Origin: an uncultured virus (IMG/VR IMGVR_UViG_3300037488_003510)
Lineage: Duplodnaviria > Heunggongvirae > Uroviricota > Caudoviricetes
Length of the DNA: 64,000 nt
Virus record (IMG/VR): IMGVR_UViG_3300037488_003510
Reading direction: 5' to 3' (one strand)
Part shown: positions 1 through 64,000 of the stretch, piece by piece
How positions within the stretch are numbered: position 1 is the first letter of the stretch
How the letters are laid out: every line of letters starts with the position of its first letter
Translations under genes and position numbers: made by a program
The notes under the pieces: generated by a model
The model's database searches: none
What the model was told of the DNA's origin: nothing
The model's input: the letters and a program-made list of their open reading frames with translations, nothing else

Positions 1-310
1 TTGCCCGTGAGGTTGGGTGAGATGGCGCCCTTGAGGTCGGGCGAGATGGTGCCCTTGAGGTTGGGCGAGATGGTGCCCTTGAGGTTGGGCGAGATGGTGC
101 CCTTGAGGTCGTGTGAGATGGTGCCCGTGAGGTTGGGCGAGATGGCGCCCGTGAGGTTGGGCGAGATGGTGCCCTTGAGGTCGGGCGAGATGGTGCCCGT
201 GAGGTTGGGCGAGATGGTGCCCGTGAGGTTGGGCGAGATGGTGCCCTTGAGGTCGGGTGAGATGGTGCCCGTGAGGTTGGGCGAGATGGCGCCCGTGAGG
301 TTGGGCGATG
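1..310. repeat. 24-bp tandem repeat, about 13 copies
   Basis: Unit ATGGTGCCC[TG]TGAGGT[TC]GGGCGAG. Confidence 0.95.
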
Positions 311-386
311 GTGTGCCTTTTAGACCTGAGTGCCAACCGATTAAGGACATACGAGTAATTCTTCGAAGTGGTTTTTTTGTGGGCAT
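1..386 (-). CDS. Repeat protein with 8-aa [ND]L[TK]G[TA]ISP units, truncated at window edge
   Basis: Minus frame reads MPTKKPLRRITRMSLIGWHSGLKGTPSPNLTGAISPNLTGTISPDLKG...; same strand as neighbours; TCG/TCA variation is synonymous in this frame. Confidence 0.7.
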   Translation of the reverse strand, partial: MPTKKPLRRITRMSLIGWHSGLKGTPSPNLTGAISPNLTGTISPDLKGTISPNLTGTISPNLTGTISPDLKGTISPNLTGAISPNLTGTISHDLKGTISPNLKGTISPNLKGTISPDLKGAISPNLTG

Positions 387-410
387 GCTTGAGACTTTCT
401 CCAGAGCGGT

Positions 411-1007
411 TTAGGACCTATGAATTCTCTTGGCGCCTTGCTTCATTTTCCCCCACAGACCGTGCCAGTGGATGACATCGAGGTCCAGTTCTATGCTGGC
501 CATGGTGTCAACCCTGTAGCCACGAGAGGGGGAGCCTGAGCTGGATACTTTGGAGTAGAATTTGGCTCTTCGCATGGCGTCGCATATCATTCGAGCCCCA
601 TATTTGGATTTGGCAATGATTTTGGTGTTGAATGGATTAGTAGCCATGATGACTTTCCTTCTTAGGGAGGGTTGTCGGAGAATGGAAAGAAGATGATGCG
701 AGGATCTCGGCTCCCCCGTTAGTGGTAGCACGCAAGCATCGAACTCGCGGAAAGGCTCGATGAAGGACTTGCCGGTGTTGTATGAAAAGGAACCTTCGAA
801 CCTGAGAACAGCGTCCTTTTCGTAGCAGCGGCCATCAAGCGCTCGCACGAAGATTCCCCCCGGAACAGATTCCCAGTAAACGCTACCGTTTTTAGTTCGA
901 AGACTTCGCAGCACACTCTCGGCAAAATTGGCTTCCGTGAGGAGGAGTTTGATTCGAGGGGGGTCTTTTTCGGTGGACATGTAGAAGGTTTTACTCCTCT
1001 TGCGCAC
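411..1007 (-). CDS. Hypothetical protein
   Basis: 198-aa ORF in a minus-strand gene run. Confidence 0.55.
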   Translation of the reverse strand: MRKRSKTFYMSTEKDPPRIKLLLTEANFAESVLRSLRTKNGSVYWESVPGGIFVRALDGRCYEKDAVLRFEGSFSYNTGKSFIEPFREFDACVLPLTGEPRSSHHLLSILRQPSLRRKVIMATNPFNTKIIAKSKYGARMICDAMRRAKFYSKVSSSGSPSRGYRVDTMASIELDLDVIHWHGLWGKMKQGAKRIHRS

Positions 1008-1083
1008 CGTTCGTCAACATCCAAAAAGTACTTTTTTCAAAACTACCAGAAAACCTTAACGATTTCTGCTACTTACGGTGTTT

Positions 1084-1452
1084 TTAGGCGTTTGAAAACG
1101 GTTTTATCGTGACGGTCAAGCCTGCGGCCCGCAGGATGGCAGCCATTCGCCGCGAAGCGTGGAAATTCGCCGAATGTACGATGATGCTGTCTGGGTACTG
1201 CTTTTTGTCGAGCCATTGGGCGATGAACTCGGCAACCATCGTACCGTCACCAGGATCGTCGGACCGGCTCTTGTTCTTGAAGTCCCCAAGGTCATGGTCG
1301 AGACACAGCAGATTGAAGCGAGGTTTCTCCTGGAGAGCAGTGATCGCCTCGTCGGCCGTGTAGACGTGGGTCAAGCTGGCATCGGGCAGAATGTGGCGGA
1401 ACACATCGTGGCGGTTTTCGTTGTCGTCCAGCACGAGAACTCGGATTTTCAC
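1084..1452 (-). CDS. Stand-alone receiver-like protein (cyclic-phosphate-processing REC type)
   Basis: VLDD, LDHDLG, DG-x-x-VAEFI and HSAN motifs. Confidence 0.75.
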   Translation of the reverse strand: MKIRVLVLDDNENRHDVFRHILPDASLTHVYTADEAITALQEKPRFNLLCLDHDLGDFKNKSRSDDPGDGTMVAEFIAQWLDKKQYPDSIIVHSANFHASRRMAAILRAAGLTVTIKPFSNA

Positions 1453-1697
1453 ATATCACCTTCGCGTTTAGGTGGAGGGAGCATTGGTTTATGCAGATAG
1501 TAGGCTATTCGAAGGATGTCGAGATCCCAACCGCGCCGGCAAACAGGACACAGAAGAAATGCTCCTCGTGTCACCCGACGCTTCGCACACTTGCGACAAA
1601 GCATGGGAGTGTCGAGTCGCAGGTTAAGCGGTTCACTTTCGCCCAGATCGCAAGCGAGATTTCCTACTTCCCGAACTACTAGCTCTTTGCTTTCCAT
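1449..1697 (-). CDS. Small Zn-ribbon protein
   Basis: CRKC...CPVC; ATGA-type overlap with downstream gene. Confidence 0.55.
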   Translation of the reverse strand: MESKELVVREVGNLACDLGESEPLNLRLDTPMLCRKCAKRRVTRGAFLLCPVCRRGWDLDILRIAYYLHKPMLPPPKREGDM

Positions 1698-2310
1698 GTG
1701 AGATCTCTTTTTCGCCGGGATTTAAGATGGCCAACCAATCGATTCTAAGACAAGGACTTCGAGCCCAAGCCTTGTATCCGTTCTTCGCTTGGCTATCAGC
1801 TAGAGGCTTCAGTATCGCGCTTAGTTCTGTATCCGTTGGCACACGAGCTGTAAACAAGAGCCTCAAACAACGGTGTAGCAACCGTGATTGAAACTCTCGC
1901 AGTTTTTTGGAGTACAACACCTTTTCGCCAGTTCGAGCGATGACGTCTAGCACCTCTTCTGAGCCCACTCTTTTCGCTTTGACAATCCAACCGTCGTTAT
2001 CGTGCTTACACGACAGATGGTAAGGTTGTATGTTGGTTGGAACTATGAAGGATAAGCCATCCTCACTGCGATCTTGCGAACACAGTAGTTGCACCAACCG
2101 CTTGAGGTGGATGTTCATGGCCGACTTTTGACCGAGTCGACAGTGGGTACAATCGTCGGACCATACCACCGGAATGGAAAATTTCTTGGGATGGTAAACC
2201 ACTCCCTTGAGAACTCCACCCTGCTCTATTGACAGAATCTCATACCCCGAGGTCGCGTCGGAGTAGACGAGTGCCTTTAGGTGGGCACTTCTTCCATTGC
2301 TAAGATCCAT
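1633..2310 (-). CDS. Hypothetical protein (start uncertain)
   Basis: Long ORF, probable start MDLSNG. Confidence 0.5.
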   Translation of the reverse strand: MDLSNGRSAHLKALVYSDATSGYEILSIEQGGVLKGVVYHPKKFSIPVVWSDDCTHCRLGQKSAMNIHLKRLVQLLCSQDRSEDGLSFIVPTNIQPYHLSCKHDNDGWIVKAKRVGSEEVLDVIARTGEKVLYSKKLREFQSRLLHRCLRLLFTARVPTDTELSAILKPLADSQAKNGYKAWARSPCLRIDWLAILNPGEKEISHGKQRASSSGSRKSRLRSGRK

Positions 2311-2535
2311 AACACCGCCGCTTCTGGGTTGACAGCCAACGTAGCCTGTAGAAGTCGATCTTGATCTGGGGACAGGTGATGTACGATCTCCTCGAAGGCT
2401 TCGTATGGCACTCCAAAGTGGCATTCGAAGGCTTCCTCACTGGTAGTCCAGTCATCATTGTTCTGACCAGAATTGCTAGTGAAGACACCTAGGGCCTTAC
2501 GGATGGAGGACAAAGCCCCGAGGAGATCCATGAGG

Positions 2536-3171
2536 CTAGCTCGTAGGTGCGCTCAGGTTGGACAAGGCGGCCAACGTCTCGGGCGACATGCCACCACCTG
2601 GAGGCAGAACGATGTTGTCCACGCCTGGAGGGGCCTCTGGAACGATAGGTCGTCCGGTTGTGGCAGCCAAGTCAACGGCTTCGCCCTGGGGCAAAGTCGT
2701 GGCAACTCCAGAGGGCGCGATTACGCGGGTGCCTTGGGCGGTGATGACCACATTGGCTACACCTGGCTGGATGGTGACTTCGGGCATACCTGAGAGTTGG
2801 GAGGGCGCCAACGTCGGCTGAGAGATGGCGGTGGGTGGCGGCAATACGGGAAGACTGCCAGGTGTAGCTGGTCTCGTTGGAGTGTGATGCACGGGAGCAA
2901 AATGTTGTTCCGTAGGAGCAGTAGGAACAGGGGGCTGCACAACTGGAGCAGGCGCGACAGGTGCTACTGGAGCAGCAGCTGGACCTTCTGGACTTTGGGC
3001 CTCATAAGCTGAGTAGATCGCATGCTGCAACAGGTAGTTGAGAACATTGAAGAGCCGTTGAGTTGCGGCTTGAAGGGAGTATTGGGTTGAGGCGTTTTGA
3101 AGATCGTTCTTCAGTAGCGGCATCTCCTTTTGGGCAAAGTCAATCAGTTCTCGTAGATACTTCTGGGACAT
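2536..3171 (-). CDS. Pro/Ala-rich protein
   Basis: 211-aa ORF, AGGAG SD. Confidence 0.7.
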   Translation of the reverse strand: MSQKYLRELIDFAQKEMPLLKNDLQNASTQYSLQAATQRLFNVLNYLLQHAIYSAYEAQSPEGPAAAPVAPVAPAPVVQPPVPTAPTEQHFAPVHHTPTRPATPGSLPVLPPPTAISQPTLAPSQLSGMPEVTIQPGVANVVITAQGTRVIAPSGVATTLPQGEAVDLAATTGRPIVPEAPPGVDNIVLPPGGGMSPETLAALSNLSAPTS

Positions 3172-3174
3172 GGG

Positions 3175-4296
3175 TCACTCTCCTTTGGTGGGTTTTTGAC
3201 TGCCTAACATATCAGCAAATCGACTTGTGAAATGCTGGACGTCATCTTCTATCTTTCTTATTTTAGGGTCACTACTTACGTTGCTAGTTGAATCAGACGC
3301 CATTCGCTCCGCGATGCTCTGAAACATTGGAATCGGTCTTGGTCCTTTTTCCTCATTAGAAGCGTTTAGCTGGCGTTTTCCAGGCTCAACGGGAGGAGGC
3401 AACTCGTTCTTGTGAGACAGTTCGACTTCTTTCTTTCGGTTACCGTCTAAGAATGAGTCCTTTTTCTTTTCATATTCAGTCAAGATTTCACTGAGCACGG
3501 CGGCTTGAGGAGCCGTCAAGGTGTTTCGCAGCATAGCTTGCTGCTCGTCAGACAAGTTCTCAAGCAATGCCGCCATTAACATGAACGAGCGGTCATTTTC
3601 GGGTAAGATCTGTTTGCCAGCCAGGCGATTGGCGATGATGGGGACCACGGACTTGAGCTGAGCGAATATACCGTCTTTGAAGGCAAGATCGGCTTCCGCT
3701 TTTTTCTCTGCCAGTCGGCGCTGATTGGAATGGTCAGCGGTGTCTTGCAGCAGCACCATGAAATCGACTTGCTGCTGCGAGAACTTCTCTACCATTTGAG
3801 CGAGTCTCTCGTTTTCTTTGCGAAGGGAATCCGTCATGTGGCTTTGACTGACAACCGTAGTTCGCATGATGCTTTCTAAGTGACGCATCAATTGCGAGGT
3901 AAGACCCTTTTCGGTCGGGGGCTCTGATGGAAGGATATCCCTTTCAATGTCTTCATCGACCGAGGTTACCCGGACGATTTTTCGGGGTGAGTAGCTCTGA
4001 TCGTTCGGAAAAAATGCCTGGATGCAGTACGATTGAATGCCGGCATTGAGGTCATTGGCATCGCGCTGCATGGCCTCGACGATGTTGTTGACCAGAGGGG
4101 GCAACTCTTCGGTGGCGCCCTCCTCGAATTTCACACTGAAGCTAGCAACGTCTCCCTGGAATTTTCGCTCGACGTTGAGGTGTCGTATCAGTATTTTGTT
4201 GCACCGACCGTGGGTTTTTGTGTCCGCAAACACAACGTGCTTATTCAGCCAGTCGGTGATCAATACCTCGGTAATTCCCTTGTTGCCAGTCTGCAT
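3175..4296 (-). CDS. Coiled-coil hypothetical protein
   Basis: 373-aa ORF, helical and charged. Confidence 0.75.
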   Translation of the reverse strand: MQTGNKGITEVLITDWLNKHVVFADTKTHGRCNKILIRHLNVERKFQGDVASFSVKFEEGATEELPPLVNNIVEAMQRDANDLNAGIQSYCIQAFFPNDQSYSPRKIVRVTSVDEDIERDILPSEPPTEKGLTSQLMRHLESIMRTTVVSQSHMTDSLRKENERLAQMVEKFSQQQVDFMVLLQDTADHSNQRRLAEKKAEADLAFKDGIFAQLKSVVPIIANRLAGKQILPENDRSFMLMAALLENLSDEQQAMLRNTLTAPQAAVLSEILTEYEKKKDSFLDGNRKKEVELSHKNELPPPVEPGKRQLNASNEEKGPRPIPMFQSIAERMASDSTSNVSSDPKIRKIEDDVQHFTSRFADMLGSQKPTKGE

Positions 4297-4373
4297 TGGT
4301 GGCGAAGGTTACTGCATGGGTTGTGGTCTCGTCAAGGGATTATCGTAAATGCGGAAGAGCGATCTGTGCGAAT

Positions 4374-4607
4374 TTACCGGAGGCCAGTGAGGCGCCCGAG
4401 TTCTTTTCCGATCTTTTTGTAGGCGCGCTTGACGACAGCGTATTCCTTTTTGACAGTGCTGCTGGCAGGCTTTCCGAAGGCGGCCTTGCCGACTTTGTGG
4501 TAGGTGCGCTTGACGGCGTTGTATTCGCGTCGGGTGGTGGCAATCTGATTAGGGCTGCCGCGACGAGCGGACTTCTTTGCGGTCGATTTCTTGGTCTTGC
4601 GTGGCAT
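4374..4607 (-). CDS. Small, very basic protein, putative nucleic-acid-binding core protein
   Basis: MPRKTKKSTAKKSARR..., AAGGAG SD, internal repeat EY.xVKR.Y.K.GK. Confidence 0.7.
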   Translation of the reverse strand: MPRKTKKSTAKKSARRGSPNQIATTRREYNAVKRTYHKVGKAAFGKPASSTVKKEYAVVKRAYKKIGKELGRLTGLR

Positions 4608-4653
4608 GGTGTTCTCCTTTGGGATGTGGAGCCCTCTATGAGGGCAGTTCGAC

Positions 4654-5115
4654 TTAGCGTATATGGACATTGGCGGGAAGTCCACCTACTTGATGCGCTC
4701 CTGCGTTGACATCGGTGGCAGGGGGAAGCATAGGGGCTATGGTTGGGGGTAGGCTGTGGGCATGGTTGACGTTGCCGGCGAAGACTTCGGCGGCGAGGCC
4801 ATGGCCGGTGGTAGAAGCCACTTCGGAGCCACGCAGGTCGAGGCGTTGGGCTTCGTCTCCCGAGAGATTGACAGTAGGCACCGAGGCAGCGCTGACGAGC
4901 ACGGTGCCGCTAGCCACATTGCCTAGGTGCTGGTTTCCGTGCTGTTGTTCGCCGTTGGAGTTCACGGACGATGCCGAGGAGATGTGGCCCGCGTTGGTGG
5001 GGGCTGGGGGATAAGCCTGGTCGGCCGGATTGATGGTCCCAGGGTTGTTGGAGGTGCTGATAGGGGCCACGGGAGAGTCAAGATTTGGAAGACATGGCAG
5101 ATTGTGTGGGTTCAT
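4654..5115 (-). CDS. Low-complexity hypothetical protein
   Basis: 153-aa ORF with AAGGA SD. Confidence 0.55.
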   Translation of the reverse strand: MNPHNLPCLPNLDSPVAPISTSNNPGTINPADQAYPPAPTNAGHISSASSVNSNGEQQHGNQHLGNVASGTVLVSAASVPTVNLSGDEAQRLDLRGSEVASTTGHGLAAEVFAGNVNHAHSLPPTIAPMLPPATDVNAGAHQVGGLPANVHIR

Positions 5116-5130
5116 GATTTTTCCTTTGAT

Positions 5131-5373
5131 TCAGTGTGGATAGTCTTCGACTTCACCTTTTGAGACGAGCAGATTTCTTCGTTCGCATTCTTTTTGAGCA
5201 TCTCGTTTGTAGCCATATCCCTTTCGAGTGTCCGCTGAAAGAGATGTGGTGTTGAAGCAGTACCATCCCGAAGGCCCCCAGTTTCTACTGACTTTTCGAT
5301 CTGGCCGTAGTTCGATTGGTACCCAGTGAATTACAGAATACTTTTCAACAATAGATTTGGTCTTGCGATTCAT
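5131..5373 (-). CDS. Hypothetical; homologous to N-terminal half of 17500..17991
   Basis: Shared WVP..L..DRKV...SGWYCF...AQKEC..RN. Confidence 0.7.
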   Translation of the reverse strand: MNRKTKSIVEKYSVIHWVPIELRPDRKVSRNWGPSGWYCFNTTSLSADTRKGYGYKRDAQKECERRNLLVSKGEVEDYPH

Positions 5374-5709
5374 GGTGGTTACTTCCCTGCCTATCCGGTT
5401 GACACCCCTGAATCAGCGCCCCTTGGCCGCTTGTATTGCACGGACTCGAATCTTTTCTTTGTCACCATCGAGAAGAAAAACATCAGTAACACAGCCGTTT
5501 TTGGCCTTTTTCTTGGCCAGCCGAGCAGCCTCGGTATGATCGTAAGCCAAGACTGGAAAAGCTAATCTTCCTCCGTCCTCTCTAAAGCCTCGTATTTGCC
5601 ATTTTCTTTGGGTCCTAGCTGTGGAAGTGTTCATGATGTCTCACCTTTCTGCTGTCCTATCGGTATTGTGGAGTGTGTGAACTGGATAAGCATGGTTACT
5701 TCTTCTGTT

Positions 5710-6036
5710 TCAGAATGGCAAGTCCTCATCGCCGAGAACAGGCTCCGGAACATGAATTGGTGTTCCAGATGAAGAATTTGGTATCCATCGTTCCCATGAT
5801 AGAGTGGTGTTTCGTTGGACCGGAGCCGGCTTTCCGTTCTCTCGCATGTACTTTACGATCTTAGTGAAGCCTTCATCCGAGAGAAAGTCAGATAGTGATG
5901 ATTCGGTTTTGTGCGTCTCGCAATAAGCAAGCTGGCTAAATCTAAGTATTACGGGAGTTGAGTTCTTCCGGACTCTCAGTTCCAGTACGGGCTGCCATGC
6001 TTCTGGCTTTTGGCAAGAATCCTTTGAGCAGGACAT
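5710..6036 (-). CDS. Hypothetical with Cys motifs and acidic DEDLPF tail
   Basis: CSKDSC...YCETH; SSB-like C-terminal tail. Confidence 0.6.
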   Translation of the reverse strand: MSCSKDSCQKPEAWQPVLELRVRKNSTPVILRFSQLAYCETHKTESSLSDFLSDEGFTKIVKYMRENGKPAPVQRNTTLSWERWIPNSSSGTPIHVPEPVLGDEDLPF

Positions 6037-6037
6037 G

Positions 6038-6691
6038 TTATCGTTGGGTGCTATTCGACAGGCGCCAGACCATTTGTTTGTACACCTCGGTCATGTCTCT
6101 TACACCTTTTTTCAGTTTGTTCGAGTCAGGTGCTACTGAAAGCGATTTCCATTCAGGTGGTATTGTCTCGTCAGACCGAGCGGAGATCCAACGGTTTTCT
6201 AGTAACCAAAGGGTATTTCTATCGTTCCAGTTTCCTGGGGGAGCGGGTTGTGGCTCAGAGGTTGACACGTCTCCCATGGTGAAGGTGCGAACAAGCTGTC
6301 CTGAAAAATGTGGGTATTTGAACAGAGACTCCGAGACGGTAATCTTTGGCCGCGCCATAGTCGCTATTTCCTTAGCTGTGCTATCGGCGAGCTGACGGAT
6401 GGCTTCTAGGCGAGCCTCATTGATCTCCATTGCAACCTGTTGTCTGTGGTTTTTGAGTAATTCTTTTGCTTCATTCGTTTTGTCTGGTTCGAAGCCGAAG
6501 GTTTGTTTGGCACATCCAGATCCGACGCTGTAGACTTTCCCAGTGTCGAGGTCTTTTACCTCCCACACGACAGCGTGTTCGGCTCCGCAGCGGTCGCAGA
6601 TGTGGCATTCGCCTTCTGTCAGAGGCATGCGTTTGCCGGACAGCCAATCGACCGGACGGAGGTCGTAATATCCAATTACCTTGACGTTCAA
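6038..6691 (-). CDS. Zn-finger hypothetical phage protein
   Basis: CDRCG...VGSGC. Confidence 0.65.
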   Translation of the reverse strand: MNVKVIGYYDLRPVDWLSGKRMPLTEGECHICDRCGAEHAVVWEVKDLDTGKVYSVGSGCAKQTFGFEPDKTNEAKELLKNHRQQVAMEINEARLEAIRQLADSTAKEIATMARPKITVSESLFKYPHFSGQLVRTFTMGDVSTSEPQPAPPGNWNDRNTLWLLENRWISARSDETIPPEWKSLSVAPDSNKLKKGVRDMTEVYKQMVWRLSNSTQR

Positions 6692-7185
6692 GGGTGTTTC
6701 TCTTCCTCGGGAATTTTCAGAACTGTTCCAGCATCATCAATGCACTTTCCAACTAGCCCCAGGGTTACGCGAATTGACTTTTCACTGGTATTTTCGAACA
6801 TGCCACAGTTGACAGTTTCACCTTTTCGATAGAATCGTTTCGGGTAGAGAACTGACTGCATTCGCCTGCCGTATGAGCAGAGAACAAGGGTGGCTGAGAT
6901 CTTCCGGCCGGTTCCTGGACCATTCATTTCATCGATGAATTGTTCGTGATGAAGAAACAGCACAGGTTTATCAGTCGAATCGATTGTGGACACGGCGATA
7001 AAGTCCAGTTCGAAGTCGCTTGCCATTGGGCTCGAAATGATTTCCGACTTTTCTCTAGGAGACATGTCGCGAGCGACGCCGATGCAACACATCATTGGTT
7101 TACCTTTCAGATGACTCCGGAAGGCATCATAATTGCCGATAATATCGAGATCGAGCAACTTGTCAAGGTCGTCTGAGATCTTCAC
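6688..7185 (-). CDS. Hypothetical protein
   Basis: Overlapping start/stop with both neighbours. Confidence 0.6.
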   Translation of the reverse strand: MKISDDLDKLLDLDIIGNYDAFRSHLKGKPMMCCIGVARDMSPREKSEIISSPMASDFELDFIAVSTIDSTDKPVLFLHHEQFIDEMNGPGTGRKISATLVLCSYGRRMQSVLYPKRFYRKGETVNCGMFENTSEKSIRVTLGLVGKCIDDAGTVLKIPEEEKHP

Positions 7186-7922
7186 TCGAAAGCCCCGTCA
7201 TCAATTGCCTCATTGAGAACTGACTGTAGGTTGTTTTCGCCATCTTTGAATTCCAGCAAACTTGTCGGAACGCCAACTTGTTTGAGGTTTTCTAGTTTCC
7301 CGTTGTCAGCGGCGTCTAGTCTCCAAAGGCAGACGTCGGAAGGAGTCATCATGGCGCCGTAGACATGGAACAAGTCAGTAAATGTGCTAGGTAAGATCTT
7401 AGTCGAACGATCTTTGGGCAGGTTGATGCCTTCGCGAAGAAGGGCATTTGTTACTTTGACTGGCACTAGATTTAGCGAAAGTCTAATCAAGTCTCCATCG
7501 TCAAGCTGGTCAGAGAAGAGGCGTCGCCATAGAAGCTCAACTCCTTTTTGGTGAGAACTTCCGTAGAAGAGATTTTGAGCAATGATACTTCGGGCGTATT
7601 CAACTCCCTCTTTGGTGAGAGTGCAGTTGAGGGGGCAGCCTATCTTTCGACCACTTGGGATTTGAATGGCGTTTACACATCCGTCTCCGCTGCCACAGTG
7701 AGCAGGGTTGTCCACGTATTCATCTCCGAAGGGTCCTTGTGGATAGTCATCAGTATCACCTGTGTTTCTAACGCCTTTTTCGTCGAGAGACTCGGCAATT
7801 TTGGCGCCACAGTCTTCGCAGTACAAATCTGCTTGATAGGCGTAGTATTTTGCACTCACAGGAACAAGGTCTAGCCAGGATGTGGATGTCATCAGAGTCT
7901 CCTTTAGAAACCTTCCCACCAA
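7182..7922 (-). CDS. Hypothetical phage protein
   Basis: YQADLYCEDC...DYPQGP...P.HC motif. Confidence 0.65.
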   Translation of the reverse strand: MVGRFLKETLMTSTSWLDLVPVSAKYYAYQADLYCEDCGAKIAESLDEKGVRNTGDTDDYPQGPFGDEYVDNPAHCGSGDGCVNAIQIPSGRKIGCPLNCTLTKEGVEYARSIIAQNLFYGSSHQKGVELLWRRLFSDQLDDGDLIRLSLNLVPVKVTNALLREGINLPKDRSTKILPSTFTDLFHVYGAMMTPSDVCLWRLDAADNGKLENLKQVGVPTSLLEFKDGENNLQSVLNEAIDDGAFE

Positions 7923-8461
7923 AGTTCTATCACGTCTATAGTTTCTCCATAGGGACGAGGGTCGCCTATTCTTACACCTTCAATTGGCCCTCCTCCATTT
8001 ACGGGTCCTAGATCGGGATCGTCGTATGGGCTATACATGTATACTAGAGCTTCTACGGGGAATTTTCGTAGTTCCGCAATCAATTCACCTACTGTTAAAG
8101 AGTTTTTCATGATTGTTGATTTCCGGTTAGGTTTAGGCGATGCGGCCGAGATCTTCCGCTCGAACGACGATCCGTTGTGACACGGAGGCATCCGGATCTT
8201 CGTCGTAGCTTTCCTCGATTCCCCAGGCTTTGGCATCGCCGCGATCCCAAGCAATCACGTCTATGTTCACAGGCTCTCCCGTAGATGGGAGTTGGTAGCC
8301 GGCCTTTTTCAAGGCGACGTGTCCAAGATAGCCTTCATTTACGAAGTCGGTGAATTCGCCATCGTCATTGGTGATTATCCATCCTCGTTTTGGGTTTCCG
8401 TTGCGATCTCTACCTGCATCGATGTAAATGGCGATCATATTGTTTCCTTTGGTGGTGAGGT

Positions 8462-9073
8462 TCATCCGTATTTCGTCGCTCGTTTTTCCGCCAAGGCAAG
8501 CTCTTTGGCGGCCTGCTGAGACTTCCTATACTGCCACAGGATGAGACCAGGATGGTACTCGTAATGCGCGAGGTCTACGAAATTTCCACCAGGTCCCTTG
8601 ATGACGTGGTCCCCGAGCCACACACCTCCGCGCTTGCGCACCTCATCGCCCACGAGGGCGTAGGCTGCCTTGTCGAGGTTCCCGCGACCATCCTTGATGA
8701 TTAGATGGAAAGCGCGGCCTACGGAGTGCCAGGAGAGGTTGCCAGGTGCGATGGCGCTGCGGCTGGCTGGAATCTTCAGTTCGTCCTCGCGGCTCCGGTA
8801 CGTCTCGCCGAGGATGGCTGGTATGCCGTTGGCGCGAGCCCAGGTCAAGATGGACTTGACGAACTCTTGGGTGGACGGTTCTAGAACTAACAGACGCTTG
8901 CGCTCGATGGCTTTCTGGTCAGCCGTCATTGTGAATACGGGTGTTACGGGTGGCACCTTCGGATCAAGCAGAGGAGCATTCAAGTCCTTGCCACGTATCT
9001 TATTGACGAGAGCGACCAAGATATCCATGTTGACAGTCCATTCTTTACCAATTCGAGTTAAAGGTATCGCCAA
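8462..9073 (-). CDS. M15-like (L-Ala-D-Glu) peptidase or endolysin-like protein
   Basis: ETYRS...SWHSVGRAFH...W.G...DLAHYE matches M15 pattern SxHxxGxAxD...DxxH, with D replaced by H. Confidence 0.7.
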   Translation of the reverse strand: MAIPLTRIGKEWTVNMDILVALVNKIRGKDLNAPLLDPKVPPVTPVFTMTADQKAIERKRLLVLEPSTQEFVKSILTWARANGIPAILGETYRSREDELKIPASRSAIAPGNLSWHSVGRAFHLIIKDGRGNLDKAAYALVGDEVRKRGGVWLGDHVIKGPGGNFVDLAHYEYHPGLILWQYRKSQQAAKELALAEKRATKYG

Positions 9074-9995
9074 CTAGCTCAGGATGATTCCTTACGAAGG
9101 AGTCCCAATCACAGATAGAAACAGTATCATTTCTGCGACAATAGACTAACGTGTTATCACCGTAAGGTTCATTAGGGGAAAGGAGCAGATGGGAGGGAGG
9201 TCGAGAGGTGTCGTTTACTGGGGAGAATTCCTCAACTTCGTTTTTACTTCCGATAATTTCGCCAATAGCGTTCATTGCCATAGTAACTCTCCACATTCGC
9301 GAGACAGGAGGTGAGTGGCGCCCGCCACGCCATACATCATCGCGACTGCCGGTCTTATAGTCTGAGATGGCATAGGAGTGGGCGGTACGGGGAGAGTGTT
9401 TGAGGATAGCATTAGCCAGTTCGTAGGTATCGTCAACGGACTGTCCTATTTTCACGATTATCTTGGCTTTTGTACGATCAAGCCCCAGCTCTTCACTCAG
9501 ACGTTTCAAACTTGGCATTTTCATGACGACCCCTTGTTCGAAGGATTTTTCCAGTCGCTAGAGAGCAGCAGCTTGATGCTCTAGCCATTCTCGTTCAACT
9601 CGTATTAGCTTGAGCCGAAGCTCGGCTCGATTACCTTTAGTCCATCCAACCATTCGGCGACCTTGAATCGCGAAGACGTTCCAGGCGTTCTTGGTTGTTG
9701 AATCGGTGACAGCAGCGAACGGTGAGTTTCCGATTCGAAGCACTCGTGTCCCATCGACGAGTACAGAGGACAGTGGACCCGTATGAGGGGAGGCAATTGG
9801 AGATTCAGTCATGTTTTTCCTTTTGCTTTTTCTACTCGTCGCAGGGTGTTTCCTGGGCCATTCGTCTTGCATCGTGCAAGTTGTTGAGTGCCTGTTGTAC
9901 GAGGCCGCACTCGGAGGCGTCTTTCGACTTGCTGACGTACCGTTGGATCTCCGAGATCATCTCTGCCAGCCAACGTGCTCTCTGTTTGCCGTTCA

Positions 9996-10547
9996 TCATT
10001 TGTACTTGTCCACGAGACGTTGAAGTTCCGCTAATTTGGAGTCCTTTTTCACCTTCTCCCTCGCCCTGGAGATCCCAATCGCAATGGCTTGCTTACGAGG
10101 ATACTTATGCGTCTCCATTTCCTCCTCAATGTACCTAGACGCCAGCTCGCGCGTCTTACCTTTGAGTTTCGGTTGTTTCTTCGACATGCCTTGTCCTTTC
10201 ATCTGTGCGTGTCTGAGGCGATCTTCGAGCCTCTTGGCTTCATCATGGGCGCGACTGTACGTCATCCCTCGGCGCATCCTTTCGACCTCCTGGCATTCAT
10301 GGAATGCTATGAAGCTCCATTCTGACTCATCAATCTGCTCGTCGATCCAGATTTCCTTGCGCGAGATGAATCGATAGCGGAACCCGTTGCCGCCTTGGCT
10401 GAAATCCGAATCGAAGTGGTTTCGCACGTAGGAGCCGTTTACGAGAGCTATCTGTAGTCCATGGGGACAGGTCTCTCCGAGGTATGATTTCCAGGGGAGG
10501 TCGGAAGGCATTTTCCAGACACGTATGGAGCGCCAGCCGGTTTTCAT
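9996..10547 (-). CDS. Hypothetical with HExxE motif and basic C-terminal module
   Basis: FHECQE...AHDEA; KQAIAIGISRAR. Confidence 0.6.
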   Translation of the reverse strand: MKTGWRSIRVWKMPSDLPWKSYLGETCPHGLQIALVNGSYVRNHFDSDFSQGGNGFRYRFISRKEIWIDEQIDESEWSFIAFHECQEVERMRRGMTYSRAHDEAKRLEDRLRHAQMKGQGMSKKQPKLKGKTRELASRYIEEEMETHKYPRKQAIAIGISRAREKVKKDSKLAELQRLVDKYK

Positions 10548-11131
10548 TGTCGTTTCCGCGAGGGGAGTTCTTCGAGGTACCTCATGAAGCGAGGAAATCT
10601 AAACGCATCCTCATTCAAACCCATCTGATTGAGGCGCGTTACTATCTCGCTGATGTCATAGGCGCCTTTTCGATGAAGTTCATAGATGTCTAGCGAGTCT
10701 TTGGTTTCATCTCGTTCGGCTAGAAACTTCGAGATGATGAGAAGGTCAATGGGGAAGAATGGAGCCTTAACACCATTGTACAATTTTGTCTCAGCCAGTT
10801 CAATGGCACTTTCTTCCGGATCGTCAGTGGAAAACAATAGGTCTATCCGTTCGTCCGGGGAGACATCGCGGCGAGTAACTATCCAATGCGAAGGATGTAG
10901 TTCCTCCAGAAGATATTCATCTCCGAGTTTCTTGTTAAGCGAGCGAAGAACCGCCTTCTGATCGTCGAAGTGGAAGAAGGCATCGACGTCGCTGGTGTAT
11001 CGTCGATATCCATAGACATTGACAGCCAAGCCACCTCCAATGGCCATTTTCACATTAGAGCGAGAGGCAACAGCAACAATCAGTGATAAGAGACCCTCCT
11101 TGGATTCTCCGATGTTTTTGCGTACTTTCAT
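10544..11131 (-). CDS. Nucleotidyltransferase (Pol-beta superfamily, AbiEii-like)
   Basis: GGLAVNVYG..RYTSDVD, RIDLL, LIISK...KDSLD. Confidence 0.75.
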   Translation of the reverse strand: MKVRKNIGESKEGLLSLIVAVASRSNVKMAIGGGLAVNVYGYRRYTSDVDAFFHFDDQKAVLRSLNKKLGDEYLLEELHPSHWIVTRRDVSPDERIDLLFSTDDPEESAIELAETKLYNGVKAPFFPIDLLIISKFLAERDETKDSLDIYELHRKGAYDISEIVTRLNQMGLNEDAFRFPRFMRYLEELPSRKRQ

Positions 11132-11436
11132 GACTTGTCCTTTTCAAGGTAGTCTCGCAACAAGTCTTCGTCTGTAATTGACGGTGTTTCCTGGGTCGCC
11201 TTCAAGTCTCCGGAGTATTCGGTTCTGTAGAATCTCCTCTCCTCTTCCAACTCCAGCTGATGATTGTGACGAATGAGTCCTATGATAAGACCTCCGGACA
11301 GTAGCAATCCGCCGCCAATGAACCAGAGACTGTTTATCGATTGAAACATTGGTCGTTGTTGTGGGAGTTGACTGGTTAGAGACTGACCGCGAGAGTAGTT
11401 TCGAGTGGTATGTCCCAGGAGGAGGTCATAGGCCAT
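11128..11436 (-). CDS. Membrane protein with MAYDLLLG N-terminal tag
   Basis: One hydrophobic helix; shared N-terminal motif. Confidence 0.7.
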   Translation of the reverse strand: MAYDLLLGHTTRNYSRGQSLTSQLPQQRPMFQSINSLWFIGGGLLLSGGLIIGLIRHNHQLELEEERRFYRTEYSGDLKATQETPSITDEDLLRDYLEKDKS

Positions 11437-11713
11437 TAGAAGCGATCTCCGGGAAAGCAGATCTGACGTGGGTCGGCGGGAGGACCGAGTCGGACCCCGT
11501 CAACCCACCACACGTTACCATCGCGTTGTTGGGCGGCATTGCGAGTGTTAGACTCGATGATGCGTATTATAGTGAAACGAAGTTCCGGCGAGTCCGAGTA
11601 CAGTTCAACTCGTTTTTCGGCGCTTTCGAACTTTCGAAACGCTCCACTCATGACAATATCAAAATCTCCAGGTGCTCCGGCGCGGGTTATATAGAATGAC
11701 ATGATTTGCTCTG

Positions 11714-12322
11714 TCACATGCTTTTGAGTTGATTTAGCAGCGTAATGGCAGTGTTTACATCGAGGCGCAAGTGCAAGTCTACTTCGTTCTCATTGACGAC
11801 CTGAGCTTCCGACATGACACTGGCGAGCATCTTGAATGGTGAATGGTAGAAGGACACTGTGGTTTCCCTGGGCTTCAAGGCCACTTTTACCAACCGGGCG
11901 ATCTGCTGAGCGACCGCAGTTGTCTTATCCGCAAACTCATTCCAAGAGCGGTTTGAGGCTAACTCTTTTTCGAGGATGGGTAAGTATTCAGGTAGGAGGC
12001 GACGTTCGATATCGCGGGCAATCTGAGTTCCTGTCTTGTTGCCCGACACGGAGATCTTAGGCCGGCTCGCCGAGGACATTTTCCCCTCATGGTCCTTGGG
12101 GTAGTCGGTTGAGACAGTCAGCAAGTTCTTGTGGCGATCTGAATACACCTGGCTTTCGCCGATAGCGAGAATGGCCTGTGAGTGCTGTTCGCGGAGGTAG
12201 GCGCCGTCGCGGCCCCAGTCGTCTGGGAAGGGCTCCATTTCCCAGTCACCTGACAGGTGCTCGGCGATCTCCTCGATGGTGGCTTTGATAGCCAAGCGTT
12301 TTGCAACGTCCATATGGTTCAC
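11714..12322 (-). CDS. Hypothetical phage protein
   Basis: 202 aa; IARDIERRLLPEY. Confidence 0.65.
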   Translation of the reverse strand: MNHMDVAKRLAIKATIEEIAEHLSGDWEMEPFPDDWGRDGAYLREQHSQAILAIGESQVYSDRHKNLLTVSTDYPKDHEGKMSSASRPKISVSGNKTGTQIARDIERRLLPEYLPILEKELASNRSWNEFADKTTAVAQQIARLVKVALKPRETTVSFYHSPFKMLASVMSEAQVVNENEVDLHLRLDVNTAITLLNQLKSM

Positions 12323-13138
12323 CTTTTCCCAATCAAAAACTCAGCGAAGTCGAGTCCAGTTTTGGTTAGATCCTTCTCGATGAAGTAGGCGCCTGTCGGA
12401 CCTTTCAGTATTCGCCCTGGTGCTTCCTTCTTGCCGGAGAAGAGGGTGGCACCATCGTTCCAGGCAACAGTGTGACCACTGACGACAAGATCGTGGATGA
12501 GGGAGCCTCGCTCACCAACCACACGCGAGATTGAGACTGTCTTGTTTAGAGCAGCTAGCGCCTTGGCCTTTGCCGTAGGCAGACGCAAGGTACCGATGAA
12601 TCCATACCAGCTGTCATGTTCAGCGATCTGTCGAGCAAGTTCGGATCGCTTGGCGTCATATTCGAGTTCTGATTTGTAGTTCTTCTCGTCTCGTTGGATC
12701 TCTTGTTCGATCTCGCTCACTGGAATTACCTGAACGATGCTGGAATTGTTGGTCGATACTCCACATGAGAGTATTCCAGTCTCCGGGCGAGGAGCAATGA
12801 TTTTGATCGTTCGTGGACACCGCGTGGAGTTCCAGGAAAATCCAACATCAAACATGATGCTTATCCTCTCCAGTAGGCACCCCATTGAGCAGGTAGTGAG
12901 TCAACACCCCAGACACGATGCCCAGCACCACGGCTTTGGCCTCCATCTTCATAGGCGGCGCAGGCACCATCCTTCGCATGTGTTCACGCAGCTCCCCGAG
13001 GGTGCCATTGAGATTGGCGCCATTGGCGAGGTCGTGAGCGGCGGCGAGCTGGCAGAGGGTAGCCTTGCCTTCGCGGGCGTGGTCTAAGGTGGTTTTGACG
13101 AGGGCCACTTGCTCGGGGGTGAGAGATTTCATGGCGAT

Positions 13139-13798
13139 CTACCTTGATGGCCGGTGTTTTGTTCCAGCCTTGTGCTTTTCCCGAAGGTGGGAGCGCCATG
13201 CTTTTTGAGCAACCGCAGCGAGATCGGAATATCGCCCAGTATCCGGTTCGGCATGAGGGAGGTTCTCGCTGTAGACTCTTTCCATCGATTTCATCCCGTA
13301 GACTCTCAAGTATGAATCCAAGATGCTAATGAGGTTGAGACCTCCTCCGATATCATTAGCGTTCAAGGAGGGGTCCCAGGCCACGAGACCGACTCCGTCA
13401 GTTGCTCGTTGCCAGGCGCGCTCAACGGCATTTCGATTGACCGAGATGTTGAGGGCAGCTTTCTTCTCGTTGATTTCAATGTCGAATGGAACATTGGCAA
13501 ACTCCAAGGCGTAAGAGGTTGCCCGTTCGATTGCACCTAGATTCATTTGTAGCAGATGACGTTCTGCCGACTCTCTGATTTTGTCGTGGACAGGTTCCCA
13601 AACGGAACCTTCGATCTCAGATTCTTTCACTTCGTCTAGGTCAAAGGTGTTTGGTATCCACTGAGCCAGAAAGTTTTGAGCAGAATCGCTGATGTATCCG
13701 AAGAGTTCTGGGTACTCACCGTCCGAGGTCAGATCTTTCACCCAGTCGATCTCAAACACCGGCACATTGCGAAAGGTCTTCATATTAGATCGTGACAT
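13139..13798 (-). CDS. Hypothetical protein
   Basis: 219 aa, AAGGAG SD. Confidence 0.65.
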   Translation of the reverse strand: MSRSNMKTFRNVPVFEIDWVKDLTSDGEYPELFGYISDSAQNFLAQWIPNTFDLDEVKESEIEGSVWEPVHDKIRESAERHLLQMNLGAIERATSYALEFANVPFDIEINEKKAALNISVNRNAVERAWQRATDGVGLVAWDPSLNANDIGGGLNLISILDSYLRVYGMKSMERVYSENLPHAEPDTGRYSDLAAVAQKAWRSHLREKHKAGTKHRPSR

Positions 13799-14071
13799 TG
13801 GTTACTCCTTATTGAGCGCGATTGTCTAGGTACAGTAAGAATGACTGAAGGCCGGAAGAGTTCGGTTCAATCATGGAAAGGTAGTTGCAGATGTACGCCA
13901 CGAGAGCAGCGCTCTGCCTTATCGATAGGGAGTATACCAAGGCAGCCACATCCGAGATGTTGCCATCGAGGACTGAATCGGCGGCTTGCTGGGCAACGAG
14001 TACGATGTTGTCGAGTTTCTTCTTTGGCACCGTCATCTTTCGTGGCATTTCAGATCTCCTCGGCTCGGTGG

Positions 14072-14563
14072 TTATTCTTCGTAATCATCAACGTCCGCAT
14101 CAGCGTACATGCTGTGTAAATCTCGAATCGCCTCGCTCAAGGTAGCATGCCAGGAGGGTTCCGTAGCATCCATGTAGCCAGGCATGGACAGGCGGGCCAT
14201 CCAGCCACCGGAGCTGAGGTCTATGCTATACAGTTCGGCTTTTGAACCGAATTCGAGATATGGATCTAAGATGCTGTAGATCTTGTCCTGGAGTTTCTTC
14301 CTCGTCTTTGACTTAGGAGTCGAGGCGAAGTGCTTCTTGCTCAGCTGTCCGAGTTCCTTCAAACCACTTTCCGAAAGTAGAGCACCATCGATGGTTTGGC
14401 CTCCGTAGCTGGTGTCGATTTTAACGGAAGTTGCCACTGGCCAGATCTCAGGTGGCATGGACTTATTTGAAGCGGCGATCTCTTCGAACATCCTCTCAAG
14501 TTCGTCGACCTCAGCCGGCCCAAGTCCTTCTTTTCTAGCGATGGCGCTTGTGATGTTACCCAT
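14072..14563 (-). CDS. Hypothetical phage protein
   Basis: GWMARLSMPGYMDAT motif; SD. Confidence 0.65.
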   Translation of the reverse strand: MGNITSAIARKEGLGPAEVDELERMFEEIAASNKSMPPEIWPVATSVKIDTSYGGQTIDGALLSESGLKELGQLSKKHFASTPKSKTRKKLQDKIYSILDPYLEFGSKAELYSIDLSSGGWMARLSMPGYMDATEPSWHATLSEAIRDLHSMYADADVDDYEE

Positions 14564-15009
14564 GATGTGAACTCCTTTTTTGTAATTGGCAGACGACTAG
14601 CGATCTTCTGTGTCGTAGGCGTGCAGTACATCTTCGATGTGGCTATCGAGCGTCGCCTTCTGCTTCGCAGTGAGCTTTTTCCAGGCATCGACTGCCATCC
14701 GTCGCGGGCAGTGCCACTCGAACACCGCGATGAGCTGGCTAAGGATAGCAGGCCGGTTCATGCGAGGGGTGAGATTTCTGGCCATCATCATCTCACCGGA
14801 GCCGTAGTTGCCCGCGAGGAGCCAGTCGATGCGCTCGGCAACGACTTCCGGCCGCTTTTTCATGACCTCCAGGAAGTCGGCTTGTCCTGCCTTCCGTTCG
14901 GCCAGAGGAGACGTGTCCACCTCTTGTTCGTGGCGACGAGCACTGGCAAGTTCTTTGTAATCGTAAGGGGACTGTGGGGTGCGGCTAAGCATGGTGGTTC
15001 TCCAGGTGG

Positions 15010-15834
15010 TTAGTTGTGGCGGAAGTACACGAAGCCTGAGGGCGAGGTCTCGTAGTTGCCATCGTAGGTTGACATGAAGTGGGCAGCGCCGTCGGTGGAA
15101 ACAGCTTCGTCGGCGGCCGACTTGTAGTCGATGCCACCGAACTCGATGGCTTTTGCTGTGGCATCGGAGCCGAAGATGTCTTCGAGGTAGCCTAGTGGAT
15201 CTCGGAGTCTGTCGTTTGTCATTTGCTCGGCAATAGACTCGACGTCCGATGACGGGACGGTTGGTTCCTCGCCGAGGATGTCCCACTGTTCTTCAGGGAT
15301 TTCCTTGTGGAGATTTGAGAGGATGGTTGATGCTTGAATTTCCTCGTCTTCCATAGCATCAGCGTATTCCTTGAGCAGTTTTTCTGGGGGAGAAGGACAA
15401 TCGAGACCGTGCTCCTTGATGAACGCCAGTGGTTTCTGCTCAGCTTCATCATTGAGACTGTCATAGTTGCTGTCATAGATGCCGTCGTACAGTTCGTGCT
15501 TCAAACGCTCCATGTTGATGTGACCAGAGAGAAAGTCCTTGTTGAACATCTCAGGTTCGTTCTGTAGGTCATTTTCGACGCCAAGTCTGGCGGCAGTTTC
15601 GAACTCGTCTTCGTTCTCCATGACGATCCACTCTTGGCGACCACCTTGAGTAGAGATGGTGTAGGCGTCACCATAGCCGTTGGGGGCTGAGCCGTTCTTA
15701 ATGCTCAGATCATCCGGTTCGATGTCTAGTCGCTTGGCGATCTCCCGCAACACGGCATTCTCATCACTGAAGGAGACTTTGTGAGGTGCCTTGGGAGGAG
15801 CGATCTTCTTGCGAGGTGTTTTCTTAGTAGCCAT
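15010..15834 (-). CDS. Acidic hypothetical phage protein
   Basis: 274 aa; DGAAHFMSTYDG C-terminal motif. Confidence 0.7.
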   Translation of the reverse strand: MATKKTPRKKIAPPKAPHKVSFSDENAVLREIAKRLDIEPDDLSIKNGSAPNGYGDAYTISTQGGRQEWIVMENEDEFETAARLGVENDLQNEPEMFNKDFLSGHINMERLKHELYDGIYDSNYDSLNDEAEQKPLAFIKEHGLDCPSPPEKLLKEYADAMEDEEIQASTILSNLHKEIPEEQWDILGEEPTVPSSDVESIAEQMTNDRLRDPLGYLEDIFGSDATAKAIEFGGIDYKSAADEAVSTDGAAHFMSTYDGNYETSPSGFVYFRHN

Positions 15835-17010
15835 GACATTTCCTTTTTTCAGTGAGGTCCTACAGTTGGTCTAGCGAATCTTTGGTGGCGCCTCGGGCCT
15901 CCGCGAACATGCAGAGGAGTTTCCAGTCTCTTTCTGGTACCCAGCCTACCTTATCGCAGCGGACATTGGTTAAGTCACAGGCGAGACTGTTGTTGCCTAG
16001 ATAGGCAAGTCCAGCTTGTTCGTCTATGGTTAAGGTTTTCAGGAAGTCAGAATCGACTAAAATACCACCTGCCAAGTCGGAATCTACAAGCACGTCCAGT
16101 GCAACCTGCATGTTGGAAGCCCAGACCGCGCCCAGGGGGCTAGCCTCGCTTGAGATCACCCACAGGTGGGTGGTGGGGGCGTGGGCGTCACCTGGAAGCT
16201 GGACGTCGTTGCATAGGACGCGATCTAGGTCGACTTTCACGTCTCCATATTCGACTGGCAAGGCGATCTTCTTCATGGGCGACTCTCATTGTCGACATGT
16301 TCAATGCGGCCGTCAGCAAAGACTTTTTTCAAGGGGGAGATTTTACATAGTCCGCGACTGGCTGTATATACCCCATTAGAATTCAAGTGACCCGGCCAAA
16401 TCACAGCCATGAACGGTATCTCATAATCAGATGGGGGGCTAATCGGATTCATCACTGTTATGGTTTCTCGGAGCACATTGTTCAAATGGCCCCAATGGTG
16501 ATGTGGATTGAAAAGGTAGGAAAAGTTGGCCTCCACACCGTTTTCATCGTGGTAGCTTACTGTGAACCACTGTTTCTTTGGTTTGTTAGAGTGAGATTTT
16601 CGTTTCATCGCATACCTTGACCACTTCCTCCGCAGAGGGGACATCGCAGTTTCATACGGTCCACATAGACCGAACCGCTTCCAAAGCAACGGTGACACTT
16701 GCTCCAATCGCGTGCTTGAGGAGTGTTTTGAGACTCTTCTAAGATCTGCATGGCTCGGTCTAAGGGAACTTGTTTTCGGGAAGATCTCTCTTCCCTTTGA
16801 ATCAGTCGAACGCCTCGCGAGCATTCTGTTTTGGTCCCAGTGGCAATGACCACATGTTGCTTTAGAGGGGGATACGTCTCATCTACTTGTCTTGCGTACA
16901 GAGGGTTGAAGGCGTAAATTGGAGCTGCAACGTAGTCGTCACCAGGCCCCTGGGCTATGGCCCAAGGGAAACGAGGATTATCAGTGTACAGCCATGTCGC
17001 GGACATCAAC

Positions 17011-17496
17011 TTAGCTCCAGCGCTCTCCGAGTTCCGGCTCATTGATTTTGAGTGGGTACGAATCGAAGTTTTCGAGTCCGTGGTAGCCAGCAACATCAAT
17101 GTAAGCAGAGGCCCTGACGGCAGGATCTTCCGAGGTGAAGAGTTCCGCCAGTTCCAAGGCCGAGGTGCCACAAAAGCTTGCCACATCCTCCAAATCGCGA
17201 GCAAACCATTCCTCGTACTGAGATGGAGCATGAGTCCACGAGGGCTGATATCCTTCAGGCACAAGATATGTCTTGTGGCGATCTTCCGGGTCGGTCACGA
17301 ACTTGAATTTCTCAATGTCAAAGCGAAAGAGAAGGAATGTGTGTAGTTCGTAACCCTCCTTATCATCGTAGGTTCCCACCTCCCTAGCTACTTCAAGCGT
17401 TGGTTCGGTTCCATCTTTCTTGATTCGCAACCATTCCGTATCGGTTTGATAGATGGTCTTCCATTCGTCTTTCCAGCTTGGTTTCTTTGGCGACAT
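17011..17496 (-). CDS. Hypothetical protein
   Basis: 161-aa ORF in operon. Confidence 0.6.
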   Translation of the reverse strand: MSPKKPSWKDEWKTIYQTDTEWLRIKKDGTEPTLEVAREVGTYDDKEGYELHTFLLFRFDIEKFKFVTDPEDRHKTYLVPEGYQPSWTHAPSQYEEWFARDLEDVASFCGTSALELAELFTSEDPAVRASAYIDVAGYHGLENFDSYPLKINEPELGERWS

Positions 17497-17499
17497 GAT

Positions 17500-17991
17500 T
17501 CAATTCTCCATTTCAATTTGCCCATTGACTGATAGTCGAACAATCGGAAGGGGACCCGGATCTCGAAGAGCACCTGATTGAGTTAATCGTCCTCTCCATA
17601 CAACAGCAGAACGAGCGTCACGGATGTATTCGCCGGCTATGCCGCCCCTCAAGACACTTCGGATCTCGGAGTATAGATCATTCAACCAGCCGTGGTAGTG
17701 AATCACGAGGTCTCGGAATGGTTCACAAACCGGCTCGCCCTCTTGGTCCAAATAGCAGACCGTGTACCACTGCTTGGGATTTCTGGTTTTGCCATCATTC
17801 TCAGATTCCGCGATAAGACGATTTCGCTGATCGCACTCTTTCTGAGCGGCTTGCTTTCCTGCATGGCGAGTTCTCGGATCGGCAGCTCTTGAAACGGTGT
17901 CAAAACAGTACCAACCGGACATGGGCTTCCAGCCACGGACCTTTCGGTCCTGCTTGAGCTTGACGGGTACCCATTTTGGTTGCTTTTTCAC
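17500..17991 (-). CDS. Two-module fusion protein
   Basis: N-half like 5131..5373; C-half like the KQWFTVSY protein within 16273..16824. Confidence 0.65.
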   Translation of the reverse strand: MKKQPKWVPVKLKQDRKVRGWKPMSGWYCFDTVSRAADPRTRHAGKQAAQKECDQRNRLIAESENDGKTRNPKQWYTVCYLDQEGEPVCEPFRDLVIHYHGWLNDLYSEIRSVLRGGIAGEYIRDARSAVVWRGRLTQSGALRDPGPLPIVRLSVNGQIEMEN

Positions 17992-18030
17992 GGCGGATTT
18001 TTTCTCTTCTATCCTACCCAGAACAAGGTG

Positions 18031-18603
18031 TCAAGTTCTCTTCCGAAGCATGGCGGTTGCGCCCATCTTCGGCAGCATTTTCAACCCGACAAGTCCGAGG
18101 CTGAGACCCATCAGAAAGCCCCAGGGGAACGCAGGGGGCTTCACCTTGGCTGGTGCAGGCACGGTCATCGCGGTGGAGGAGGGAAGCGGCGCCACGGGGG
18201 TCTTGAGGGGTATGGCCGCGAGCTGGGCGAAGACGGCGAGGCGTTCGGTGAAGCGTTTGTTGGCCTCGCGGAAGTTCAAGATGGCCACGTAGTCTGAGCC
18301 GACGAACTTGCCTTTCTTCGATTCGTTGAAGGCGAGCCATTTTTTGAAGAAGGCGCCGAAGGCTTTGCGGTCGACCTCAGGAAGCCGTTTGTCATTAGTG
18401 AGCCTGATGGCCTCTCGTGTGTTCTTGTCGATCTCATCCCGAGCGGCCTTGCCAAGAGCAACGCTGTCCTTGGTCAGATATTCGCGAGCGTTTTGATCGA
18501 AGGACGAGGTGCCAGGATCTAAGGCATAGCTACTACCACACATACTGGAGTTGCCAATGCTCCAGTCGCGAGAGGTTTGTCCGAGAATGAGATCGTATGC
18601 CAT
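18031..18603 (-). CDS. C-terminally anchored protein with MAYDLILG tag
   Basis: Shared N-terminal motif; C-terminal hydrophobic helix. Confidence 0.7.
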   Translation of the reverse strand: MAYDLILGQTSRDWSIGNSSMCGSSYALDPGTSSFDQNAREYLTKDSVALGKAARDEIDKNTREAIRLTNDKRLPEVDRKAFGAFFKKWLAFNESKKGKFVGSDYVAILNFREANKRFTERLAVFAQLAAIPLKTPVAPLPSSTAMTVPAPAKVKPPAFPWGFLMGLSLGLVGLKMLPKMGATAMLRKRT

Positions 18604-19337
18604 TTGTTATCCTTTGACGTGAAAGTCGCATGGTGCTTCACCGGGAAGAGGGTTCAAGGGGACATCCACGGTGAGGCTGCAACCAATGTCGTACTTCTTG
18701 AGATCTAGTCCGAGACCAGTGATCTTCATTGTTCGACCAAGCCATTCCGGAGGTCCGATATGTTCAGCTAGAATTGGTTTGAGAACATGACGGATGTATG
18801 ATCTGTCATTTGACTTCCAGACAACCTTTCGAACTTCGGTCCATTCAACGAGTTCTTTCTTGCCGTTTTTCATGGTCATAGTGAGAGTTGCCATTGCCAG
18901 CGGGTGACCTGATACCAGAGATTGAACAGGTTCAGGCTTTTTTACAGTGAGCATGTCGGCATCTCGTGCAATCTACTTGTCGTAGGACTTCAGGCCGAGA
19001 GAGCCGATTTTGAGCTTCGGGGAAATCTCGCGACACTCAATGTAGACATCATAGTCGGCTAGCCAGTTGCCCTCTTCATCAGCATCTCCATTACCATCTT
19101 CAACGCGATTGACAGAGAATCTGCCATCATCATCTGGCCAATAGAAGAAGTCATGCACTTTCATATCTAGACCAAAATGATCGGTGACGAAATTGAACAG
19201 ATCTGAGCGAGTCGGCTTGGCGTTTGAGATGACAGTCTTTTGCCACTCATCAACAAATCTGGGGCTTCCGGTGGCCCCATTTTCACTGTCCCAACTATCG
19301 ACAGTTTTTTCACACCTGAAAGAAATTTCGTACTTTT

Positions 19338-20351
19338 TCATCTCATGTCTCCTTGGTAAGCATCCGGCACAGCAACCGTGATTGTTTTTGGACGATTGAA
19401 AACCCATTTTACACCGAGGTATCCAGCGCCAGCACAAACCAGCAACCAGATCAAATTGCTACCCTTCGACACAGTCTTGCCAGGCTCATCGTAAGCCTCA
19501 GCGCGAGCTGTCTTCTTGGTCTCGACTACGCCATAGAGCCCAGCAGCTTCAATCCAAATCCGAGTAAGTCTGCGCAGGAATTCGTCGTAAACAGGATCGC
19601 CTGGACCGTAAGAGGCATCGGAATCGAGCGAGCGTGAATAGATAGAAGCCATACTTCGAGCTTCCGAAATAGCAGTTTTGAGAGCTTTGATGCTATTTTC
19701 TTCTGCTTCTTTCGCATCAGAGGGGAAAAGTGCTGAGGTAGCTATGGAAATAGGCGAGGTGGCAACCAATACTCGCCAGCCCCACCAAGGCATGTTTTCA
19801 TCCAGTAGTTTTTCACCACAGACAAGCCCAGCCTCAAGCTTGGCATGCATCTGCTTGACGCTCATCTTTTTGGGCATGGAGCGAAGTAGCGCAACCAACT
19901 CACCCATGTACGGAACTGGAATAATAGTCATGCCTTTTCCGACAAAGCGATCATGTAGCCGTCTAGACTCATTGAGAAACGAAGCAAACGTCTGCTTGTT
20001 CTCCGAACTCATCTGCCGGAAGACTCCCAATGCGCCATTGAGCTTGTCGGCAAAGGGAAGCCACGAAGTCATGAAGTTCGTCCAGGCGGTTTCGTCTTCC
20101 TTTGATAAGACTTTGTCGCCGTGGATTTTCCGAGCGTACTTGACACTGTCGTCGATGGTCTTCATCCATCGATTAGCAGCATCAATTTCAGTGAACTTGA
20201 TTTCGAGCACATCGAAGCCGCTGCTCGATCTCGGGGGATTTTTTTCCCACATGTCGCCCACGGCGATCCACTCGATGGAGCCCCTGGGAGGAGGCGCACC
20301 TCGGCCGTAGTTTCTGCCCTTCTGACTCCAGCTACGCAGATCGAAAGCCAT
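19338..20351 (-). CDS. C-terminally anchored helical protein with variant tag MAFDL...RNYGRG
   Basis: 337 aa; TM LIWLLVCAGAGYLGV. Confidence 0.7.
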   Translation of the reverse strand: MAFDLRSWSQKGRNYGRGAPPPRGSIEWIAVGDMWEKNPPRSSSGFDVLEIKFTEIDAANRWMKTIDDSVKYARKIHGDKVLSKEDETAWTNFMTSWLPFADKLNGALGVFRQMSSENKQTFASFLNESRRLHDRFVGKGMTIIPVPYMGELVALLRSMPKKMSVKQMHAKLEAGLVCGEKLLDENMPWWGWRVLVATSPISIATSALFPSDAKEAEENSIKALKTAISEARSMASIYSRSLDSDASYGPGDPVYDEFLRRLTRIWIEAAGLYGVVETKKTARAEAYDEPGKTVSKGSNLIWLLVCAGAGYLGVKWVFNRPKTITVAVPDAYQGDMR

Positions 20352-20611
20352 TACTCAGCCTCAGTGTCGATGCCGCGCCTACGAATATACGATCCTGCTT
20401 CGCTGACTTCTTGCACATGGATGTAAAGAGGGTTTTTGCCGACTGTCCAGGTTAGGCGTTTGAGCGGAACAGGAAGATCATCGTAATTGCCTTTGTCGGT
20501 ATACACAGCGACTACTTTTTCATCTTCATCTATTTGCACCATGAATTCAGCGAAGTCTTTGTATTTACCGTGACCGATGAGAAGTTGGATAGTGTGTTCA
20601 TCGTAAGCCAT
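20351..20611 (-). CDS. Triplicated small protein, copy 1
   Basis: MAYDEHTIQLLIG...AEFMV...NYDDLP.PLKRL.W. Confidence 0.8.
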   Translation of the reverse strand: MAYDEHTIQLLIGHGKYKDFAEFMVQIDEDEKVVAVYTDKGNYDDLPVPLKRLTWTVGKNPLYIHVQEVSEAGSYIRRRGIDTEAE

Positions 20612-20705
20612 AGATCACCTTCCTTTTGAGGTTCGATAGATGCTGACAAGGCCCAGAAACGCGAGTTTCGGCCCTTCTGACTCCAACTACGCAAATCGAA
20701 AGCCA

Positions 20706-20966
20706 TTACTCAGCCTCGGTGTCGATGCCGTGTATTCGGAGGTACGATCCTGCTTCTTTAGCTTCTCGAACGTGGATGAAAATAGGATGTTGTCCTAATG
20801 ACCAGTGTAGTCGTTTGAGAGGAGGGGGAAAATCGTCATAATGGTCTCTGTCAGTATACACATGGATCACTTCTCCATCCTCTTCTGTTTGCACCATGAA
20901 TTCAGCGTGGTATTTGTGTTTACCACGACCAACGAGAAGTTGGATAGTATGTTCATCGTAAACCAT
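20706..20966 (-). CDS. Triplicated small protein, copy 2
   Basis: Same motifs. Confidence 0.8.
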   Translation of the reverse strand: MVYDEHTIQLLVGRGKHKYHAEFMVQTEEDGEVIHVYTDRDHYDDFPPPLKRLHWSLGQHPIFIHVREAKEAGSYLRIHGIDTEAE

Positions 20967-21056
20967 AGTTCACCTTCCCTTTGAGGTTCGATAGATGCTA
21001 GCGAGTCCTAGAAACGCGAGAGCCGCCGACAGTGATAGAGTGCAGATCGAAAGCCA

Positions 21057-21323
21057 TTACTCAGTCCCAGTGTTAAAGGCATGCTTCCGAAGGTATTTCC
21101 ATGCTTTGTCAGGCTCGAATGTATGGATGAATTGGGTATGTGAAGTAGAGGAAGCACTCCAATCTAATCTCTTCAATGGAGGAGGAAGATCGTCGTAATT
21201 ATCTCGATAGGTGTGCACATCCTCTGCGACACCATCTTCATTTATCGACACCATAAATTCAGCAACTGTTCGAAACTTTCCCTTTCCAACCAAAAGCTGA
21301 ATGGCATGCTCATCGTAAGCCAT
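21057..21323 (-). CDS. Triplicated small protein, copy 3
   Basis: Same motifs. Confidence 0.8.
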   Translation of the reverse strand: MAYDEHAIQLLVGKGKFRTVAEFMVSINEDGVAEDVHTYRDNYDDLPPPLKRLDWSASSTSHTQFIHTFEPDKAWKYLRKHAFNTGTE

Positions 21324-21326
21324 AGT

Positions 21327-21566
21327 TCACCTTCCCTTTGAGGTTCGATAGATGCTAGCGAGTCCTAGAAACGCGAGAGCCGCCGACAGCGATAGAGTGC
21401 TAATTTTCACGATGTTGCCAATCTTGCGGACATCGTACCGGACATCATCCACCTTGGCACGCAGGCGTTTCTCTTGGCTGTCGGGCAAGAACAGCGAACC
21501 TACAGCATCGCTGTTCGCTCTCCCCCAGTTTCGCCTTGTGTTGCCTAAGATGAGATCTAACGCCAC
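21327..21566 (-). CDS. Small membrane protein with MALDLILG tag
   Basis: Tag plus C-terminal TM. Confidence 0.7.
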   Translation of the reverse strand: MALDLILGNTRRNWGRANSDAVGSLFLPDSQEKRLRAKVDDVRYDVRKIGNIVKISTLSLSAALAFLGLASIYRTSKGR

Positions 21567-22060
21567 GGGGAACCTCGCCGTTCAGAGCTGATCAAATTGT
21601 TGTTATCAATATACAGACATTCTGGCCCGTAGGACTCAGCATTATGTTGAAGCCATTCTCTTGTTTTGTAGTCGACTTGTGTTTGACAGGAGAATTCTTG
21701 GCCGGCTCCAGTGTAGCTATTTCGACTTGCCCAAAACATTCCGCCTGCCTCGTAAGCGTCCCAGTGCTTCGGTAAGATCTGTCGATTGCTGGAGTAGAAT
21801 TGTCGGCATTCTCTTGCCATCTTAGATTTTGTCGCCGGGGAAATGTCAAACAGTCCGAAGTATCTAAGCAGTGATTCGCGCACTCCTACAAAGCTGTCTT
21901 CCAGCAAACCATCGCTAACGATACTTGCGTGTCTCAAAGCGGCTTCCATGTAACCCCTGAGCATTTCCTTTATGTACGAGGGACCACCCCGTAGAACGGG
22001 TTTATTTGGTCCGAGGTTTCGTTGCTCTGAAGCTGGCAAGATCTTTCGCACTACGATCAT
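21557..22060 (-). CDS. Hypothetical; diverged paralog of C-half of 22064..22732
   Basis: EML..YME.AL...C..FY..N..IL...W....AG..FW..RN. Confidence 0.65.
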   Translation of the reverse strand: MIVVRKILPASEQRNLGPNKPVLRGGPSYIKEMLRGYMEAALRHASIVSDGLLEDSFVGVRESLLRYFGLFDISPATKSKMARECRQFYSSNRQILPKHWDAYEAGGMFWASRNSYTGAGQEFSCQTQVDYKTREWLQHNAESYGPECLYIDNNNLISSERRGSPWR

Positions 22061-22063
22061 CTC

Positions 22064-22732
22064 TTAGTTGGAGTAAATCAAACCATCGTCGCCCGGATAC
22101 AGGTAGACCGCGCCATAGACCCTGGCCGCATCAGCAAGCTTCCTCCTGGACTTGTCATCGCCGTGCTTCGAATCCCAGAATCCAGCACCATGACCATTTC
22201 GATTAAGCCAGAACTCATGACCAGCAGCATCAGGTGGCCACTGTTCATCCAGAATCTTGTGGTTCGCATCGTAGAAATCTGAGCAGTCTTTGAGCATTCC
22301 TTCTTTGGTCTTCTCGGCAATGTCTGAAGTGCCATAGTTGCGATCTAGAGGCTCTTCAGTATCCATGTCTGTGGAAGACCACAAAGCGGTTTCCATGTAC
22401 TGTTGAAGCATCTCCTCGGCGTAGATGGAATTTCTCGAAGACTGTCCCTTGGTTGCGTACTTCCAGTGGGACGGAAGTTTTAGCTTTGCTATCCCCTTAT
22501 CCTTAGCTCGGATGTAAAGGGCATGACCGTGATCATCCCAGGCACAGAAAAGCGGGACATCGTTTCCTCCCCAGTAAGCACCACCGGAGTCGTAATCACC
22601 GTCGACCATCGGTACTTTTTGCAGGTAGACCTTCCCCTCGAAGTCTGACGGCTTGTCTTGGCGCCTACCCATCGGAGCACCATAGCGACTAGAAACGTGG
22701 ACTTCGAAGGGCTTTTCTGCTAGTTTTGGCAT
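22064..22732 (-). CDS. Two-module phage hypothetical protein
   Basis: YGAPMGR...GDYDSGGAYWG and AGHEFWLNRNGHGAGFWD. Confidence 0.75.
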   Translation of the reverse strand: MPKLAEKPFEVHVSSRYGAPMGRRQDKPSDFEGKVYLQKVPMVDGDYDSGGAYWGGNDVPLFCAWDDHGHALYIRAKDKGIAKLKLPSHWKYATKGQSSRNSIYAEEMLQQYMETALWSSTDMDTEEPLDRNYGTSDIAEKTKEGMLKDCSDFYDANHKILDEQWPPDAAGHEFWLNRNGHGAGFWDSKHGDDKSRRKLADAARVYGAVYLYPGDDGLIYSN

Positions 22733-22770
22733 CTCAAACTCCTTGTGGAAACTGCGTTAAAATTTACTAC

Positions 22771-22799
22771 TTGACGCTTCGTTTTGGACGTGGTACCGT
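22771..22799 (+). promoter_or_regulatory. sigma70-like promoter
   Basis: TTGACG-N17-TACCGT upstream of the lone plus-strand lipoprotein. Confidence 0.5.
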
Positions 22800-22825
22800 T
22801 CATTCCCAGGAAAGGGGATCTTAAA

Positions 22826-23437
22826 ATGAAAACGCTGCCAAGTGTACTTTTTTTGCTGGCCATCGGCGGTTGTGTTACCGAGGGAGTCTCGGACGAGGGA
22901 AGTGCCCCCGGTCGAGGGGGAGCAGGCGAGACGAGCGAAGTTGGCCTCGGGGGGACGCCGGACGCGGGAGCTGCTACAGGCGATGCCCAGGGGCTCAAGT
23001 ACACGGATACGGGGGTTCTGCCTGGTACGGACGTCTTGCTGCCTGTCCAGGTGTCCTGCCCGGTTCCTTCACCTACGGGGGACCAGCAGATCCAACAGTC
23101 GTCGGCTACTTCGTACACGGCCCGAGAGAAGGCAAGGTTTTTGGTAACGTCTGCTAACGTGGAGTCGCGTTGCGAGTCGTTTCGAGCAGCAAGCTCGAAC
23201 CTTCCATCCGCCTTGGTGAATTGCCATGATGTTGCCCATGATTTCATGGGAACCTCGGGCCATTCGTGGTGCATTTTCATGCCAGCTTGTCCCCTAGATG
23301 GACTTGGCAAGGTCGACTGTATCGTTGAGGGTTTCGACACGATGAAGCCGTATAACGCTCAGACTGACAAACTGCGAAGGTCGTTTGGGGTATGCTCTCC
23401 ATCTGGAGTGTTTCTAGGATGGTCGTGTAGCTACTAG
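22826..23437 (+). CDS. Cys-rich lipoprotein
   Basis: MKTLPSVLFLLAIGG-C lipobox, Gly-rich linker, several Cys. Confidence 0.7.
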   Translation: MKTLPSVLFLLAIGGCVTEGVSDEGSAPGRGGAGETSEVGLGGTPDAGAATGDAQGLKYTDTGVLPGTDVLLPVQVSCPVPSPTGDQQIQQSSATSYTAREKARFLVTSANVESRCESFRAASSNLPSALVNCHDVAHDFMGTSGHSWCIFMPACPLDGLGKVDCIVEGFDTMKPYNAQTDKLRRSFGVCSPSGVFLGWSCSY

Positions 23438-23441
23438 TTGG

Positions 23442-24380
23442 CTACACACCAATTTCGCATACGATGGCGAGGAATTTGACCGTGGAGTTCCCCGATGAGA
23501 TGCCCACGATGTTTTCGTTCCCAACAACATCGATGCTCGGTGCTGTAGTACCACCCGGAATGACGATATAGTCAACCGGGCGAACGCCATTGTGTAGCAA
23601 GACGGTGAGCGCTACCGAAACGTCAAAGCGTAGTATTTTGATACGCTTGGTGAACGGTGGAAGGGTGTAGAACGCATAGTCGCTGAATCCACCGACGACA
23701 GAAGGACTCGACACTGTTACCTGGGTTGGAGCTGCGATTTCGTCGGAGCAATAGCAGTAGAGTGTTCGGTAAACCTTCGAATGCGGCTTGGTGAAGTAAG
23801 CTGCCATTGCCTTCACAAGAACCGGCTCAGGAGGCACAAGTATATCGCGCCCTCCGGCAGGATCGCTTACGTACACTGGACCTCCAGGTCCTATTGGAGC
23901 TACGTTGGAGAGCTGAGCCAAGGAAGCCGGAGGAGAGGTGCCAAGAACAGTTGCAAGAAGAAGGTTGTCGTAACGGGCATAGACTCTAAGCACGCCGGTC
24001 GGGACGGTGACAACCACACCACCGTCTTGAGGCTCGGTAGCTTCAGCGGCTTGGACAATGTTGCCGTAGAATGGTCCAACGGGAATGTCAAATTCGACCC
24101 GAGTGCTTCGGCCTCCATTTCCAAACTCTATGACACCTGTGATCGGGCCAGGAAAGCCGGGATTAGGATTCTGAGCACCTACCAACCGTGACGCTGTAAC
24201 CACGATGGAGGTAGTCTGCCCAGATGCCGAACCACCAGTTAGTTGTAGCAGACGTTCCGGATTGGTTTGAGGGATGCAAGTGGCCGCTCCAACTTGAGGA
24301 GTAATAACCGCCGAGTTTCCAATGTTCTGCTCTGCATTCTGCAACAGAGGAGTCTTGTCAGCTGTAATATCGCGTCCCAT
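23442..24380 (-). CDS. Beta-rich putative virion protein (vertex or spike?)
   Basis: 312 aa, G/T/V/P-rich, at end of structural module. Confidence 0.55.
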   Translation of the reverse strand: MGRDITADKTPLLQNAEQNIGNSAVITPQVGAATCIPQTNPERLLQLTGGSASGQTTSIVVTASRLVGAQNPNPGFPGPITGVIEFGNGGRSTRVEFDIPVGPFYGNIVQAAEATEPQDGGVVVTVPTGVLRVYARYDNLLLATVLGTSPPASLAQLSNVAPIGPGGPVYVSDPAGGRDILVPPEPVLVKAMAAYFTKPHSKVYRTLYCYCSDEIAAPTQVTVSSPSVVGGFSDYAFYTLPPFTKRIKILRFDVSVALTVLLHNGVRPVDYIVIPGGTTAPSIDVVGNENIVGISSGNSTVKFLAIVCEIGV

Positions 24381-24384
24381 GGTA

Positions 24385-24756
24385 TCAGTCCTCCTGGCCT
24401 TCCGCCGACACCAGGCTAGCGCCGACGGTTACCGAATTGGTGTCATTGTTGGAAAAGACGATCTTAATTGGCTTTTCTGGCGTGACATCCACTTCCATCG
24501 TCAGCCCAAAGCGAAAAAAGTCTAGTTGTACTGGTTGTTGACCTGGAACAAGGTTGATGTTGTCCCAATAGAGACCTTCAATCTGAACATTCGTGTTTCT
24601 GGGACTCATGTAGAGACGAGCGGTCTTCATAGGGACATCGGGAACGAGCACGAGCTGAGCGCATTCCCCTGGGGCGACCTCTATCGACTCAAGGACGATC
24701 TTGATACTCTCGTTGGTATACTTCCCTTCGGAGTCTATGTCATTGGGAATGGTCAT
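24385..24756 (-). CDS. Small beta-sandwich protein, possible distant capsid-family paralog
   Basis: EVAPGE...P.VP...RL...IKIVFSN...VGASLV strand pattern. Confidence 0.5.
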   Translation of the reverse strand: MTIPNDIDSEGKYTNESIKIVLESIEVAPGECAQLVLVPDVPMKTARLYMSPRNTNVQIEGLYWDNINLVPGQQPVQLDFFRFGLTMEVDVTPEKPIKIVFSNNDTNSVTVGASLVSAEGQED

Positions 24757-25154
24757 CGACCTCGCCGCGCCATCTCAACCTTGATTTCCTGGACTGAGTC
24801 TACAACCTTTTGAAATGCATTGCTTTGCACTTCCAAGGTGCGGTCTTGCCTGTCTAGTGTCTTGGAAAACCTGTCAAGTATCTGCAATATGGCAGTCTTG
24901 TCTTTGGCGTCTTGCACATTCTGCACGTTGTACTCTTCGCGAGTTACATAGAACGCCTTACCGAGACCTCCCATCAAACCGCTTATGGCCACTGCTATTC
25001 CTAGGAGAATAGACACAGTGAGGACGAACGGAGTCGACGGCTTGTACTTTGGGAGATTGCGACTGGAGTGTGAAGTAGCAATCGGCTCGCTTCCTTCTGA
25101 AGAGTCATCCATTTGGGTTTCAATTACAGGATGTGAAGGATGTCTTGGACTCAT
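24753..25154 (-). CDS. TM plus coiled-coil protein (holin-like?)
   Basis: One TM followed by coiled coil. Confidence 0.5.
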   Translation of the reverse strand: MSPRHPSHPVIETQMDDSSEGSEPIATSHSSRNLPKYKPSTPFVLTVSILLGIAVAISGLMGGLGKAFYVTREEYNVQNVQDAKDKTAILQILDRFSKTLDRQDRTLEVQSNAFQKVVDSVQEIKVEMARRGR

Positions 25155-25420
25155 TGTGGTTTTCCTTTTGACCGTTGGATGTTCTTTAGTCTATTGGCTA
25201 TTGCCTCGAACTTCCTCCCCAACTTCTTCTCTTCAAACTCCCTTGACAACACAACCCCGTCTTCGGCTTGATCTAATGTAATGGTTTCCGGAGTCATATT
25301 TGCTAGTTTAGCCAGTTTGCGCTTTCTCCAGGCTGGTTTTATAGTGGGCTCGACGGTCTGATCAAATGCGACTTTGACTAGACCGCCGACGATGCCAAGT
25401 GCAAACAGCAATCCCCACAT
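25151..25420 (-). CDS. Small membrane protein
   Basis: N-terminal TM. Confidence 0.6.
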   Translation of the reverse strand: MWGLLFALGIVGGLVKVAFDQTVEPTIKPAWRKRKLAKLANMTPETITLDQAEDGVVLSREFEEKKLGRKFEAIANRLKNIQRSKGKPQ

Positions 25421-25426
25421 GGAAGG

Positions 25427-28400
25427 TTACGTTTCGACCTTCACGCCCTTCGACGTTAGGTAAGTCAAGATTTTGTCACCCGAGGCCGTCTTCGCCGTGG
25501 CGCTGGCGTTTAGGCCGACATTGGCTAAGACAGCTTTGTTGAAGTCCTTCTTGCTCAGTTTCTTTGATTGCAGCGCATCCACGATGATCTCCTTGAAGCC
25601 GCGTTCAGCCCCTAGTTGATCGTCCTTTGTTTTTGATGTCTCAGCTGCTGGAGCCACCACGGGGACGGTTGGCGGTGTAGGCACAGGTGCAGGTATGGGA
25701 GCTGGAGCTGGCGCCGGCTTCTTTTTCTTCGTCTTGCTGTCTATTGCCATTGCCAAAGCTGCTGTACTAGAAAGGGCAGCCGTGGCGGGTAGGAGGATAG
25801 GAGCAACATTGGCTAGTTTTCGGAAGATGCTGAACGGGGACCATCCCATAGTGGTGCTAGTAGCAACTGACCTGGAGCGTCCCGTGATACCACCACGATA
25901 GTTGGCGAGAGGATCGCGAGTTGCGAAGGCAAGCGCCTTGAGGCTTTCCGTGATGAGAGAACCGAGGCCCGTGATGGGAGCTAACGGCAGGTCAGGAAGT
26001 GACGACAAGGGCTCAGGTCCTTCATAAGGAGGTGCTTTGGCCGCGATGATGGCAGCCTTGGAGTGCTGATTGAGCCGCTCAGCCAACCGTACTCCCTTGA
26101 CACCTTCCTCGGGCGTGATGGTGCCTTGGTTGGCCTTGGTGATAAGGGTAGTTAGCTCGGCTTGCGCAGCAGTCTGTTCGGCCGGAGGCAACGGCGGATT
26201 GACCTTGGCTAGGTACTCAGCCTTGGCATTGGGCTTGGCGGCGAGTGCCTTGGCGACGGTAGCAGCGGCGGTGAGAGAAACAGCTGCAAGAGTGGCTTCG
26301 GGAATCGGATTTTCTTGAGTCGCAGCTTTGGTGATTTCCTTGGCCTCGGCGATGGCACTTGGATCTCTCGCGGCGATGCGCTCGTTGAGATTGGCCGCAT
26401 CTTGCATCGTCTGCGAAATTGGCTTTCCCTTGTTGATGTCATCGATGAGTTGAACAGCCACGACATTTGCTGTCTTCTTGATGGCATTTGGGTCGCCAGT
26501 CTTCGCTGCTTCGAAGTTTTTGACGATGGCTTCCTTGGCTTGTTCGTTTCCAGCTTCCTTTGCAGCAACAACAGGGGCAGTGCGCTTCAAGTCTTCCGTC
26601 GCGGACGGCGCCTTAGTTGCACTGACTGCCAAGTTACCAGCCTCTTGCTTATTGCCGAGGGCTTGAGCGGAACGAGCACCGGCCGCCAACTCTTCGCGAG
26701 TAGCAGTTCCAGCAGCCTGCTTGGCCTTGGCCACAGCAACATTTTGCTTGTGGTTGACAGGGGCTTTCTTCGCGACCTTCTTGCCGAGCACCTTCGGTAG
26801 CACCGCAACGCCCGTGGCAATGGTTGAAGCAACAGCTACACCAATTGCTACTCGTCCCATGAAGCGCTTGGCATTGGGGTTTCCAGCTGACGCAGCAGCC
26901 TTGTTTACTTCATAGACACGCACAGCCTTCGGATTGCCTTTGCGCACCTTTTCCGCGAACTTCTGAGCCGCCACGAGGTTCTTGCGCTCGCGAGGTGTTT
27001 TGGCTGCCAGACGAACGGTCTTGGCAAGCTTCATCGCCTTAACACTACCAGCAGCCCTCTTGTCGCCTTTCTGAGCGAGGACAACTTGCTTCTTCACGAA
27101 AGCGCGAGCGGACTTGTTGCCAGTAGCTGCTTTGCGCTCAACCTTTGCCAAGGTGTTCAATTGGCGCTTTCGAGTCATGCGGACAAGCTTATTGGCCACT
27201 CCTGCTTCAAGCTTTCGCTGCACAGCAATGACTTTCTTTACCTTCGCGGTCTTGGCCTTGGCCACGGCATCTGTCTTCAATGCCTTTTGCTTGGCAAGAA
27301 CGGCCAGACGTCCAGCCTTGATCACATTGACATCGTGGAGGGCTTGCTTGTCGCCTTTCTTGGCTTTTGCGACCATGGTGGCCACAGCGGCATAGGCTTT
27401 CTTGTCACCTCGCTTGGCGCGCCTGTAGATTTCGGCGCCAGCTCGGATCTGAGTGCCCGTGGGGGATTGTTCCGCAGCCTTGGCGACGATCTTAGCTGAC
27501 TTCGAATCAGGCTTGAGTTGCTTAGTCCAGGCTCCCACGAAAGCACCCGAGGTGTCTTCGCTAGCCAAGTCAGGATTAGCTTCGACTTCCTTGGTCTTCA
27601 TAGCGGCTTCCTTGGCTAGAGCCTCAGCGTCGGCGGCATCGGCCTCGGCGTCGGCGGCAGCTGCAATAGCATTTTGAGCCCTCAGTTCGGCTTGCGTTTT
27701 CGCATCAGCTGCGGCGGCGCGAGCCCGAGCGGCGGTAGCTCGTTTGCGAGCTGCCGTCAGTTGGGAAAGGCGAACTTGTTCTGGTGACGAACCCCCCTTG
27801 CTGACAATGCCCAGCTTCTGCCCGGTCCACTTGGCGGCAGAGGCAATGTGCTTGGCAGGCAACCAAATGGGAGCAGTTGCGTACTTGAAAGCGCTGGACA
27901 AGGAGAAGCCGATGAAATCTCCTCCCATGATGTCGCCTGACTTCTTCAGTTCGGCCAGTGCTTTCACAGCGCGAGGATTGCCAGAGGCAGCCAGTTTGAC
28001 GATGGTCGAAACCATCTTCTTGTCGGCATCGCTCATGACCTTGGTGGCGCCAACGAAAGCACCTCTGCACAGCGTTTTTGCCTTGGAGTGACCGACAAAA
28101 GCAGAGCCAGAGACATGTGACTTGGTGAAGTCGTGCAGTTTCTTCTGTCCCTTGAGGAGATTGCGAACCAACTTCACTTCATCACTTGCCAGTTCTTTGC
28201 CCTCGGCGATCTTCTTTCCGAGAGCCTCGGCGATCTTCTTGTGCTTCCGATTGGCGTTAGCAGCGTTTTCGATGTTACCCATGATGCAAGCACCGACGAA
28301 GGCTCCGTGCATGACCAATGCTGGGTCATTGGAGGCTTCGATGAGGTCGCCGTGGACCACTCGAATGGAATGCAGCAAGCGAGCGATCTTTCGCGCGTTC

Positions 28401-30193
28401 TTGAGTTCAATTTCAGTGAGTGGTTCGCCCTTGGCGATCTTAGCGTAGAGGGCCATAGCCTCGTTCTTCTTGCCAGTCTTCTCAAGAGCTTTCATGACGA
28501 CTGTGGTGACAGGCGTGGGCTTGTCGTGACCAACAAATTCTTCACCGACAAAGGCTTCACCTACGAACTCGCCCTTGATGGAATCGGAAATGGCCTTGAG
28601 TTGCTCTTCGGTTGCGGCGGCCTGAGACTTCGCGGCCTCCACGGCATCGGAAGCCGCTTTAGCCTTTTCGGCTTGATCGAGAAGCGCCTTCTTTTTTCCG
28701 AGTTTCTTTTGCAGAGCGGCGTTTTCGATCCACTTGTTCTTCTCAATATCGGTGAACTTGCGTTCTTCCTTCGACTTGAACCAGTATGCCGGATTGAGCT
28801 TGTAGAGGAAGGCACCGCTGTCATCAGCTTCGCCCGAGACGACTGCTCCCTGCTTGAGCAGCACATCCATGACTCGCTTGGACCGTGGGTGTCCTTGACG
28901 AGCCAAAGTAGCGAGCACGCCGACCTCGCCAGGTGAGAGGGGTTTGCCATTGCGAAGTTTGTTTACTCCGAGAGCGACAAGTTGATCTGCCTTGGATTGT
29001 TGTTTCTTCACATCGACGCCACTCAGGATTTCCGTGGCGAAGGCACCGAGAGTATCGTCACCGCTAATGCCGGTTTCCACGTCTCCCTGAGAGGCATATG
29101 GATCGTAAGCGTCTTGGGCGTAGGCATTGGGGTCATACGCGGCTTGCTGAGCGTATGGATCGGCTTGCTGGGCATACGGATCGGCTTGTGCCGCGTATGG
29201 GTCTGAGCCTTCTGGATACTGATTGAGCGGCATGCCGTTCGGTCCAATGGGCTGACCGTCCGGGCCGATCTGCATAGGCTGCCCGTTTGGACCGACATCC
29301 GAGCGTTGACCAGCGGTATTGTTCACAACGACCGTGGCTTGAGACTGAAACCAGGAAAGGGGATTCCACCACGATCCCATGATCTCACCGCCCATGATTT
29401 CCGCTCCCAAGATTTCGTCTTTGCCAACAATGGCAGTGACTGGCAATCCGCCTCGTTTCATCTGCCCTTTAGCCCAATTTTTGGCAACCGACTCATAGTA
29501 GGCCCGAGGGCGCAGTGGTCGACCAGAGCGTTGGTCTTGAAGTCCGAGGTAGTTGGCGCGAGTTGGCCAGAGCTTGGCATAGGTAGAGCGAACGACCTGT
29601 GCCTTTCCAGCATCGCGACCTGGAACAAATCGCATGGCAGTGCTGCCAATTGCCTTAGCACCCCTCCAAGCCATACTGGCTGGCATGGTGACGCCTTTCT
29701 TGGCGAGACTGAAAGCGCTTGAAGCCGCCTTTTTCAGGCTAGAAAGGCCAGGGATTCCCCAACCGAGGTCGCTGTCTAGGCCAAGTCGTTCCATTTGCTC
29801 TTCGTTGCGGTTCATGTGTGTGTCTCCATAGATTGAGTCGTCCAAAACTGGGTCAAGACCTTGGTATCCACGGCGCGAGTTTTCAATCATCCAGTCCTCG
29901 TGCTCAGGATCGTCTACTTTGGTTAATCCCTTGAGGCCGGGAGTCGATTCGAGGATATCTAGTTCATCTTCATTGAGTGGTCGCATGGTATCCACGACCT
30001 CTTGTGCTTCACCAGGGCTCAATTCGTCGAGCAGAGCTGTAAAGGCAGCGTCCTCTTCAGTGTCGTCGGCGACAGTCGAGCCTTTGGGAATCAACAGACC
30101 CGTGAGGCCCTTACCATCGAACTCGGGAGCATCGTCGACAGGTTGGAGAGAGGTGCTCTCTAGACCGAACAGATCGCGTGTTTGCTTCTTCAT
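25427..30193 (-). CDS. 1588-aa Ala/Lys-rich putative internal virion (poly)protein
   Basis: Repeated xFVG/IMG/ILG motifs, G[DN]xxA helical repeats, amphipathic segments. Confidence 0.8.
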   Translation of the reverse strand: MKKQTRDLFGLESTSLQPVDDAPEFDGKGLTGLLIPKGSTVADDTEEDAAFTALLDELSPGEAQEVVDTMRPLNEDELDILESTPGLKGLTKVDDPEHEDWMIENSRRGYQGLDPVLDDSIYGDTHMNRNEEQMERLGLDSDLGWGIPGLSSLKKAASSAFSLAKKGVTMPASMAWRGAKAIGSTAMRFVPGRDAGKAQVVRSTYAKLWPTRANYLGLQDQRSGRPLRPRAYYESVAKNWAKGQMKRGGLPVTAIVGKDEILGAEIMGGEIMGSWWNPLSWFQSQATVVVNNTAGQRSDVGPNGQPMQIGPDGQPIGPNGMPLNQYPEGSDPYAAQADPYAQQADPYAQQAAYDPNAYAQDAYDPYASQGDVETGISGDDTLGAFATEILSGVDVKKQQSKADQLVALGVNKLRNGKPLSPGEVGVLATLARQGHPRSKRVMDVLLKQGAVVSGEADDSGAFLYKLNPAYWFKSKEERKFTDIEKNKWIENAALQKKLGKKKALLDQAEKAKAASDAVEAAKSQAAATEEQLKAISDSIKGEFVGEAFVGEEFVGHDKPTPVTTVVMKALEKTGKKNEAMALYAKIAKGEPLTEIELKNARKIARLLHSIRVVHGDLIEASNDPALVMHGAFVGACIMGNIENAANANRKHKKIAEALGKKIAEGKELASDEVKLVRNLLKGQKKLHDFTKSHVSGSAFVGHSKAKTLCRGAFVGATKVMSDADKKMVSTIVKLAASGNPRAVKALAELKKSGDIMGGDFIGFSLSSAFKYATAPIWLPAKHIASAAKWTGQKLGIVSKGGSSPEQVRLSQLTAARKRATAARARAAAADAKTQAELRAQNAIAAAADAEADAADAEALAKEAAMKTKEVEANPDLASEDTSGAFVGAWTKQLKPDSKSAKIVAKAAEQSPTGTQIRAGAEIYRRAKRGDKKAYAAVATMVAKAKKGDKQALHDVNVIKAGRLAVLAKQKALKTDAVAKAKTAKVKKVIAVQRKLEAGVANKLVRMTRKRQLNTLAKVERKAATGNKSARAFVKKQVVLAQKGDKRAAGSVKAMKLAKTVRLAAKTPRERKNLVAAQKFAEKVRKGNPKAVRVYEVNKAAASAGNPNAKRFMGRVAIGVAVASTIATGVAVLPKVLGKKVAKKAPVNHKQNVAVAKAKQAAGTATREELAAGARSAQALGNKQEAGNLAVSATKAPSATEDLKRTAPVVAAKEAGNEQAKEAIVKNFEAAKTGDPNAIKKTANVVAVQLIDDINKGKPISQTMQDAANLNERIAARDPSAIAEAKEITKAATQENPIPEATLAAVSLTAAATVAKALAAKPNAKAEYLAKVNPPLPPAEQTAAQAELTTLITKANQGTITPEEGVKGVRLAERLNQHSKAAIIAAKAPPYEGPEPLSSLPDLPLAPITGLGSLITESLKALAFATRDPLANYRGGITGRSRSVATSTTMGWSPFSIFRKLANVAPILLPATAALSSTAALAMAIDSKTKKKKPAPAPAPIPAPVPTPPTVPVVAPAAETSKTKDDQLGAERGFKEIIVDALQSKKLSKKDFNKAVLANVGLNASATAKTASGDKILTYLTSKGVKVET

Positions 30194-30506
30194 GATTGGA
30201 ACTCTACAGGTGAGATTGAATTAGGTGTGCCACACCACTTGCGCTCAGATCGCTATTGTCTCCCATGTATTCTACCATTCCCAACACAGCCGAAATCATT
30301 TCTTTCATTGAAAATTTGCTAGCCGAACATAGTTCATCAATTCCCTCTTCTGGGCTATTGAACCAAAAAATTTCAGCGGCATTTTCGCCAAATGAACGAG
30401 CCCTCTTAATCGAATCTTCCCGATATGATTTGCGGGCGTTGGTTGAGTTCCTTGGTGAATAAGACTGAGATGATTTTCGATTTGGCATGTATTTCCTCGT
30501 GAGTGG

Positions 30507-31583
30507 TTAGACCGTTCGCCGTCCTGGTTGAGCACCTGGCAGGTACAGGGAGATTCCCGCCTTGCCGATGACCTTATCAACTGCCTCCTTGGCACGGAAG
30601 AAGTCTTTTGTGGTTGGTTTCTTTCCGCCAGCCGCTTTGATTGCCTGCTTGACAACGGTTGCCCTGTAGGTGTCGTGGGGGATGGAAGCGCCAATGAAGT
30701 CGCCCTTGATGAAGTTCCAGTGGCGATTGTAGCCCATGGAGCCGGTACGGCGCCGGAGAGCAGCACGTTCGCATTGACCACCTTCGGCCGCCAAGGCTCG
30801 CTCTTCCTCGCCGACGAAGACGTCGATGGTGGGCTGCGGGAGGGGGCCAGTGGGGCTCGGGGTGGGGGTGTTGGTGTAGTAGTATTCGTACTCAGGATCG
30901 TAGGGCAGCGGAGGATACTGAGAAGTTGAAGGTGAAAACGCTGCGGGCGATCCGTATGGGTTGCTGGAGGAAAGTGCTGGGGGTGCTCCATAGGGAGTAG
31001 TGGAAGGAATCACGGGAGGAGCCGTCGAGGGAGCAACCTGAGTGCCAAGTTTTCGCTGTAGACGTTGCAGCTTAGCAGCAGCTTGTTGATCACCAGCATT
31101 GGCCTGAGTTTGCAAGGTGCTCATTCGCTGTTGAACCTTTTGCAATCTTGCCGTAGCCCGAGTATCGCCGGCAGCGGCACGCGACTGCAAGCGTTGAAGT
31201 CCTGGTTGGTGGGGACGACGACGGCGGCCACCGAAGGCACCGAGGGAGGAGCCAGCAATCGAAGGAGGAGTTGGCAAGGAAGCTTTGTACTTCAAGGCCG
31301 AGGCGAGCACTCGCTTGGCGTTGTCGTTTCCTTTCAATGACAGACGAGCAACATGACCAGCGTATGCCTTGTTGAAGGTGATCATGCGAGCGACATCATT
31401 GATTTGATCTTGCGTCTTGAGCCCAGCGATTTCCTTTTCGAAATCCTCGCGCTCCGCTTCCCGAGATCCAGGCGTAGATTCGAAAAGCCGGCTGACGCCG
31501 GACGAACTAGATTCGTTGCCAGCACAAGCGGGAGTGCGAGACCAATTTCGAGTAGTTTCTCCAAGAATCAGATCGAATGACAT
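30507..31583 (-). CDS. Putative virion protein with MSFDLILG tag
   Basis: AGGAG SD before internal Met; shares FVG..ERA.A..GG.CERAALRRR with upstream gene. Confidence 0.75.
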   Translation of the reverse strand: MSFDLILGETTRNWSRTPACAGNESSSSGVSRLFESTPGSREAEREDFEKEIAGLKTQDQINDVARMITFNKAYAGHVARLSLKGNDNAKRVLASALKYKASLPTPPSIAGSSLGAFGGRRRRPHQPGLQRLQSRAAAGDTRATARLQKVQQRMSTLQTQANAGDQQAAAKLQRLQRKLGTQVAPSTAPPVIPSTTPYGAPPALSSSNPYGSPAAFSPSTSQYPPLPYDPEYEYYYTNTPTPSPTGPLPQPTIDVFVGEEERALAAEGGQCERAALRRRTGSMGYNRHWNFIKGDFIGASIPHDTYRATVVKQAIKAAGGKKPTTKDFFRAKEAVDKVIGKAGISLYLPGAQPGRRTV

Positions 31584-31593
31584 TGCATTTCTC

Positions 31594-32379
31594 CTAGTTT
31601 CGAAGCCCAGAACGACGACGAAGGGCAGCACGTTCGCAGGCGCCGCCATCTTCGGCCACAGCACGCTCATCGTCGCCGACGAAGGCTCCGCTGGTGATGA
31701 TTTCAGTCAGTCCATCGTCACCACTGGTGATGATTTCAGTCAACTTGTTGTCGCCGCTGCTGATGATCTCAGTCAGCCGGTCGTTGCCGACAAAGGAGCC
31801 GCTTGAAGCAGAAGGTGGTTCAGTGCCAACGACCTTCCGGTAGATCTTAACACCCGGCGATGGCGATTCCGTCACAAAGAACACACGGCGCCCCTTGTTA
31901 GCCATTTTTACTTTTCCATTAGCAAGCCCCCAATCAAGAAACTCTTTTTCGGGCTTTTTCAAAGACGGCAACAGCGTCTTTAGGGACTTTTCGTCGAGTA
32001 TGATTGGTAAAGGAGCTTTCCAGTAGATACTTCGAAGTGTTTCAAGGTGAACTTCTGTTGAAGAAAACTCTCCCTTCAACAATGTGGGAGTTCCCCTTTT
32101 TCCCTTGCCAAGCATCTGATAAGCCATGGCAATGGCCTTCTTGTTGCCTTTCGCCGCCTCGGCGAGAACCTTGGTTTCCATCTTCTTCCACTTCACCTGA
32201 GCTGTCTTGTCCCCAGCATCAGCCTTTGCCTTGATTCGCATCAGCTTTTTCACCTTGGCCTTTTCAATCGCAGTGAAGAGTGGCGCAGCAGCGGCCTTGA
32301 AAGCCTGGACCACAGCAGAGCGCTCAGCTCCACGCGACCAATCTAGGGATGTTTTTCCGAGCAACAAATCGTATGACAT
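31594..32379 (-). CDS. Putative virion protein with MSYDLLLG tag
   Basis: AGGAG SD; 3 copies of LTEII[ST]SG. Confidence 0.75.
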   Translation of the reverse strand: MSYDLLLGKTSLDWSRGAERSAVVQAFKAAAAPLFTAIEKAKVKKLMRIKAKADAGDKTAQVKWKKMETKVLAEAAKGNKKAIAMAYQMLGKGKRGTPTLLKGEFSSTEVHLETLRSIYWKAPLPIILDEKSLKTLLPSLKKPEKEFLDWGLANGKVKMANKGRRVFFVTESPSPGVKIYRKVVGTEPPSASSGSFVGNDRLTEIISSGDNKLTEIITSGDDGLTEIITSGAFVGDDERAVAEDGGACERAALRRRSGLRN

Positions 32380-32404
32380 TGGTATCTCCTGGCGGTTACG
32401 GCTT

Positions 32405-33028
32405 CTAGAAAATTCCATTGGTACGAGCAAAGCTCGTAGTGGTTGACTTGAACTTCTTTCGAATGTCCGGACTCTTCACCCAACTCTCAACACCAGCTTC
32501 ACCGGCCATGTGGCCGACACCGAGTAGACCAGAGAGTGAAGCCTTGACGCCATCAATGTCCGATCCGACGAACGAACCGACCTTAGATGCCATCCTCTTC
32601 ATCGAGCGTTTGAACGCCTCGTATTGAGCCGGAGTGCTTTCGAGAAACTTCTCGGTGGTCAGTGGGGCCTTCCATTCGCCAACCCACACGCCAGTTTCGC
32701 CGCCAATGGTGGCTTTTCGTGGGGCTTCCATGAACCCGATGTCGGCAAGGCGGCGAGCATCGAGTCCGAAGGTGCCGAGGCGACAACGAGGCGTCTGTAG
32801 GTTCTTGGGGGCAACAGCCATGATGGTGACAAAGCGCTCCCAGGCGAGAGATGGGACACCGAGGGGGGTCATCTTGCTGGGGGGGAGCATGGAGAGCCCC
32901 TTGCGAGAGCGGCCCAGAACGGCGCCGCCGAGGAACGAGAAGATCCCAACGGGAAGAAGAACCAAGGGGCTGATTGGCTTCACGACAATTCTCCTACACG
33001 AACACGTTTCTCGGTAGACCGAGACCAA
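32405..33028 (-). CDS. Membrane-anchored lysozyme-like protein
   Basis: N-terminal TM; LGTFGL..RRLADIG...FL.S..AQ...SGLLGVGHMAG. Confidence 0.5.
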   Translation of the reverse strand: MVSVYRETCSCRRIVVKPISPLVLLPVGIFSFLGGAVLGRSRKGLSMLPPSKMTPLGVPSLAWERFVTIMAVAPKNLQTPRCRLGTFGLDARRLADIGFMEAPRKATIGGETGVWVGEWKAPLTTEKFLESTPAQYEAFKRSMKRMASKVGSFVGSDIDGVKASLSGLLGVGHMAGEAGVESWVKSPDIRKKFKSTTTSFARTNGIF

Positions 33029-33233
33029 ATGTCTCAGTTACGACATTTGTCGTACCAGGATTGGTGCTAGTTACATTGTTTCTAGCTCCATATGGATTTT
33101 CAGCAACGACTGAAGCCCCGAGCCCCGCATTGCTCGAAGGGGACACGGTGACAGGTTGGTCCACGGTCAGAAGTCCGTCTCCCTGAAGAACCACATTCAC
33201 TAGACCTGGATTGGTAACGTCGATGGTTGGCAT
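32994..33233 (-). CDS. DVTNPGLVNV...PxxVFV family protein
   Basis: Shared termini. Confidence 0.7.
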   Translation of the reverse strand: MPTIDVTNPGLVNVVLQGDGLLTVDQPVTVSPSSNAGLGASVVAENPYGARNNVTSTNPGTTNVVTETFGLGLPRNVFV

Positions 33234-33248
33234 TGATTACATCCTTGT

Positions 33249-33695
33249 TTAGCGGGCTGTCCCGGCCTGCCTGATTGCCTTGCCCTGTCTAACCAGCCTT
33301 GAAACGCAAGGTAAAATTTGATCGGAGAGAGGAGGGGAATTTTGAGCTGTTTTGGAGTACCAACCCCCTCTATGTCCTTCACCACGATTTCCTTTGATGT
33401 ACGACTTAATCTCAGCATCAAGTGCTTTGCCGTATTTTCTGACTGTGATTACAATTTCCATGCCCTCTGGACTTGTCCATGTTAAGGCTGCGTTATGGGG
33501 CGTTCCACCTACTCGCATAAATGGACCGTAGGGACTAGCATCTAGCTTTTCAAGAATGCGATTGTACTCTTTGAGAATTTCTTGGCTCTCCTGGATACCA
33601 GGAGGGGCGCTAATGTTAATAACTGAAGGGGACGGATGTTTCCCTAAGAGCTTGCAAGCAATGATTAGCCCCGCGAAAATTGGAAGTATCCACAT
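33249..33695 (-). CDS. N-terminally anchored hypothetical protein
   Basis: N-terminal hydrophobic helix. Confidence 0.55.
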   Translation of the reverse strand: MWILPIFAGLIIACKLLGKHPSPSVINISAPPGIQESQEILKEYNRILEKLDASPYGPFMRVGGTPHNAALTWTSPEGMEIVITVRKYGKALDAEIKSYIKGNRGEGHRGGWYSKTAQNSPPLSDQILPCVSRLVRQGKAIRQAGTAR

Positions 33696-33707
33696 GAGCT
33701 TTTTCTC

Positions 33708-34106
33708 CTACACGAAAACCCTGGCCGGTGCCCCCGTGCCATAGACTTGGTTTACAACCGTGTTTTCCATGGTGTTGATGGTATTCGGACTGGTAGGCGA
33801 AGCCGTGCCGCCTTGGATAGTGAGCTGTGCCGTCATGGCATCGCTGACTTGTCCAGCCGATAGCGGTGCAACCCCAAGCCCAGGGGCAAGCGCCGCGCCT
33901 TGCACGAGAGGCCCAGGGTTCGTGGAGGGACTCACGGTAACCGGCTGGTCAGGCGAATCGGTCCCGAGCCCTGGGGCCGCTGTTAGACCGGCTGCCGTGG
34001 GGCCAGGATTGGTCGAGGGACCGACGGTGATAGTTTGGTTGACGAGGGTGAGGCCGTCACCTTGAGTGACGACGTTGACTAGGCCCGGATTGGTGACATC
34101 TGACAT
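33708..34106 (-). CDS. DVTNPGLVNV...PxxVFV family protein
   Basis: Shared termini; internal repeat TV.PSTNPGP...APGLG. Confidence 0.75.
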   Translation of the reverse strand: MSDVTNPGLVNVVTQGDGLTLVNQTITVGPSTNPGPTAAGLTAAPGLGTDSPDQPVTVSPSTNPGPLVQGAALAPGLGVAPLSAGQVSDAMTAQLTIQGGTASPTSPNTINTMENTVVNQVYGTGAPARVFV

Positions 34107-34940
34107 AGGTTGGATCTCCTGTTGAACAAGGTTGCAAGTCGCCGAGTGGTCGAGCTGACTTGGGGTTTGTCCTACGTGAGAACCTTCCGAGTGTCCCGCG
34201 CGTGGTCGCCAGCGAGAGGTCAGTAGGCCGTAGAAAAAGGCAAAAGGCCGACGGTGATTAGAGTCTATTCGTGGTGTCGGAACAAGTCAAACTGAAATCG
34301 TAGGGAAGGTGTATTGTAAGCTAGGTTACAAATGATTAGTGAATGTTGATGTGATTGAACATGACATTTCGAAAGAAAGCGATCATCAAACTGGAAACCC
34401 GTCCTCGCGAAGTTGTTTATTGATCCAACTAGGAGTTGAGGCTCTGACATCTAGGAGCTGGATACGAGTCGTTCTGTTAGACATGTGATTACCCTTGAAC
34501 GAATCAGGAATGAGAATTGATTCGTTTTGTAGCCAAAAACGATGAGATCATCGTTAAAGACCTCTTGTTTACCAACTTATCAGGCAACTTGTCGTTGCGA
34601 TAGGTGTATCTAGGGGAACCGGGAGTCGGATCTTTCGGCGCCAAGTACCCATCCAGAAACTTTACCCTGCCGGGGTTATCTGTTGCAGTTTTCATTAGAT
34701 TTCCACTTCGTTGATTCGTTTTTGCAAATAGCGTACTCAACCGCGATTTCACATCAGAGATTGTCCTGTGTGACATCATCTTCAAACTCATTTCCCTGAA
34801 GCAGGGTCAATGCTGCCTCTGCGGCAACCTCTATGTCTAGCTCGCGATTTGGTCCAGGGAAGAAATCGACGTGGATGAGACCTCGTTTGGCCTGGGCTTC
34901 TTCGGACCATTTCTCCAGATCTTGACAGTGCGACATGATG

Positions 34941-35369
34941 CTACTCCGTCAGAAACCCTGACTTTTCTAGTAACATCAAATCTGGCTCCGAAAAAAGTTC
35001 TGAAATCGACTTCGCATCGAGGTCGGTGATCTTAGCCGGCTTGCCAGGCAGTTCGATTTCCTGAGCTAGAAGCTCTTCCAGAGCCTTGCCAAACTCCTCC
35101 ACCTTGCCATCGGCGAAGGTGTAGATGGATTGACCCGTAGCTTTGGTCGACGGGTGTTCGAGTAGCTTCCCTTCGAACTTCTTGATGAGTTCCATGTTCG
35201 CGGCATGGTATCGCTTGGCTTCCTCGTTGACCGCGTCGGGCTGCTTGCGGTTGGTCCAGCTGATAGTCACGGATTTGGGACACGCGAAGTAGCGAGCGAG
35301 GACGCCCGGATCTCTTTCGCTGCGTTTGGTGTTCAAGACATTTAGAAGCTGCTGGAGGGTAATCTTCAT
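34941..35369 (-). CDS. Hypothetical (fibre chaperone-like?)
   Basis: 142 aa helical, SD. Confidence 0.55.
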   Translation of the reverse strand: MKITLQQLLNVLNTKRSERDPGVLARYFACPKSVTISWTNRKQPDAVNEEAKRYHAANMELIKKFEGKLLEHPSTKATGQSIYTFADGKVEEFGKALEELLAQEIELPGKPAKITDLDAKSISELFSEPDLMLLEKSGFLTE

Positions 35370-35433
35370 CGGCGATCTCCTGTGGGTTGTATGGACCTGA
35401 AGAGCGATTTCATATCACCCCCCATCCACCGAG

Positions 35434-35832
35434 TCAAGCCAATGGCTCCTCAAGGATCTTCTCTTCCTTGACAGCTGCCTTCATGGCACACACTTTTGAG
35501 GCTCCGACAAGTTGAAGTTGGGCGCCTGAGTCTAGTCCTTTTAGCACAGACTCTTCACAGGGAATTACCACCTCGCTGTTTAGAAGAGCACTCATACCAA
35601 CATCGAAAGCCGCTCTGTTTTCAGGACTTAGGCTTTTCATGCTCGTTACACCTGTTGCCAGTCCACCTGACTTCTCGTGAGTTCCGTACAAGCCTGTCAG
35701 TGTTTGGATCTGCTGGCACATGTAATTCACATGACCATCCACGATACCAAGGGCCTCTCCTGACATGACTTTTCCTAAACGACCAGATTTCCGAACTTCC
35801 GCGAGTCGAATCAATGAAGTTGTGATTGCCAT
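35434..35832 (-). CDS. Hypothetical protein
   Basis: 132 aa, SD. Confidence 0.55.
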   Translation of the reverse strand: MAITTSLIRLAEVRKSGRLGKVMSGEALGIVDGHVNYMCQQIQTLTGLYGTHEKSGGLATGVTSMKSLSPENRAAFDVGMSALLNSEVVIPCEESVLKGLDSGAQLQLVGASKVCAMKAAVKEEKILEEPLA

Positions 35833-35844
35833 GGTTTCGTTCCT

Positions 35845-36336
35845 TCAAATTGTCATTCGGTTTCCGGGGTGGTACCCATACCAGGAAAAGCCGCTTCGCT
35901 CTAGGATACGACGAACGTCTGGATTCTTGCGGGAGATCTCCCCGAGGTCCGCACTTAGCCAGTGCCGCATGAATCCCATGAGATAATCACGTCCAGCATT
36001 GCCGTGATTGGCATTCGAATCAACCTTTTTCGCAAAGCGAGGATTGTTAGCATAAATCGTCTCAGCACGATCTGTCAGATACTCAACCGGCTTACGACTT
36101 TTGAGATACTTCGAGACTTCAACCCCAAGTTTTTTGGTTCGTTTGGAGTCCTTGAGATCTTGAAGCAAAAATGAAGCCTCCTCCACGACCGCCTCGGCCA
36201 TGAGTTCGACAATCATCGACGGATTCCTCTCCTCGATTGTCTTTTGCCTCTTGGTCTTTCTTGTCCTCTCAGGAAGATTTGGTCTCTCCGGATGACCCGA
36301 CCATTTAGCCACGATTTCCTTAACGGTTTTGTTCAT
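35845..36336 (-). CDS. Hypothetical protein
   Basis: 163 aa. Confidence 0.55.
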   Translation of the reverse strand: MNKTVKEIVAKWSGHPERPNLPERTRKTKRQKTIEERNPSMIVELMAEAVVEEASFLLQDLKDSKRTKKLGVEVSKYLKSRKPVEYLTDRAETIYANNPRFAKKVDSNANHGNAGRDYLMGFMRHWLSADLGEISRKNPDVRRILERSGFSWYGYHPGNRMTI

Positions 36337-36433
36337 TGGGTGTTTTCCTTTGCAATACCAAGCATTGTAGCCGACGGTGGTTCAAGTAGCAAGTCGCATC
36401 CACACTGGAAACGAGATCAAATTGACAAAGTTT

Positions 36434-37126
36434 TCATGGCGCGCGATAGCGTAAGACGTTCAAGTTCAAATTGCGAATTATAATGTCGGTTGTGTCGGTC
36501 TGGTTGTTGATCGCCAATGATATCTTGTCGCCCGCCGCAACGGTAAGAAAGCAACCGCCTGCCAGGCAAGCTGCGCCGGCTGTGGCTATGATTTGTTCGC
36601 TCGCCGCTTTGTCTAGGTTGGAGGCATTTTGCAAAGGTTCGATCTTCCAGTCCTTATTTCCGTTAGCAGGTGCAATGGTAGCATCCCACATCAAGCGATA
36701 GTTTCCAGCTGCCGATGGACCCGCAACAATACACGTCCCTCGCGTATAGTTACCCGTGGCTGTACTGGTGAACGAGGCGATTACATTGAATGAAGTGGCC
36801 GTGACGCTTTGAATGACGAAAATGGTTGGGTTTGGAGGACGATAGCCAGCGACGGAAGAAAGCGTAATCGCCACAACTTGACCGGCGACCATGCCGTGAG
36901 CCCCCGACGTATTGAACGTGATTTGGCCTCCCCCCGCATTGGCTACGCTGGTAAAGGCACCACCTGTTCCAGCTACAAATGTCCAACCATCAAGAAAACC
37001 GGCCACAACACCTGCTGTGAATATCGGGTTGTAGGTGTTGGTTTGAGTGATATTGAGCGATATGGCATTCTCGTATTCACTCATCTCACCGACACCGTTT
37101 ACAGCTGGATTTGGTGTGTATGACAT
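36434..37126 (-). CDS. Fibre- or spike-like beta protein
   Basis: TSGAHGMVAGQVV motif; C1q-like ending AAGDKISL. Confidence 0.6.
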   Translation of the reverse strand: MSYTPNPAVNGVGEMSEYENAISLNITQTNTYNPIFTAGVVAGFLDGWTFVAGTGGAFTSVANAGGGQITFNTSGAHGMVAGQVVAITLSSVAGYRPPNPTIFVIQSVTATSFNVIASFTSTATGNYTRGTCIVAGPSAAGNYRLMWDATIAPANGNKDWKIEPLQNASNLDKAASEQIIATAGAACLAGGCFLTVAAGDKISLAINNQTDTTDIIIRNLNLNVLRYRAP

Positions 37127-37996
37127 TTAGTTAAGACCGTTCCATGTATTCCAGTCGCCGACTGGCAGTCCATTGATGGTTTTGATGGAACTGTCTGCCA
37201 ATCCATTCAAGGATTTGCCCTTAGTTGGACCCCCAGTAACACAAACGAAGTTGGTGCTCGAATTGAATGTATGAATCGTGTAGATGCCATCGACTGTCTT
37301 CGTTCCCCCTGTGCAGACACCGAAGTCATCAGTGACATATTTGATGATGACTTTTCCCGAACCTCCCTGACCGCCGAGCCCTGCGGCGCCCCAGCCTCCA
37401 CCTCCACCACCTCCCGTATTTGCAGCTGCATCAAATCCTCCGGTGTGAGCTGACGTACCTCCGTTTCCTCCTCCATTGTTCCCCGTACCTCCACTGCCAG
37501 CCCCGGTGAGCGATCCACCTCCACCACCTCCATAGAAGTTGGCATCAAAAAAAGCATAGCCAAGCCCAAATCCGCCATCTCCTCCGTTGGGAGTTGTGGG
37601 GGTTTGTCCAGCGCTGCCCATACCACCACCTCCACCAGCAGGACGTGCGGCGTTGACGAAGTTCTGTCCTCCATCCTTACCAGGATTTCCAACACCAGCG
37701 ACGCGCAATGTAGCTGTCGAACCGGCCGCGCCACCCCCACAAGCTCCATTGTATCCATTGCCAGGTGACGAACCTCCCGCTCCACCTCCGATAGCCGCGA
37801 CACCATTGAAGCTTGAACTACCGCCATTCACATCCCGAGCAGCCGCCGTAGCAACAACAACCGGATAAGTACCTGCTACTATATTTACATCGAAAGCGGC
37901 AGCAACTTCACCACCACCACCTCCACCACCACCGATAGCATTGGACGAACCTCCACCACCACCACCACCGACTATCAGATGACTCAAGGGTGGCAT
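37127..37996 (-). CDS. Glycine-rich virion protein
   Basis: LIVGGGGGG...ANTGGGGGGG...GGSGKVIIKY...HTFNSS. Confidence 0.8.
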   Translation of the reverse strand: MPPLSHLIVGGGGGGGSSNAIGGGGGGGGEVAAAFDVNIVAGTYPVVVATAAARDVNGGSSSFNGVAAIGGGAGGSSPGNGYNGACGGGAAGSTATLRVAGVGNPGKDGGQNFVNAARPAGGGGGMGSAGQTPTTPNGGDGGFGLGYAFFDANFYGGGGGGSLTGAGSGGTGNNGGGNGGTSAHTGGFDAAANTGGGGGGGWGAAGLGGQGGSGKVIIKYVTDDFGVCTGGTKTVDGIYTIHTFNSSTNFVCVTGGPTKGKSLNGLADSSIKTINGLPVGDWNTWNGLN

Positions 37997-38637
37997 TACA
38001 ACAACTTGTAGATGCTAGAGTATCGAGTGCTTGTAACAGGTGTCACTGGAGAGCCTTCGAGGACTTTGCCATCTGGAGATTCCGGAACAGATGACATGAA
38101 GTCGTCTAGTTCAGCGAGACTTGTCATGGCTGAGTTGATTGTCGCTCCGGTGATACCGGATTCCCAGTCAGCATGATGACTCAGGCTCAAGCGAGGACCC
38201 GTGTGCCGAAGTTGGCATAGACTTGGATAGTGGGAGCCACTTGTCAGATCGCCGTCCAGAGAGGCCATCGCTTCGATAGCGACTTTCAGCTCTGAACCAA
38301 GTACCCCGTTACCCAAATCATCACTATCACCTATCAAAGTGACCAGATCGAGAGTATCATAATAACCCTTCAGGCGGCGATGCTGAATGAGGATATCTAG
38401 AATTCCCACTCCACAGGTTTTGAGACACCCGAAGAATTCCCCGAGTTTTGGATGCGTTTTGACTAGGCTACCTAGATCGTTTCCGCTGTCCAGGAGAGAC
38501 TGGAGTCCGGTGGATTCGTAGTGCTGGCGAATGGAAGCTAGCGCCAACAGTTCAAGATCGAACTTCTTCAAAAGAGTTGAATAGTCGCTGTAGAAGGTCG
38601 ATACGATATTGTTTCTCATGAGATTTTCCTTACGCAA
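37996..38637 (-). CDS. Hypothetical protein
   Basis: 213 aa in operon. Confidence 0.6.
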   Translation of the reverse strand: MRKENLMRNNIVSTFYSDYSTLLKKFDLELLALASIRQHYESTGLQSLLDSGNDLGSLVKTHPKLGEFFGCLKTCGVGILDILIQHRRLKGYYDTLDLVTLIGDSDDLGNGVLGSELKVAIEAMASLDGDLTSGSHYPSLCQLRHTGPRLSLSHHADWESGITGATINSAMTSLAELDDFMSSVPESPDGKVLEGSPVTPVTSTRYSSIYKLL

Positions 38638-39166
38638 ATCGAGTCATGTAATCAGGACTCGGGTTGAAATCGAGTGTGTTGGTATTCAGTGCGGCTGTAC
38701 CAATGCAGCGGGGAGCATGATCTGCCGAAAGGGGCAACGAATTGGAGATAGCTCCAGCTGTTTCTGAAACGAAAATCTGTGCGTTGGGAAGAGTCAACAC
38801 CGCACTGTATGCAGCAGCGCGAACCATCCCTCGCAGAAGCATTCTAGTCGGCTGACCACTACCAGCTGCTGCTAGAATGCATATTCCAAGTCGTCCTCGA
38901 CAGTCACCAGCTGTCGCTGTAATGATACCAGCATCAGCTTTTTGCCAATAACCAAGCGAGCCGCCAGTGCCGGAAGGCGAGCACAGATCGCCAAAGACCA
39001 AGGTTTCACCCGCCGTTCCAGGTATACCTTCACCACAATACATACCGTCCGCGCTGAGAGCTGTGTTCAACAGAAAGAGAGTGTTCTCGCCCAACGTGTA
39101 GATCGCACCAGTCGGGAAAGTTCCGGTCAGCAAATCGGCAGGGAATTGTTTGGGGACGAAGGACAT
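38630..39166 (-). CDS. Capsid cement- or fibre-tip-like protein
   Basis: AGETLVFGDL...WQKADA...LGIC...LLRG.V...IFVSETAG. Confidence 0.6.
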   Translation of the reverse strand: MSFVPKQFPADLLTGTFPTGAIYTLGENTLFLLNTALSADGMYCGEGIPGTAGETLVFGDLCSPSGTGGSLGYWQKADAGIITATAGDCRGRLGICILAAAGSGQPTRMLLRGMVRAAAYSAVLTLPNAQIFVSETAGAISNSLPLSADHAPRCIGTAALNTNTLDFNPSPDYMTRFA

Positions 39167-42100
39167 CTAGCACAACTCCCAATCAGTTGTTGTGCTGTTG
39201 AAGCGGAGCCAAATGCACTCGCCAGAGATGTTCATGGTGTAGTTGCCCGCCACGTTGTTGATCTTGTCAGCGCCGTTGCGAACAAGTGTGATATTGTTCA
39301 CAGATGCGTTGTACCCGCTGTCCTTGACGGGGATAACGCGACCTTCGACACCAGCAGGCAAGTTGATGGAAATAGCCGCAGCGGTCGTGCGGCGAACTTT
39401 CAAATAGTAGTCGGTGGCAAGAACTGTATATGGGCCAGCCACATTGACATCGGTAGCCGACACTGTTTGATCTGCACCGAATTTTATGCCACCGTCGATT
39501 CGTGTAAGACCCGATTGAACCCAAAGCGCATAAGCATTGGTAATGGATACATCTGCGCCAGCGGTCGGAGCGCCAAGAATTGCAAGCGAAGCGGAGTGGG
39601 TAATCGCACAAGTGGCAGTATCGCCGTTGATTGAAGCGGCGGCGATTGAAACTGCATTGAAGCCAGTGGCCGTAACAATGGCGGTGTTTCCAGTGACGTT
39701 CATGCCGTCGGCTACAAAGTCGATGCCATTCCACACGGCGCCAGCGGCAGAAGTTGCAAAGTGGTTTGCAGAAGACACTCGTAAAGATGAGGCTGGAGCG
39801 GCATTAGGAGTGCCAATACCCACCGTTTGATTACTGTCGATGCGCATGCCCTCTACAGCGAATGATGTCGATGCGATTGTGAAGAATTGAAGTGTTCCTC
39901 CGTAGACGTTTGTGGCCACGTCTTTAGCACCAAGGATGTACGAGAACTTGGTAGGCGAGAGAGCAGCGCTGCCACCGATGTCGACTCGACCTCCGAACAA
40001 AAGACTTCCGCCACTGCCGACGCTTGGCCCTCCGGTATTGTTATCAATTAAGGCCAAAGTAAACGTGTTGTTGTTTCCGAACACCACCATATCGGAGCTA
40101 GTGGTGTGAAGCATGAACAGATCGATCTGAGTCCCGAACATCGAACGTCCGGTTTGAGTCCAAAGCGCTAAGGCATTTTCAATAGTAGCATTTGCTCCGC
40201 TCAAGGGGGAGCCGGTTATCGCAACCGAGGCAGCCGTTGTGATAGTGGAAGCTCCAGCGAAAGCATACGTTGGCGCTTGGAAAAGAATTTCTCGTTGAGT
40301 GGCTATTGCTCCGGTCGCCCAAGTTTTTGTCGCCGAAAAGTTGAAATTGGCAGTTATCGACTCACTTGTCGCTGCAATTGCGCTCGCCGTGGCACTGGTA
40401 AGTGATAATAGCGTTCCGGGGTTTGATCCTGCAAACTGAGTGACAGTCACGTTGGCATTGCGAGCAACAGCAAACCTACTTACACCCGAGCGCTGCAAAT
40501 CCATGAGATTGGCGACATTTCCGATGGAAACGTCGATCTCATTGACGAGTAGTCCAGTTACGTCCCCGTTGGCACCGCCTGTCTGATTGACAGTGTACGT
40601 GAGGTTGAGAGCCTGAAATGTGGCAGTGCCTGATGTAGGAGCAAAGGTTGCTGTTGCCCCTATGAGCTTTTGCGCTCCGCTGGTAGCGACATACGTGCCG
40701 CCGTCATGTTGCACTGAACCTGATTGTGTCCACAGGGCATAGGAATTCGTGAGAGTGGCATTTGCTCCAGCAATTGGAGCACCCGAAATCGCTAAGGTGG
40801 CAGCGGAAGTGATTGTGGAAGCGCCAACGAAGGTATAAGTCGGGGCCTGAATCAACACTTCGCGCTGAGTTGCCAAGGCACCTGTTGCCCATTGCTTGCT
40901 CGCACTGAAGTTGAAGTTCGCGCCAATGTCTTCCGCCGATGTTGTAATGGCGGTATGAGCACCTCCGACAACGGTGAAAGCGGTGGGCGCCAAAGCATTC
41001 AATGCTTGTTGCACAACATGCAAAGTCGAGGTGGGGAACGTACCAATACCAAGTCGCTTGTTGGTGTTGTCCCAGAAGAAGTTTGGATTGTCTTCGGCGA
41101 GCTGTCCAGTCGTTGAGCCGAAAGGCACGGAGCCTTGGGTGAAACCTCCTACTGCTGGACCTGTCAACAATGGAACATAGGCACCCGTGTTCATCGAAAC
41201 ATAGAATTGCTGAGAGGCGCCAGAGCGATACCCAAGGCGTCCAGTATTGGCCTGCGAGACTACCGTTGCCCCGGAGCCGAAAACGATGTTGTTTTCGTTA
41301 TGAGGGTCGACGCTAGCCCCAAGAACGAGTCCACTTTGAAATTGAACTGCTCCCACAACACCAAGGGACCAAGATCGCGTCAGAGTGGACGTTCCGCCAG
41401 GAGCAGCATCTAAAAGTAGATTGTAAGCATCGCTTACGGTAATTCCAGCTCCATTTATTGTGGGAGTACCAACACTCACCATGGCTAGTTTGTTTACAGT
41501 AGTCGGAGCGCCAGTCAGGGTGACAGTGCTTGCTAGAAAAGCAACCTCGTTCCAGTTTGCACCACCAGCAGCAGCTACGGAAAAGGCCGAGGAAACATCG
41601 AAACCTCCTTTGCGATAGAAATTGGTGCTGCCACCAACCACATCGATTTCGAAGGCCACGGCGCCTGTGAAGTTTACAGGATCGGTCGCATTGACGACTA
41701 TCCCGCCACCCTTGGCGTCCAGTAACACAAACGTCTGATCGCTTGCCGCAGCTCCATTGTTATAAGCTTGTGCTAAGGTGGTAGTGACCGCTGCATTGTC
41801 GAGTTGAATGCGTACATTTCCACCACTTGTCCAATACAGGTGTGTGCCATCTGATTCTATGGCTCCAAGTTCAGTTGCAGCTAGAAGTGTGCCAGCATCG
41901 ATCTTGAGTGAGGCGGTACCTGCAATGGTAGTCACTCCAGCGACGTGCAGACGAGCAGTCGGTGTAGAGGCAACGTCAATGCCAAGTCGTTTGTTGGTGT
42001 TGTCCCAAATGAAATTGGCGTTGTCTTGTATGGGCTGGCCAGTGGCGCCACCAAAGAGAATTGAACCCTGGGTAAAACCTGCGGCGGCAGGACCGACGAG

Positions 42101-43393
42101 AATTGGAACATAAGCTCCCGTGTTCAACGATGCATAGAATTGTTGTGAGACGCCTGCAATGTATCCGATTCGTCCGCTGTTAGCTTGTGAGACAACAGTT
42201 GCACCGGCACCGAATACGATGTCGTTTTCCCCTGGCGGATTGAGACTTGGCCCCATCACGAGTCCGCTCTTTGCCTGGATGGCGCCAGAAGCACCAAGGC
42301 TCCAAGAGCGGGTGATAGTGGCAGTGCCGGCCGGACTTAGGTCAATCAGCTGGTTGTAGGCATCGCCCACGGTGTTTCCAGCGCCGTCGATGACTCCCGA
42401 GCCGACGTGTGACATCGCCAGTGAGGTCACTGCGCCAGGTGCACCTGTCAATGTTACCGTTGAGGCTTGTAGATCAACTTCATTCCAGACTGCCCCTGCT
42501 ACGGAGGCAACTAACTTAGAAGAGGCAACTAAGAAACCACCTGTTCGAGGAAAGGCGAAAAGTCCTCCCGAGGGAGCGACGACTTGAAGGGAATAAGTAC
42601 CCGTGAAGACAGCATAGTGGCCATCGATGATGACACCGCCACCTTTAGCGTCTGCCAGCGGCAAGGTCTGGTCAGCCGCTACAGATCCATCCTCATAGGC
42701 TTGCTCAAGCGTTACCGTGGAGGTGCCACTTGGATCGGTTTCGCCTCCAACAGTAGCGAACAAGTTTCCTAAAACGAAACAGCCATCTAGGACATTTAGT
42801 CGCAGGTAGCGAACTTGTTGTGTATAAGCTAGCGGCCCGTTTTCTGGCACGGACGACTGCAACCCGTTGTTCAATGAAGACTTCGAAGAGTTCTTGAATG
42901 AGCCAACCGGACTGAACTTCACACCGTCGAGGCTTCCCTCAACGGATATTGTTCCGATGAAAGGACCGTTCAAGATGATGTTGGTTCCGGATAGAAGCCC
43001 GGATGGAGGAATCAGACCGAACAGATCGACAACTGGCTGAGGTCCGTAACTTCCAAGCGCGACGATTGGGAACGGAGCGAACGAATTGGCCGACGCGGCG
43101 AAGTTGCCTGAAACACTAGCTGTGACTCCAATCGCATTGGAGGCGAGAGAATGCATCCGAACCGACAAGTACGAGGACTCGAAGATCTGCCGGATGGACT
43201 GAGGCCTCGCTCCTGAGAAGGAGAAGATCGGGACGAAGTTGGCGTTGTCGTGGCTTCCGTACAGAATGTATTGGCCGTCAAAGGAACCATCCAAAAGAAT
43301 GGTTTTCTCTCCAGCCAATGTCGAAATGTCTAGAATCGGACCATCAGTTCCGTAGATACCTGGAATTACGATGGGTAGAATTGAAAGTGGCAT
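39167..43393 (-). CDS. 1408-aa fibre or adhesin with internal duplications
   Basis: Two TL.QAY..G blocks, two DN.NF.WDNTNKRLGI, three AL.I.GAP.AGA..TI.N.YALW blocks. Confidence 0.8.
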   Translation of the reverse strand: MPLSILPIVIPGIYGTDGPILDISTLAGEKTILLDGSFDGQYILYGSHDNANFVPIFSFSGARPQSIRQIFESSYLSVRMHSLASNAIGVTASVSGNFAASANSFAPFPIVALGSYGPQPVVDLFGLIPPSGLLSGTNIILNGPFIGTISVEGSLDGVKFSPVGSFKNSSKSSLNNGLQSSVPENGPLAYTQQVRYLRLNVLDGCFVLGNLFATVGGETDPSGTSTVTLEQAYEDGSVAADQTLPLADAKGGGVIIDGHYAVFTGTYSLQVVAPSGGLFAFPRTGGFLVASSKLVASVAGAVWNEVDLQASTVTLTGAPGAVTSLAMSHVGSGVIDGAGNTVGDAYNQLIDLSPAGTATITRSWSLGASGAIQAKSGLVMGPSLNPPGENDIVFGAGATVVSQANSGRIGYIAGVSQQFYASLNTGAYVPILVGPAAAGFTQGSILFGGATGQPIQDNANFIWDNTNKRLGIDVASTPTARLHVAGVTTIAGTASLKIDAGTLLAATELGAIESDGTHLYWTSGGNVRIQLDNAAVTTTLAQAYNNGAAASDQTFVLLDAKGGGIVVNATDPVNFTGAVAFEIDVVGGSTNFYRKGGFDVSSAFSVAAAGGANWNEVAFLASTVTLTGAPTTVNKLAMVSVGTPTINGAGITVSDAYNLLLDAAPGGTSTLTRSWSLGVVGAVQFQSGLVLGASVDPHNENNIVFGSGATVVSQANTGRLGYRSGASQQFYVSMNTGAYVPLLTGPAVGGFTQGSVPFGSTTGQLAEDNPNFFWDNTNKRLGIGTFPTSTLHVVQQALNALAPTAFTVVGGAHTAITTSAEDIGANFNFSASKQWATGALATQREVLIQAPTYTFVGASTITSAATLAISGAPIAGANATLTNSYALWTQSGSVQHDGGTYVATSGAQKLIGATATFAPTSGTATFQALNLTYTVNQTGGANGDVTGLLVNEIDVSIGNVANLMDLQRSGVSRFAVARNANVTVTQFAGSNPGTLLSLTSATASAIAATSESITANFNFSATKTWATGAIATQREILFQAPTYAFAGASTITTAASVAITGSPLSGANATIENALALWTQTGRSMFGTQIDLFMLHTTSSDMVVFGNNNTFTLALIDNNTGGPSVGSGGSLLFGGRVDIGGSAALSPTKFSYILGAKDVATNVYGGTLQFFTIASTSFAVEGMRIDSNQTVGIGTPNAAPASSLRVSSANHFATSAAGAVWNGIDFVADGMNVTGNTAIVTATGFNAVSIAAASINGDTATCAITHSASLAILGAPTAGADVSITNAYALWVQSGLTRIDGGIKFGADQTVSATDVNVAGPYTVLATDYYLKVRRTTAAAISINLPAGVEGRVIPVKDSGYNASVNNITLVRNGADKINNVAGNYTMNISGECIWLRFNSTTTDWELC

Positions 43394-43432
43394 ATATGAC
43401 CGCCCTCCGCTCTTTTGGCAACCGCACCTGTC

Positions 43433-44398
43433 TTACACAAACACGTTTACCGGGAGCCCCACGAATGGTGTCTGGTTGATTACTTCCACGTTAATCGACG
43501 ATGGAACCTGAGTTCCTGATGTGATGATAGGTTGTCCAGGTTGAGCACCAGTGCTAATGTTGTAGCCTCCATTGAAGCCTCCCTGGCTACTCAGATCTTG
43601 GCTTGCATTTGCAACGAAAGTTTGAGGACTCGGAAACACAATCACATCAACTGGAATCCCAGTCGGCAGATTGACTTGTTCGGAGCCTTGGCGCTGAACA
43701 TCCAGCAGAAACGTGTCGCCTGCCGAGGGAGCCGTCAATGAAGACACATTGCCATCATTGGTGTCATCCTTGTCGATGACGATGTAGTTTGTGTTGTACC
43801 CTGTGATGAAACGGACAGCTCCCTGGTCATCCGATGTGCTTGTATCGTCAGCAAAGACAATCTGCCGACCAAGCATTGAAACCGGATAGCTGGTCAAGGC
43901 GGGAGGATCGACCACGAGAAGATATCGTGTGGTAGTGGCACTCGGGGCGCTCCATAGCTTATCAGCATCGTACACAGCTGAGATGGTACATAAAACCGTT
44001 GTGGTCTCTGAATTGTTCGTTTGAATGGACTCTGCTGGCCCCACGACAATGAATTCAGCAGGAGGAACAAAACGCTTGAATCCATTCGGCTGATTCGGAT
44101 CGACAGGCACCCAGACACCTTGTCCGAGCACCTGATCATCTACGATGACTTGAGAGTACAGGGGAACGGTTGCATATTGCGTAACTGGAACCACGGGAGT
44201 TCCAGTTACAATAACATCACCCGGAGTAGGGAAGACACTCGACGAAACGCCATTGCCAGCGGGGGGATACCCTTGGGAACCAACATCGGTTAGAACATCG
44301 AGTTGCTCAGGTGTGAGCAACACCGATCCTCCGTTTGGGTCCGGATTCTCACTTACTTCATTTGCTACATTCACAAGTCCTGGGTTTGTGACATCCAT
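43433..44398 (-). CDS. DVTNPGLVNV...PxxVFV family structural protein
   Basis: Shared termini. Confidence 0.7.
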   Translation of the reverse strand: MDVTNPGLVNVANEVSENPDPNGGSVLLTPEQLDVLTDVGSQGYPPAGNGVSSSVFPTPGDVIVTGTPVVPVTQYATVPLYSQVIVDDQVLGQGVWVPVDPNQPNGFKRFVPPAEFIVVGPAESIQTNNSETTTVLCTISAVYDADKLWSAPSATTTRYLLVVDPPALTSYPVSMLGRQIVFADDTSTSDDQGAVRFITGYNTNYIVIDKDDTNDGNVSSLTAPSAGDTFLLDVQRQGSEQVNLPTGIPVDVIVFPSPQTFVANASQDLSSQGGFNGGYNISTGAQPGQPIITSGTQVPSSINVEVINQTPFVGLPVNVFV

Positions 44399-44407
44399 GG
44401 CTTTTTC

Positions 44408-45382
44408 CTACTTGTGTTTTGCGTATCCCAGCAGTCGTCGAGCCACTGCCTTCTCACTCTTGGGGATGAATCTCTTCTCCTCGCGCGACCAACCAATTAC
44501 CTTGTCCACGTCGAATTCACCATCGCCGAGCAAGATCGAATTGGTTATATAAGCACCCATCTCAGGGTCATCTGAATTTCCCATGACCTCACTCTTCTTG
44601 GCCATCAAGTCGAGAACTTGTTTGTCCAGCTTGACAGAGACGCCGCCGTTGTAGCCCGAGGGCTTCTCCGGATCTACCACCATGACGTCGGGCGCTTTGG
44701 CGAACTGAAGGATGACTGGGATTGTGCCATCTCGGAGCTTCTCCGCTGTGTTGTTAGCTGAGAATTTCTTCTCTTTGCCCATTCCGAGCACCAAGGATGG
44801 ATCTTCGAGTCGGCCGTCTGGTAGAAACACAAGGGCATGGTAGTGGTAGTTGCCCTGGGGGCCACGGCGCCACTTCGCGAAGGGCTTAGCCCGAATTCCA
44901 CCAGAAACTTTCTTCCAGCCGGCCCAGTCAGATTCGCCAGACACTGGCACAGGACCACCAGGAATTACTGGCTGAGGATAGCGAGGATCGGCACATTCAG
45001 TTTTTGACTTGTTCCAAGGAGCAGGTCGCTCATAGTGGTACGGAAGCTCTCGCAATTCAGCAACTCGATAGCACGCTAAATCTTCGCAATCGCCCCAATG
45101 ACCAGGATAAAGACCTTTACCCATGGTTCCCATGAGAAGTGAGGGAATGTCAGGCCAAATCTCAGTGCCTTTTTCCGTCTCATAGTGGAGACCGGAGCGG
45201 TAGACGCTGGGGTAGTTGTACTGAACGAGACCGCGCTTTTTGAACTCTTCGAATTGTCGAAGGTGAGTCTGATTGACTCGGCAGAGGCCCTCCATGAGCC
45301 ACAACATACGCATCTGCGACCAGACTTGATCCCAGTCACCTCTGAACATCTGGCAGCGGAAAACAATGTTTGGCATTCCCAT
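44408..45382 (-). CDS. Transglutaminase-like Cys protease, candidate maturation protease
   Basis: GDCEDL (Cys), YHALV (His), EDPS (Asp) in triad order. Confidence 0.7.
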   Translation of the reverse strand: MGMPNIVFRCQMFRGDWDQVWSQMRMLWLMEGLCRVNQTHLRQFEEFKKRGLVQYNYPSVYRSGLHYETEKGTEIWPDIPSLLMGTMGKGLYPGHWGDCEDLACYRVAELRELPYHYERPAPWNKSKTECADPRYPQPVIPGGPVPVSGESDWAGWKKVSGGIRAKPFAKWRRGPQGNYHYHALVFLPDGRLEDPSLVLGMGKEKKFSANNTAEKLRDGTIPVILQFAKAPDVMVVDPEKPSGYNGGVSVKLDKQVLDLMAKKSEVMGNSDDPEMGAYITNSILLGDGEFDVDKVIGWSREEKRFIPKSEKAVARRLLGYAKHK

Positions 45383-45548
45383 GGTCGAACGAACTCCTTA
45401 CTTGTTGCTTAGTCAGATCTAAGTGGGAAGCAATTAAGAAGTCCGAGGGAAACAGTCAAATTCCGCATCAGAGGACTCCTTTCTAGTGGTGAGGCCGGGA
45501 GAGCTATAGGCCCTGCAACCGGAAAAAGCATGATGGGTTTCTAAGAGG

Positions 45549-45590
45549 CGCCCGCAGCTGAAGGAACCCATCCACCCCCAGCTGCGGGCT
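45549..45590. terminator. Strong GC hairpin
   Basis: GCCCGCAGCTG...CAGCTGCGGGC; no clear U-tract. Confidence 0.45.
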
Positions 45591-45616
45591 ATTCAGTTGT
45601 AGTAGCAGTTCAGTTG

Positions 45617-45979
45617 TTACGCAGGAGCGCCAGCAGGCGGTGGGATCACCGTGCGCAAGATCCAGATCGAGAAGTCGCTGTCGATTGCCGTGGTGGCATT
45701 GCAGATCTGAACCAGCTTCGTGGCGTCAGCGTCGTCATTGACGGTCGCGGCGTGAATGACACCATTCAGAGCAACACCCGTGGCCATCTTCGGTTGGATG
45801 AAGATGAGATCACGGACACCGTTCTGGGTCATGTTGGTTTGCAGAGCAACGGAGTAAGTTCCGAGGCTCTGACGAGTGGTGGTAACGCCACTGTTGGTGC
45901 GAGTGGAAGAGCCGTCAGCTCCCACAACCTCGGCATACGCAACCGTGGCAAGTGCGGCGGAATCGAATAGAGCGTTCAT
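45617..45979 (-). CDS. Small beta-rich virion protein
   Basis: Directly downstream of capsid candidate; GGAG SD. Confidence 0.65.
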   Translation of the reverse strand: MNALFDSAALATVAYAEVVGADGSSTRTNSGVTTTRQSLGTYSVALQTNMTQNGVRDLIFIQPKMATGVALNGVIHAATVNDDADATKLVQICNATTAIDSDFSIWILRTVIPPPAGAPA

Positions 45980-46021
45980 CGTTGTTTCTCCAGTGAGAGT
46001 GATTGAAGTGGCGGTTTTGAA

Positions 46022-46064
46022 ACCTGAGTCCGGAGACTGACTTTCATCGGCTTCCGGACTCTGG
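46022..46064 (-). terminator. Hairpin after capsid candidate
   Basis: GAGTCCGGA...TCCGGACTC followed by GGTTTC. Confidence 0.45.
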
Positions 46065-46076
46065 CTTCAGTGATGA

Positions 46077-46676
46077 CTACTCGACAGCCGGGCCGACGAG
46101 ACCACCCTGGAAGTTGCGGGCGGCCGGGTTCTGGTTGGTGACCGAGATCGTCACGAACATCGAGATCTGAGCCGTGTCCATCTTCAAACGGACGCCGAAC
46201 GCATTCTCGGTGAACATAACGGCCGGCAGAGCGCCGGTCGACACCAACTGCGAGTTCTTGCCGACCTTGATGTCGGTGATCAAGAAGTCAACCGCGATGT
46301 TCGAGGGAACGACCAAACGCTCAGGACGGAAGATGACCTGGGGCTGGACGTTGATGTTTGCCGAGCTGTTGCCGGCAACGCTGGTGCTGCCAAGACCGAG
46401 AGCATACTCACGCGAGCTGCGAGGAGAGACCGAGCGCAACAGAGCACCCGATTCCACGCGGCGACGGAGCAGGTCGCGAGCCATAGCAGTCTTCTTGGCG
46501 TTCTTCTTCCGGCGCGCGAGAACCGCGCCCAGAATGTCGTCACCCGACTCATCGCTGTCACCAACGAAAGCGCCGGATTCATCGTCCCCGTCGAGCAGAT
46601 CGCCGAGAATTTCAGTGGTCTCGAAGCCGAGAGAGTCATCGCCATCGAGCAAATCGCCGTACATGTCCTTGACCAT
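46077..46676 (-). CDS. Candidate major capsid protein (acidic leader plus ~110-aa beta domain, single jelly-roll-like)
   Basis: Acidic N-terminus with SLG/ILG/FVG motifs; all-beta C-terminal domain; GC3-rich codons; AAAGGA SD; near head of structural operon. Confidence 0.55.
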   Translation of the reverse strand: MVKDMYGDLLDGDDSLGFETTEILGDLLDGDDESGAFVGDSDESGDDILGAVLARRKKNAKKTAMARDLLRRRVESGALLRSVSPRSSREYALGLGSTSVAGNSSANINVQPQVIFRPERLVVPSNIAVDFLITDIKVGKNSQLVSTGALPAVMFTENAFGVRLKMDTAQISMFVTISVTNQNPAARNFQGGLVGPAVE

Positions 46677-46744
46677 AGTGTGTTCCTTTGTTGAACTGGT
46701 TATTAGCCAGATTGGTTTCTGTGTGAGGTGTCTTCGTTCTTCTG

Positions 46745-47197
46745 TTACTCAGCTCGCACGAGCGAGGAGAGTTCCTTGTCGGCAATGGACGATCCGCCCG
46801 AAACGGGCTTCGAATCGCCGAGCATGCCGGACATGCCCTTGAGGAAGCTGCCGCCCGAGGCCCAACGCTCACCCACGCGGTAACCAGTGGTGGTGAAGAA
46901 GCTCGCGAGAGCGCCATCACCAATGGCATGCAGGTGGTGCGAATACGGCTTCGTGAAGCTGAAAGCTCCAAGGATGTGGAAGGCCGCGCCAGCCAGGAGA
47001 TCGACCGGCAGAATCAAGGTCAATCCGCCCGAAGCCTTGAAGCGCCCTTGCAGGACGCCGAAAGCAAAGGACGACACCGAGACTTCCGCCGCGCGAGTCA
47101 GTTTGAGTCCTTCATCGGCCTTGCGAAGCAGCCCACGGGCTCCTCCACCAATTCCACCGAAGCGGGACATCACGTTATGGGAGTTCAAGTGCAACAT
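46745..47197 (-). CDS. Gly-rich membrane-associated virion protein
   Basis: AAGGAG SD; hydrophobic Gly/Ala segments. Confidence 0.65.
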   Translation of the reverse strand: MLHLNSHNVMSRFGGIGGGARGLLRKADEGLKLTRAAEVSVSSFAFGVLQGRFKASGGLTLILPVDLLAGAAFHILGAFSFTKPYSHHLHAIGDGALASFFTTTGYRVGERWASGGSFLKGMSGMLGDSKPVSGGSSIADKELSSLVRAE

Positions 47198-47388
47198 CGC
47201 TGGTTCTCCTTTTTGGGCTTTTGGCCCTTCTCTGGTTTGTTCGAATCCACGGATTCGAAGTTCTTGTTCAAGCCCACTCGTGGGCCACAACAAAATTTTA
47301 GCGTGTTGAGCACACTTGAACGATTTTTTTCTAGTTGTGGAAAAGCACAGTGAAAAATCGCAAAAACACGGGGTTTTCACATAGCCAC

Positions 47389-47405
47389 ATTCACAGTTCG
47401 TGAAT
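47389..47405. promoter_or_regulatory. Operator-like palindrome 1
   Basis: ATTCAC-AGTTC-GTGAAT. Confidence 0.6.
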
Positions 47406-47471
47406 AGTGAACACACAGTGACGCATCAGTCGGCGAATATTGTATCTTTTAAGAGACACCTTTCTTCCAGC

Positions 47472-47500
47472 TTGCACGATTCATGAATTGTGAATATCCT
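47472..47500 (+). promoter_or_regulatory. sigma70-like promoter containing operator palindrome 2
   Basis: TTGCAC-N17-TATCCT with ATTCATGAATTGTGAAT (47479-47495) in the spacer; ATG 8 nt downstream. Confidence 0.6.
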
Positions 47501-47508
47501 CCGTCATC

Positions 47509-48036
47509 ATGCTGCGTGCCCAAGATGTACTGGTGATCTGCAAGCTGTTCTCGCTGAACGGCGGCGACTGGACATTCAACCGACTGTCCGACGACTTAGG
47601 CATCTCAGCCAGCGAGGTTCACAACTCCGTGGCTCGATGCAAGTCCTCCCAACACATCATCTGCCCAGGAGGCGCTCTCAAGGTGGCACCGAAGAATCTC
47701 TTCGAGCTTCTAGCCTATGCGGTCCCCCGCATCTTCTATGCCGTGAGAGGAGGTCTTGAGATGGGCATGCCCACGGGAGCCCATATGCCCACCATCAAGA
47801 TGAGCTTCAACAGCATAGACAAGACAGTGCCCTTGGTCTGGCCTTGTTCAGATGGGACCGTCCGTGGCGAGAGCCTCTTACCTATCTACTCTTCGGTGCC
47901 GCAGGCGGCGAGCAAGGACACTGTTCTCTATGAACTCCTGTCTCTTGTGGAAATCATCAGAGTTGGAGAATCTAAATCCAAGAAACAAGCAATCGCTTTA
48001 CTTGAAAAGAGGATTCTTGGTAAAACGGGAGAATAA
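47509..48036 (+). CDS. HTH regulator, AbiEi/type IV antitoxin-like
   Basis: LSDDLGISASEVHNSV HTH; GMPT, VWP, RGE.L.PIY.SVP.A, LYELL.LV..IRVG. Confidence 0.7.
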   Translation: MLRAQDVLVICKLFSLNGGDWTFNRLSDDLGISASEVHNSVARCKSSQHIICPGGALKVAPKNLFELLAYAVPRIFYAVRGGLEMGMPTGAHMPTIKMSFNSIDKTVPLVWPCSDGTVRGESLLPIYSSVPQAASKDTVLYELLSLVEIIRVGESKSKKQAIALLEKRILGKTGE

Positions 48037-48037
48037 G

Positions 48038-48496
48038 ATGAATCGGTATCTTCAAAACATATTACCGTTAATGACAGAGATTTCACCTGGAGAGATCAAA
48101 GAGGTCTCAGTTGAATCTACTTCGGTTTTCATCCCAGAGCGCCTAGTTGTTGGTGAGGTTTCTCGCACATTTTCAGAAAAAGCGCTCGGCTGGATTGGTG
48201 TTTTCGTGTGGAACTTTCTATCATTATTCAGTCCCAACGGACATTTCGTTTGGCGATTATCACCACATTTTCCTGTCAATCTCCTTAGATTCAGAGTCGG
48301 GAACACTGATCAGTTTTCACCTATGAACCCCATTCCCACCGAACTTTTCGGTCCTAGTACAATCGGGCTAAATGGCCGCTTTGACGTCTGTCGTCCGGGG
48401 CAAACGCTGACGCTTACAGTGCAAAGCAGCTCCAAGAGATCGCTTGTATTCCGAGCAGTCTTGATAGGACAAGCTGTACCAGATAAGCAACTTTAA
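48038..48496 (+). CDS. Capsid-family paralog 1
   Basis: FIPERLVV...FRVG..DQ...IP.ELF...LTV...FRAVLIG. Confidence 0.7.
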   Translation: MNRYLQNILPLMTEISPGEIKEVSVESTSVFIPERLVVGEVSRTFSEKALGWIGVFVWNFLSLFSPNGHFVWRLSPHFPVNLLRFRVGNTDQFSPMNPIPTELFGPSTIGLNGRFDVCRPGQTLTLTVQSSSKRSLVFRAVLIGQAVPDKQL

Positions 48497-48508
48497 TCAG
48501 AAAGGATC

Positions 48509-48853
48509 ATGTCGCCAATGGCCAATCACGTAAAAGGCTGCAACTGTTCGATGTGTGGACCTGTAAACACCCCGGATAGACTGACCGAGTTTCCCATAGT
48601 CGCTTTGTACATGGCGCTATTTCCACCTGAGCCAATTCCGACAGAACCATCGGATAAATTGCTTGTTCCTCATCGCTCGCCATCTACCGGGTATCTTTCG
48701 GGCGATCCGCAGCTGTTGGCCGAGCTATCAGGGCTGCGGGAGGAGATCGCTAAACTGGCAAAGACTGAAGAAGGGATTCGAGAGCTACTGACTCGCTTCT
48801 TAGACCGCGAGCGACAGTCATCTGTTGCCAAAAACAGAAACTCAGATGAATAA
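48509..48853 (+). CDS. Hypothetical with Cys motif and coiled coil
   Basis: HVKGCNCSMC; SD. Confidence 0.55.
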   Translation: MSPMANHVKGCNCSMCGPVNTPDRLTEFPIVALYMALFPPEPIPTEPSDKLLVPHRSPSTGYLSGDPQLLAELSGLREEIAKLAKTEEGIRELLTRFLDRERQSSVAKNRNSDE

Positions 48854-49262
48854 GATAACCGGGCGAGAATCTGTGATTGGCTTTGACACTGTAACTGTAA
48901 AGCCTGGCAACACAGAAGAAGTGTCAGTCAAAACGTCTCACCCTTTCATACTGGAGCATCTTGTGGCATCGCGGTCAAATGGGAGTGATAAACTGTTTGT
49001 GGCAGATCTAACCAGTAATGGCCATAGCTTAATAACGTCGGGATGCCAGACACCATTCTGCATGTTCGAAGTCGACCAATGGCCAATGATTTTTGGGAAT
49101 GTAGTCACGACGGCAGGCGAGAAGATCGCTCTTAAGGTGGAGAACGTATCAACTGAAACGGTTGATGTTCGAGCAGCAGTCTGTGGGATGATGTTCAATT
49201 CAGAACAAGACGCAAACGAATGGCTGAGACTTCGACAAGTAAATAGAAAGGGATTACGATGA
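48846..49262 (+). CDS. Capsid-family paralog 2
   Basis: IGFDTVTV.PG...PF..EHLV...DL...G.SLI...MF...LKVEN...RAAVCG. Confidence 0.65.
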   Translation: MNKITGRESVIGFDTVTVKPGNTEEVSVKTSHPFILEHLVASRSNGSDKLFVADLTSNGHSLITSGCQTPFCMFEVDQWPMIFGNVVTTAGEKIALKVENVSTETVDVRAAVCGMMFNSEQDANEWLRLRQVNRKGLR

Positions 49263-49840
49263 GCGAGAACACACTTCAAAAAATCTTGGTTGGCATTGCG
49301 CCCGACAAACTCCTCGAAGGGGCATTAGACGTCATCGGAACAGATCGTCTGTACGAGGAAATCCTCCGACGATTTTGCGAGAAGGACAAAATCGACTTGC
49401 CCGCGCTGCCCGATGGATCTTCGATGGTCGCCTTGGGACTAGGCAGCACCTGTGTTGCCGGCAACAGCTCGGCGAACATTAACGTGCAGTCGTTTCGTGA
49501 CTTCATTCCAGATCGCCTGGTGATTCCAACCTACTGCGCGGAACACTTCCTAGTCACGGATATCAAGAATGGGGGAAACACGATTTTTTTTGACAGCACC
49601 GGATGTGCTCCGGCGATGTTTTCCAATGAGCGAGTTTACAACTTCAAGTTCGCTCCCGAAGTGGCTCGCTATTTGGGTTACGTGAGAGTCAGTGTGACCA
49701 ATCAGTCGCTGACAGCTAGAAACTTCCAAGGGGTCATTGTTGGTCATACTCCACCCATGGGCGCAAATGCCTTAGCAGCCGCTAAGAACTGTTTGGAGAC
49801 AGTGGCTGCGCTCATGATCAGCGGGGATACTCATGGATGA
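49259..49840 (+). CDS. Capsid-family paralog 3
   Basis: ALGLGSTCVAGNSSANINVQ vs ALGLGSTSVAGNSSANINVQ; SVTNQ...ARNFQG. Confidence 0.85.
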   Translation: MSENTLQKILVGIAPDKLLEGALDVIGTDRLYEEILRRFCEKDKIDLPALPDGSSMVALGLGSTCVAGNSSANINVQSFRDFIPDRLVIPTYCAEHFLVTDIKNGGNTIFFDSTGCAPAMFSNERVYNFKFAPEVARYLGYVRVSVTNQSLTARNFQGVIVGHTPPMGANALAAAKNCLETVAALMISGDTHG

Positions 49841-49874
49841 AAGACAACATGTGACAACAAAGGGGGAGAGCGCG

Positions 49875-50447
49875 ATGAGCGAGAACGCTCTACATCAGAT
49901 CTTGGCTGGAGGCGATCTTGACAAGTTGCTCGAAGCAGCATTGAGCCACATCCCAGAAGATCGCCTGAACAATGCTGTCTTCCACCGATTTTGCGAAAAG
50001 GGGTACGGGGCCAAAGCCAACTTGCGCAAACTGTCGAATGGGGAGATGGAGTGTGTTTTAGGACTCGGCAGCACAATTGTTCCCGGAGAATCGAGGTGCA
50101 ATATCAATGTGCAGCCAGGCCAGACATTCATTCTAAATCGCTTGGTGATCCCCTCTTACTGCGCCGATGATTTTCTGGTTACGAATATCATGGTCGGGAA
50201 GAATTCGATATTCCCTGATAACGAGAGAGGTGTTCCAGCTGCCCTTTTCAGTGAGAGAGAATACAACTTCAAACTCATACAAGTGGAAGCTCCTTCCCTG
50301 CTTTTCATTAGCGTGATGATTGTTAATCAATCACCTTATGACAAGGCTTTTCATGGTGCTCTTATTGGACACACTCCACCAGCTGGCGACATTTCCTCGG
50401 AGCAGGCAACTCCAGTTCTCCTCCCCTGCGGCGACACTTACGGATGA
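49875..50447 (+). CDS. Capsid-family paralog 4
   Basis: LGLGST...NINVQP...RLVIPS...VGKNS...PAALFSE; N-terminal domain shared with paralog 3. Confidence 0.85.
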   Translation: MSENALHQILAGGDLDKLLEAALSHIPEDRLNNAVFHRFCEKGYGAKANLRKLSNGEMECVLGLGSTIVPGESRCNINVQPGQTFILNRLVIPSYCADDFLVTNIMVGKNSIFPDNERGVPAALFSEREYNFKLIQVEAPSLLFISVMIVNQSPYDKAFHGALIGHTPPAGDISSEQATPVLLPCGDTYG

Positions 50448-50459
50448 CAAGCCAGATCA

Positions 50460-51548
50460 CTAGAACTTCAAGCAGAAGGTAGTGGGCTCGTTCTTGTCGT
50501 GAGGCCATATCGCCGCATGACAGTGCGGGCTCACGCAGCCGCCGTCTCCTGTCCATCCCCCTAAGTTGACGATCTTCCAGGGGTGGTTGTCGAGCCCCGA
50601 GACGTCTTTGTAGCCCCCGTAGTGGTCGTGACCGATGAAGAGGTAGCTCGGCATGGAGGCGTCACCCAAGGGCGCCGGGGTGGTCGGATCGCTCATCAAG
50701 GTGTTCACGTACCATTCCAGGTGGCTTCCTAGTCCATTTTGCTGCTTCTCAGAGTGTGAAACCACGGCCGGGTGAAACACGTCGGCTGGATAGCTCCAAC
50801 ACTTGGCAAAATCACTTCCGCTTCGAATGAGTGACCATTGTGTTTGACGCTCATGACTGTTGTAATCGTACAAAGCTGCCATGAGAGGCTCACTCTTCTT
50901 GTGCAAATCAAGAATGGTGTTCGGATCATTCAGATTGATGTCTGGCCTACCAATACCCGTTAAAACCTTCAGCCCAAAATACTTGGCTGCACTGTCTTGG
51001 CCGAGAATCAAATCATCCAATAGGTGTCCATGATGGAAGGTGATGTAAGGCCAGTAGCGTCCAATGGTGTAATTAGGATACGCAGCTCGAATGCGCCCAA
51101 ACTTGAAACGAGCTGGCCCGATCAAGTCTCTCAAGAAGTGATCTGAACCAGGGAGCATTTCCCCATTGTACTGTAGAAGAACATCCCCCTTGACGTTGTT
51201 GGTGAAGGGATTCAGGCTGCAATGGGTGGCTATCTTCTTCCACATGGAGTAGTCATGGTTGCCCCAGAGGATGATTAAGCTTTCAATTTTGATCTTACCT
51301 GTCAACTTCTCGAAGAACGACCTAGACACCTCGGAAACGAATGGCGAGAAGCCTTCCGGATCGAAACTGCCCGCATCCTTGGGTACGCACCCCTCGAAAC
51401 AGTCACCTGTCAATATCAGGCGATCTGTGCTGCCGTTGCATAGGCTCTCCAGCTGGTTCACGACATGCTCTTGGGCCATGGGGTCGTTGAGGACGCACAA
51501 GTCGTATCCTAGGTGTAGGTCGGAAACCGCGATGAAGTGTGCTGGCAT
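50460..51548 (-). CDS. Calcineurin-like metallophosphoesterase
   Basis: SDLHLG, GD, GNHD, HGH, GHDH, NLGGW. Confidence 0.85.
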   Translation of the reverse strand: MPAHFIAVSDLHLGYDLCVLNDPMAQEHVVNQLESLCNGSTDRLILTGDCFEGCVPKDAGSFDPEGFSPFVSEVSRSFFEKLTGKIKIESLIILWGNHDYSMWKKIATHCSLNPFTNNVKGDVLLQYNGEMLPGSDHFLRDLIGPARFKFGRIRAAYPNYTIGRYWPYITFHHGHLLDDLILGQDSAAKYFGLKVLTGIGRPDINLNDPNTILDLHKKSEPLMAALYDYNSHERQTQWSLIRSGSDFAKCWSYPADVFHPAVVSHSEKQQNGLGSHLEWYVNTLMSDPTTPAPLGDASMPSYLFIGHDHYGGYKDVSGLDNHPWKIVNLGGWTGDGGCVSPHCHAAIWPHDKNEPTTFCLKF

Positions 51549-51636
51549 GGTGATCCCTTTCGTGATGACAAGTCATAGTATTTACTTGACCGAAACCACC
51601 AGTCAATCATAAACTTGTCACCTGGAGGACCCTTCC

Positions 51637-51936
51637 ATGTCAGTAGGTGCTTGCCTACAAAATGTTCGTCTAGTTGATGTTGAGAAGAGACACGCTGAGA
51701 GTTCAAGTGGTTTCTATTCACCAACCAGAAAGCAAAGAACCGGCTTAAGACTTGGCAATCAGGTTAAGTTGGCTTTCGAATCCGTAGGAGAGCGACTCTG
51801 GCTAAAGGTAGACTCGGTTTTGCCAGATGGACGGTACACTGGTTCCATAACCTCTCGGCCTATCACTACTACATTGAAGCAAGGTGATAGAGTGGTTTTT
51901 GGACCTGAAAACATAGAAGACATCATTGCGATTTGA
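51637..51936 (+). CDS. DUF2314-like small protein
   Basis: ERLWLKV...YTG.I...P....LK.GD.V.F..ENI.D. Confidence 0.55.
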   Translation: MSVGACLQNVRLVDVEKRHAESSSGFYSPTRKQRTGLRLGNQVKLAFESVGERLWLKVDSVLPDGRYTGSITSRPITTTLKQGDRVVFGPENIEDIIAI

Positions 51937-51957
51937 TAACACGATTCACATTGTAGG

Positions 51958-52028
51958 GAGAAAAAAGAAAGGCTCGCCACCTAGGAAGACCTTGAGTGAG
52001 CCTCTGGTCCTTTTCCTAGGCGACGAGT
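51958..52028 (-). terminator. Intrinsic terminator ending the tRNA/HNH operon
   Basis: CTCGTCGCCTAGGAA...TTCCTAGGTGGCGAG then CCTTTCTTTTTT. Confidence 0.7.
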
Positions 52029-52049
52029 CTGTTGTTCATGCGGCAGTAT

Positions 52050-52781
52050 CTATTCAGCTTCTAGAACGGTAGTCCAGTACGGTTTCCATTCCTCCGGAAC
52101 CCGTTGCATATCCATTTTCACGGTCATAGCTGGAAGATAGGATGGTTTGCGAGGTCTTTTGAGCAATTCCATACCGCCCCTGATAGAACCCACGCCCAGC
52201 TCGGATGCTTTGTCCATGACTTGATTCCGATCAGGGGAATTTTCATCGAACATGACGATAGCTTTTTCCTTGAGGACCGAGGCTGACGTGACCGACGGAT
52301 CTTCTCTAATGTCAGTGACGAACTGCTCAGCCAAAGCATTTGTCTCGAAGACGAAGTTTCGGCATTCCTTGACCTCAGCCGGTAGACGGTTGCTCTTTTG
52401 CTTGTTGCATGGAACGCAAGCCGTGACAATGTTCTCCCAGGTGGTTTTGCCTCCGCGAGAACGAGGAATAACGTGATCGAAGGTCAACTCTTCTGACTCA
52501 AATCGAGTTCCGCAGAACTGACACTTGGAGCCATCGCGAGTGTAGATGTTGAGTCGTGAGAACTTAACTCGAATGCGATCTCGCTTGAAGTTGTGCAGCA
52601 CACGAACAACCGAGGGCATAGGCCAGGCGCGACTCACTCCTTGGATGGTTCGGTCTTTGGAGTATTCGAGCACTTCGACCTTACCGAGGAAAAAGTCGCA
52701 AATGACCCGTTGCCAGTTTTCCACCCGGAGGGGGCGCATGCCTACGTCGAGGACAAGTACAGCGGCGTTCATGGAATTCAC
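52050..52781 (-). CDS. HNH endonuclease with internal insertion
   Basis: SRLNIYTRD..CQFCG...TFDHVIPRSRGG...WENIVTAC..CN..K. Confidence 0.9.
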   Translation of the reverse strand: MNSMNAAVLVLDVGMRPLRVENWQRVICDFFLGKVEVLEYSKDRTIQGVSRAWPMPSVVRVLHNFKRDRIRVKFSRLNIYTRDGSKCQFCGTRFESEELTFDHVIPRSRGGKTTWENIVTACVPCNKQKSNRLPAEVKECRNFVFETNALAEQFVTDIREDPSVTSASVLKEKAIVMFDENSPDRNQVMDKASELGVGSIRGGMELLKRPRKPSYLPAMTVKMDMQRVPEEWKPYWTTVLEAE

Positions 52782-52814
52782 CTTTTTCTACAGTTTTCGA
52801 GTGTTGGTTGATAG

Positions 52815-52897
52815 TGTCTCCCGAGGGAGTCGAACCCTCACGATCTTACGATCACCAGATTTTGAGTCTGACGTGACTGCCATTTCACCAGGGAGAC
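52815..52897 (-). tRNA. tRNA-Leu(CAA)
   Basis: Cloverleaf, loop CTCAAAA, long variable arm. Confidence 0.9.
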
Positions 52898-52923
52898 ATG
52901 AAGGATGTGTGGTGCGGAAAGGT

Positions 52924-53036
52924 AAGGTGAATCCGGCTCTCCACCGAATGAGGCCGGATAGTACCACGTCTCGCTCGCCGTTTTTCGAGGTACTGGATGG
53001 TTCCCCCGCGAGCTTCGGTGCCGACTGGTTCACCTT
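52924..53036 (-). ncRNA. Unknown structured RNA (possible double pseudoknot)
   Basis: 8-bp closing stem, two hairpins, two loop-pairing segments. Confidence 0.6.
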
Positions 53037-53037
53037 G

Positions 53038-53121
53038 TGCCGAAGACAGGAGTCGAACCTGCACGCTCTTTCAAGCAACCGATTTTAAGACGGCCGAGTC
53101 TACCATTCCATCCACTTCGGC
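53038..53121 (-). tRNA. tRNA-Leu(TAA)
   Basis: Loop CTTAAAA. Confidence 0.9.
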
Positions 53122-53127
53122 AAGTTG

Positions 53128-53210
53128 TGCGCCCAGGAGGAGTTGAACCTCCACGACCTTTCGGCCACTAGGTTCTGAGCCTAGCGTGACTGCCATTCCA
53201 CCATTGACGC
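53128..53210 (-). tRNA. tRNA-Leu(CAG)
   Basis: Loop CTCAGAA. Confidence 0.9.
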
Positions 53211-53224
53211 AAGTACAAACTGAG

Positions 53225-53307
53225 TGGTGGGCGTGGGAATCGAACCCACACGACCCGAGGGCCACAGGTTCCTAAGACCTGCGCGGCTGCCATTACGCCA
53301 GCCCACC
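53225..53307 (-). tRNA. tRNA-Leu(TAG)
   Basis: Loop CTTAGGA. Confidence 0.9.
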
Positions 53308-53326
53308 AAGAGACTGGTTATCATTG

Positions 53327-53409
53327 TGCGAATGGGGGGAGTCGAACCCCCACGAGGTTTCCCTCACCAGCACCTCAAGCTGGCGTGACTGCCATTCCAC
53401 CACACTCGC
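53327..53409 (-). tRNA. tRNA-Leu(GAG)
   Basis: Loop TTGAGGT. Confidence 0.9.
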
Positions 53410-53421
53410 ATGAAACTCTTG

Positions 53422-53493
53422 AGCCGACAGGGGAACTCGAATCCCCCTTTCCTGCTTACCAAGCAGGCGAGTCGCCATCTACTCATTGCCGGC
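53422..53493 (-). tRNA. tRNA-Thr(GGT)
   Basis: Loop TTGGTAA. Confidence 0.8.
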
Positions 53494-53507
53494 AAAATCT
53501 ATCAAAG

Positions 53508-53580
53508 AGCCCTCGGCGAGAATCGAACTCGCAGATCTTCGCTTAGGAGGCGAAGCCCGATTCCAGGTTCGGACAAGGGT
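53508..53580 (-). tRNA. tRNA-Arg(CCT)
   Basis: Loop CTCCTAA; A1-C72 mismatch. Confidence 0.8.
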
Positions 53581-53584
53581 AAAT

Positions 53585-53660
53585 TGGTGGACCCGCCCGG
53601 ATTTGAACCGGGAATGAACAGTTTATGAGACAGTTGCTTTAACCGTTAAGCCACAGGTCC
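53585..53660 (-). tRNA. tRNA-CAT, probably Ile2
   Basis: Loop CTCATAA, GGACCTG acceptor, encoded CCA. Confidence 0.75.
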
Positions 53661-53666
53661 ATTGAG

Positions 53667-53738
53667 CGCTCGCGAAGGGACTCGAACCCTCCTCAGTCGG
53701 TAGACAGCCGACCAGCCTCACCCGATGCTTACGCGAGC
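53667..53738 (-). tRNA. tRNA-Asp(GTC)
   Basis: Loop CTGTCTA, G73. Confidence 0.85.
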
Positions 53739-53766
53739 ATGAAAATCGAACGAGCCAAACAAATTG

Positions 53767-53837
53767 TCGGAGTGGAGGGAATTGAACCCCCATCAATGGT
53801 GTGTAGGACCATGGCCCTGCCGTTAGACGACACTCCG
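53767..53837 (-). tRNA. tRNA-Val(TAC), atypical
   Basis: Loop CCTACAC (C33), CGG acceptor, A73. Confidence 0.7.
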
Positions 53838-53838
53838 T

Positions 53839-53912
53839 TGGTACCAGCGGCGGGGAATGATCCCACTCCACTCGCTTATGAGGCGAACGTCCCATCCACT
53901 TAGGTCACTGGC
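53839..53912 (-). tRNA. tRNA-Met(CAT)
   Basis: Loop CTCATAA, encoded CCA, degenerate T-loop. Confidence 0.7.
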
Positions 53913-53920
53913 GTACTTTG

Positions 53921-53995
53921 CGTCCATGGAGGGACTCGAACCCCCACTATTCTCGCTTCGTAGGCGAGGACCTTATCCAATTAGGCAACATGGAC
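53921..53995 (-). tRNA. tRNA-Arg(ACG)
   Basis: Loop CTACGAA. Confidence 0.9.
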
Positions 53996-54002
53996 AAAAA
54001 AT

Positions 54003-54079
54003 TGGTACCCACGGAGGGACTCGAACTCCCAACATCTTGGTTCGAAGCCAAGTGCTCTGATCCATTGAGCTACGCGGGC
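54003..54079 (-). tRNA. tRNA-Arg(TCG)
   Basis: Loop CTTCGAA, encoded CCA. Confidence 0.9.
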
Positions 54080-54086
54080 ATTATTG

Positions 54087-54160
54087 TGCTCCCAGGGGGG
54101 CTCGAACCCCGCATTCCTGGCTTGAAGGGCCAGTGTCTTGACCAATTGGACGATGGGAGC
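54087..54160 (-). tRNA. tRNA-Glu(TTC)
   Basis: Loop CCTTCAA (C33). Confidence 0.85.
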
Positions 54161-54164
54161 GAAC

Positions 54165-54241
54165 TGGTGATCTCGGGGGGAGTTGAACCCCGCATTCCGG
54201 CAGTGAGAGTGCCGTGTCCTACCAGATTAGACGACGAGATC
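54165..54241 (-). tRNA. tRNA-Glu(CTC)
   Basis: Loop CTCTCAC, encoded CCA. Confidence 0.9.
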
Positions 54242-54460
54242 GTAGAACCAAGGTGATGTGAAGTGAGAGGTTGGAGTTGGCGGAGGTCGAACACTCGTTA
54301 CGGCCTCAGCAATGAAGTCTGGTCCCTTGTCTCGATGGTAGAACCGACTTTTCATGAACTCTATGAAGGTCCAGTAGCAAGCACCGCAGTAGACAACATC
54401 ATCGGAAAAGATGTGCCCACTTTGGGGATGGTATGGCCCCCCGCAAGCAAAGCATCGCAT
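54227..54460 (-). CDS. Small CxxC...CxxC protein inside the tRNA array
   Basis: MRCFACGGPYH...YCGAC; AGGGGG SD; fills the only large gap in the array. Confidence 0.65.
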   Translation of the reverse strand: MRCFACGGPYHPQSGHIFSDDVVYCGACYWTFIEFMKSRFYHRDKGPDFIAEAVTSVRPPPTPTSHFTSPWFYDLVV

Positions 54461-54477
54461 GAAAACCCCCTAGTTAG

Positions 54478-54551
54478 TGCTCCCGGCAGGAGTTGAACCT
54501 GCAATCTCGGGCTTAGAAGGCCCTTGCTCTGATCCATTGAGCCACGAGAGC
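54478..54551 (-). tRNA. tRNA-Arg(TCT)
   Basis: Loop CTTCTAA. Confidence 0.9.
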
Positions 54552-54559
54552 GTGATGAT

Positions 54560-54681
54560 TGGAGACCGTCGAAAGGTTGCCCTTTCCGAAAGGTATTCTA
54601 GCTAGTTTCCCGCGCGAGGTTCAAGCATGGCTTGTGAGCCGTCGATATCCTTCTAGTAGCCATTCTCTCGCCACAACGGTC
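54560..54681 (-). ncRNA. tRNA-like RNA with CCA end and expanded anticodon domain
   Basis: 7-bp acceptor GACCGTT/GACGGTC followed by T-CCA. Confidence 0.6.
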
Positions 54682-54686
54682 ATAAG

Positions 54687-54767
54687 CTCTCGGGGCAGGA
54701 CTCGAACCTGCAATGTTTTTCAACGCACGGTTAACAGCCGTGTGCCCTGCCATTAGGCGACCCGAGA
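54687..54767 (-). tRNA. tRNA-Asn(GTT) with enlarged variable loop
   Basis: Loop CTGTTAA, G73. Confidence 0.85.
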
Positions 54768-54771
54768 ATAG

Positions 54772-54843
54772 AGCTGGAGATCGGAGTCGGACCGACAACC
54801 TATGGTTTACAAAACCATTGCACTACCGTTGTGCTACTCCAGC
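54772..54843 (-). tRNA. tRNA-Thr(TGT)
   Basis: Loop TTTGTAA. Confidence 0.9.
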
Positions 54844-54844
54844 G

Positions 54845-54940
54845 TAGCGGGGGCCGGACTCGAACCGGCGAAACCGAGGTTATGAGCCTCGTGGGTTGCG
54901 ATCTGGCATTTCTGTCAGATCTCCTTTTCCCTACCCCGCA
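54845..54940 (-). tRNA. Initiator-like tRNA-fMet(CAT) with hairpin inserted in D-loop
   Basis: TGCGGGG/CCCCGCT with 1:72 mismatch; CGAGG-CTCATAA-CCTCG. Confidence 0.8.
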
Positions 54941-54941
54941 G

Positions 54942-55014
54942 AGCCCCTGTGGAGAATCGAACTCCATTCTTCGGCTTACGAGGCCGACGCATCACCAAAG
55001 CATGCTTCAGGGGC
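54942..55014 (-). tRNA. tRNA-Thr(CGT)
   Basis: Loop CTCGTAA. Confidence 0.85.
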
Positions 55015-55020
55015 AAGTTG

Positions 55021-55091
55021 AGCACCGTACTGGACTTGAACCAGCGTAGCCAGCTTGGAAGGCTGGAGCCCAACCCCTAGGCCAACGGTGC
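55021..55091 (-). tRNA. tRNA-Gly(TCC)
   Basis: Loop CTTCCAA, U73. Confidence 0.85.
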
Positions 55092-55101
55092 AAAAACGTA
55101 G

Positions 55102-55174
55102 AGCGAAGAACGGGACTCGAACCCGCATGGTCCACCTTGGCAAGGTGGTGCATAGCCAATTCTGCCATCTCCGC
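55102..55174 (-). tRNA. tRNA-Gly(GCC)
   Basis: Loop TTGCCAA, U73. Confidence 0.9.
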
Positions 55175-55320
55175 AAACCTGACAACAGAGCACGGGCTAA
55201 GACGGGTGATCGTCCCATGTTGCCCATGGTGAGCCAGGGAGAACCACAGCGACTTCTTCGAGGTGTTTTCTCTCCTGATCAGGTGAGAGGACTTTTCCCG
55301 AATACTGACTGTGATTTTTG

Positions 55321-55391
55321 AGGTTCCGACAGGACTTGAACCTGTGTAGCGGGTTTTGCAGACCCGAGCCTAGCCACTCGACCACGGAACC
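55321..55391 (-). tRNA. tRNA-Cys(GCA)
   Basis: Loop CTGCAAA, U73. Confidence 0.9.
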
Positions 55392-55397
55392 ATACTG

Positions 55398-55481
55398 AGG
55401 AGAGCAGCGTACTCGAAACGCAAGCTCGAAAGCTCCATCGGTTTAGCAAACCGCGACGACGCCCTAGTCGCTTTACTCTCC
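55398..55481 (-). tRNA. tRNA-Ser(GCT)
   Basis: Loop TTGCTAA, long variable arm. Confidence 0.85.
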
Positions 55482-55487
55482 AAAATG

Positions 55488-55571
55488 AGGAAGGCGAGAG
55501 AATCGAACTCCATGCCCGAGGGCACACACCGCTTTCGAAACGGGTGCAGCTCCATAGCTGCGTCACCTTCC
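55488..55571 (-). tRNA. tRNA-Ser(CGA)
   Basis: Loop TTCGAAA. Confidence 0.85.
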
Positions 55572-55576
55572 AACGG

Positions 55577-55660
55577 AGGAGAGCGAAGGGCACGATCCTT
55601 ATGCCCGAGGGCACGCACAGCTTTCCAGACTGGCCAGGCGCCATCGCCTGTTCACTCTCC
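55577..55660 (-). tRNA. tRNA-Ser(GGA)
   Basis: Loop CTGGAAA. Confidence 0.8.
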
Positions 55661-55665
55661 AATAG

Positions 55666-55749
55666 AGGAAGACGGAGGTGACGATCCCCAAGCCCAAGGG
55701 CTCCAGCCGCTTTCAAGGCGGTGCTCGGTCCACACCAAGTTCATCTTCC
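55666..55749 (-). tRNA. tRNA-Ser(TGA)
   Basis: Loop CTTGAAA. Confidence 0.8.
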
Positions 55750-55752
55750 GTC

Positions 55753-55826
55753 TGGCGGGTCGTGAGGGAATCGAACCCCCATAAGCAGATTTGGAGTTTG
55801 CTGTCCTACCGTTAGACGAACGACCC
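55753..55826 (-). tRNA. tRNA-Trp(CCA)
   Basis: Loop CTCCAAA, G73, encoded CCA. Confidence 0.9.
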
Positions 55827-55838
55827 AATAATTCGTTG

Positions 55839-55909
55839 TGGAGCCACTGAGAATTGAACTCAGATTAACAGACTGCCAGCCTGTTGTCCTCCCGTTGGAC
55901 GATGGCCCC
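55839..55909 (-). tRNA. tRNA-Ala(GGC)
   Basis: Loop CTGGCAG, G3:U70. Confidence 0.9.
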
Positions 55910-55914
55910 ATAGT

Positions 55915-56017
55915 GCCGGGTATCCTCCCGTTGGACGACTGACTTGCCACTAGCTGTATGCGAACGCATCTTGGTTATATGGCAAACCAGACCAGAATCG
56001 AACTGGCATCCCCCAGC
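55915..56017 (-). ncRNA. Circularly permuted tRNA-like RNA (YrlA/Y-RNA-like topology)
   Basis: T-arm and acceptor 3' strand precede acceptor 5' strand and D-arm. Confidence 0.7.
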
Positions 56018-56021
56018 GTCG

Positions 56022-56094
56022 TGGATCTGAAGGGACTCGAACCCTTTGCCTCCGGCTTGCAAAACCAGCGCTCTCCCAGTTGAGCTACAGACCC
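56022..56094 (-). tRNA. tRNA-Ala(TGC)
   Basis: Loop TTTGCAA, G3:U70. Confidence 0.9.
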
Positions 56095-56106
56095 GAATAC
56101 TTGTTG

Positions 56107-56179
56107 TCGGGGTGACAGGAATCGAACCTGCTGCCTCATGCTCCCAAAGCACGCGCTCTACCATGTGAGCTACACCCCG
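56107..56179 (-). tRNA. tRNA-Pro(TGG)
   Basis: Loop TTTGGGA. Confidence 0.9.
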
Positions 56180-56183
56180 GTAG

Positions 56184-56254
56184 GGTGACCAGTGGGGATC
56201 GAACCCACGATAGCTGGTTCACAGCCAGCCGCCTTACCACTTGGCTATGGCCAC
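56184..56254 (-). tRNA. tRNA-His(GTG)
   Basis: Loop CTGTGAA, C73; G-1 not encoded. Confidence 0.9.
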
Positions 56255-56256
56255 AG

Positions 56257-56328
56257 TCCTCTCGTTGGGAATTGAACCCACTTCGGTCGCCTATCATGCG
56301 ACTGCACTAACCAATGTGCTACGAGAGG
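56257..56328 (-). tRNA. tRNA-Ile(GAT)
   Basis: Loop ATGATAG. Confidence 0.8.
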
Positions 56329-56403
56329 TTGAGCAGTGTGCAGACGGTCTGTTGAACGTCCGGTTGACTTAAGAACCTGCACTGTTCATCAACAACTTTT
56401 TTG

Positions 56404-56476
56404 TCAGCGTGGCGGGAGTCGAACCCGCAGATTCTTGCTCCCGAAGCAAGCGGCTTACCATCAAGCCATCACGCTG
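56404..56476 (-). tRNA. tRNA-Pro(CGG)
   Basis: Loop TTCGGGA. Confidence 0.85.
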
Positions 56477-56480
56477 ATTG

Positions 56481-56551
56481 TTCCGGTGGAGCGAATCGAA
56501 CACTCGTAGATGGCTCCAAAGGCCACCGTCCTGCCATTGGACGACACCGGA
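56481..56551 (-). tRNA. tRNA-Gln(TTG)
   Basis: Loop CTTTGGA, U1-A72. Confidence 0.85.
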
Positions 56552-56555
56552 ATAG

Positions 56556-56629
56556 TTCCCGAGAGAGGAGTCGAACCTCTAACCAACGGAGTCAGAGTCC
56601 GCTACGCTTCCAGTTTGCGCCACTCGGGA
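56556..56629 (-). tRNA. tRNA-Gln(CTG)
   Basis: Loop CTCTGAC, U1-A72. Confidence 0.85.
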
Positions 56630-56639
56630 ATACTATCAG

Positions 56640-56712
56640 TGCCCCTCTCCAGAGTTGAACTGGACCCTCCGCGTTTTCAGCGCAGCGCTCGTCCCACGAG
56701 AGCTTAAGGGGC
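56640..56712 (-). tRNA. tRNA-Phe(GAA)
   Basis: Loop CTGAAAA. Confidence 0.85.
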
Positions 56713-56754
56713 ATAAAGACGGGACTGGTGATCCCGCCGCATGTAAACTATGAA

Positions 56755-56786
56755 GTTGTCAAAGAGTCCTCGGAAGCAAACCGAGG
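56755..56786 (-). promoter_or_regulatory. boxB/boxA-like antitermination signal
   Basis: Hairpin CCTCGG-N7-CCGAGG followed by CTCTTTGACAAC. Confidence 0.65.
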
Positions 56787-56792
56787 CTTGAG

Positions 56793-56864
56793 TGGGATGC
56801 CTGAGAATCGAACTCAGATTGACCGATTAAGAGCCGGCGGTTCTAACCGTTGAACTAGCAACCC
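56793..56864 (-). tRNA. tRNA-Lys(CTT)
   Basis: Loop CTCTTAA. Confidence 0.9.
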
Positions 56865-56868
56865 GTTG

Positions 56869-56941
56869 TGCTTGCGGAGGGACTCGAACCCTCAATGAGA
56901 GGCTTAAAAGGCCACTGCCCTAACCATTGGGCTACGCAAGC
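56869..56941 (-). tRNA. tRNA-Lys(TTT)
   Basis: Loop CTTTTAA. Confidence 0.9.
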
Positions 56942-56947
56942 GGAGTG

Positions 56948-57026
56948 TGGGTGAGGGGGGAATCGAACCCTCCTTGCCGAGGCCACTGGTTTACAGCCAG
57001 CTCCCACTCCATGTGAGATCTCACCC
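56948..57026 (-). tRNA. tRNA-Tyr(GTA)
   Basis: Loop CTGTAAA, variable arm. Confidence 0.85.
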
Positions 57027-57109
57027 GTAAAGTTTCGAGTGAGCTTTTATACGGTCCTGAATCCATGAACTCTGCGCTCCCTTCAGTTGTCTCGATGCCC
57101 CTGAAACTG

Positions 57110-57142
57110 AAAAAGCCGCCTCAGTTTCCTGGGCGGCTTTTT
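57110..57142 (-). terminator. Attenuator terminator upstream of tRNA array
   Basis: AAAAAGCCGCC...GGCGGCTTTTT. Confidence 0.8.
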
Positions 57143-57164
57143 CGAAGAAGTTGTGGTTCTCCTA

Positions 57165-57317
57165 CTAGCCGCCCCTGGTACCCTCCTGCTTGATCCCAAA
57201 AAGGCGCGTGGTCAGTCTCGGGTTCAAGTCTTTGGACGATGGAATGCTCCACGCATACACCAACCCCGAGGCCATCCGGTCTGCGAGGTGTGAGGTATGT
57301 TGCGAGCTGCGTTCCAT
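57165..57317 (-). CDS. Putative 50-aa leader peptide
   Basis: ATG 10 nt after the -10 box; last codons (RGG-stop) form the antiterminator strand. Confidence 0.55.
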   Translation of the reverse strand: MERSSQHTSHLADRMASGLVYAWSIPSSKDLNPRLTTRLFGIKQEGTRGG

Positions 57318-57327
57318 GATGCTTTCG

Positions 57328-57356
57328 AAGGTAGTCCAGCTTCCCCGTGGGGTCAA
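57328..57356 (-). promoter_or_regulatory. sigma70-like promoter of tRNA operon
   Basis: TTGACC-N17-TACCTT with upstream A-tracts (UP-element-like). Confidence 0.7.
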
Positions 57357-57432
57357 GCACTTTTTTTCAGTGGTGTTCTTTTTTCTTGTCTTTACCGTCG
57401 GTGAGCCGACTTCGATGTGTGCCGAATAGGCT

Positions 57433-57684
57433 TCAGTTTTGACCTTCCCGATGAGCTATGAAACCGGGAACGGCTGCATTGAAATCATGTTTAGTCATCT
57501 CCCAAGCCTTACGAACACCCTTCATGAACTCCTCTTCGTCCACATAGCAAGCAAGCGCGGTTCTTGCGGCGTAGTGGGCGAACTGTGCGGATACAAGCGT
57601 GAGGTCGGTCCCAGCCTCTAGGCCGTTAAGTAGCTCGTCCAATTTCTTTGCAATCTGAAGAGCCTCTTCTTGAATCTTCGTCAT
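57433..57684 (-). CDS. Small helical protein, paralog of 57725..57970
   Basis: T.L....Q......R.A..C.V.E.E.M...R.A..M.K. Confidence 0.6.
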   Translation of the reverse strand: MTKIQEEALQIAKKLDELLNGLEAGTDLTLVSAQFAHYAARTALACYVDEEEFMKGVRKAWEMTKHDFNAAVPGFIAHREGQN

Positions 57685-57724
57685 TTATCACCTTTTTCCG
57701 TGGCTAAGATCTGAATTGTCTTGG

Positions 57725-57970
57725 TTAGTTGCCAAATGACTTGGTTAGAGGGGGAAAGTCCAATTTAGCCATATGCAACGCCAACCGAATCATCCTCATG
57801 AGTTCATCTTCAGTGACTCCGCACAAATAAGCTGCCCGCGTGCCGCTACTGATCAGTTGAGTCGCTAAGGCTAGCAGAGGTGTTTGTGGGCCAAGGTCAA
57901 TAATGGCCTTCTTCAAAACCTCAGCAATTCTTTCCGGTTCTTCCAGATCGGCCGAACTCACTTTACCCAC
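57725..57970 (-). CDS. Small helical protein, paralog of 57433..57684
   Basis: Same motif. Confidence 0.6.
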   Translation of the reverse strand: MGKVSSADLEEPERIAEVLKKAIIDLGPQTPLLALATQLISSGTRAAYLCGVTEDELMRMIRLALHMAKLDFPPLTKSFGN

Positions 57971-58225
57971 ACTCCCTGGTAGTTACGATTTGGTATACTC
58001 GTTTCTGCCAGTTTGTTCGTGGGGGAACAGGAAGAGTGTCATTAAGGACATCTCGCAAGGACAACCAAACTGCCTGTTGATCTTCTGGCGCTCGGTAGCT
58101 GGAACTTACTTGCAAGGCTTTCAAACTACCGCGTAGTCCTGTCATGTGTTTTGGAATACACGACAAAACAGAGTCGATAACCTTGACTGGGTTTCTTCTA
58201 GGTGGCATTTCTCGCGTCGCTCCTT

Positions 58226-58873
58226 TCAGGTATACGTCCAGAACCTTGTGTGCAGAACCCCAGGCACCCAAATTTCTCTAGCGCCAGCGGCGATTCTCTT
58301 CTTTGCTACTGCTTTCGAGTCATTGGGGTACACCTTGGGGTTTTCCTTGTGCTTCGCATCTTGTGCTGCCGGAGCGTCCCATTGAATCGCTCCATGTGTG
58401 ATGTCTTTGATCTTGTCGCTCAGTATGTCCTTGGCCAGCAGCAGTGTCTTAGCCGTAGGAGGCTTCGAGGTGGCCACCTGCTTCCCTGGAGCTTCTTGCG
58501 AACCGAAGTAACCATGGGAAGGGTATTTCTTGCCCTTTCTAATACTGGACAAAGCCAGCTGCGCTATGGTGGTTTTTGCCTTTCGAACTGCGTTGCGCGT
58601 GGCGAGTCCAATAGCTAACCTAGCCTTATCAGAACTATCCTCGGACTGCATGATGGACGCCAAGGCGTAGACCTCAAGAGGCACCTGAGCCGCATTGGCC
58701 AATCCCTCTGGATCGGCTTCCACAAACTTCTGTTCGTTGAGCACATGTAGTCGATATTCGATTTTAGGTTCGAGCTTCTTTGACCTTGTCAGAATCGACA
58801 AGCCCAGGGCCAAAGTAGACCCGATACCAAGTAGCCACCACTTGCTGTTACTAGATTCATTTCGCATTGCCAT
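58226..58873 (-). CDS. Membrane-anchored SleB-like cell-wall hydrolase
   Basis: N-terminal TM; ALASIMQSE...LAIG...RN...DITHGAIQW. Confidence 0.6.
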   Translation of the reverse strand: MAMRNESSNSKWWLLGIGSTLALGLSILTRSKKLEPKIEYRLHVLNEQKFVEADPEGLANAAQVPLEVYALASIMQSEDSSDKARLAIGLATRNAVRKAKTTIAQLALSSIRKGKKYPSHGYFGSQEAPGKQVATSKPPTAKTLLLAKDILSDKIKDITHGAIQWDAPAAQDAKHKENPKVYPNDSKAVAKKRIAAGAREIWVPGVLHTRFWTYT

Positions 58874-59711
58874 TCACCCACAGGCCATCTTTGCAGCCTC
58901 GTATTTTCAGTGCCTTGACTGTTTCTTTTCCAGGTATGCCATCACACATTGTCATCCCAAGGAAGAACTGTCGTTCTTTCCAAATGGTTATATCACCCCT
59001 AGCTTCAAAGTCCATGGACTGGCATCCCCTGTCGGACAACGCCTTCATGATGGCATCGCCAGGATCGCCCTCGCCTCGCGAGCTGGTTAAGTCGCGGTGT
59101 CCAACGATACCTACTACGTCAAACAGAGGCCGGTTGGTCTTCTGAGAATCCACAAAGCGCTTGATGGGCTTCGCCTGATAAGGAAGCGGAATTTGAAGCT
59201 GAATAGGGGTAGGTAAGATCTTGCAGAGCGCGACGGTGAATTTCGCCGCCGTAGCTAGCTGCTTGGAATACAACTCGGCGTTCTTTCCTTGAACGATTTC
59301 GATGCCAACCGAACAGCCATTGGCTGCTTTGGCATGATAAGCGGCCTCCAGTATCAGATCGGTGCAGCAGTAGATCTCACAATCGAAGTCTATGATAAGG
59401 GCTGCGCCCCCAGGGCGATCAGTATCAAGAGACCAGGAGGAAACGATTCTTTCGCCAGCGTTCGAGGATAAACCAGTTCCAGGTATGATAACCTGGGGCC
59501 TCAGATCTTTGCCGCCCGGAATACCTCCAGTCGTGTGCATCACGATGAGGTGAATGCCCTCCTGTTCCCAGGGAGATCGGCGCCGGACGTCTCCCGAGGC
59601 GAGATGAAGGTGAGGATTGTCGAGGAAGTTGGTGATATTGAAGCCGGGCATCAACACACGTTTCCCGGCTAACACCAATCCGGTTTTTTTCATCTTTGCT
59701 TTCTTTACCAT
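58857..59711 (-). CDS. N-acetylmuramoyl-L-alanine amidase with C-terminal PG-binding motif
   Basis: VMHTTG, YHA..AN..SVGIEI, GHRD, DPG, DGIPGKET. Confidence 0.8.
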   Translation of the reverse strand: MVKKAKMKKTGLVLAGKRVLMPGFNITNFLDNPHLHLASGDVRRRSPWEQEGIHLIVMHTTGGIPGGKDLRPQVIIPGTGLSSNAGERIVSSWSLDTDRPGGAALIIDFDCEIYCCTDLILEAAYHAKAANGCSVGIEIVQGKNAELYSKQLATAAKFTVALCKILPTPIQLQIPLPYQAKPIKRFVDSQKTNRPLFDVVGIVGHRDLTSSRGEGDPGDAIMKALSDRGCQSMDFEARGDITIWKERQFFLGMTMCDGIPGKETVKALKIRGCKDGLWVNGNAK

Positions 59712-60310
59712 GAGGGGTATGGAGGTTGTTTTTTCAGGATGAAGATCTGCCCGTACTCGCCACATACTGACTCGCCAAGGATTTCAGCTCTACCTCGGTG
59801 TTCACTGAGGAAAGTATTCACCGCCTCGCGCACACCTGGGTCTTTGGGACTGCGATAATCATCTAGAACCATGATTGAATCAACCAACAAGAGATTCCAG
59901 ACAAGACTAGCATCTAGATAAGCATTGGCAAAGGTGTGAGAACCGTCGATGTATGCTCCGTGAAACTTCTGGGAACTCAAAGTTGGCAAGATGTCGGAAC
60001 TTCGTCCTTTGAGCTTCGTGAATCTAGGATCGCCTTTGACATTCTCATCGAAGGTCTTCTCGTAGTTCGGATCACCCCAAGTGGAAAAGTCGGAGTCTGA
60101 ACCGTCCCATGTATCAACACAGGTGATATGCTTCTTGTCCCCCTTGAGAACATTCTCGACTGTCCAGAAGGCCGATCTGCCCTCATAGGTGCCTACCTCA
60201 AGCCACTGGGCATCCTTGACGTCCTCGTAGCGAGGGACCACAATGTCGGTCCATCTAGGTTGATGGGGCTCGAACCAGTAACTGGTGAATGTTGGTTTAT
60301 TGGGATACAT
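59705..60310 (-). CDS. Class I SAM methyltransferase (Methyltransf_24-like)
   Basis: LEVGTYEGRS, CVDTW, YIDGSH, DDY. Confidence 0.85.
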   Translation of the reverse strand: MYPNKPTFTSYWFEPHQPRWTDIVVPRYEDVKDAQWLEVGTYEGRSAFWTVENVLKGDKKHITCVDTWDGSDSDFSTWGDPNYEKTFDENVKGDPRFTKLKGRSSDILPTLSSQKFHGAYIDGSHTFANAYLDASLVWNLLLVDSIMVLDDYRSPKDPGVREAVNTFLSEHRGRAEILGESVCGEYGQIFILKKQPPYPSW

Positions 60311-61466
60311 TGGCTCCGTCTTCGCCTAGTTTAGCTAGGGCAATAGAAAAATCTCTTGAATCACCATTGCTGATCTGCTTTAGCAAACCTTCTACCTGTA
60401 TCTGCTTCAACAAACCTTCTACCTGTTTCAGCTCGGTGGTTGTCACTCCGTTGAAGTAGAGACCCTCGCGACGCAGCCGATCTGTCGTGTTTTTAATGGT
60501 TTCTTTCCAGGAGCTAGCATCGGTTTTCCATTCGAGCAGCGCAAGTCGAAGTGTGGCTTTTGCCGAGCCGTGTGAGGCTAGTCGATAACAGGTGATAGCC
60601 TCATCGAACCTAAGTGACTTCTCGAAGCAGATCCCCTTAATGGTGTTTACGCGATCTGCAATGTGCTGGTAGCAGGTATTTGTATCGAAGTGTTTTTGTA
60701 GAACCGCAAGAGAGAAACTAGAGTCGACTTCTGTTCCTTCTTCAGCCAAGTCGAGCAGTTCCTGGGTTTTCATCTCGCAGTCGAGTTTCCGACACCGTTC
60801 ATATTCAGCCAACAACACCTTGAAGTTCCGAAATGCTACCCGAGTATTGGCTCCTGGTGAATCTCGCCAGTCTCGCACGGTGAGACCGTTCATGCACATG
60901 AGGGGCGGGCAATTGCCTGCAATCTGAAGAGCTTCGTGGACAACCCCATCGAACTTGTATTGACGGTTTCGCCATAGACGAAGGTACATCTGGTAGCGCT
61001 CTATGGCTTGACCGGACATAATCTCATAGGGTGACATCACCTCGTTGATGTCCGGACGAGCGTCGAGTTGCTCGATGACTCTGGCTACGTCGTCCGGGTT
61101 GAGCACCTCATCGTCCGCATCGAGCTTCATGACGTAGTCGCCAGTGCATAGCTTCAACGAGGCGTTGCGCGCCACGGACCAGTTGCGCAGGACGAGCGCC
61201 TCCGAGAACGGACCAGGCACCCAACGCTCCCAGGTCTCAGGAGCGTCCTTGAAGTGCGTGAGCCCTTCTATGGGGTACAGGCGAAATTGAGTGCAAGCAC
61301 ATTGCAGCTCATGACACAGAGACTCTATCACCTGACGAGTGTCGTCAGTCGAGGCATCGTCGGTGTAACACACCTCCTTCACGAGACCTCGCAGTGGGCG
61401 CAGCGCCCTGGGCAGCACGGTGGCGCCGTTGCGGACTAGCATGTGGACGGACAGACGTGGCTTCAT
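60297..61466 (-). CDS. GT2 glycosyltransferase with TPR-like tail
   Basis: LSVHMLVRN, DDASTDDT, ARNASL, LDADDE, VHE. Confidence 0.85.
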   Translation of the reverse strand: MKPRLSVHMLVRNGATVLPRALRPLRGLVKEVCYTDDASTDDTRQVIESLCHELQCACTQFRLYPIEGLTHFKDAPETWERWVPGPFSEALVLRNWSVARNASLKLCTGDYVMKLDADDEVLNPDDVARVIEQLDARPDINEVMSPYEIMSGQAIERYQMYLRLWRNRQYKFDGVVHEALQIAGNCPPLMCMNGLTVRDWRDSPGANTRVAFRNFKVLLAEYERCRKLDCEMKTQELLDLAEEGTEVDSSFSLAVLQKHFDTNTCYQHIADRVNTIKGICFEKSLRFDEAITCYRLASHGSAKATLRLALLEWKTDASSWKETIKNTTDRLRREGLYFNGVTTTELKQVEGLLKQIQVEGLLKQISNGDSRDFSIALAKLGEDGANVSQ

Positions 61467-61734
61467 GGCGCCTTCATAATACACTTCCTTTTTGCATTGG
61501 GAAGGGTAATATGCGACAGGACGCCTCGGGCTGTCACAAAGAAGGACCACATGGAAAAAGACGCAGAGACTACCGTGCTGAATAGCAGACTGTATAAAAT
61601 GCGCGAAGTGCTTGTTGATCGGCTCGTTCCAGAAGGTTGGGATAAGTTGGACAGTGCCACCAAGAAGGCATGGACAAATCGAGCACACGCGGCCTTGCGA
61701 AAATGGCACGGCATACCTGAGGAGCCGTGAAAAT

Positions 61735-62727
61735 ATGTTCTGCTCAAGACCATTCACCGAGTTTCAATTAGACGTCAAAGGGGACGTTCACCTATGTTGT
61801 CCGTGTTGGATAACCATGACAGCAGGGAACGTGTTTGAGACTTCTCCTCTAGAAATTTGGAATGGCGAAAAGGCTAAGGCAATACGAGAATCCATTCTAG
61901 ACGGTAGCTTTCGTTATTGTTCCCCTCGATGTCCGTTTATCACCAAGCCTCTAGGGTTTATCAGCCCGAGCCCTATTAACACTACGCAAGGAGCCTCTAT
62001 CGACACCTCTGTTATAGGCGATGTGATGTTGGCTTACGATCCGATGTGCAATTTAGCGTGTCCGAGCTGCCGGAAATTCCCCAAAGGACACGATGGTACC
62101 ACGAGGAACATACACACCATCGTTTTGAGTTCAGGTCTTCTAGGACGAACCAAGAGAATCACTCTTTCTGGCGCAGGCGATCCGTTTGCCTCTAAGTTGT
62201 TCTTGTCGCTAATGAAAAATCTTCCCAGTACGAACCACCTTCCGGAACTGAAGATCGGACTTCAAACTAACGGTCTTCTGATGACTCCTGAAATGTGGGA
62301 CAGCTTAGGCGATGCTGCCAAGATGATAGACCTCGCTTCCATTTCAGTCGATGCTGCTACCGAGTCAACATATCGACTAAATCGAGGTGGTGACTGGAGC
62401 AAGTTGCTTGCCAACCTGAAATGGATTGCCGAAAGCGAAATTCAATGCAACTTGAATTTCGTGATCCAAGAGAACAACATGGAAGAAATGGAAGCCTTTG
62501 TGGAACTAGCACGAAAATACAAGGTATCCATTGTCTACTTTTCCACTTTGGAGAACTGGGGATCGTACACGGAAGAAGAATTCGCTCGAAGAGCCGTGCA
62601 GCGACCATCACATCTAAAACACCAGAGGTGCTTGGAGATACTGAGGAGACCTCTGTTTCAAAGCTCCACAGAACCAAAAATCTTCATTGCTGGCGATTTA
62701 GGCAGAATGGCAAAGGCCACGTCATGA
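61735..62727 (+). CDS. Radical SAM protein with N-terminal SPASM-like domain
   Basis: CSRPF...G.V.LCC...IWN; CNLACPSC; GDPF; TNG. Confidence 0.85.
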   Translation: MFCSRPFTEFQLDVKGDVHLCCPCWITMTAGNVFETSPLEIWNGEKAKAIRESILDGSFRYCSPRCPFITKPLGFISPSPINTTQGASIDTSVIGDVMLAYDPMCNLACPSCRKFPKGHDGTTRNIHTIVLSSGLLGRTKRITLSGAGDPFASKLFLSLMKNLPSTNHLPELKIGLQTNGLLMTPEMWDSLGDAAKMIDLASISVDAATESTYRLNRGGDWSKLLANLKWIAESEIQCNLNFVIQENNMEEMEAFVELARKYKVSIVYFSTLENWGSYTEEEFARRAVQRPSHLKHQRCLEILRRPLFQSSTEPKIFIAGDLGRMAKATS

Positions 62728-63575
62728 TCATTGCGATACAATACTACGAAGGTGATCGTGAGCGCTCTTTCTCGTTGGCCCGGTTACTAGCCGACCTAGA
62801 AACGGACTATCGATCAGATGTCTTGCTAGCACTTGTGGCACAACATGGAACACCAGCTTCATACTCCACCGACATGACTCTTTGCTATTGCGCGAAGAAG
62901 TTTCCGGTGGCCCATTTCATATCAGATCGTTCTGGTAGTGGATATCCTTACGTGTGTGGCTTGATGTGGCTAGCAACTATGGAACACTTCTCATGTCTTC
63001 ATGACCATGGGCTTGTGCCCCACGATGCGATCTTCACCGTGGACGGAGGTGACGGAGTTCCTCTTCATTACGATTGGATTAACATGCTGAAAGCCGAACA
63101 TGAAGTCACGCTTGCTTCCGGAAAAAGCATCACAGGAACTCCCTACAGCCTAGGCGGTTGCCCATTGCACATTAACCCGAACATGGCGATGGAGCTGAAA
63201 ACATGGAAAGAAGTCCCCCTTCTGCATGAAATACCGAATCCCAGTATGAATTGTTTGAGTGGCACCAATCTCCTCTTGCACTATGACATCTATCACCGCC
63301 GCGAGACAGTCAAGAGGACAAACTTGTCCTCGGTGGTTCGAACTGATTGGCAGGGTGGAGGTAGATATGTCACACCAAAGCTCATGCGAGTATTGGCCGG
63401 GCATTCAATCTGGCTACACGGATACAAGGATGAAAGCCTGTACGAGGTTGCCAGAGAGCATCTCTTTTCAGGCGAGAAAATTCCATTGTCTTTGTTTCGG
63501 TTTGACTTGACCGAACTGCGACTGATGGAGTTTCACAGATCGCAAGCTCATTCAAGGAGGAACAATGAGGTGTGA
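62724..63575 (+). CDS. Glycosyltransferase-like hypothetical protein
   Basis: ATGA overlap; GYP.....MW, D.VPL..DW, HIN.N, HGYKD. Confidence 0.5.
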   Translation: MIIAIQYYEGDRERSFSLARLLADLETDYRSDVLLALVAQHGTPASYSTDMTLCYCAKKFPVAHFISDRSGSGYPYVCGLMWLATMEHFSCLHDHGLVPHDAIFTVDGGDGVPLHYDWINMLKAEHEVTLASGKSITGTPYSLGGCPLHINPNMAMELKTWKEVPLLHEIPNPSMNCLSGTNLLLHYDIYHRRETVKRTNLSSVVRTDWQGGGRYVTPKLMRVLAGHSIWLHGYKDESLYEVAREHLFSGEKIPLSLFRFDLTELRLMEFHRSQAHSRRNNEV

Positions 63576-64000
63576 TAAGTATTGCATAGGCAAGAACGGG
63601 GTAGCATCAACGTGGGAAAATCCTGAGAAGAGGGTTGAGTTCTCTTCGTCCTTTTCTGCTCCCCATTACTGCTCAAGGTTCGACTCTCCTAGACACCTGC
63701 TAGATTTCTACTTCCGATCTCAGCCTCCGGCTTATTGGAATTCTCCCAATAAGCATCACGGATTAGCCGTTCAGACAGCGCCGAGGCCCAGCGGATCGCT
63801 CTTGGACAACATGCTCACCAATTTGCACTCAGCTGGGATTGGCAACTGGCAGGGAATCAAGTTGCTGGTGAGCGACGGTTTCTCGCTATATGACTTCACG
63901 GATACGGGCGATCTGGAGCCCATGACAGCTTTCAATAACTGGTTTCATTTCCTTTCGCCCGAGCCTTCTGTTGGCTCCTCAGCCACCTTTATCCGATTGT
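63565..64000 (+). CDS. Hypothetical, truncated at window edge
   Basis: MRCDKYCIGK... appears open to the end of the window. Confidence 0.45.
   Translation, partial: MRCDKYCIGKNGVASTWENPEKRVEFSSSFSAPHYCSRFDSPRHLLDFYFRSQPPAYWNSPNKHHGLAVQTAPRPSGSLLDNMLTNLHSAGIGNWQGIKLLVSDGFSLYDFTDTGDLEPMTAFNNWFHFLSPEPSVGSSATFIRL

Follow-up and report, generated by a model that had tools for sequence, protein, structure and literature searches.

We propose that the region analyzed here is the morphogenesis module of a large (at least 129 kb), tailless, double-stranded DNA virus of bacteria, whose virion precursors would mature by cutting after glycine sites (probability roughly 0.58). A tailless, probably membrane-containing, portoglobovirus-like architecture is very likely; cleavage after the Gly sites, which we predict from motif patterns, seems somewhat better than an even bet. 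The window (the whole stretch that was analyzed, 64,000 nt) is part of a 128,897-bp contig, and all window-level searches cover the window only. The genome is jumbo-like, with 34 tRNAs. We compared it with a circular 29,914-bp relative that has 97-bp direct terminal repeats (DTR; G156) and with a 194-kb relative that is 88% complete by CheckV (G001). A block of genes for the candidate membrane protein, capsid, and protease is common to the window, both of these genomes, and 10-21-kb integrated elements in Polyangiaceae chromosomes. The open reading frames named by an earlier sequence-only reading all exist where it placed them (Table 1).

Table 1. Features of the putative morphogenesis module and nearby genes in the window.
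Feature	Coordinates	Strand	Basis or remarks
Core-module protein, 373 aa	3175..4296	-	Alpha/beta N-part and coiled coil; family in 14/16 genome loci, E 1e-40
Tag-bearing protein, MAYDLILG	18031..18603	-	Same tag at start of 11128-11436
312-aa protein, candidate vertex protein	23442..24380	-	Family profile E 1.7e-5
Candidate core polyprotein, 1588 aa	25427..30193	-	Gly sites; helical GNP/GDK repeats
Basic protein, 358 aa	30507..31583	-	Tag MSFDLILG; internal SLG, FVG, DFIG
Basic protein, 261 aa	31594..32379	-	Tag MSYDLLLG; SFVG, AFVG, three ITSG
Conserved protein, hydrophobic N-terminus	32405..33028	-	54% identity to G001 ortholog
Candidate spikes/fibres, 230, 289, 213, 178, 1408, 321 aa	36434..44398	-	Gly/Thr/Ala-rich, acidic or neutral; motif not enriched
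Transglutaminase-fold Cys enzyme, 324 aa	44408..45382	-	Fold matches and invariant triad
Small protein between capsid and protease, 120 aa, candidate minor capsid protein	45617..45979	-	68/79 metagenome loci
Candidate major capsid protein, 199 aa	46077..46676	-	Acidic disordered leader, basic helix, single jelly roll
Candidate membrane protein, conserved, directly upstream of capsid gene	46745..47416	-	N-terminal helix and one hydrophobic segment
Four leaderless jelly-roll paralogs	47852-48496, 48825-49262, 49259-49840, 49833-50447	+	Domain profile E 1e-10 to 2e-24

In the capsid candidate, the disordered leader (amino acids 1-50) carries DDSLG, EILG, AFVG, and DILG, and is followed by the basic helix (47-75) and the jelly roll (about 86-199). 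The AF2 model has a pLDDT of 96-98 at amino acids 91-199 and about 47 at amino acids 1-30. Against known structures (VIA), its top capsid matches were HHIV-2 (Z 8.7, rmsd 6.7, 112 aa), HCIV-1 (Z 7.8, rmsd 2.9, 107 aa), and SPV1 (Z 7.4, rmsd 3.1, 114 aa), and P23-77 VP17 had Z 6.7. These scores are middling: the best is 8.7, while non-capsid GOLD domains reach Z 7.8. The model does have the single jelly roll of Singelaviria/Helvetiavirae, in fold only. Folds with capsid or transglutaminase-like neighbours were predicted for both the capsid candidate and the Cys enzyme, as the sequence-only reading had expected, but neither model had a Foldseek match in the PDB at E ≤ 0.001. (For the 199-aa protein, rank 49 was a 140-aa chain from the capsid of cyanophage Pam1.) Sequence searches of the PDB with three alignments, the capsid and the protease among them, gave no match, and a structure search of BFVD gave five matches at E ≤ 0.001, all unnamed or uncharacterised. 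The protein has 607 close homologs, and the family forms about 2,000 clusters (2004) at 50% identity, paralogs included.

The 199-aa protein is predicted to self-associate head-to-tail. Four-copy models had a median ipSAE of 0.61, as compared to 0.00 for the best of three controls, with at least 75% contact agreement between runs and pLDDT of at least 80. (In a calibration on two copies, and so only roughly valid for four, 20 of the 30 solved homo-pairs made the mark, as did 1 of 23 single chains.) Amino acids 143-166 of one copy are placed against 88-126, 157-163, and 190-197 of the next, an interface that would suit a ring. We infer the capsid role, the major-capsid status, the vertical orientation, and the ring size. 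The jelly roll and the modelled self-association agree with the earlier guess that 46077..46676 encodes a capsid protein. The core block contains one leader-bearing capsid gene, and integrated copies give one capsid match. Additional jelly-roll paralogs lie outside the core block and vary in number; in the window they are on the opposite strand from the capsid gene, after a conserved divergent gene (47509-48036) that was found at 54 of 79 metagenome loci.

The hallmark genes of tailed phages were not found. Among the 94 window ORFs, Pfam and PHROGs (E ≤ 0.01) gave no terminase, portal, HK97 capsid, or tail tube; the sole tail-labelled match was a weak one to a tape-measure protein (E 0.004, 81-aa ORF). 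In the circular relative, the 31 genes of at least 90 aa had no terminase, portal, or HK97 family match, and Walker A motifs are absent from its called genes. In the 194-kb relative, no portal or HK97 match was seen (259 ORFs of at least 170 aa with Pfam; 148 called genes with PHROGs). Profile searches of this genome with PF03237, PF04466, PF04860, and PF04665 also returned nothing. Apart from the label described next, neither relative had a profile match to the HK97 capsid, portal, and terminase of Caudoviricetes. The 194-kb genome does encode a HerA-like ATPase outside the module. It matches phrog_2666 "terminase large subunit" (E 2e-13), but Pfam and NCBIfam name it HerA, it shows HerA motifs, and it has no match to PF04665. 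The sequence-only reading, which saw no terminase, portal, or tail tube, agrees with the searches of the window, and the tailless gene content of the relatives, with the fold of the capsid candidate, fits its idea of a jelly-roll type bacterial virus. Its alternative to a terminase, an A32/FtsK ATPase, is absent from the small relatives: the integrated copies and the circular genome have the full block and no P-loop ATPase, save ParA-like genes in some. In the element from Polyangium sp. 15x6, a loose Walker A pattern fits the integrase only.

The 324-aa enzyme was also recognized correctly from the sequence as a transglutaminase-like Cys-His-Asp protein. Cys99 (codon at 45086-45088), His182 (44837-44839), and Asp194 (44801-44803) do not vary in any of the 12 distant and 57 close sequences that were compared. 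The top 29 fold matches are mostly of the transglutaminase fold (best Z only 5.9, rmsd 4.4, 118 aa) and include 3kd4, PeiW, PeiP, TglA, and LapG at Z 4.5-5.9; among relatives in the ESM Atlas (rows 16-27), PF01841 was found on 13-48% of members. By triad and core fold, we place the enzyme in the transglutaminase-like superfamily, and we predict that it acts as a peptidase on the Gly sites. In all 10 long homologs, an intein lies immediately before the catalytic Cys. The C-tail (amino acids ~236-324) was modelled with low confidence and is absent from the versions in small relatives (121-180 aa). Across the 57 close sequences, VIG|W (G297) and LLG|Y (G319) are present in all, ILLG (G286) is in 41, and EVMG (G268) is not conserved.

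Of the proteins in which the sequence-only reading had reported Gly motifs, two are strongly enriched in them. Using [DEA]-hydrophobic-hydrophobic-Gly, a pattern that was picked after seeing the sequence, and expectations from shuffles, we counted 13 sites in the 1588-aa protein (1.4 expected) and 3 in the 199-aa protein (0.4 expected). The 30507, 31594, and 44408 proteins have one each (0.2-0.3 expected), which is at most weak enrichment. We counted 4 sites across eight genes of the spike/fibre-like or small beta type (3.5 expected) and 16 across the remaining ORFs (10.4 expected). The excess in the two structural candidates holds in independent homologs. In the acidic leaders of 102 distant capsid relatives, we counted 155 copies of the stricter [DE]-hydrophobic-hydrophobic-Gly (9.8 expected), and there were none in 124 barrels, although 33 of the 102 leaders lack it. 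The median charge of the leaders is -8 before the last site and +5 after it. In 70 polyprotein sequences, including the query, hydrophobic-hydrophobic-Gly occurs 880 times (321 expected).

The 1588-aa protein has 79 homolog matches, including itself, and a net charge of +68, but its first 144 amino acids are acidic (-24). Conserved Gly sites are at about 144, 268/273, 383, 460, 555, 634/639, 701/715, 757/762, 883/887, and 1528. Of 22 motif-type glycines, 14 are conserved in at least 83% of the 70 sequences and 8 are not; mean conservation is slightly higher than for other glycines (0.67 vs. 0.58). In G001, parts of this protein are encoded separately, by genes of 602 and 1404 aa, and a 122-aa gene in G156 matches as well. 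A clear amphipathic helix follows site 144 only (0.51 vs. a 90th percentile of 0.40), and the idea that such a helix is released at every site was discarded because the 10 other sites do not have one. The 30507 gene probably starts at 31583, and its product has partial homologs in G001; the 31594 gene probably starts at 32379. These two proteins share a tag that the sequence-only reading had not singled out, M[AS][YF]DL[IL]LG, which begins four window proteins. DNA-level duplication of the tag was ruled out, as the codons differ between copies and the upstream DNA is unrelated.

Genes beside the capsid gene encode hydrophobic segments. The upstream gene likely starts at 47293 (182 aa, hydrophobic segment at amino acid 90) and is present at 67 of 79 metagenome loci. 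Among 16 genome loci, the capsid family is present in 16, the protease in 14, and the upstream protein in 13, and they are nearly always neighbours, but one genome (G077) has protease-like genes and no capsid gene, which speaks against the proposed reading. The protease is at 43 of the 79 metagenome loci, many of which are too short to reach its position. The 45617..45979 protein has three similar copies in G001. The 23442..24380 family is also present in small integrated elements and G156. The 3175..4296 protein has no Walker A and no Pfam or NCBIfam match above cut-off. Composition and variability suggest that the 36434..44398 block encodes spikes or fibres; its only Pfam match is Gly_rich_2 (37127-37996), and genes 39167 and 43433 are at 24 and 22 of the 79 metagenome loci. 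A scan for promoters and terminators gave chance level only.

These observations are best explained by a widespread lineage whose members differ greatly in size: those integrated in Myxococcota have 10-21 kb, a circular one has 30 kb, and others have about 200 kb. It appears to be undescribed: a literature search found no description of it. In the isolate Polyangium sp. 15x6, the copy lies within about 21.5 kb of DNA that also contain an integrase, and the flanks share a 13-bp core. No tRNA was seen at the integration sites that were checked. We rejected a 272-kb contig from an alphaproteobacterial MAG (G002:C14) as host evidence: it is virus-like to about 40.8 kb only, where host-like DNA takes over within a module gene, and we read it as a chimera. 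Because of this, longest-contig values of 282-290 kb were not taken as genome sizes.

Other explanations keep the tailless jelly-roll virus and change the role of the motif or the enzyme. The Gly motif might be a docking or loading tag, a short strand that is bound by a scaffold, a membrane protein, or an enzyme exosite and is never or rarely cut. In its favour, the related N-terminal M[AS][YF]DL[LI] recurs (4 proteins in the window, 6 in G001, and 1 in G002), outside the window mostly with no Gly (in 5 of 6 G001 proteins none directly follows the hydrophobic run); the tag is in 4 of 819 genes from 51 loci, each time followed by Arg; its amino acids are preserved although the codons diverge; and the number of motif copies per leader varies from 3 to 7 across 120 close homologs. 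However, the acidic-to-basic switch ends sharply at Gly in 81 of 94 capsid leaders, the neighbouring enzyme keeps intact catalytic residues throughout, and redundant sites are typical of cleaved propeptides (available excerpt of PMC10052503), so we think this explanation unlikely, if a serious one. It is improbable that the motif is unrelated and the enzyme has another job, either as a cell-wall isopeptidase for entry or lysis or in cross-linking the shell as a true transglutaminase. The second and third fold matches are PeiW and PeiP, which are pseudomurein endoisopeptidases, and transglutaminases are also there, but all of these have low Z scores, level with those of other proteins of the fold. 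Also, the small versions of the enzyme are too short for a cell-wall-binding domain, its gene adjoins the capsid gene, and lysin-type genes are present separately (a Pfam amidase in the window, SLT in G001, and endolysin matches in G156).

Two more explanations deny that the module builds the virion of a tailless virus. The small chromosomal copies could be domesticated, non-infectious particles (gene-transfer-agent-like or nanocompartment-like), with the module in large genomes being cargo rather than their own capsid. Some copies are indeed about 11 kb, lie among host genes, and have no recognisable replicase (G004, G005), and the packaging ATPase is absent. But the patchy distribution (of 151 genomes from the family, 13 have the protease; of 301 from the phylum, 4 have the capsid when filtered strictly), the integrase and flanking core in Polyangium, the free circular 30-kb member, and the failure to see any other capsid candidate in G001 make this quite improbable. 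The slimmest chance goes to a tailed jumbo phage whose HK97, portal, and terminase genes are very divergent; the 199-aa protein would then be a jelly-roll cement protein. The jumbo-like genome with its tRNAs, the mostly Uroviricota labels of ESM Atlas clusters, phrog_2666 and phrog_1645 ("virion structural protein") in G001, and the Pam1 match are on its side. Against it are the small members, which have the whole block with no P-loop ATPase other than ParA-like ones in some, the HerA identity of the G001 ATPase, and the lack of any match among GenBank phages (50,697 records).

Returning to the tailless virus matured by cleavage, we suggest a shell made of rings of a single small protein with one jelly roll, as in SPV1 and sphaerolipoviruses. 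The capsid and core proteins would be precursors whose acidic spacers end in [DE]-hydrophobic-hydrophobic-Gly, and the adjacent Cys protease would cut behind these glycines, often at redundant sites. Cutting would remove acidic, scaffold-like leaders and might free basic or aromatic-rich segments for binding DNA or an inner membrane. Since a packaging ATPase is missing from the small members, their genome is probably condensed together with basic core proteins and not pumped in, and this might also hold for the large members. The known single-jelly-roll dsDNA viruses are few, small, and from extreme habitats, so a common bacterial lineage of the SPV1 type, jumbo-sized and with tRNA arrays, would greatly widen the group. 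It would also account for "Caudoviricetes" contigs with no hallmark genes, and one would have to ask how such a particle takes up 130-200 kb of DNA with no motor. A bolder proposal, which we make tentatively and think somewhat more doubtful than likely, is that one jelly roll of ~115 residues, with no packaging motor, serves this overlooked lineage for 30-kb as well as 200-kb particles; that the protease is a charge switch, cutting acidic leaders at Gly sites so that the precursors of capsid and polyprotein become pieces that condense DNA and bind membranes; and that polyprotein maturation in the style of eukaryotic viruses was invented independently on a portoglobovirus-like capsid, which would merit its own high-rank taxon. 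The cultured Polyangium sp. 15x6 copy and the minimal protease of 130-160 aa make virion and cleavage directly testable.

The maturation enzymes of adenovirus, poxvirus, and ASFV belong to clan CE, with the order His-Asp/Glu-Cys, and a basic core polyprotein is an ASFV-like feature. As with adenovirus protease, poxvirus I7, and ASFV pS273R, Gly-ending sites are found here in several precursors, but the capsids of those viruses are double jelly rolls. The sequence-only reading had drawn this parallel; because the enzyme here has the order Cys-His-Asp and a transglutaminase fold, it is an analogy and not homology. The amphipathic segment behind one polyprotein site resembles the N-terminal amphipathic helix of adenovirus protein VI (available excerpt of PMC3386624). 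LapG and PeiW/PeiP share the transglutaminase-like fold and the Cys-His-Asp triad, but the present enzyme has no Pfam, PHROGs, NCBIfam, or PDB sequence match.

The prohead protease of SPN3US (gp245) is unrelated to the present enzyme. According to the available excerpt of PMC10052503, one short motif is repeated in many head-protein propeptides, which are removed by multiple cleavages, and the protease trims its own C-terminal tail. A repeated motif, multiple cuts, and a protease with its own C-terminal tail resemble what is seen or predicted here. However, the SPN3US motif ends in Glu (AXE), and SPN3US is a giant tailed phage with a portal. Borgs are large elements with HCIV-1-like jelly-roll proteins, several paralogs, and no ubiquitous packaging ATPase, but they are archaeal and megabase-sized; the part of 10.1101/2024.11.05.622173 that was available does not mention a pair of Gly leader and protease.

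We know of no maturation protease in Helvetiavirae. The fold matches to HHIV-2, HCIV-1, and P23-77 VP17 link the capsid candidate to Helvetiavirae/Singelaviria. But Helvetiavirae form heterohexamers from two jelly-roll capsid proteins and use an FtsK-HerA ATPase (available excerpt of PMC8812541), whereas a single capsid gene lies in the core block here and an ATPase is missing from the small members.

SPV1 has an internal membrane and a 20-kb genome, and the hosts of Portogloboviridae are archaeal (Sulfolobales). The present lineage differs in its bacterial hosts (the integrated relatives are in bacterial records, with 15 of 22 genome loci from Myxococcota, and the window has its amidase), its range of about 10 to about 200 kb, its acidic Gly-motif leader, and its adjacent Cys protease, and its capsid has no sequence match to any PDB chain. 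What the circular relative and the integrated copies share with SPV1 is one single-jelly-roll capsid gene and no packaging ATPase. In the available excerpt of PMC8812541, SPV1, which has this same combination, is proposed to resemble the ancestor of the single-jelly-roll dsDNA viruses.

The window comes from a contig of 128,897 bp and looks like part of a large virus genome: coding is mostly on one strand, many of the genes are small and unknown, and 34 tRNAs lie at 52.8-57.0 kb, along with amidase, glycosyltransferase, methyltransferase, and radical SAM genes elsewhere in the window. None of the 94 window ORFs scanned matched the terminase, portal, HK97 capsid, or tail tube families. The tRNA genes lie on a single strand and adjoin an HNH gene, and a 194-kb relative (G001) has 38 tRNA genes in a similar order. 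The window also contains a tandem of three alike ORFs (86-88 aa) and an ORF of tandem 11-aa repeats (LKGTISPNLTG type) that runs past its edge.

G001 is syntenic with the window and 88% complete by CheckV. We found no portal or HK97 capsid in it (Pfam, 259 ORFs of at least 170 aa; PHROGs, 148 called genes), and four family searches of this genome were blank. A smaller relative, G156, has a direct terminal repeat of 97 bp on a genome of 29,914 bp and contains the whole capsid-protease block described below; its 31 scanned genes gave no match to terminase, portal, or HK97, and Walker A is absent from every called gene. (CheckV puts its completeness at 31%, which is at odds with the direct terminal repeat.) The sequence-only reading had set a packaging ATPase against a terminase: neither turned up among the G156 genes covered, while G001 has one protein, situated with replication genes, that PHROGs labels as a terminase but that Pfam and NCBIfam both class as HerA-like. 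G001 also encodes a family B polymerase of the organellar/viral type; such polymerases are usually protein-primed. The first 159 bp match, in inverted orientation and at 94%, a site ~1.9 kb away from the opposite end; the G001 genome may be linear, with terminal repeats. Major vault protein, RtcB, and TROVE/Ro60 genes are present as well, in a bacterial virus.

Features of the window and its relatives
Feature	Genome	Location	Remark
Capsid candidate, 199 aa	window	46077-46676 (-)	
Cys enzyme, 324 aa	window	44408-45382 (-)	
Leaderless capsid-domain paralogs	window	47852-50447 (+)	four
Protein with N-terminal tag	window	11128-11436	
Protein with N-terminal tag	window	18031-18603	
Protein with N-terminal tag	window	30507-31583	start probably 31583
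Protein with N-terminal tag	window	31594-32379	start probably 32379
tRNA array	window	52814-57026	
11-aa repeat ORF	window	3-386 (-)	
Three alike ORFs	window	20351-21323	
HerA-like ATPase	G001	L002:15604-17352	phrog_2666 'terminase large subunit' label wrong or ambiguous
Family B polymerase	G001	L003:706-2817	PF03175
Major vault protein	G001	L005:3838-6546	
RtcB	G001	L004:10805-11950	
TROVE/Ro60	G001	L006:17857-19539	
Solitary protease homolog	G077	C1:3236868-3237380	L156/L155
Solitary protease homolog	G077	C1:4832083-4832343	L157
Virus-like to host-like switch	G002	C14 (L116:2140-2830, ~40.1-40.8 kb)	probable chimeric assembly

The suggestion that the 199-aa protein is a jelly roll held up. 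In its AlphaFold2 model, built on 116 sequences, the N-terminus is disordered, residues 47-75 form a basic helix, and the beta domain is predicted with confidence. Among 48,161 chains, the best match was HHIV-2 (Z 8.7, rmsd 6.7, 112 aa), and HCIV-1 (Z 7.8, rmsd 2.9, 107 aa), a GOLD domain (Z 7.8), the STIV turret (Z 7.6), and SPV1 (Z 7.4, rmsd 3.1, 114 aa) were also near the top; Foldseek on PDB gave no match at E<=0.001. As modelled, the protein has a single-jelly-roll fold whose nearest neighbours are capsid proteins, at middling scores. Four copies of aa 76-199 were predicted to associate (score 0.61, versus 0.00 for the best control), with at least 75% of contacts agreeing between runs and pLDDT of at least 80. 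In the calibration, which used two copies only, 20 of 30 solved homo-pairs passed the mark for association, as did 1 of 23 single chains. The predicted interface is head-to-tail, as needed for a ring. Leaderless paralogs of this domain point away from the capsid operon in the window, and others occur in G001 (three), G006:C46 (three), and G156 (one); these proteins could serve as decoys against rival viruses or as minor capsomers.

Scanning genomes gave 22 loci, of which 15 come from Myxococcota records. In the 16 loci analysed, the gene order is a divergent HTH gene, a membrane-type protein, the jelly roll with its leader, the protease, a membrane-anchored protein, a helical protein, a 230-aa protein, a lysin-like gene, and a homolog of window 3175-4296. 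In a separate set of metagenome loci, which had been selected on the capsid-candidate gene, that gene is the best conserved of the block (mean 77%). In Polyangium sp. 15x6, an isolate, a stretch of ~21.5 kb holds the block together with a tyrosine integrase, and its two flanks share a 13-bp core; judged by these sequence features, it is a putative integrated element. The protease profile matches 13 of 151 genomes of the Polyangium family, three of which supplied the alignment. One of the 13 (G077) is without the capsid: its 12.2-Mb chromosome has two solitary protease homologs, which are remnants or captured genes, and no capsid gene was found there. In G002, virus-like DNA stops inside a module gene and then becomes host-like; this is probably a chimeric assembly, and we did not count the locus as evidence on the host. 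A Myxococcota host for the window virus would be an extrapolation from relatives at ~35-45% capsid identity.

For the 324-aa enzyme (pLDDT 77), the proposed fold was supported: the best matches are transglutaminase-like proteins (Z 4.5-5.9); Foldseek found nothing significant. Cys99, His182, and Asp194 do not vary across 57 close and 12 distant sequences. Among 120 homologs, all 10 long ones have an intein immediately before the Cys; inteins usually occupy conserved active sites, in proteins that are needed. The C-tail is modelled at low confidence and small relatives lack it. The EVMG motif reported there is not conserved, but two other hydrophobic-hydrophobic-Gly-aromatic sites (G297 and G319) are invariant.

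The ORFs and Gly motifs lie where they had been described. With one pattern for all proteins, [DEA]-hydrophobic-hydrophobic-Gly, the claimed recurrence is strong in two proteins, the 1588-aa one (13 sites versus 1.4 expected) and the 199-aa one (3 versus 0.4); a single site occurs in each of the 30507, 31594, and protease proteins (0.2-0.3 expected). There was little or no enrichment in eight spike-like or small beta genes (4 versus 3.5) or in all other window ORFs (16 versus 10.4). Because this pattern had been fitted by eye, we tested the motif on homologs. From the best 150 of 2004 capsid representatives, 124 had one barrel and 102 of these had a leader of at least 30 aa. These leaders contain 155 [DE]hhG sites (h, hydrophobic) versus 9.8 expected, with at least one in 69 of the 102, and the 124 barrels contain none. 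For the 94 leaders that have a looser site, median charge goes from -8, counted up to the last site, to +5 beyond it. Similarly, 70 polyprotein sequences contain 880 hhG sites versus 321 expected, with the consensus G-[GA]-[ADES]-[FIVL]-[VLMI]-G. Of 22 motif-type glycines in the window polyprotein, 14 are kept in at least 83% of these sequences and 8 are not; other glycines are kept in 58% on average.

The 1588-aa candidate polyprotein is strongly basic (+68) after an acidic first 144 residues. G001 encodes its parts as separate genes (602 and 1404 aa), and G156 has a 122-aa gene that matches one repeat region, as would suit modules that were fused at Gly sites. In 89-100% of homologs, sites 144, 273, and 887 are followed by aromatic residues, but a clearly amphipathic helix comes after site 144 only.

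Alternatively, the Gly motif could be a recognition or docking tag that is not necessarily cut. The main support for this comes from a second motif, M[AS][YF]DL[IL]LG, at the N-terminus of four window proteins. Its extended form, M[AS][YF]DL[IL]LGxT[ST]x[ND][WY]S, is common to otherwise unrelated proteins, and the tagged genes differ in their codons and have unrelated DNA upstream. Six G001 proteins begin with MAYDL, but five lack a Gly directly after the hydrophobic run, which points to a recognition tag that would not require cutting. Cleavage, the reading that we prefer, draws on the intact triad, the gene linkage, and the enrichment and position of the motif. We propose that the 199-aa protein would be the capsid protein of a virion with an inner membrane, that the adjacent enzyme would cleave after Gly, that removal of the acidic leaders would switch the charge, and that the genome would co-condense without a motor. 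Given the predicted fold and self-association, the absence of tailed-phage genes among those scanned, and the absence of an ATPase in small members, we consider a tailless jelly-roll architecture very likely. Cleavage by the transglutaminase-like enzyme is somewhat favoured, and we give the two jointly a probability of about 0.58. Overall, the evidence supports well a tailless lineage that is widespread, apparently undescribed, and built on a single-jelly-roll capsid; its transglutaminase-like enzyme is probably the maturation protease, and the lineage is testable in a cultured host.

We found no description of this lineage in the literature searched, whose coverage excludes most subscription papers, so a prior description is possible. 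As far as their available parts go, 10.64898/2026.09.14.751636 describes six new groups of myxobacterial viruses, every one within Caudoviricetes, and does not contain "jelly"; PMC5894146 does not contain "protease" or "transglutaminase"; and PMC13552765 and 10.1101/2025.08.03.668216 are about other elements. Borgs have similar jelly-roll proteins (10.1101/2024.11.05.622173, preprint), helvetiaviruses are alike in fold (PMC8812541; PMC12714852 on Singelaviria), and the portoglobovirus SPV1 is the closest likeness in its capsid and absent ATPase (PMC8812541). However, the lack of a packaging ATPase in small members sets the window lineage apart from helvetiaviruses, and the bacterial records of its integrated relatives set it apart from SPV1. 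By analogy, maturation would work as in SPN3US (PMC10052503) or adenovirus (PMC3386624), but with an unrelated enzyme.

Follow-up and report, generated by a model that had tools for sequence, protein, structure and literature searches.

Why a virus should carry several diverged copies of what appears to be its own capsid protein, on the strand opposite its structural genes and behind a separate regulator, is the question raised by one locus in a 64,000-nucleotide stretch of DNA (hereafter, the window) from an uncultured virus (IMG/VR record IMGVR_UViG_3300037488_003510). The original prediction saw in these copies separately regulated, non-maturing mimics that could poison the assembly of superinfecting relatives, decoy host sensors of capsid, or act as minor capsid subunits.

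The capsid candidate and its paralogs

Open reading frame coordinates and profile scores agree with the predicted layout, in which an HTH gene and then four capsid paralogs run divergently from the capsid candidate (Table 1).

Table 1. Features of the locus, in window coordinates
Feature	Position	Strand	Remark
Fifth, remote paralog	24385..24756	-	outside the operon
Candidate major capsid protein, 199 aa	46077..46676	-	from fold matches and conservation
Regions of the capsid candidate			acidic Gly-motif leader; basic helix, residues 48-75; single jelly-roll domain, residues 88-199
Conserved hydrophobic protein, 150 aa	46745..47197	-	first gene of structural operon; present in 27/27 non-redundant loci
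Two conserved hairpins, 4-base C/T-G-N-G loops	47232..47286	-	ahead of first structural gene
Distal palindromic site	47388..47411	.	candidate operator 2
Proximal palindromic site	47471..47495	.	candidate operator 1, just 5' of HTH start codon
Probable winged-helix regulator (HTH gene)	47509..48036	+	orphan homolog of plasmid gene preceding AbiEii/AbiGii-type nucleotidyltransferase toxins
Paralog p1, 152 aa	48038..48496	+	jelly-roll domain with hydrophobic insertion
114-aa ORF	48509..48853	+	between p1 and p2; no paralog
Paralog p2, 138 aa	48846..49262	+	bare domain and short C-terminal extension
Paralog p3, 193 aa	49259..49840	+	closest to capsid protein
Paralog p4, 190-204 aa	49833..50447	+	start at 49875 or 49833; sister of p3

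That the family is a capsid protein, as originally proposed, is very probable: the jelly-roll fold matches and a HerA/FtsK-like ATPase in a relative are in keeping with it, and conservation and codon adaptation hint indirectly at a shell role. The candidate is predicted to form an eight-stranded jelly-roll (pLDDT >90 across the 112 residues of the domain), for which the best VIA fold matches are the capsid proteins of HHIV-2, HCIV-1, and SPV1 (Z 7.5-8.5), and it carries four hydrophobic-hydrophobic-Gly motifs and a net charge of -16 in residues 1-50. Mean identity of the domain is 92% among 52 close sequences, and in the non-redundant set the capsid protein, a 324-aa protein, and the 150-aa protein are steady between loci, with median identities of 78.5%, 69%, and 64%, respectively. 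The capsid gene also has the highest codon adaptation (0.47) among the 30 window genes scored. Foldseek searches with the candidate returned no match in PDB at E 0.001 and three matches in BFVD, all unnamed or uncharacterised, while neither the candidate nor its paralogs matched Pfam, PHROGs, NCBIfam, or 50,697 GenBank phage records. In the hairpins, which are likely an RNA leader element of the structural operon, both bases have changed at 9 of 13 pairs in one or more of 16 sequences. The 120-aa product of the gene that follows the capsid gene was considered as a jelly-roll penton and rejected, as it has no profile similarity and its fold resembles the C-terminal domains of tailspikes or fibres (Z 8.7, rmsd 3.6, 104 aligned).

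The group to which this virus belongs is large (1,933 clusters at 50% identity), and contigs of its relatives reach 194-282 kb. The 194-kb relative (88% complete) encodes a 599-aa ATPase with matches to HerA (Pfam DUF87, E 9.5e-6; PDB HerA chains) as well as to a PHROG annotated as terminase large subunit (E 2.3e-13), and with no Terminase_6N match; no portal or HK97 match was obtained among its 187 ORFs (149 by Pfam, 38 by PHROGs only), and no tyrosine integrase was found in it. Contigs of relatives occur in Polyangiaceae, Myxococcales, Myxococcota, Gemmatimonadetes, and Alphaproteobacteria bins, where they may be mis-binned.

Scored against a profile built without any window protein, p3 and p4 reached 90.7 and 86.7 bits and p1 and p2 reached 57.5 and 43.8 bits, whereas the best listed of 200 shuffles per paralog scored 2.3-5.6 bits and reversed sequences gave negative scores, so that the diverged p1 and p2 are also real paralogs. 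The fifth paralog is weaker (18.0 bits vs 7.3 for shuffles). Over the domain only, identity to the capsid candidate is 21% for p1 (which has an insertion of ~30 residues), 16% for p2, 47% for p3, and 42% for p4; the 114-aa ORF has no homolog among the compared loci. The details first noticed in these proteins also hold: p3 keeps 19 of the 20 quoted capsid residues (50 of 60 underlying bases identical), the Gly motifs of the acidic leader are absent from p1-p3 and occur once in p4, near the C-terminus, and p3 and p4 have an N-terminal segment in common (57% identity across 42 residues). Recent gene conversion behind the 19-residue match is unsupported, because capsid genes of other genomes reach 50-51 identical bases against p3.

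The regulator and the turnover of genes behind it

The regulator matches AsnC (E 0.0075) and, more weakly, MarR-type profiles over residues 18-78, with no AbiEi family match in Pfam or NCBIfam. Its homologs were matched in 108 plasmid records, and at the four loci examined the following gene is annotated as AbiEii/AbiGii in two and encodes a similar-looking protein in the other two. In the virus, the gene after the regulator is instead a capsid paralog, with no nucleotidyltransferase toxin gene; a nucleotidyltransferase-like ORF elsewhere in the window (10544-11131) has no BLAST similarity to the plasmid partner. The core palindrome TTCRYGAA was found in 36 of 41 intergenic regions, against a background of 0.18 per kb, and twice in 21 of them, where the spacing is 83-86 bp in 19 (about 84 bp); the same core stands ahead of two of the four plasmid homologs, and a variant ahead of a third. 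A scan for sigma-70 promoters and terminators gave counts at chance level. With its own regulator and conserved palindromes, the paralog operon fits the separate regulation originally claimed, and we add that the regulator is homologous to the gene ahead of AbiEii-type toxins on plasmids, stands as an orphan, and has a doubled palindrome. Because the paralogs lie on the opposite strand and have their own palindromes, they are presumably made from a transcript separate from that of the capsid gene.

The proposed check of synteny in related genomes bore out the arrangement. In all 45 loci the regulator is divergent from the structural operon, and paralogs lie behind it in 17 of 28 non-redundant loci, with 1-6 domains each; as loci reach 10 kb on each side, the remaining 11 lack paralogs behind the regulator within that span. 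In the same loci, 41 domains fall within 122 kb behind the regulator, vs 5 in 341 kb elsewhere (~23-fold enrichment). A best paralog match was obtained for p3 in 9 of 27 loci (median 30%) and for p2 in none of the 27. The paralogs are without one-to-one orthologs between loci, and the divergent layout is a lineage trait. Paralog architectures vary: some have tandem domains, 6 of 150 representatives have hydrophobic helices at the N-terminus, and 9 of 150 have Cys-pair motifs. Paralogs also occur outside the operon, at 24385 in the window and as two more genes in the 194-kb relative. As read from translations, the region behind the regulator in relatives additionally holds peptidase-, lipoprotein-, and glycosyltransferase-like ORFs, which could be late genes, and it has also taken in unrelated genes, pairs resembling toxin-antitoxin systems, and a transposase-like ORF.

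The 51 paralog domains have a median identity of 28% to the capsid domain and 20% to each other. Between 50% and 75% of paralogs retain the core residues and the D135-Q143 hairpin at most positions, whereas only 7-30% retain R89, E90, E157, T168, Q170, and the C-terminal residues, all of which are conserved among capsid proteins both near and far. Paralog dN/dS is 0.04-0.53 in nine estimable pairs (mostly 0.2-0.5), indicating purifying selection. The regulator gene gives similar values in these pairs (0.09-0.69), so what stands out is chiefly a frozen capsid gene and not an accelerated paralog. On such pairwise rates, positive selection or a hypermutation system was rejected, as dN/dS is below 1 and synonymous distance is like that of the regulator. 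Between p3 and p4 (dN 0.44, dS 1.50), synonymous sites are saturated. None of 200 bootstrap trees held the paralogs together, which suggests that they arose repeatedly, although a single origin was not rejected (p-AU 0.164) and these trees drew on the 16 less diverged of 53 paralog rows. Paralog branches are very long in a separate tree, which wrongly counted L085 and L086 as paralogs; the identity analysis placed them in the distant capsid set.

Candidate roles of the paralogs

We hypothesize, with a probability of about 0.45, that the paralogs are non-virion capsid mimics used in conflict. In such a scenario, a large tailless virus, whose fold and genome content suggest a shell of one nearly invariant single jelly-roll protein, would have spawned copies of its capsid gene that lost the acidic, cleavable-looking leader and the basic arm. 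These would have collected behind a domesticated antitoxin-type regulator, whose homology and sites are shown above and which may bind the two palindromes at its own promoter and auto-repress. The copies seen today retain the fold, and some of the conserved surface as well, and are optional, turning over between relatives; with the retained surface, mimics could enter the growing lattices of a competitor, while the regulator would restrict their timing or amount so as not to harm the virus's own assembly. We slightly favor such interference, i.e., mimics entering capsid lattices and stalling the assembly of co-infecting or superinfecting relatives, but taken by itself it is an unlikely outcome, and it is somewhat more unlikely that they occupy the host's capsid-fold sensors but leave these untriggered. 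Relatives have anywhere from none to six copies, which points to optional equipment for conflict with hosts or competing viruses, and the variable number and lack of orthologs argue against essential stoichiometric subunits. The regulator's kinship with toxin-adjacent genes, with a palindrome in common, also counts for conflict. Against it, anything that poisons relatives whose capsid is 92% identical would poison the virus itself too, some paralogs lie outside the operon, and by analogy the capsid variants of PBCV-1, at similar identity, are true virion subunits.

That analogy makes the paralogs' role as optional low-copy capsid subunits a serious, though less favored, possibility; they would be variant capsomers or vertex-adjacent pieces with variable domains on or under the shell, and the regulator would set their low supply. 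Their fold core is kept at 16-47% identity, overlapping the PBCV-1 range of 25.6-42.8%, the neighbours following the regulator in relatives look, from translations, like lysis or glycosylation genes, and no gene emerged as a conserved penton candidate, with the 120-aa protein proving fibre-like. Low codon adaptation (0.12-0.22 for paralogs vs 0.47 for the capsid gene, and below the capsid gene's in 19 of 19 loci) is common to other structural-strand genes (0.15-0.26), on a reference built from capsid genes, and thus low-copy virion proteins remain compatible with it. The modelling of paralog and capsid mixes proposed with the original prediction gives weak support to this reading and to the mimic reading alike: four capsid domains with p3 scored above the best of three controls (0.48 vs 0.00), with contact agreement of at least 59% and p3 pLDDT of at least 69 (range 69-73). 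Support from this score is limited, since its range was also reached by both passing mismatches (2 of 215) and by only 18 of 157 solved complexes, and since a homolog of the capsid can pass such a test through likeness. What weighs against virion subunits is that 11 of 28 loci have none behind the regulator (10 kb each side), and that the paralogs have no orthologous slot across relatives, lie on the opposite strand, and lack the leader motif.

The partly retained surface and the hydrophobic N-terminal helices in 6 of 150 representatives could instead belong to assembly helpers or size modulators, i.e., transient chaperones that bind capsid subunits or membrane in the virus's own morphogenesis and are not retained. 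The distal palindrome is only ~100 bp away from the structural leader, so that a single regulator might link the two directions; yet the partner of an invariant capsid is expected to be conserved and always present, and the paralogs are neither, which makes this role improbable. Equally improbable are generic beta-sandwich modules for unrelated binding, or by-products slowly decaying in a variable region beside the capsid gene, for although relaxed dN/dS (up to about 0.5), very long branches, the 16-21% identity of p1 and p2, and the unrelated genes, toxin-antitoxin-like pairs, and transposase-like ORF read from translations of the region would fit, the frames are open and under purifying selection with saturated synonymous sites between p3 and p4, capsid-specific polar motifs persist, and paralogs are ~23-fold enriched at one site.

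If the paralogs are mimics, a prokaryotic virus would possess interference or counter-defence proteins derived from its capsid, and these could be used as bait in the search for jelly-roll capsid sensors of hosts; as minor subunits, the paralogs would point to modular, rapidly changing shells in a large virus group. Either way, an invariant capsid with a natural variant series offers a test set for the surfaces that drive single jelly-roll assembly.

Relation to known systems

Haloarchaeal viruses of the HHIV-2/HCIV-1 type have a fixed pair of capsid proteins. Here, we see one invariant capsid gene and a changing paralog set. The capsid candidate's jelly-roll matches are HHIV-2 (6h82; Z 8.5, rmsd 6.4, 112 aligned), HCIV-1 (6h9c; Z 8.0, rmsd 2.9, 107 aligned), SPV1 (6oj0; Z 7.5, rmsd 3.0, 110 aligned), and P23-77 VP17 (3zmn; Z 6.6), at 7-12% sequence identity and with middling Z values, comparable to what cellular beta-sandwiches give (Z 7.7 for a GOLD domain). 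In titles and the starts of abstracts, with subscription papers largely outside the search and supplements excluded, no description of this virus group or of capsid-paralog decoys was found, and the portion of Yutin 2018 consulted (PMC5894146) concerns small double jelly-roll viruses only.

For the regulator, the nearest parallel is the AbiEi-type antitoxins, which, in the excerpts consulted, have a DNA-binding domain at the N-terminus and inverted repeats at their own promoter (PMC7319586, 10.64898/2026.01.19.700257). As far as those excerpts describe them, the viral protein is similar in its promoter inverted repeats and in its plasmid homologs directly preceding AbiEii/AbiGii-annotated genes, but differs in having no Pfam or NCBIfam AbiEi match, no toxin gene next to it, and a fixed place beside the structural operon in 45 of 45 loci.

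Since hosts sense conserved capsid folds, a decoy would have a target, though we know of no sensor of the jelly-roll capsid fold. Partial accounts of CapRel (PMC9712102) and Avs7/Dsr1 (10.64898/2026.01.04.697583) describe host sensors of conserved tailed-phage capsid folds, and in the main text of the latter preprint, the word "jelly" is absent.

PBCV-1 capsid variants MCPv1-5 are described, in the part of the source consulted (PMC9617893), as double jelly-roll virion subunits at defined positions with 26-43% identity. On that partial account, both cases have several same-fold paralogs at low identity in one large virus genome, but here paralog number and identity differ between close relatives, a separate regulator is present, and the paralogs are known from genes alone. 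Closer to interference is Ty1 p22/p18, in excerpts a fragment of the element's own capsid protein that lacks the leader, comes from a separate transcript and is proposed to block assembly (PMC8458377, PMC4599808). The viral paralogs likewise derive from their own capsid gene, as judged from sequence and tree; p22 is, per these excerpts, an identical half of Gag from the same gene, whereas the paralogs are separate, diverged, multi-copy jelly-roll genes. We tentatively picture a widespread lineage of large tailless viruses in which birth-and-death capsid copies, under a domesticated antitoxin as auto-repressor, may act as fold mimics against relatives or sensors, and such mimics might then be a prokaryotic-virus counterpart of Gag-derived restriction factors.

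Capsid-domain paralogs behind a divergent regulator

Four homologs of the capsid candidate's beta domain had been proposed to follow an HTH gene, and this was borne out: against a profile built without window proteins, the paralogs p1-p4 scored 43.8-90.7 bits, versus at most 5.6 bits for their own shuffles, and all four are real. The 19-of-20-residue match to the capsid candidate was confirmed, and the acidic Gly-motif leader is missing from all four, as in the original prediction. Together with the regulator and an unrelated 114-aa ORF, they form a plus-strand run of six tightly packed or overlapping ORFs (47509-50447), while most window genes lie on the minus strand. The window carries 34 tRNA genes and belongs to a larger virus-like contig, whose length is given as 128,897 bases in the record of the capsid candidate.

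Locations of features in the window and in relatives
Feature	Position	Strand	Remark
Nucleotidyltransferase-like ORF	10544-11131	-	
Fifth paralog, remote	24385-24756		profile match, outside operon
Gly-motif region	25427-30193	-	
Gly-motif region	30507-32430	-	
324-aa protein	44408-45382	-	Cys, His, Asp motifs; in 21/27 loci, 69% identity
120-aa protein	45617-45979	-	tailspike/fibre C-terminal-like fold
Capsid candidate	46077-46676	-	199 aa; Gly-motif region
150-aa gene	46745-47197	-	first structural gene
Two hairpins	47232-47286	-	C/T-G-N-G loops
Regulator	47509-48036	+	winged-helix/HTH
p1	48038-48496	+	21% identity to capsid domain
114-aa ORF		+	between p1 and p2
p2	48846-49262	+	16% identity
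p3	49259-49840	+	47% identity
p4	49833/49875-50447	+	42% identity
Metallophosphoesterase	50460-51548	-	convergent on operon
tRNA cluster	52814-57026	-	34 genes; then HNH endonuclease gene
Tandem capsid genes	L018 9896-11840		structural operon
Tandem capsid genes	L050 9962-11869		structural operon
Tandem capsid genes	L057 1162-3107		structural operon
Transposase-like insertion	L038 7894-9416		~1.2 kb
194-kb relative: RtcB	L089 8805-9947	+	
Major-vault-protein-like	L090 838-3543	+	
Ro60/TROVE	L091 13857-15536	+	
Nucleotidyltransferase-like ORF	L094 17711-18355	+	weak AbiEii match

Synteny in related genomes shows the arrangement to be a lineage trait. The regulator is divergent from the 150-aa and capsid genes in 45/45 loci (those with enough upstream DNA, duplicates and window counted). 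Requiring 2.5 kb or more of DNA behind the regulator leaves 28 non-redundant loci, of which 17 (window included) hold one to six paralog domains within 4.5 kb. In the same loci, 41 paralog domains occur in 122 kb behind the regulator versus 5 in the remaining 341 kb. No one-to-one orthologs were found among the paralogs (median pairwise identity 20%). The metallophosphoesterase gene is co-oriented behind the regulator in three relatives (L014, L015, L021), and three others carry a tandem pair of near-identical capsid genes with leaders of unequal length.

Among the forms of the paralogs are domains that are bare, in tandem doubles, joined by helical-looking linkers, or preceded by N-terminal hydrophobic or Cys-pair segments. 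Over 51 domains, the core of the fold is largely kept, as is the D135-Q143 hairpin, whereas residues at both termini and at E157, T168 and Q170 that capsid proteins conserve, close and distant ones alike, are mostly lost; we hypothesize that one interface may have been kept and one lost. In a tree that took in 16 of 53 paralog rows, p3 and p4 were sisters (100/99) grouped with close capsid proteins (88/90). The tree suggests that paralogs arose several times; a topology test on these rows did not reject a single origin (p-AU 0.164). The dN/dS values of nine estimable paralog pairs (0.04-0.53) are near those of the regulator (0.09-0.69): the paralogs are proteins that are maintained and change at the usual pace of accessory genes, next to a capsid gene that is frozen.

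The capsid candidate and its structural region

The capsid candidate very probably serves a large tailless virus as its major capsid protein. Its model shows an acidic leader that is disordered, then a long helix of basic character and a beta domain modelled with confidence, for which a fold search of 48,161 solved chains ranked capsid proteins first (HHIV-2, Z 8.5), second (HCIV-1, 8.0) and fourth (SPV1, 7.5), a match that is suggestive rather than decisive because a cellular GOLD domain ranks third (7.7). Its gene tops the 30 scored for codon adaptation (reference set, capsid genes), and its domain averages 92% identity among 52 close sequences. Genes of the 194-kb relative include one for a polymerase B of the protein-primed type and one for a HerA-like ATPase; this ATPase has a further match to a PHROG that bears a terminase label. 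Searches for Terminase_6N and for a tyrosine integrase both came back blank. In the one 7.1-Mb bin searched, only the virus-like contig gave matches. Major-vault-protein-like, Ro60/TROVE and RtcB genes were also seen in the 194-kb relative.

The 324-aa protein, for which no family match was found, is a candidate maturation protease by its apparent resemblance to transglutaminase-like proteases. A hydrophobic-hydrophobic-Gly motif occurs 11 times in a 1588-aa protein and four times in the capsid leader, and several nearby ORFs begin with a similar Tyr/Phe-Asp-Leu-x-Leu-Gly segment; this recurrence suggests a signal for sorting or a site recognised by a virion maturation protease. In relatives, one to several tandem copies of the 120-aa gene follow the capsid gene. 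In an alignment of 16 loci, the two hairpins that precede the structural genes are conserved, and their stems show compensatory and G-U changes. They are candidates for a packaging signal or a translational operator.

Origin of the regulator

The regulator matches 108 plasmid records at below 60% identity. Of four plasmid loci examined, two have a gene annotated as an AbiEii/AbiGii-family nucleotidyltransferase in the next position, and in the other two the gene there looks alike. The palindrome TTCRYGAA lies upstream of two of these four homologs. Of 41 viral intergenic regions, 36 contain it; 21 have two copies, 83-86 bp apart (about eight helical turns) in 19. AbiEi antitoxins repress their own operon via promoter inverted repeats (PMC7319586) and neutralise the toxin by binding it directly (10.64898/2026.01.19.700257). 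The virus regulator has no toxin gene behind it and no AbiEi family match, and thus falls outside the formal class. The simplest reading would be that an orphan antitoxin has been domesticated and now acts as an auto-repressor; it may additionally neutralise AbiEii-type host toxins or act on the structural promoter. Nucleotidyltransferase-like ORFs lie far from the regulator in the window, where the ORF has no detectable kinship to the plasmid partner toxin, and in the 194-kb relative. In one locus (L038), an insertion, transposase-like by inspection, separates the regulator from its palindromes.

Possible roles of the paralogs

The paralogs are tentatively read as non-virion capsid mimics (probability roughly 0.45), a tilt that reflects their opposite strand, own regulator, leader loss, turnover and cytoplasmic-looking fusions. 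Against mimicry stand the lack of positive selection in paralog rates, the paralogs outside the operon, the late-looking neighbours behind the regulator in relatives, and the problem of self-poisoning. The main alternative, optional minor capsid subunits in the fashion of PBCV-1, is only somewhat less likely. A modelled complex of four capsid domains with p3 scored 0.48, whereas the best of three controls reached 0.00; contacts agreed to 59% or more, and the partner's pLDDT was 69 or higher. This is graded weak: both mismatches that passed (of 215) fall in this score range, as do no more than 18 of 157 solved complexes, the job is unlike those on which the tool was calibrated, and likeness alone can let a homolog pass. 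The predicted association would fit subunit and poison equally. Essential subunits are unlikely because 11 of the 28 loci lack paralogs behind the regulator (this site only, 4.5 kb) and no ortholog is shared.

A literature search of limited coverage found no paper that deals with this virus group or with capsid paralogs as mimics; the arrangement is real, lineage-wide and undescribed, and the paralog role putative. New at this locus are the presence/absence counts, the finding that paralogs are enriched behind a single regulator, the evolutionary rates, and, for the regulator itself, its sites and probable origin. Among known systems, Ty1 p22 (PMC8458377) is a precedent for non-virion mimics, PBCV-1 (PMC9617893) for minor subunits, and capsid-sensor work, in tailed phages only (10.64898/2026.01.04.697583), for decoys.

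Follow-up and report, generated by a model that had tools for sequence, protein, structure and literature searches.

The 113-nt element at positions 52924-53036 (minus strand; p1 = 53036 and p113 = 52924, as delimited by sequence, helix search and folding) of the 64,000-nt stretch of DNA analysed here, referred to as the window, is tentatively read as a cassette for a small folded RNA, processed together with the tRNAs of a phage tRNA array, of the same kind as the RNAC and RNAD of phage T4 and not homologous to them, a reading to which we give a probability of about 0.42. It is based on the position of the element in the array, its pairings, their excess over shuffled sequences, its absence from Rfam and its partial conservation in relatives, from which we infer its transcription, processing, stability and any trans-acting role. 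The element matches no known RNA family and is so far an orphan. A first-pass annotation of this DNA had proposed an unclassified structured RNA co-processed with the tRNAs. This proposal is kept as the best reading, in view of the position in an array slot, a self-complementarity in the top 1%, the lack of an Rfam match and the conservation of the 5' two-thirds, its co-processing part being presumed.

The last long slot of a phage tRNA array

The window appears to derive from a large uncultured phage. A 128,897-nt contig carries the window's own protein, three of the 14 ORFs tested have matches in PHROGs, and few ORFs match a Pfam family (4 of 13, then 2 of 45), the phage-like matches being an amidase, an HNH endonuclease, a glycine-rich domain and a glycosyltransferase. 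A 1408-aa protein of the window gives weak matches only, to two huge uncultured phage records. The tRNA array comprises 34 tRNA genes called by ARAGORN at 52814-57026, all on the minus strand, and 29 of them were confirmed by Rfam at the gathering score. Most array spacers measure 1-27 nt, while seven long slots reach 74-235 nt. The slot of the element is the last long one, lying between tRNA-Leu(UAA) (53037-53121, minus strand; ARAGORN, 40 bits in Rfam) and tRNA-Leu(CAA) (52814-52897, minus strand; ARAGORN and Rfam), the final tRNA of the array. A single base, C53037, separates the discriminator A53038 of tRNA-Leu(UAA) from p1, so that the placement directly after this tRNA given in the first-pass annotation is confirmed, the element abutting the tRNA called by ARAGORN. 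On its other side, a pyrimidine-rich linker of 26 nt (52898-52923, minus strand), unpaired in the minimum free energy (MFE) fold of element plus linker, leads to tRNA-Leu(CAA). An HNH endonuclease gene (52050-52781, minus strand; PF14279, 8.2e-18; phrog_16726, 1.2e-27) is found just past the array, 143 nt downstream of the element.

Elsewhere in the array, the minus strand at 55392-55749 holds four tandem units of about 89 nt with class-II cloverleaf folds, whose anticodons UGA, GGA, CGA and GCU are Ser anticodons. Each unit has an unusual D stem of 5-6 bp with a 4-6-nt loop, none of the four is called by ARAGORN, and Rfam gives one weak tRNA-Sec match (55489-55571, 35.2 bits). With these units included, the array covers all 20 amino acids. 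In addition, a 97-nt tRNA-shaped RNA at 54844-54940 (minus strand; fold z -3.24) shows an acceptor, an anticodon arm (CAU) and a canonical T-arm, with about 38 nt where a D arm is expected, and has a weak tRNA match (19.6 bits) overlapping a YrlA match (30.8 bits). A sub-threshold tRNA with a CAU anticodon is located at 53842-53912 (minus strand; 24.8 bits for a gathering score of 29, no ARAGORN call). Two further slots on the minus strand, 55175-55319 (fold z -3.48 vs -0.51 on the opposite strand) and 56713-56791 (-2.88 vs -1.57), may, judging from these predicted folds, be additional non-tRNA RNA modules. Besides, a 77-aa Cys-rich ORF (54227-54460, minus strand) lies mid-array inside the 235-nt slot, and the slot 55910-56020 contains pieces of adjacent tRNAs, with 55915-55938 being 88% like 55879-55902 and a T-arm-like piece at 55994-56008. 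Such tRNA fragments indicate that the array has been reshuffled.

Helices, chance and alternative folds

Perfect Watson-Crick helices were searched on the minus-strand RNA, numbered p1-p113. The closing helix P1 (8 bp) joins p1-8 (53029-53036, minus strand; pair probability 0.5-1.0), which equals an SD-like 8-mer, to p106-113 (52924-52931, minus strand). The hairpin H2 (p43-48/p72-77, 6 bp; 52960-52994, minus strand) has a 23-nt loop and a pair probability of 0.20-0.22. The hairpin H3 (p78-87/p96-106; 52931-52959, minus strand), found by the helix search and in the MFE fold with a pair probability of 0.40-0.57, consists of p78-84/p100-106 (7 bp) and, in the MFE fold, p85-87/p96-98, with A99 bulged and an 8-nt loop, and its 3' strand runs without gap into the 3' strand of P1. 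An unbroken 13-nt strand, p17-29 (53008-53020, minus strand; helix search and loop-complement shuffles), supplies the 5' halves of two more helices: p17-23 pairs in X1 (7 bp) with p89-95 in the H3 loop (52942-52948, minus strand; pair probability 0.36-0.43), and p24-29 pairs in X2 (6 bp) with p59-64 in the H2 loop (52973-52978, minus strand; 0.48-0.55). The five helices named at first pass, i.e. the closing stem, the two hairpins and the two loop complements, are thus all present on the minus strand at these coordinates, and the single 5' segment said to be complementary to both hairpin loops (7 bp + 6 bp) is seen as the contiguous p17-29. All 34 pairs of the element are Watson-Crick and none is G.U, so that the sequence gives no strand signal in terms of RNA versus DNA.

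The 8-mer AAGGTGAA, which constitutes p1-8, is an SD-like motif present in 13 copies in the window for 2.46 expected, a count reached by none of 100 shuffles. Ten of the 13 copies are on the coding minus strand, several of them just before or over ORF starts, that of the HNH gene included (for example at 52777-52784, 12318-12325, 20969-20976 and 21326-21333), and the word is likely a ribosome-binding motif of the phage. In P1, this SD-like word is paired with its own perfect complement, and by eye no start codon lies at a usable distance past p1-8. It can also be observed that p1-14 (53023-53036) is identical by eye at 11 of 14 positions to the 18-nt spacer after tRNA-Leu(GAG) (53312-53325; repeat family D6), the three differences being the positions that give p1-8 its complementarity to p106-113. 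Judging from this likeness, part of P1 may have been inherited from a spacer.

Sets of four non-overlapping perfect helices of at least 6 bp were obtained in 7 of 5000 dinucleotide shuffles, and at least 27 paired bp in one of 5000 such shuffles and in none of 1756 natural 113-nt windows. When both hairpins were kept fixed and p9-42 was shuffled in 200,000 trials, a 6-bp complement to the H2 loop appeared 15,342 times, a 7-bp complement to the H3 loop 3,993 times, both together 227 times, and both in adjacent position 42 times. Of 9127 windows scanned, 11 have four helices, and they fall at five loci including the element. Four other loci equal the element in their density of helices of at least 6 bp per 113 nt (near 21379, 47657-47713, 42673 and 6896-6910). 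The self-complementarity of the element is a top-1% site and not a unique one, and could be a chance pick for a reader of 64 kb. As for the nested fold, its MFE of -41.7 kcal/mol corresponds to a z-score of -1.60, 17 of 200 shuffles folding equally well, and a second shuffle set gives -1.99 for the minus strand and -2.02 for the plus strand. Taken together, these data indicate that the self-pairing of the element exceeds chance, not overwhelmingly.

A fold forced to contain P1, H2 and H3 reaches -41.2 kcal/mol and one forced to contain P1, X1 and X2 reaches -40.8 kcal/mol, while the nested ensemble has P1 at a pair probability near 1.0 and is split between X1 (0.43) and H3 (0.57) and between X2 (0.55) and H2 (0.22). 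In these computed energies, the loop helices X1 and X2 come out as isoenergetic alternatives to the hairpins H3 and H2. Because the crossing helices rival the hairpins, the z-score of the nested fold is weak, and two readings therefore remain, in which either all five helices would form together or the RNA would adopt two states, since the predicted energies do not tell a knot from a two-state switch. The double pseudoknot suggested at first pass thus stands as far as its pairings are present and its topology is possible, and stays a candidate structure, X1 and X2 being thermodynamically equal to the hairpins that they cross. In terms of geometry, X2 and H2 would make what we take to be a plain H-type knot whose loops measure 13, 10 and 7 nt. 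The full 7-bp X1 is presumably incompatible with the inner three pairs of H3, zero nucleotides being left between p95 and p96, and opening of these three pairs would, under the same assumed geometry, provide X1 with linkers of 4 and 4 nt.

Other identities, homologues and partial relatives

No tRNA is called in 52924-53036 by ARAGORN or Rfam and no T-loop is seen, and the highest local-alignment score of the element with any tRNA of the array is 25, below the shuffle 95th percentile of 26. An origin from the array's tRNAs was rejected on this score, and the earlier statement that the element is not a tRNA holds. A protein-coding reading was likewise rejected: the five listed variant positions (p10, p11, p19, p23 and p38) share no common codon phase, and the ORFs across the element, used as queries in two frames against the protein collection within lengths of 52-168 aa and 99-315 aa, matched no protein. 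When compared to the last 60 nt of two real 16S rRNA, the element scores 31.4, a value reached by one of 500 shuffles. Elsewhere in this phage, windows reach 31.35, 30.6 and 29.75, that is within 0.05 to 2 points, and the Rfam SSU model gives no match, whence a mimic of the 16S 3' tail was rejected. Likenesses to a CRISPR repeat, SRP, 6S, RNase P and tmRNA, considered by eye, were also set aside, none being backed by Rfam. Finally, a terminator-like hairpin at 52945-52926 (p92-97/p106-111, then a poor U-run) has a pair probability of 0.0, and six terminator-like sites were found for 6.2 expected by chance.

The first-pass annotation had also offered a ribozyme as an option. That the element would be a self-cleaving ribozyme trimming the trailer of tRNA-Leu(UAA), in the manner of the theta ribozymes beside phage tRNAs, is very improbable. 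A search of 52880-53080 against Rfam 15 (4227 families) at E<=10 returned no ribozyme, riboswitch, SRP, 6S, tmRNA or YrlA match on the element, twister, pistol, hammerhead, hatchet and the other small self-cleaving ribozymes included, the three matches in that interval being at chance level (tRNA-Sec over the tRNA, mir-7950 and GHRLOS on the other strand). This Infernal/Rfam comparison, which the annotation had itself advised, agrees with its remark that no fit to HDV/theta, twister or SRP could be made by eye. By eye, no hammerhead core motif is present in the element. Besides, a loose HDV-like descriptor has a single site in this region, which starts at 53059 within the tRNA T-arm, and across the whole window the same descriptor finds 440 start sites on one strand and 265 on the other. 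In the element P1 lies around everything, X1 crosses H3 and X2 crosses H2, whereas in HDV P1 crosses P2 and encloses P3, so that, with this other strand order and descriptor sites at chance level, an HDV-like fit was rejected and the ribozyme proposal finds no support. The size of the element, which we take to be about twice that of a minimal HDV-like ribozyme, also counts against it. On the other side, a double-pseudoknot topology is possible in the element, and its site right after a tRNA-Leu is among those favoured by theta matches, as given in PMC10879173.

No full-length homologue of the element was found in any collection searched, and the collection of homologues recommended at first pass accordingly yielded partial relatives over p1-76 and p12-73, and none over the full length. 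By blastn, 52700-53300 met 32 of 50,697 phage records, all under the tRNA-Leu genes and none on the element (query 225-337), and the 113 nt alone met 28 records at E<=10, namely 27 mycobacteriophage tape-measure genes (E=4) and one record at E=0.3. In viral contigs, the 17-mer p15-31 was found at 17 loci, all coding-like and none with tRNAs, a degenerate 17-mer of p21-37 at three chance loci only, and a 21-mer of the tRNA-Leu(UAA) 3' end, an H3 19-mer, an H2 20-mer and the HNH protein at no locus. In genome contigs, an 18-mer query gave 60 loci, none of them homologous. A covariance model of the element (R1) matched only itself over 24 sources and 378,250 bases, which comprise the window, 22 related or fetched loci and the T4 tRNA region (locus L135). 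No published description of the element was found among open-access papers and bioRxiv.

The calcineurin-like phosphoesterase gene beside the array (50460-51548) has 87 metagenomic homologues at 32-56% identity. In viral contigs it was met at no locus with a single protein query and at one locus with an alignment query. In the 54 phosphoesterase loci examined, i.e. 53 metagenome loci (L019-L071) and L018, a tRNA array is absent, three isolated tRNA-Arg genes being all that was found; neither blastn nor nhmmer matched the element in them, and their gene order around the phosphoesterase is rearranged. The array is therefore not syntenic in the wider phage group.

Each of 16 public runs contains only 4-6% of the sampled window words. 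Logan contigs of four public runs were placed on the window at 80% likeness, and those of two runs, labelled run X2 and run X3 independently of the helix names, carry the 5' two-thirds of the element at about 84-93% identity. From run X3, a 247-nt contig aligns with 52961-53109 (the 3' part of tRNA-Leu(UAA) and p1-76), 14 of 149 letters differing, and has a 17-letter insertion between 53036 and 53037, of which 14 of 17 letters are identical by eye to p69-85. From run X2, a 151-nt contig spans p12-73, where 10 of 62 letters differ, and on each side at least 42 of its letters do not fit the window at 80% likeness, so that sequence conservation does not extend there to the closing helix and H3. 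Both runs share the listed variants p38 C>A and p23 A>G, and run X3 alone adds p19 C>U, p11 A>G and p10 C>U, with 144 less-supported differences outside this list. X1 would survive two of these changes, p19 C>U and p23 A>G, in the form of G.U pairs, provided that p93 and p89 have stayed the same, the chance that two transitions keep this pairing by luck being presumably about one in four. In HNH-region contigs of the same runs, 36 of 228 to 59 of 322 letters differ. From these contigs, which possibly come from different genomes, p1-76 appears at least as conserved as the adjacent tRNA and more conserved than the HNH gene. In addition, one contig of run X3 joins 52895 to 53037, skipping 141 bases, the letters between being not read, and a relative may thus lack the element. 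No contig of the four runs covers 52908-52941, a gap that is no proof of absence, and in the RNA run X15 contigs are on tRNAs only, it being noted that contigs cannot show RNA ends.

Competing readings and known systems

If the element is such an RNA cassette, it would be transcribed within the polycistronic precursor of the tRNA array, released at its 5' end by cleavage after tRNA-Leu(UAA), and released at its 3' end by the RNase P cut at tRNA-Leu(CAA) with trimming of the 26-nt linker. The 8-bp end helix, stacked directly on the 10-bp hairpin, would make the released RNA compact and exonuclease-resistant, while pairing of the 13-nt strand with both hairpin loops would lead to a double pseudoknot or else to an alternative fold of the same energy. 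This reading is favoured by an element that shares the strand of all 34 tRNAs, starts one base past a discriminator and occupies one of only seven long slots, in a layout also seen in the T4 cluster, with an HNH gene past the array here. The pairing excess over shuffles, the high pair probability of P1 and its contiguity with H3, the non-coding nature of the element, the conservation of p1-76 in relatives' contigs and the structure of two other slots (55175-55319 and 56713-56791) on the transcribed strand point the same way. It is weakened by the failure to find a full-length homologue, by a nested fold with a z-score of -1.6 to -2.0 that is equal on both strands, by the lack of any G.U pair, by about four equally helix-rich loci in the window, by a closing helix and an H3 not conserved in the run X2 contig, by a relative in run X3 that may lack the element, by the likeness of p1-14 to the tRNA-Leu(GAG) spacer, and by the restriction of the run X15 contigs to tRNAs.

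Several of these weaknesses are what a non-functional spacer would display, with complementarity due to chance or left as relics of old duplications in a reshuffled array, an explanation that we regard as somewhat unlikely. The element would then stand out among several long spacers only as the one richest in helices. It accommodates the five loci with four helices in 64 kb and the MFE z-score of -1.6, the absence of a homologue in the collections searched, the tRNA fragments elsewhere in the array, the resemblance of p1-14 to another Leu spacer, and a slot maybe absent or replaced in a relative (joint 52895-53037). It fits poorly with a complementarity to both loops that arises in only 227 of 200,000 shuffles, with a similarity to the array tRNAs that does not go beyond chance (25 vs 26), and with a p1-76 stretch whose divergence does not exceed that of the adjacent tRNA and stays below that of the HNH gene. 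A two-state switch would turn the near equality of fold A (P1+H2+H3, -41.2 kcal/mol) and fold B (P1 plus a 13-bp X1/X2 helix, -40.8 kcal/mol) into a function: with the third pairing p92-97/p106-111 and a U-rich run acting like a weak terminator, it would set the level of read-through towards tRNA-Leu(CAA) and the HNH gene. The split ensemble and the terminator-like hairpin at 52945-52926 agree with it, as does the clash of the 7-bp X1 with the inner 3 bp of H3 that we expect from assumed pseudoknot geometry. Such a switch is nonetheless improbable, terminator-like sites occurring at chance rate, the hairpin having a pair probability of 0.0 and a poor U-run, and no ligand or protein partner being indicated. 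Just as improbable is a feature acting in DNA, where the stretch with its inverted repeats would serve as a variable cassette or a recognition region, linked either with the HNH homing endonuclease or with recombination. Pairs that are all Watson-Crick are strand-symmetric, the HNH gene lies 143 nt downstream, and relatives show indel-like heterogeneity (the 17-letter insertion and the 141-base skip); against these points, a second copy was found neither elsewhere in the window nor in 23 loci, the terminal inverted repeat measures only 8 bp, no target duplication is seen, and the HNH protein query in viral contigs gave no locus.

The RNA cassette reading has a bolder version, which we consider quite unlikely, according to which the element would be the founder of a new compact phage RNA class. 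In it, the 13-nt strand would splint two hairpin loops into a continuous helix within a closed stem, as a double pseudoknot or a two-state switch, and the RNA, cut from the tRNA precursor, would act in trans during infection, for instance on host tRNA- or RNA-processing or on a tRNA-targeting defence. The tRNA arrays of large phages are more and more linked with codon supply and with evasion of host defences that cleave tRNAs, and the non-tRNA RNAs within such arrays have been unexplained since T4 RNAC and RNAD, the element being a candidate further family. A compact RNA with two loop-to-strand pairings is also a small, tractable target for structure probing. As a single sequence with partial relatives, the element has the value of a candidate and not of a result.

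Among known systems, theta ribozymes are described in PMC10879173 as minimal HDV-like motifs at most 5 nt from a tRNA, with the order P1-P2-P3-L3-P3'-P1'-P1.1-P4-J4/2-P2', cleavage at the 5' end of P1 and the catalytic C first in J4/2. According to the same text, their self-cleavage is Mg2+-dependent and abolished by changing the catalytic C to U, and more than 70% of the theta matches have a tRNA-Met, a suppressor tRNA or a tRNA-Leu as neighbour, at +/-5 nt or less from the cleavage site. Theta ribozymes resemble the element in being phage-borne, in directly flanking a tRNA, often tRNA-Leu, and in the idea of a double pseudoknot, and differ from it in helix order, in size and in a catalytic-C J4/2 context at a sensible cleavage site, which is absent in the element. 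Classical H-type pseudoknots share the strand order of X2 and H2, which lies inside the stretch p12-73 conserved in relatives' contigs, whereas the element adds to this another loop pairing (X1) and a helix that encloses the whole, and lies in neither a frameshift nor a 3'-UTR context.

The closest likeness in kind remains that to T4 RNAC and RNAD. Stability and processing have been shown for these two RNAs, while for the element they would have to be presumed. No sequence or model similarity links them to the element, R1 having no match in the T4 locus, and RNAC ends, in its computed fold, in a canonical T-arm, whereas the element has no T-loop. The roles of RNAC and RNAD are given as unknown in PMC3014915. 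In the T4 tRNA cluster, rnaD (119 nt) is found 1 nt after tRNA-Arg and rnaC (139 nt) 6 nt later, with the homing endonuclease gene segB within the cluster. RNAD (species 2, 119 nt) and RNAC (species 1, 139 nt) are, like the element, non-tRNA genes of about 110-140 nt on the tRNA strand, and rnaD and the element both start 1 nt after a tRNA, with a homing endonuclease gene in or beside the cluster. Being non-tRNA, non-coding, on the tRNA strand and abutting a tRNA inside the cluster, the element shares the genomic features of the RNAC/RNAD kind.

Follow-up and report, generated by a model that had tools for sequence, protein, structure and literature searches.

What does a phage tRNA array encode in a slot that looks like a tRNA gene from its two ends and is left uncalled by ARAGORN? 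The question arises in the window analysed here, which is the whole 64,000-nt stretch of the IMG/VR virus record IMGVR_UViG_3300037488_003510. An initial annotation described a 122-nt, CCA-ended tRNA mimic in which a large domain replaces the anticodon loop, and proposed either a tRNA-like non-coding RNA or an intron-containing tRNA. We examined the locus in its array, in an ortholog and against other readings of the same conserved bases.

A 122-nt element in a phage tRNA array

The contig is phage-like and has an HNH endonuclease, an amidase_2 cell-wall hydrolase, a GT2 glycosyltransferase and a methyltransferase among its proteins; 13 of the 14 large window proteins tested had no PHROG family match. 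In the protein cluster to which it belongs, the contig is recorded with a length of 128,897 nt. ARAGORN places 34 tRNA genes at 52814–57026, all on the minus strand, and 29 of these were confirmed by Rfam at gathering score. Several irregular tRNAs of the array were missed by ARAGORN. In a pond-metagenome DNA run (X1; share 0.05, 80% likeness), contigs with related tRNA arrays were present in all 30 bins.

The 122-nt RNA lies on the minus strand in a 134-nt gap (54552–54685) between tRNA-Asn(GUU) and tRNA-Arg(UCU). Its G1 is found 5 nt past the discriminator base of tRNA-Asn and 4 nt past the conserved C74 of that tRNA, and the distances to the two flanking tRNAs (5 nt and 8 nt) are within the usual spacing range of the array. 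Just past tRNA-Arg(UCU), at 54227–54460, a small, conserved zinc-ribbon ORF is encoded, for which we found no significant Pfam match (best LIM, E 0.0099, 16.6 bits versus a cutoff of 22.9 bits), no PHROG and, in the Atlas, matches to unnamed viral clusters only.

Every element listed by the initial annotation (acceptor stem, U73, CCA, D-like arm, T-like arm and central stem) was found at 54560–54681 on the minus strand. The features of the gap and its neighbours are as follows, with RNA position p corresponding to window position 54682 − p:

54686–54767, minus strand: tRNA-Asn(GUU), the upstream neighbour (ARAGORN); CUUAU separates its 3' end from G1 of the RNA
54560–54681, minus strand: the 122-nt tRNA-like RNA (from sequence, minimum free energy (MFE) structure and ortholog)
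54675–54681, minus strand: 5' strand of the acceptor-like stem, GACCGUU (RNA 1–7), pairing with 54564–54570
54656–54674, minus strand: D-like hairpin GUGGC-GAGAGAAUG-GCUAC (RNA 8–26), abutting the acceptor 5' strand without a linker
54645–54653, minus strand: 5' strand of the central stem, GAAGG-A-UAU (RNA 29–37), pairing with 54589–54596 (AUA, then CCUUU)
54627–54642, minus strand: inner anticodon-arm-like hairpin ACGGC-UCACAA-GCCAU (RNA 40–55), drawn by ortholog comparison
54609–54620, minus strand: invariant block ACCUCGCGCGGG (RNA 62–73), the same letters in both orthologs
54595–54624, minus strand: sigma-70-like motif TTGAAC-18-TAGAAT inside the RNA, from a motif search
54590–54601, minus strand: invariant block CUAGAAUACCUU (RNA 81–92), the same in both orthologs
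54571–54586, minus strand: T-like hairpin GAAAGG-GCAA-CCUUUC (RNA 96–111), directly abutting the acceptor 3' strand
54560–54570, minus strand: acceptor 3' strand GACGGUC (54564–54570), U73 (54563) and CCA (54560–54562); UCCA in both orthologs
54477–54551, minus strand: tRNA-Arg(UCU), the downstream neighbour, starting 8 nt past the CCA of the RNA (ARAGORN)

The acceptor-like stem (GACCGUU/GACGGUC) has 7 bp including U7.G66, and the central stem has 8 pairs and encloses 48 nt, close to the 'about 50 nt' estimated before. RNAfold gave a four-way junction as the MFE structure of the window copy (−36.8 kcal/mol), which departs from the drawn fold within the inner domain, GGCU having other partners there. 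In the window copy the four outer helices consist of standard pairs throughout (26 of 26). Its inner hairpins are degenerate, the first with one C.A mismatch and a 6-nt loop and a second with 3 of 7 pairs retained. The folding energy of the window copy is ordinary (z = −1.27), with 22 of 200 shuffles equal or better, and taken alone the window sequence therefore has a fold indistinguishable from chance.

A colinear ortholog and the conservation of the fold

We reached an ortholog through a 215-aa protein whose gene lies 1.2 kb upstream of the array. This protein has 22 relatives, most of them from ENA and Logan assemblies, and an alignment of relatives retrieved the contig of the ortholog. The contig in question, L044, is a 194,181-nt IMG/VR viral contig whose counterpart of the 215-aa protein is ~49% identical. 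Its array of 38 ARAGORN tRNAs is colinear with that of the window and keeps the order Lys, Lys, Phe, Gln, Gln, Pro, Ile, His, Pro, Ala ... Thr, Thr, Asn, gap, Arg-UCU. The gap between Asn and Arg-UCU is 138 nt in L044 and can be aligned with the window gap; the ortholog in this same slot, L044:15538–15659, is likewise exactly 122 nt long. Common to both copies are the UUAU leader, U at −1, G at +1 and the 3' UCCA. Among the neighbouring tRNAs, a full CCA is encoded in 4 of the 34 ARAGORN tRNAs of the window versus 10 of the 38 in the L044 array, and position 74 is C in 37 of 38 L044 tRNAs and, as judged by eye, in nearly all window tRNAs.

Computed independently, the MFE structure of the L044 copy (−47.3 kcal/mol, z = −1.59) agreed in architecture with the window copy and contained both the 7-bp acceptor-like stem and the central stem GAAGG.../...CCUUC. 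The acceptor-like stem consists of standard pairs throughout (7 of 7) in either ortholog, with pair 2 being A-U in the window and U.G in L044 and pair 6 U-A and U.G, respectively. The D-like hairpin of L044 (GUGGUC-GUCA-GACCAC) has a 6-bp stem and a tetraloop, compared with 5 bp and a 9-nt loop in the window. Hairpin loops vary freely between the copies, those of the D-like arm (9 nt versus 4 nt) being unalignable; within the D-like stem, pair 5 is C-G in the window and U-A in L044, and pair 3 is G.U and G-C. Seven of the 8 central-stem pairs are invariant; the copies differ at the basal pair (G.U in the window, G-C in L044) and at the bulged base (A and C, respectively). The T-like hairpin of L044 (GGUGGG-GUAAU-CCUGCC) is changed on both sides at pairs 2 and 3 and on one side at pair 4, with pairing kept in the MFE register. 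This register is ambiguous: one drawing has 6 bp and a GUAAU loop, the other a GUAA loop together with a bulge and one U-U mismatch. Under the MAFFT alignment five of the six pairs form and there is one bulge.

The ortholog also led to a revised drawing of the inner domain. The GGCU-CACA-AGCC hairpin of the initial annotation is present as sequence, but is better drawn as a 5-bp A[C/U]GGC/GCCAU stem with a 6- or 7-nt loop; L044 (AUGGC-CUAAUAA-GCCAU) has this stem perfect, with the 7-nt loop. The anticodon-like arm is followed in L044 by a 7-bp hairpin containing ACCUCGCGCGGG. By eye, the window can form 3 of those pairs, and the conservation of this block is therefore at the level of sequence.

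Helices were mapped by hand and pairs were counted by script. Nine of the 31 pairs differ between the copies, eight of these nine are standard in both, and four are changed on both sides, namely acceptor pair 2 (A-U to U.G), D-like pair 5 (C-G to U-A) and T-like pairs 2 (A-U to G-C) and 3 (A-U to U.G). The C.A mismatch of the window inner hairpin is the one broken pair among the 31. In the MAFFT alignment 96.8% of the cells of the structure were paired, versus 25.0–47.5% when the 3' partners were slid by 1–3 columns, and the four pairs changed on both sides compare with 0–1 in these slid controls. The observed pairing values were reached in 32 of 500 shuffles, which is the floor for two sequences; because the test has two sequences its strength is limited to about 1 in 16, and with n = 2 the individual changes are not assignable to a lineage.

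Across the whole gap 104 of 144 columns are identical (72%), and 20 orthologous tRNA pairs range from 56 to 93%, with a median of 74%. The 145-nt Cys/Gly and 74-nt Pro/Ile spacers of the window correspond to 6 and 12 nt in L044. The homolog comparison suggested by the initial annotation thus yielded a conserved ortholog with compensatory changes (one ortholog, two sequences). Judging from these two sequences, compensatory substitutions preserve the acceptor-like, D-like and T-like helices of the fold, and we have high confidence that the pattern, as far as two sequences indicate, is that of a structured RNA under purifying selection, unlike a neutral spacer.

No tRNA or tmRNA model recognised the RNA in the Rfam and ARAGORN checks that had been proposed for it. 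ARAGORN made no tRNA or tmRNA call at 54552–54685, and Rfam at gathering score gave no match on the 122-nt RNA. At E ≤ 10, no tRNA-clan match fell at 54552–54685 in a search of 4.7 kb, and the tRNA and tRNA-Sec models returned nothing on 151-nt slices of either ortholog. The sole Rfam row on the RNA at E ≤ 10 was CRISPR-DR54 on the T-like hairpin, with 21 bits versus a threshold of 39 bits. YrlA / Y RNA-like (RF02553) gave weak rows on real array tRNAs and none at 54552–54685.

Searches for further copies used sequence, patterns, a covariance model and neighbouring proteins. When both orthologs were compared by blastn with 50,697 phage records, we obtained no match or 19–22-nt noise. Exact 23-nt and 26-nt patterns had 0 matches each in viral_contigs, and a degenerate pattern of both invariant blocks matched the L044 contig only in that collection; the same pattern had nine matches in genome_contigs, all in unrelated coding sequence. 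A covariance model built on both copies (R1), which scores 146.4 bits on the window and 159.1 bits on L044 by construction, detected no second copy in 246,675 bases from 12 sources (one 14.5-bit row, in L017, E 0.19) and none over the whole 194-kb record G001. The metallophosphatase encoded at 50460–51548 has 87 relatives and 42 metagenome loci; these loci had no adjoining array, with 0–1 tRNA in each of the 27 scanned, and synteny was poor. Used as single-sequence queries, the amidase and HNH proteins gave no loci, nor did alignment A2 when searched in genome_contigs, and tblastn of three window proteins against the phage records gave two distant matches or none. We conclude that the RNA family is absent from Rfam 15 and from the phage records searched and that, by the evidence of its sequence, it is a real conserved tRNA-like RNA gene.

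Rejected identities and rival explanations

Both orthologs have the 7-bp acceptor stem, the discriminator base and the CCA of a tRNA. We rejected a decoding tRNA on the remaining parts. There is no T-loop and no UUCRANY, the 6-bp T-like stem being closed by GCAA in the window and GUAA(U) in L044; the D-like loops (GAGAGAAUG versus GUCA) have nothing conserved and no G18 G19 elbow; and the sole anticodon-arm-like hairpin sits beyond an extra 8-bp stem, with the loop UCACAA in one copy and CUAAUAA in the other. Because the T-loop/D-loop elbow is missing, and the anticodon-like hairpin is displaced by the 8-bp stem and not conserved, the RNA should be unable to decode.

The statement that this is not a minimal tmRNA also held: both copies have C-G at position 3:70 and lack a T-loop, none of the detectors gave a match, and no tag or other reading frame is conserved across the 1–2-nt indels. 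A single tmRNA-clan row was returned for the array, a fragment of 10 bits at 53516–53532 and outside the RNA. The two identities offered by the initial annotation fared differently. A tRNA-like non-coding RNA agrees with the compensated fold, the tRNA slot and the UCCA, whereas the intron-containing tRNA was not supported: an anticodon loop would not remain after excision of the inner domain, there is no T-loop, and the anticodon-like loop varies between the orthologs. To our knowledge, every tRNA intron known in bacteria belongs to group I and has a length of a few hundred nt (about 200 nt at the least), a further point against the intron reading.

Four further candidates were discarded. A CRISPR-repeat mimic is contradicted by the subthreshold score of the CRISPR-DR54 row and by the sequence of the matched hairpin, which is not conserved in L044. 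The invariant blocks occur once in the window, against a repeated phage promoter or protein-binding motif; the missing T-loop speaks against an attP site or a copy of a tRNA 3' end; and a 20-codon ORF was rejected on a frame that is not conserved between the copies.

The conserved bases themselves raise a serious rival. The strongest sequence conservation, in ACCUCGCGCGGG and CUAGAAUACCUU, is unpaired or inconsistently paired and overlaps the promoter-like motif, with CUAGAAUACCUU spanning the −10-like TAGAAT as well as most of the 3' strand of the central stem (54589–54596). The core could be a DNA-level, sigma-70-type internal promoter for the downstream half of the array, from tRNA-Arg(UCU) and the zinc-ribbon ORF onward, and the helices a cis-acting RNA structure (a 5' stabiliser hairpin or a processing stem) in place of a free trans-acting RNA. 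We regard this account as unlikely, if well short of negligible. TTGAAC-18-TAGAAT is the only promoter-like match in 6 kb of array on either strand, its −10-like hexamer falls within an invariant block, and L044 has CTGACC-17-TAGAAT at the orthologous place; the predicted start, ~7 nt past the −10, would be at the foot of the T-like hairpin. Since a match is expected in only ~3% of cases for a given 122 nt on a given strand (from ~2.8 per 12 kb of strand), we keep the internal promoter as a serious rival or as a second function, which can coexist with a tRNA-like RNA. On the other side, the number of promoter matches is not above that in shuffles (1 versus a mean of 2.8, and 2 versus a mean of 4.2 with a loosened pattern), the motif is not repeated elsewhere in the window, and we know of no sigma-70 promoter feature that corresponds to an invariant GC-rich spacer. 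A promoter would also leave unexplained the compensated acceptor-like and D-like helices upstream of it and the pairing of the 5' end with the 3' end.

The L044 copy lends itself to another reading, in which the element is a tRNA gene of an irregular kind, class-II or allo-tRNA-like, and either in decay or exapted; in one variant the L044 copy may still function as an unusual tRNA, with the window copy as a relic. The anticodon-like arm in L044 is a perfect 5-bp stem with the 7-nt loop CUAAUAA, including U33 and A37, the 7-bp hairpin stands where a long variable arm would be, and the 6-bp D-stem with its tetraloop is as in tRNA-Sec and in the allo-tRNAs described in PMC5389517. A non-translating allo-tRNA(UAU) with possible five-stem junctions is reported in the same paper. 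Four tRNA-Ser of the RNA's own array are of the 8/4 or 9/3 type, and tRNAs have been lost elsewhere in the window array, as seen from fragments at 55910–56020 and from Ala-CGC, Arg-CCG and Val-GAC, which are absent from the window array and present in L044. Several observations make a tRNA gene of this kind very unlikely, however: the T-loop is absent from both copies, the acceptor/T-like branch has 7 + 6 = 13 bp and not 12, the anticodon-like arm on its extra 8-bp stem is too far from the CCA to decode, and the 'anticodon' is inconsistent between the copies (AAU versus CAC or none). In addition, 26 of 26 outer-helix pairs are standard in the window copy, unlike the outcome of even decay, and the Rfam tRNA and tRNA-Sec models are silent on the 151-nt slice at E ≤ 10. 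Energy z-scores of only −1.3 to −1.6 would fit a spacer that folds by chance, and a 20-codon frame that is open in both copies, from a conserved AUG at −2 to UGA at RNA 59–61, would fit a mini-ORF. We consider either extremely improbable, given conservation at the level of tRNAs while other spacers were lost in L044, and substitutions that are compensatory. An open frame of 20 codons is expected in about 38% of random sequences, the only SD-like bases are 3 nt from the AUG and within the acceptor stem of tRNA-Asn, and the 1–2-nt indels shift the frame, so that the C-terminal third differs (RRLTSHA versus RWPNKPCS).

A proposed non-decoding RNA and its relation to known systems

On balance we lean towards a conserved, non-decoding tRNA-like small RNA that forms one unit of the phage's polycistronic tRNA array, and we lean to the same degree towards its excision as a free tRNA-like RNA. 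In the structure proposed, the acceptor-like stem would stack on the T-like hairpin to give a 13-bp (7 + 6) helix. Going by what is known of tRNA processing, U at −1, G1-C72, NCCA and the 13-bp helix would together offer RNase P a minimal substrate for forming the 5' end, and the host enzymes that process the neighbouring tRNAs would generate the 3' end. As a substrate for RNase P and for tRNA 3'-end processing, the RNA would then be released as a discrete molecule of ~122 nt alongside the tRNAs. It counts against this scheme that RNase P and the CCA-adding enzyme may handle poorly an RNA that has no T-loop/D-loop elbow.

As to function, we can only speculate that such an RNA would most likely display a tRNA acceptor end while staying out of translation. 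It might compete for, or act as a decoy of, host factors whose target is the acceptor end, tRNA-targeting defence toxins among them; or it might carry an amino acid for non-ribosomal use. The current view of large phage tRNA arrays is mostly that they counter host defences which cleave tRNAs. A wider proposition, distinctly unlikely in our view, is that phage arrays repeatedly evolve acceptor-end mimics, with this RNA as the cloverleaf type, a charged or 3'-bound decoy or sink for factors or toxins that attack acceptor ends. As part of that proposition, the 13-bp acceptor/T-like helix would be likened to that of tRNA-Sec, which keeps tRNA-Sec from EF-Tu, and the zinc-ribbon protein might act with the RNA.

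The interest of the locus is in its readable architecture, which combines an acceptor end and CCA, no decoding parts and an invariant inner block. If it is true that such mimics decoy toxins aimed at the acceptor end, they would make up a new class of RNA-based anti-defence factors, and if the inner block is a promoter, it would show how long tRNA arrays are subdivided for transcription.

The preferred reading, a non-decoding tRNA-like RNA, has partial counterparts in several known systems. Like tmRNA, the 122-nt RNA has an acceptor stem with CCA and a larger domain in place of the 'anticodon arm'; unlike tmRNA, it has C-G at 3:70, no T-loop, no conserved tag frame and an inner domain of only 48 nt. 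Plant-virus tRNA-like structures share the acceptor-like end with an encoded CCA and have no decoding ability, but form their acceptor arm via a pseudoknot, whereas the 122-nt RNA would do so via an ordinary 5'-3' stem in a four-way junction.

The allo-tRNAs come closer in setting. In Mukai et al. (2017, PMC5389517), 8/4 and 9/3 allo-tRNAs are described from Acidobacteria and from phage tRNA clusters, and some species are suggested to be inactive in translation. The likeness comprises peat or soil metagenome settings, phage tRNA clusters and extra stems beyond the cloverleaf, and the long D-stem and tetraloop of the L044 copy, as opposed to the 5 bp and 9-nt loop of the window copy, resemble those of allo-tRNAs (PMC5389517). 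In allo-tRNAs the branch has 12 bp, the T-loop has 7 nt and the anticodon arm is in its normal place, in contrast to the 13 bp, 4–5-nt loop and displaced hairpin of the 122-nt RNA. Because the D-like arm of L044 and its arm-plus-hairpin inner domain recall allo-tRNAs, the RNA may descend from such a tRNA.

Phage T4 provides the nearest parallel in context, since its RNAC (species 1, 139 nt) and RNAD (species 2, 119 nt) are small, stable non-tRNA RNAs within a phage tRNA cluster. Both T4 RNAs are processed by RNase P. They adjoin tRNA-Arg(UCU), as is the case here, with the T4 RNAs downstream of this tRNA and the 122-nt RNA upstream of it. RNAC has a tRNA-type T-arm near its 3' end with a canonical UUCGAAU T-loop, whereas the window RNA has a GNRA-type loop, and R1, run with filters off on an 8-kb stretch of T4, found nothing at rnaC or rnaD (best 8.4 bits, E 0.22, elsewhere). 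The roles of RNAC and RNAD are still given as unknown in PMC3014915 and PMC9697503. By analogy of place and kind, the 122-nt RNA is comparable to RNAC and RNAD in concept and context, and it is structurally distinct from them.

Irregular serine and CAU tRNA genes

The tRNA array contains genes of unusual form, listed here with their strand and their detection.

55392-55752, minus strand: four tRNA-Ser genes in tandem, anticodons UGA, GGA, CGA and GCU
54844-54940, minus strand: 97-nt tRNA with anticodon CAU (Rfam tRNA model, 19.6 bits); counterpart at L044:15271-15367
53838-53919, minus strand: second CAU tRNA (Rfam, 24.8 bits at 53842-53912, sub-threshold)
53585-53660: Met-CAU tRNA, listed for comparison

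ARAGORN, run on the window, called none of the four tRNA-Ser genes, and Rfam gave a weak tRNA-Sec match (35.2 bits) for only one of them. They fold with an acceptor stem of 8-9 bp, a T-stem of 3-4 bp, a 6-bp D-stem closed by a tetraloop and a long variable arm, and all four carry U73. The predicted structure is that of an 8/4 or 9/3 'allo-tRNA', a form which the account of irregular tRNAs by Mukai et al. (2017; PMC5389517) includes from Acidobacteria and some phages.

The 97-nt CAU tRNA, also without an ARAGORN call, holds a hairpin insert of about 25 nt (GAUCUG...CAGAUC) in its D-loop. Its copy in L044, a locus with a colinear array on a 194-kb IMG/VR viral contig, is 78% conserved and retains this hairpin, with an A-U pair changed to G.U; a contig from a pond metagenome also spans the gene with few changes. 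The second CAU tRNA has a G1.U72 pair and an encoded ACCA. With the Met-CAU tRNA the array has three CAU tRNAs, which are perhaps the elongator Met, initiator and Ile2 species.

Encoded 3' ends, apparent tRNA loss and spacers

In the arrays at window 52814-57026 and L044:11510-20310, nearly all tRNA genes of both phages (37/38 for L044) have an encoded C74 following the discriminator base. The full CCA is encoded by a minority (4/34 in the window, 10/38 in L044), and the set of tRNAs encoding it differs between the two phages.

56183-56254, minus strand: tRNA-His, 93% identical to the L044 copy
55910-56020, minus strand: tRNA debris
55175-55319, 56329-56402, 52898-53036 and 56713-56791, minus strand: other long array spacers

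The window tRNA-His has C73 and does not encode G-1, the gene being preceded by U. The debris consists of a T-arm and a 3' acceptor strand ending in GCCA, followed by a D-arm-like copy of the adjoining tRNA-Ala(GGC). Because the matching interval of L044 holds an intact tRNA-Ala(CGC), this tRNA seems, from the sequence comparison, to have been lost from the window array. Arg-CCG and Val-GAC, both present in L044, are likewise missing from the window array.

The spacers of 145 nt (55175-55319) and 74 nt (56329-56402) are missing in L044, and the 79-nt Lys/Phe spacer (56713-56791) is 65% conserved, with two hairpins common to both arrays. In the 139-nt spacer preceding Leu-CAA (52898-53036), the 5' end, AAGGUGAA, pairs with UUCACCUU near the 3' end.

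Protein genes

1084-1452, minus strand: 122-aa protein with a Pfam cREC_REC match (E 9.7e-15)
54227-54460, minus strand: 77-aa ORF (MRCFACGG...YCGACY); L044:15759-16025
52050-52781, minus strand: HNH endonuclease gene; L044:19650-20174

The cREC_REC (cyclic-phosphate processing receiver) domain has been tied by Aravind's group to jumbo-phage RNA-repair and NAD-centred conflict systems (PMC7824862), a link that may matter for a phage that devotes resources to supplying tRNAs.

Within the array, the 77-aa ORF directly follows tRNA-Arg(UCU) and overlaps into the next tRNA gene. It has GGGGG 6 nt upstream of its AUG, encodes two CxxC pairs and is conserved in L044. Pfam gave no significant match (best LIM, E 0.0099, below cutoff), PHROG no family, and the Atlas unnamed viral clusters only.

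In both phages the HNH endonuclease gene is the immediate downstream neighbour of the array. Gaps in the L044 array hold further zinc-finger or HNH-like ORFs (e.g. 12290-12934 and 18926-19498), resembling the placement of segB inside the T4 tRNA cluster.
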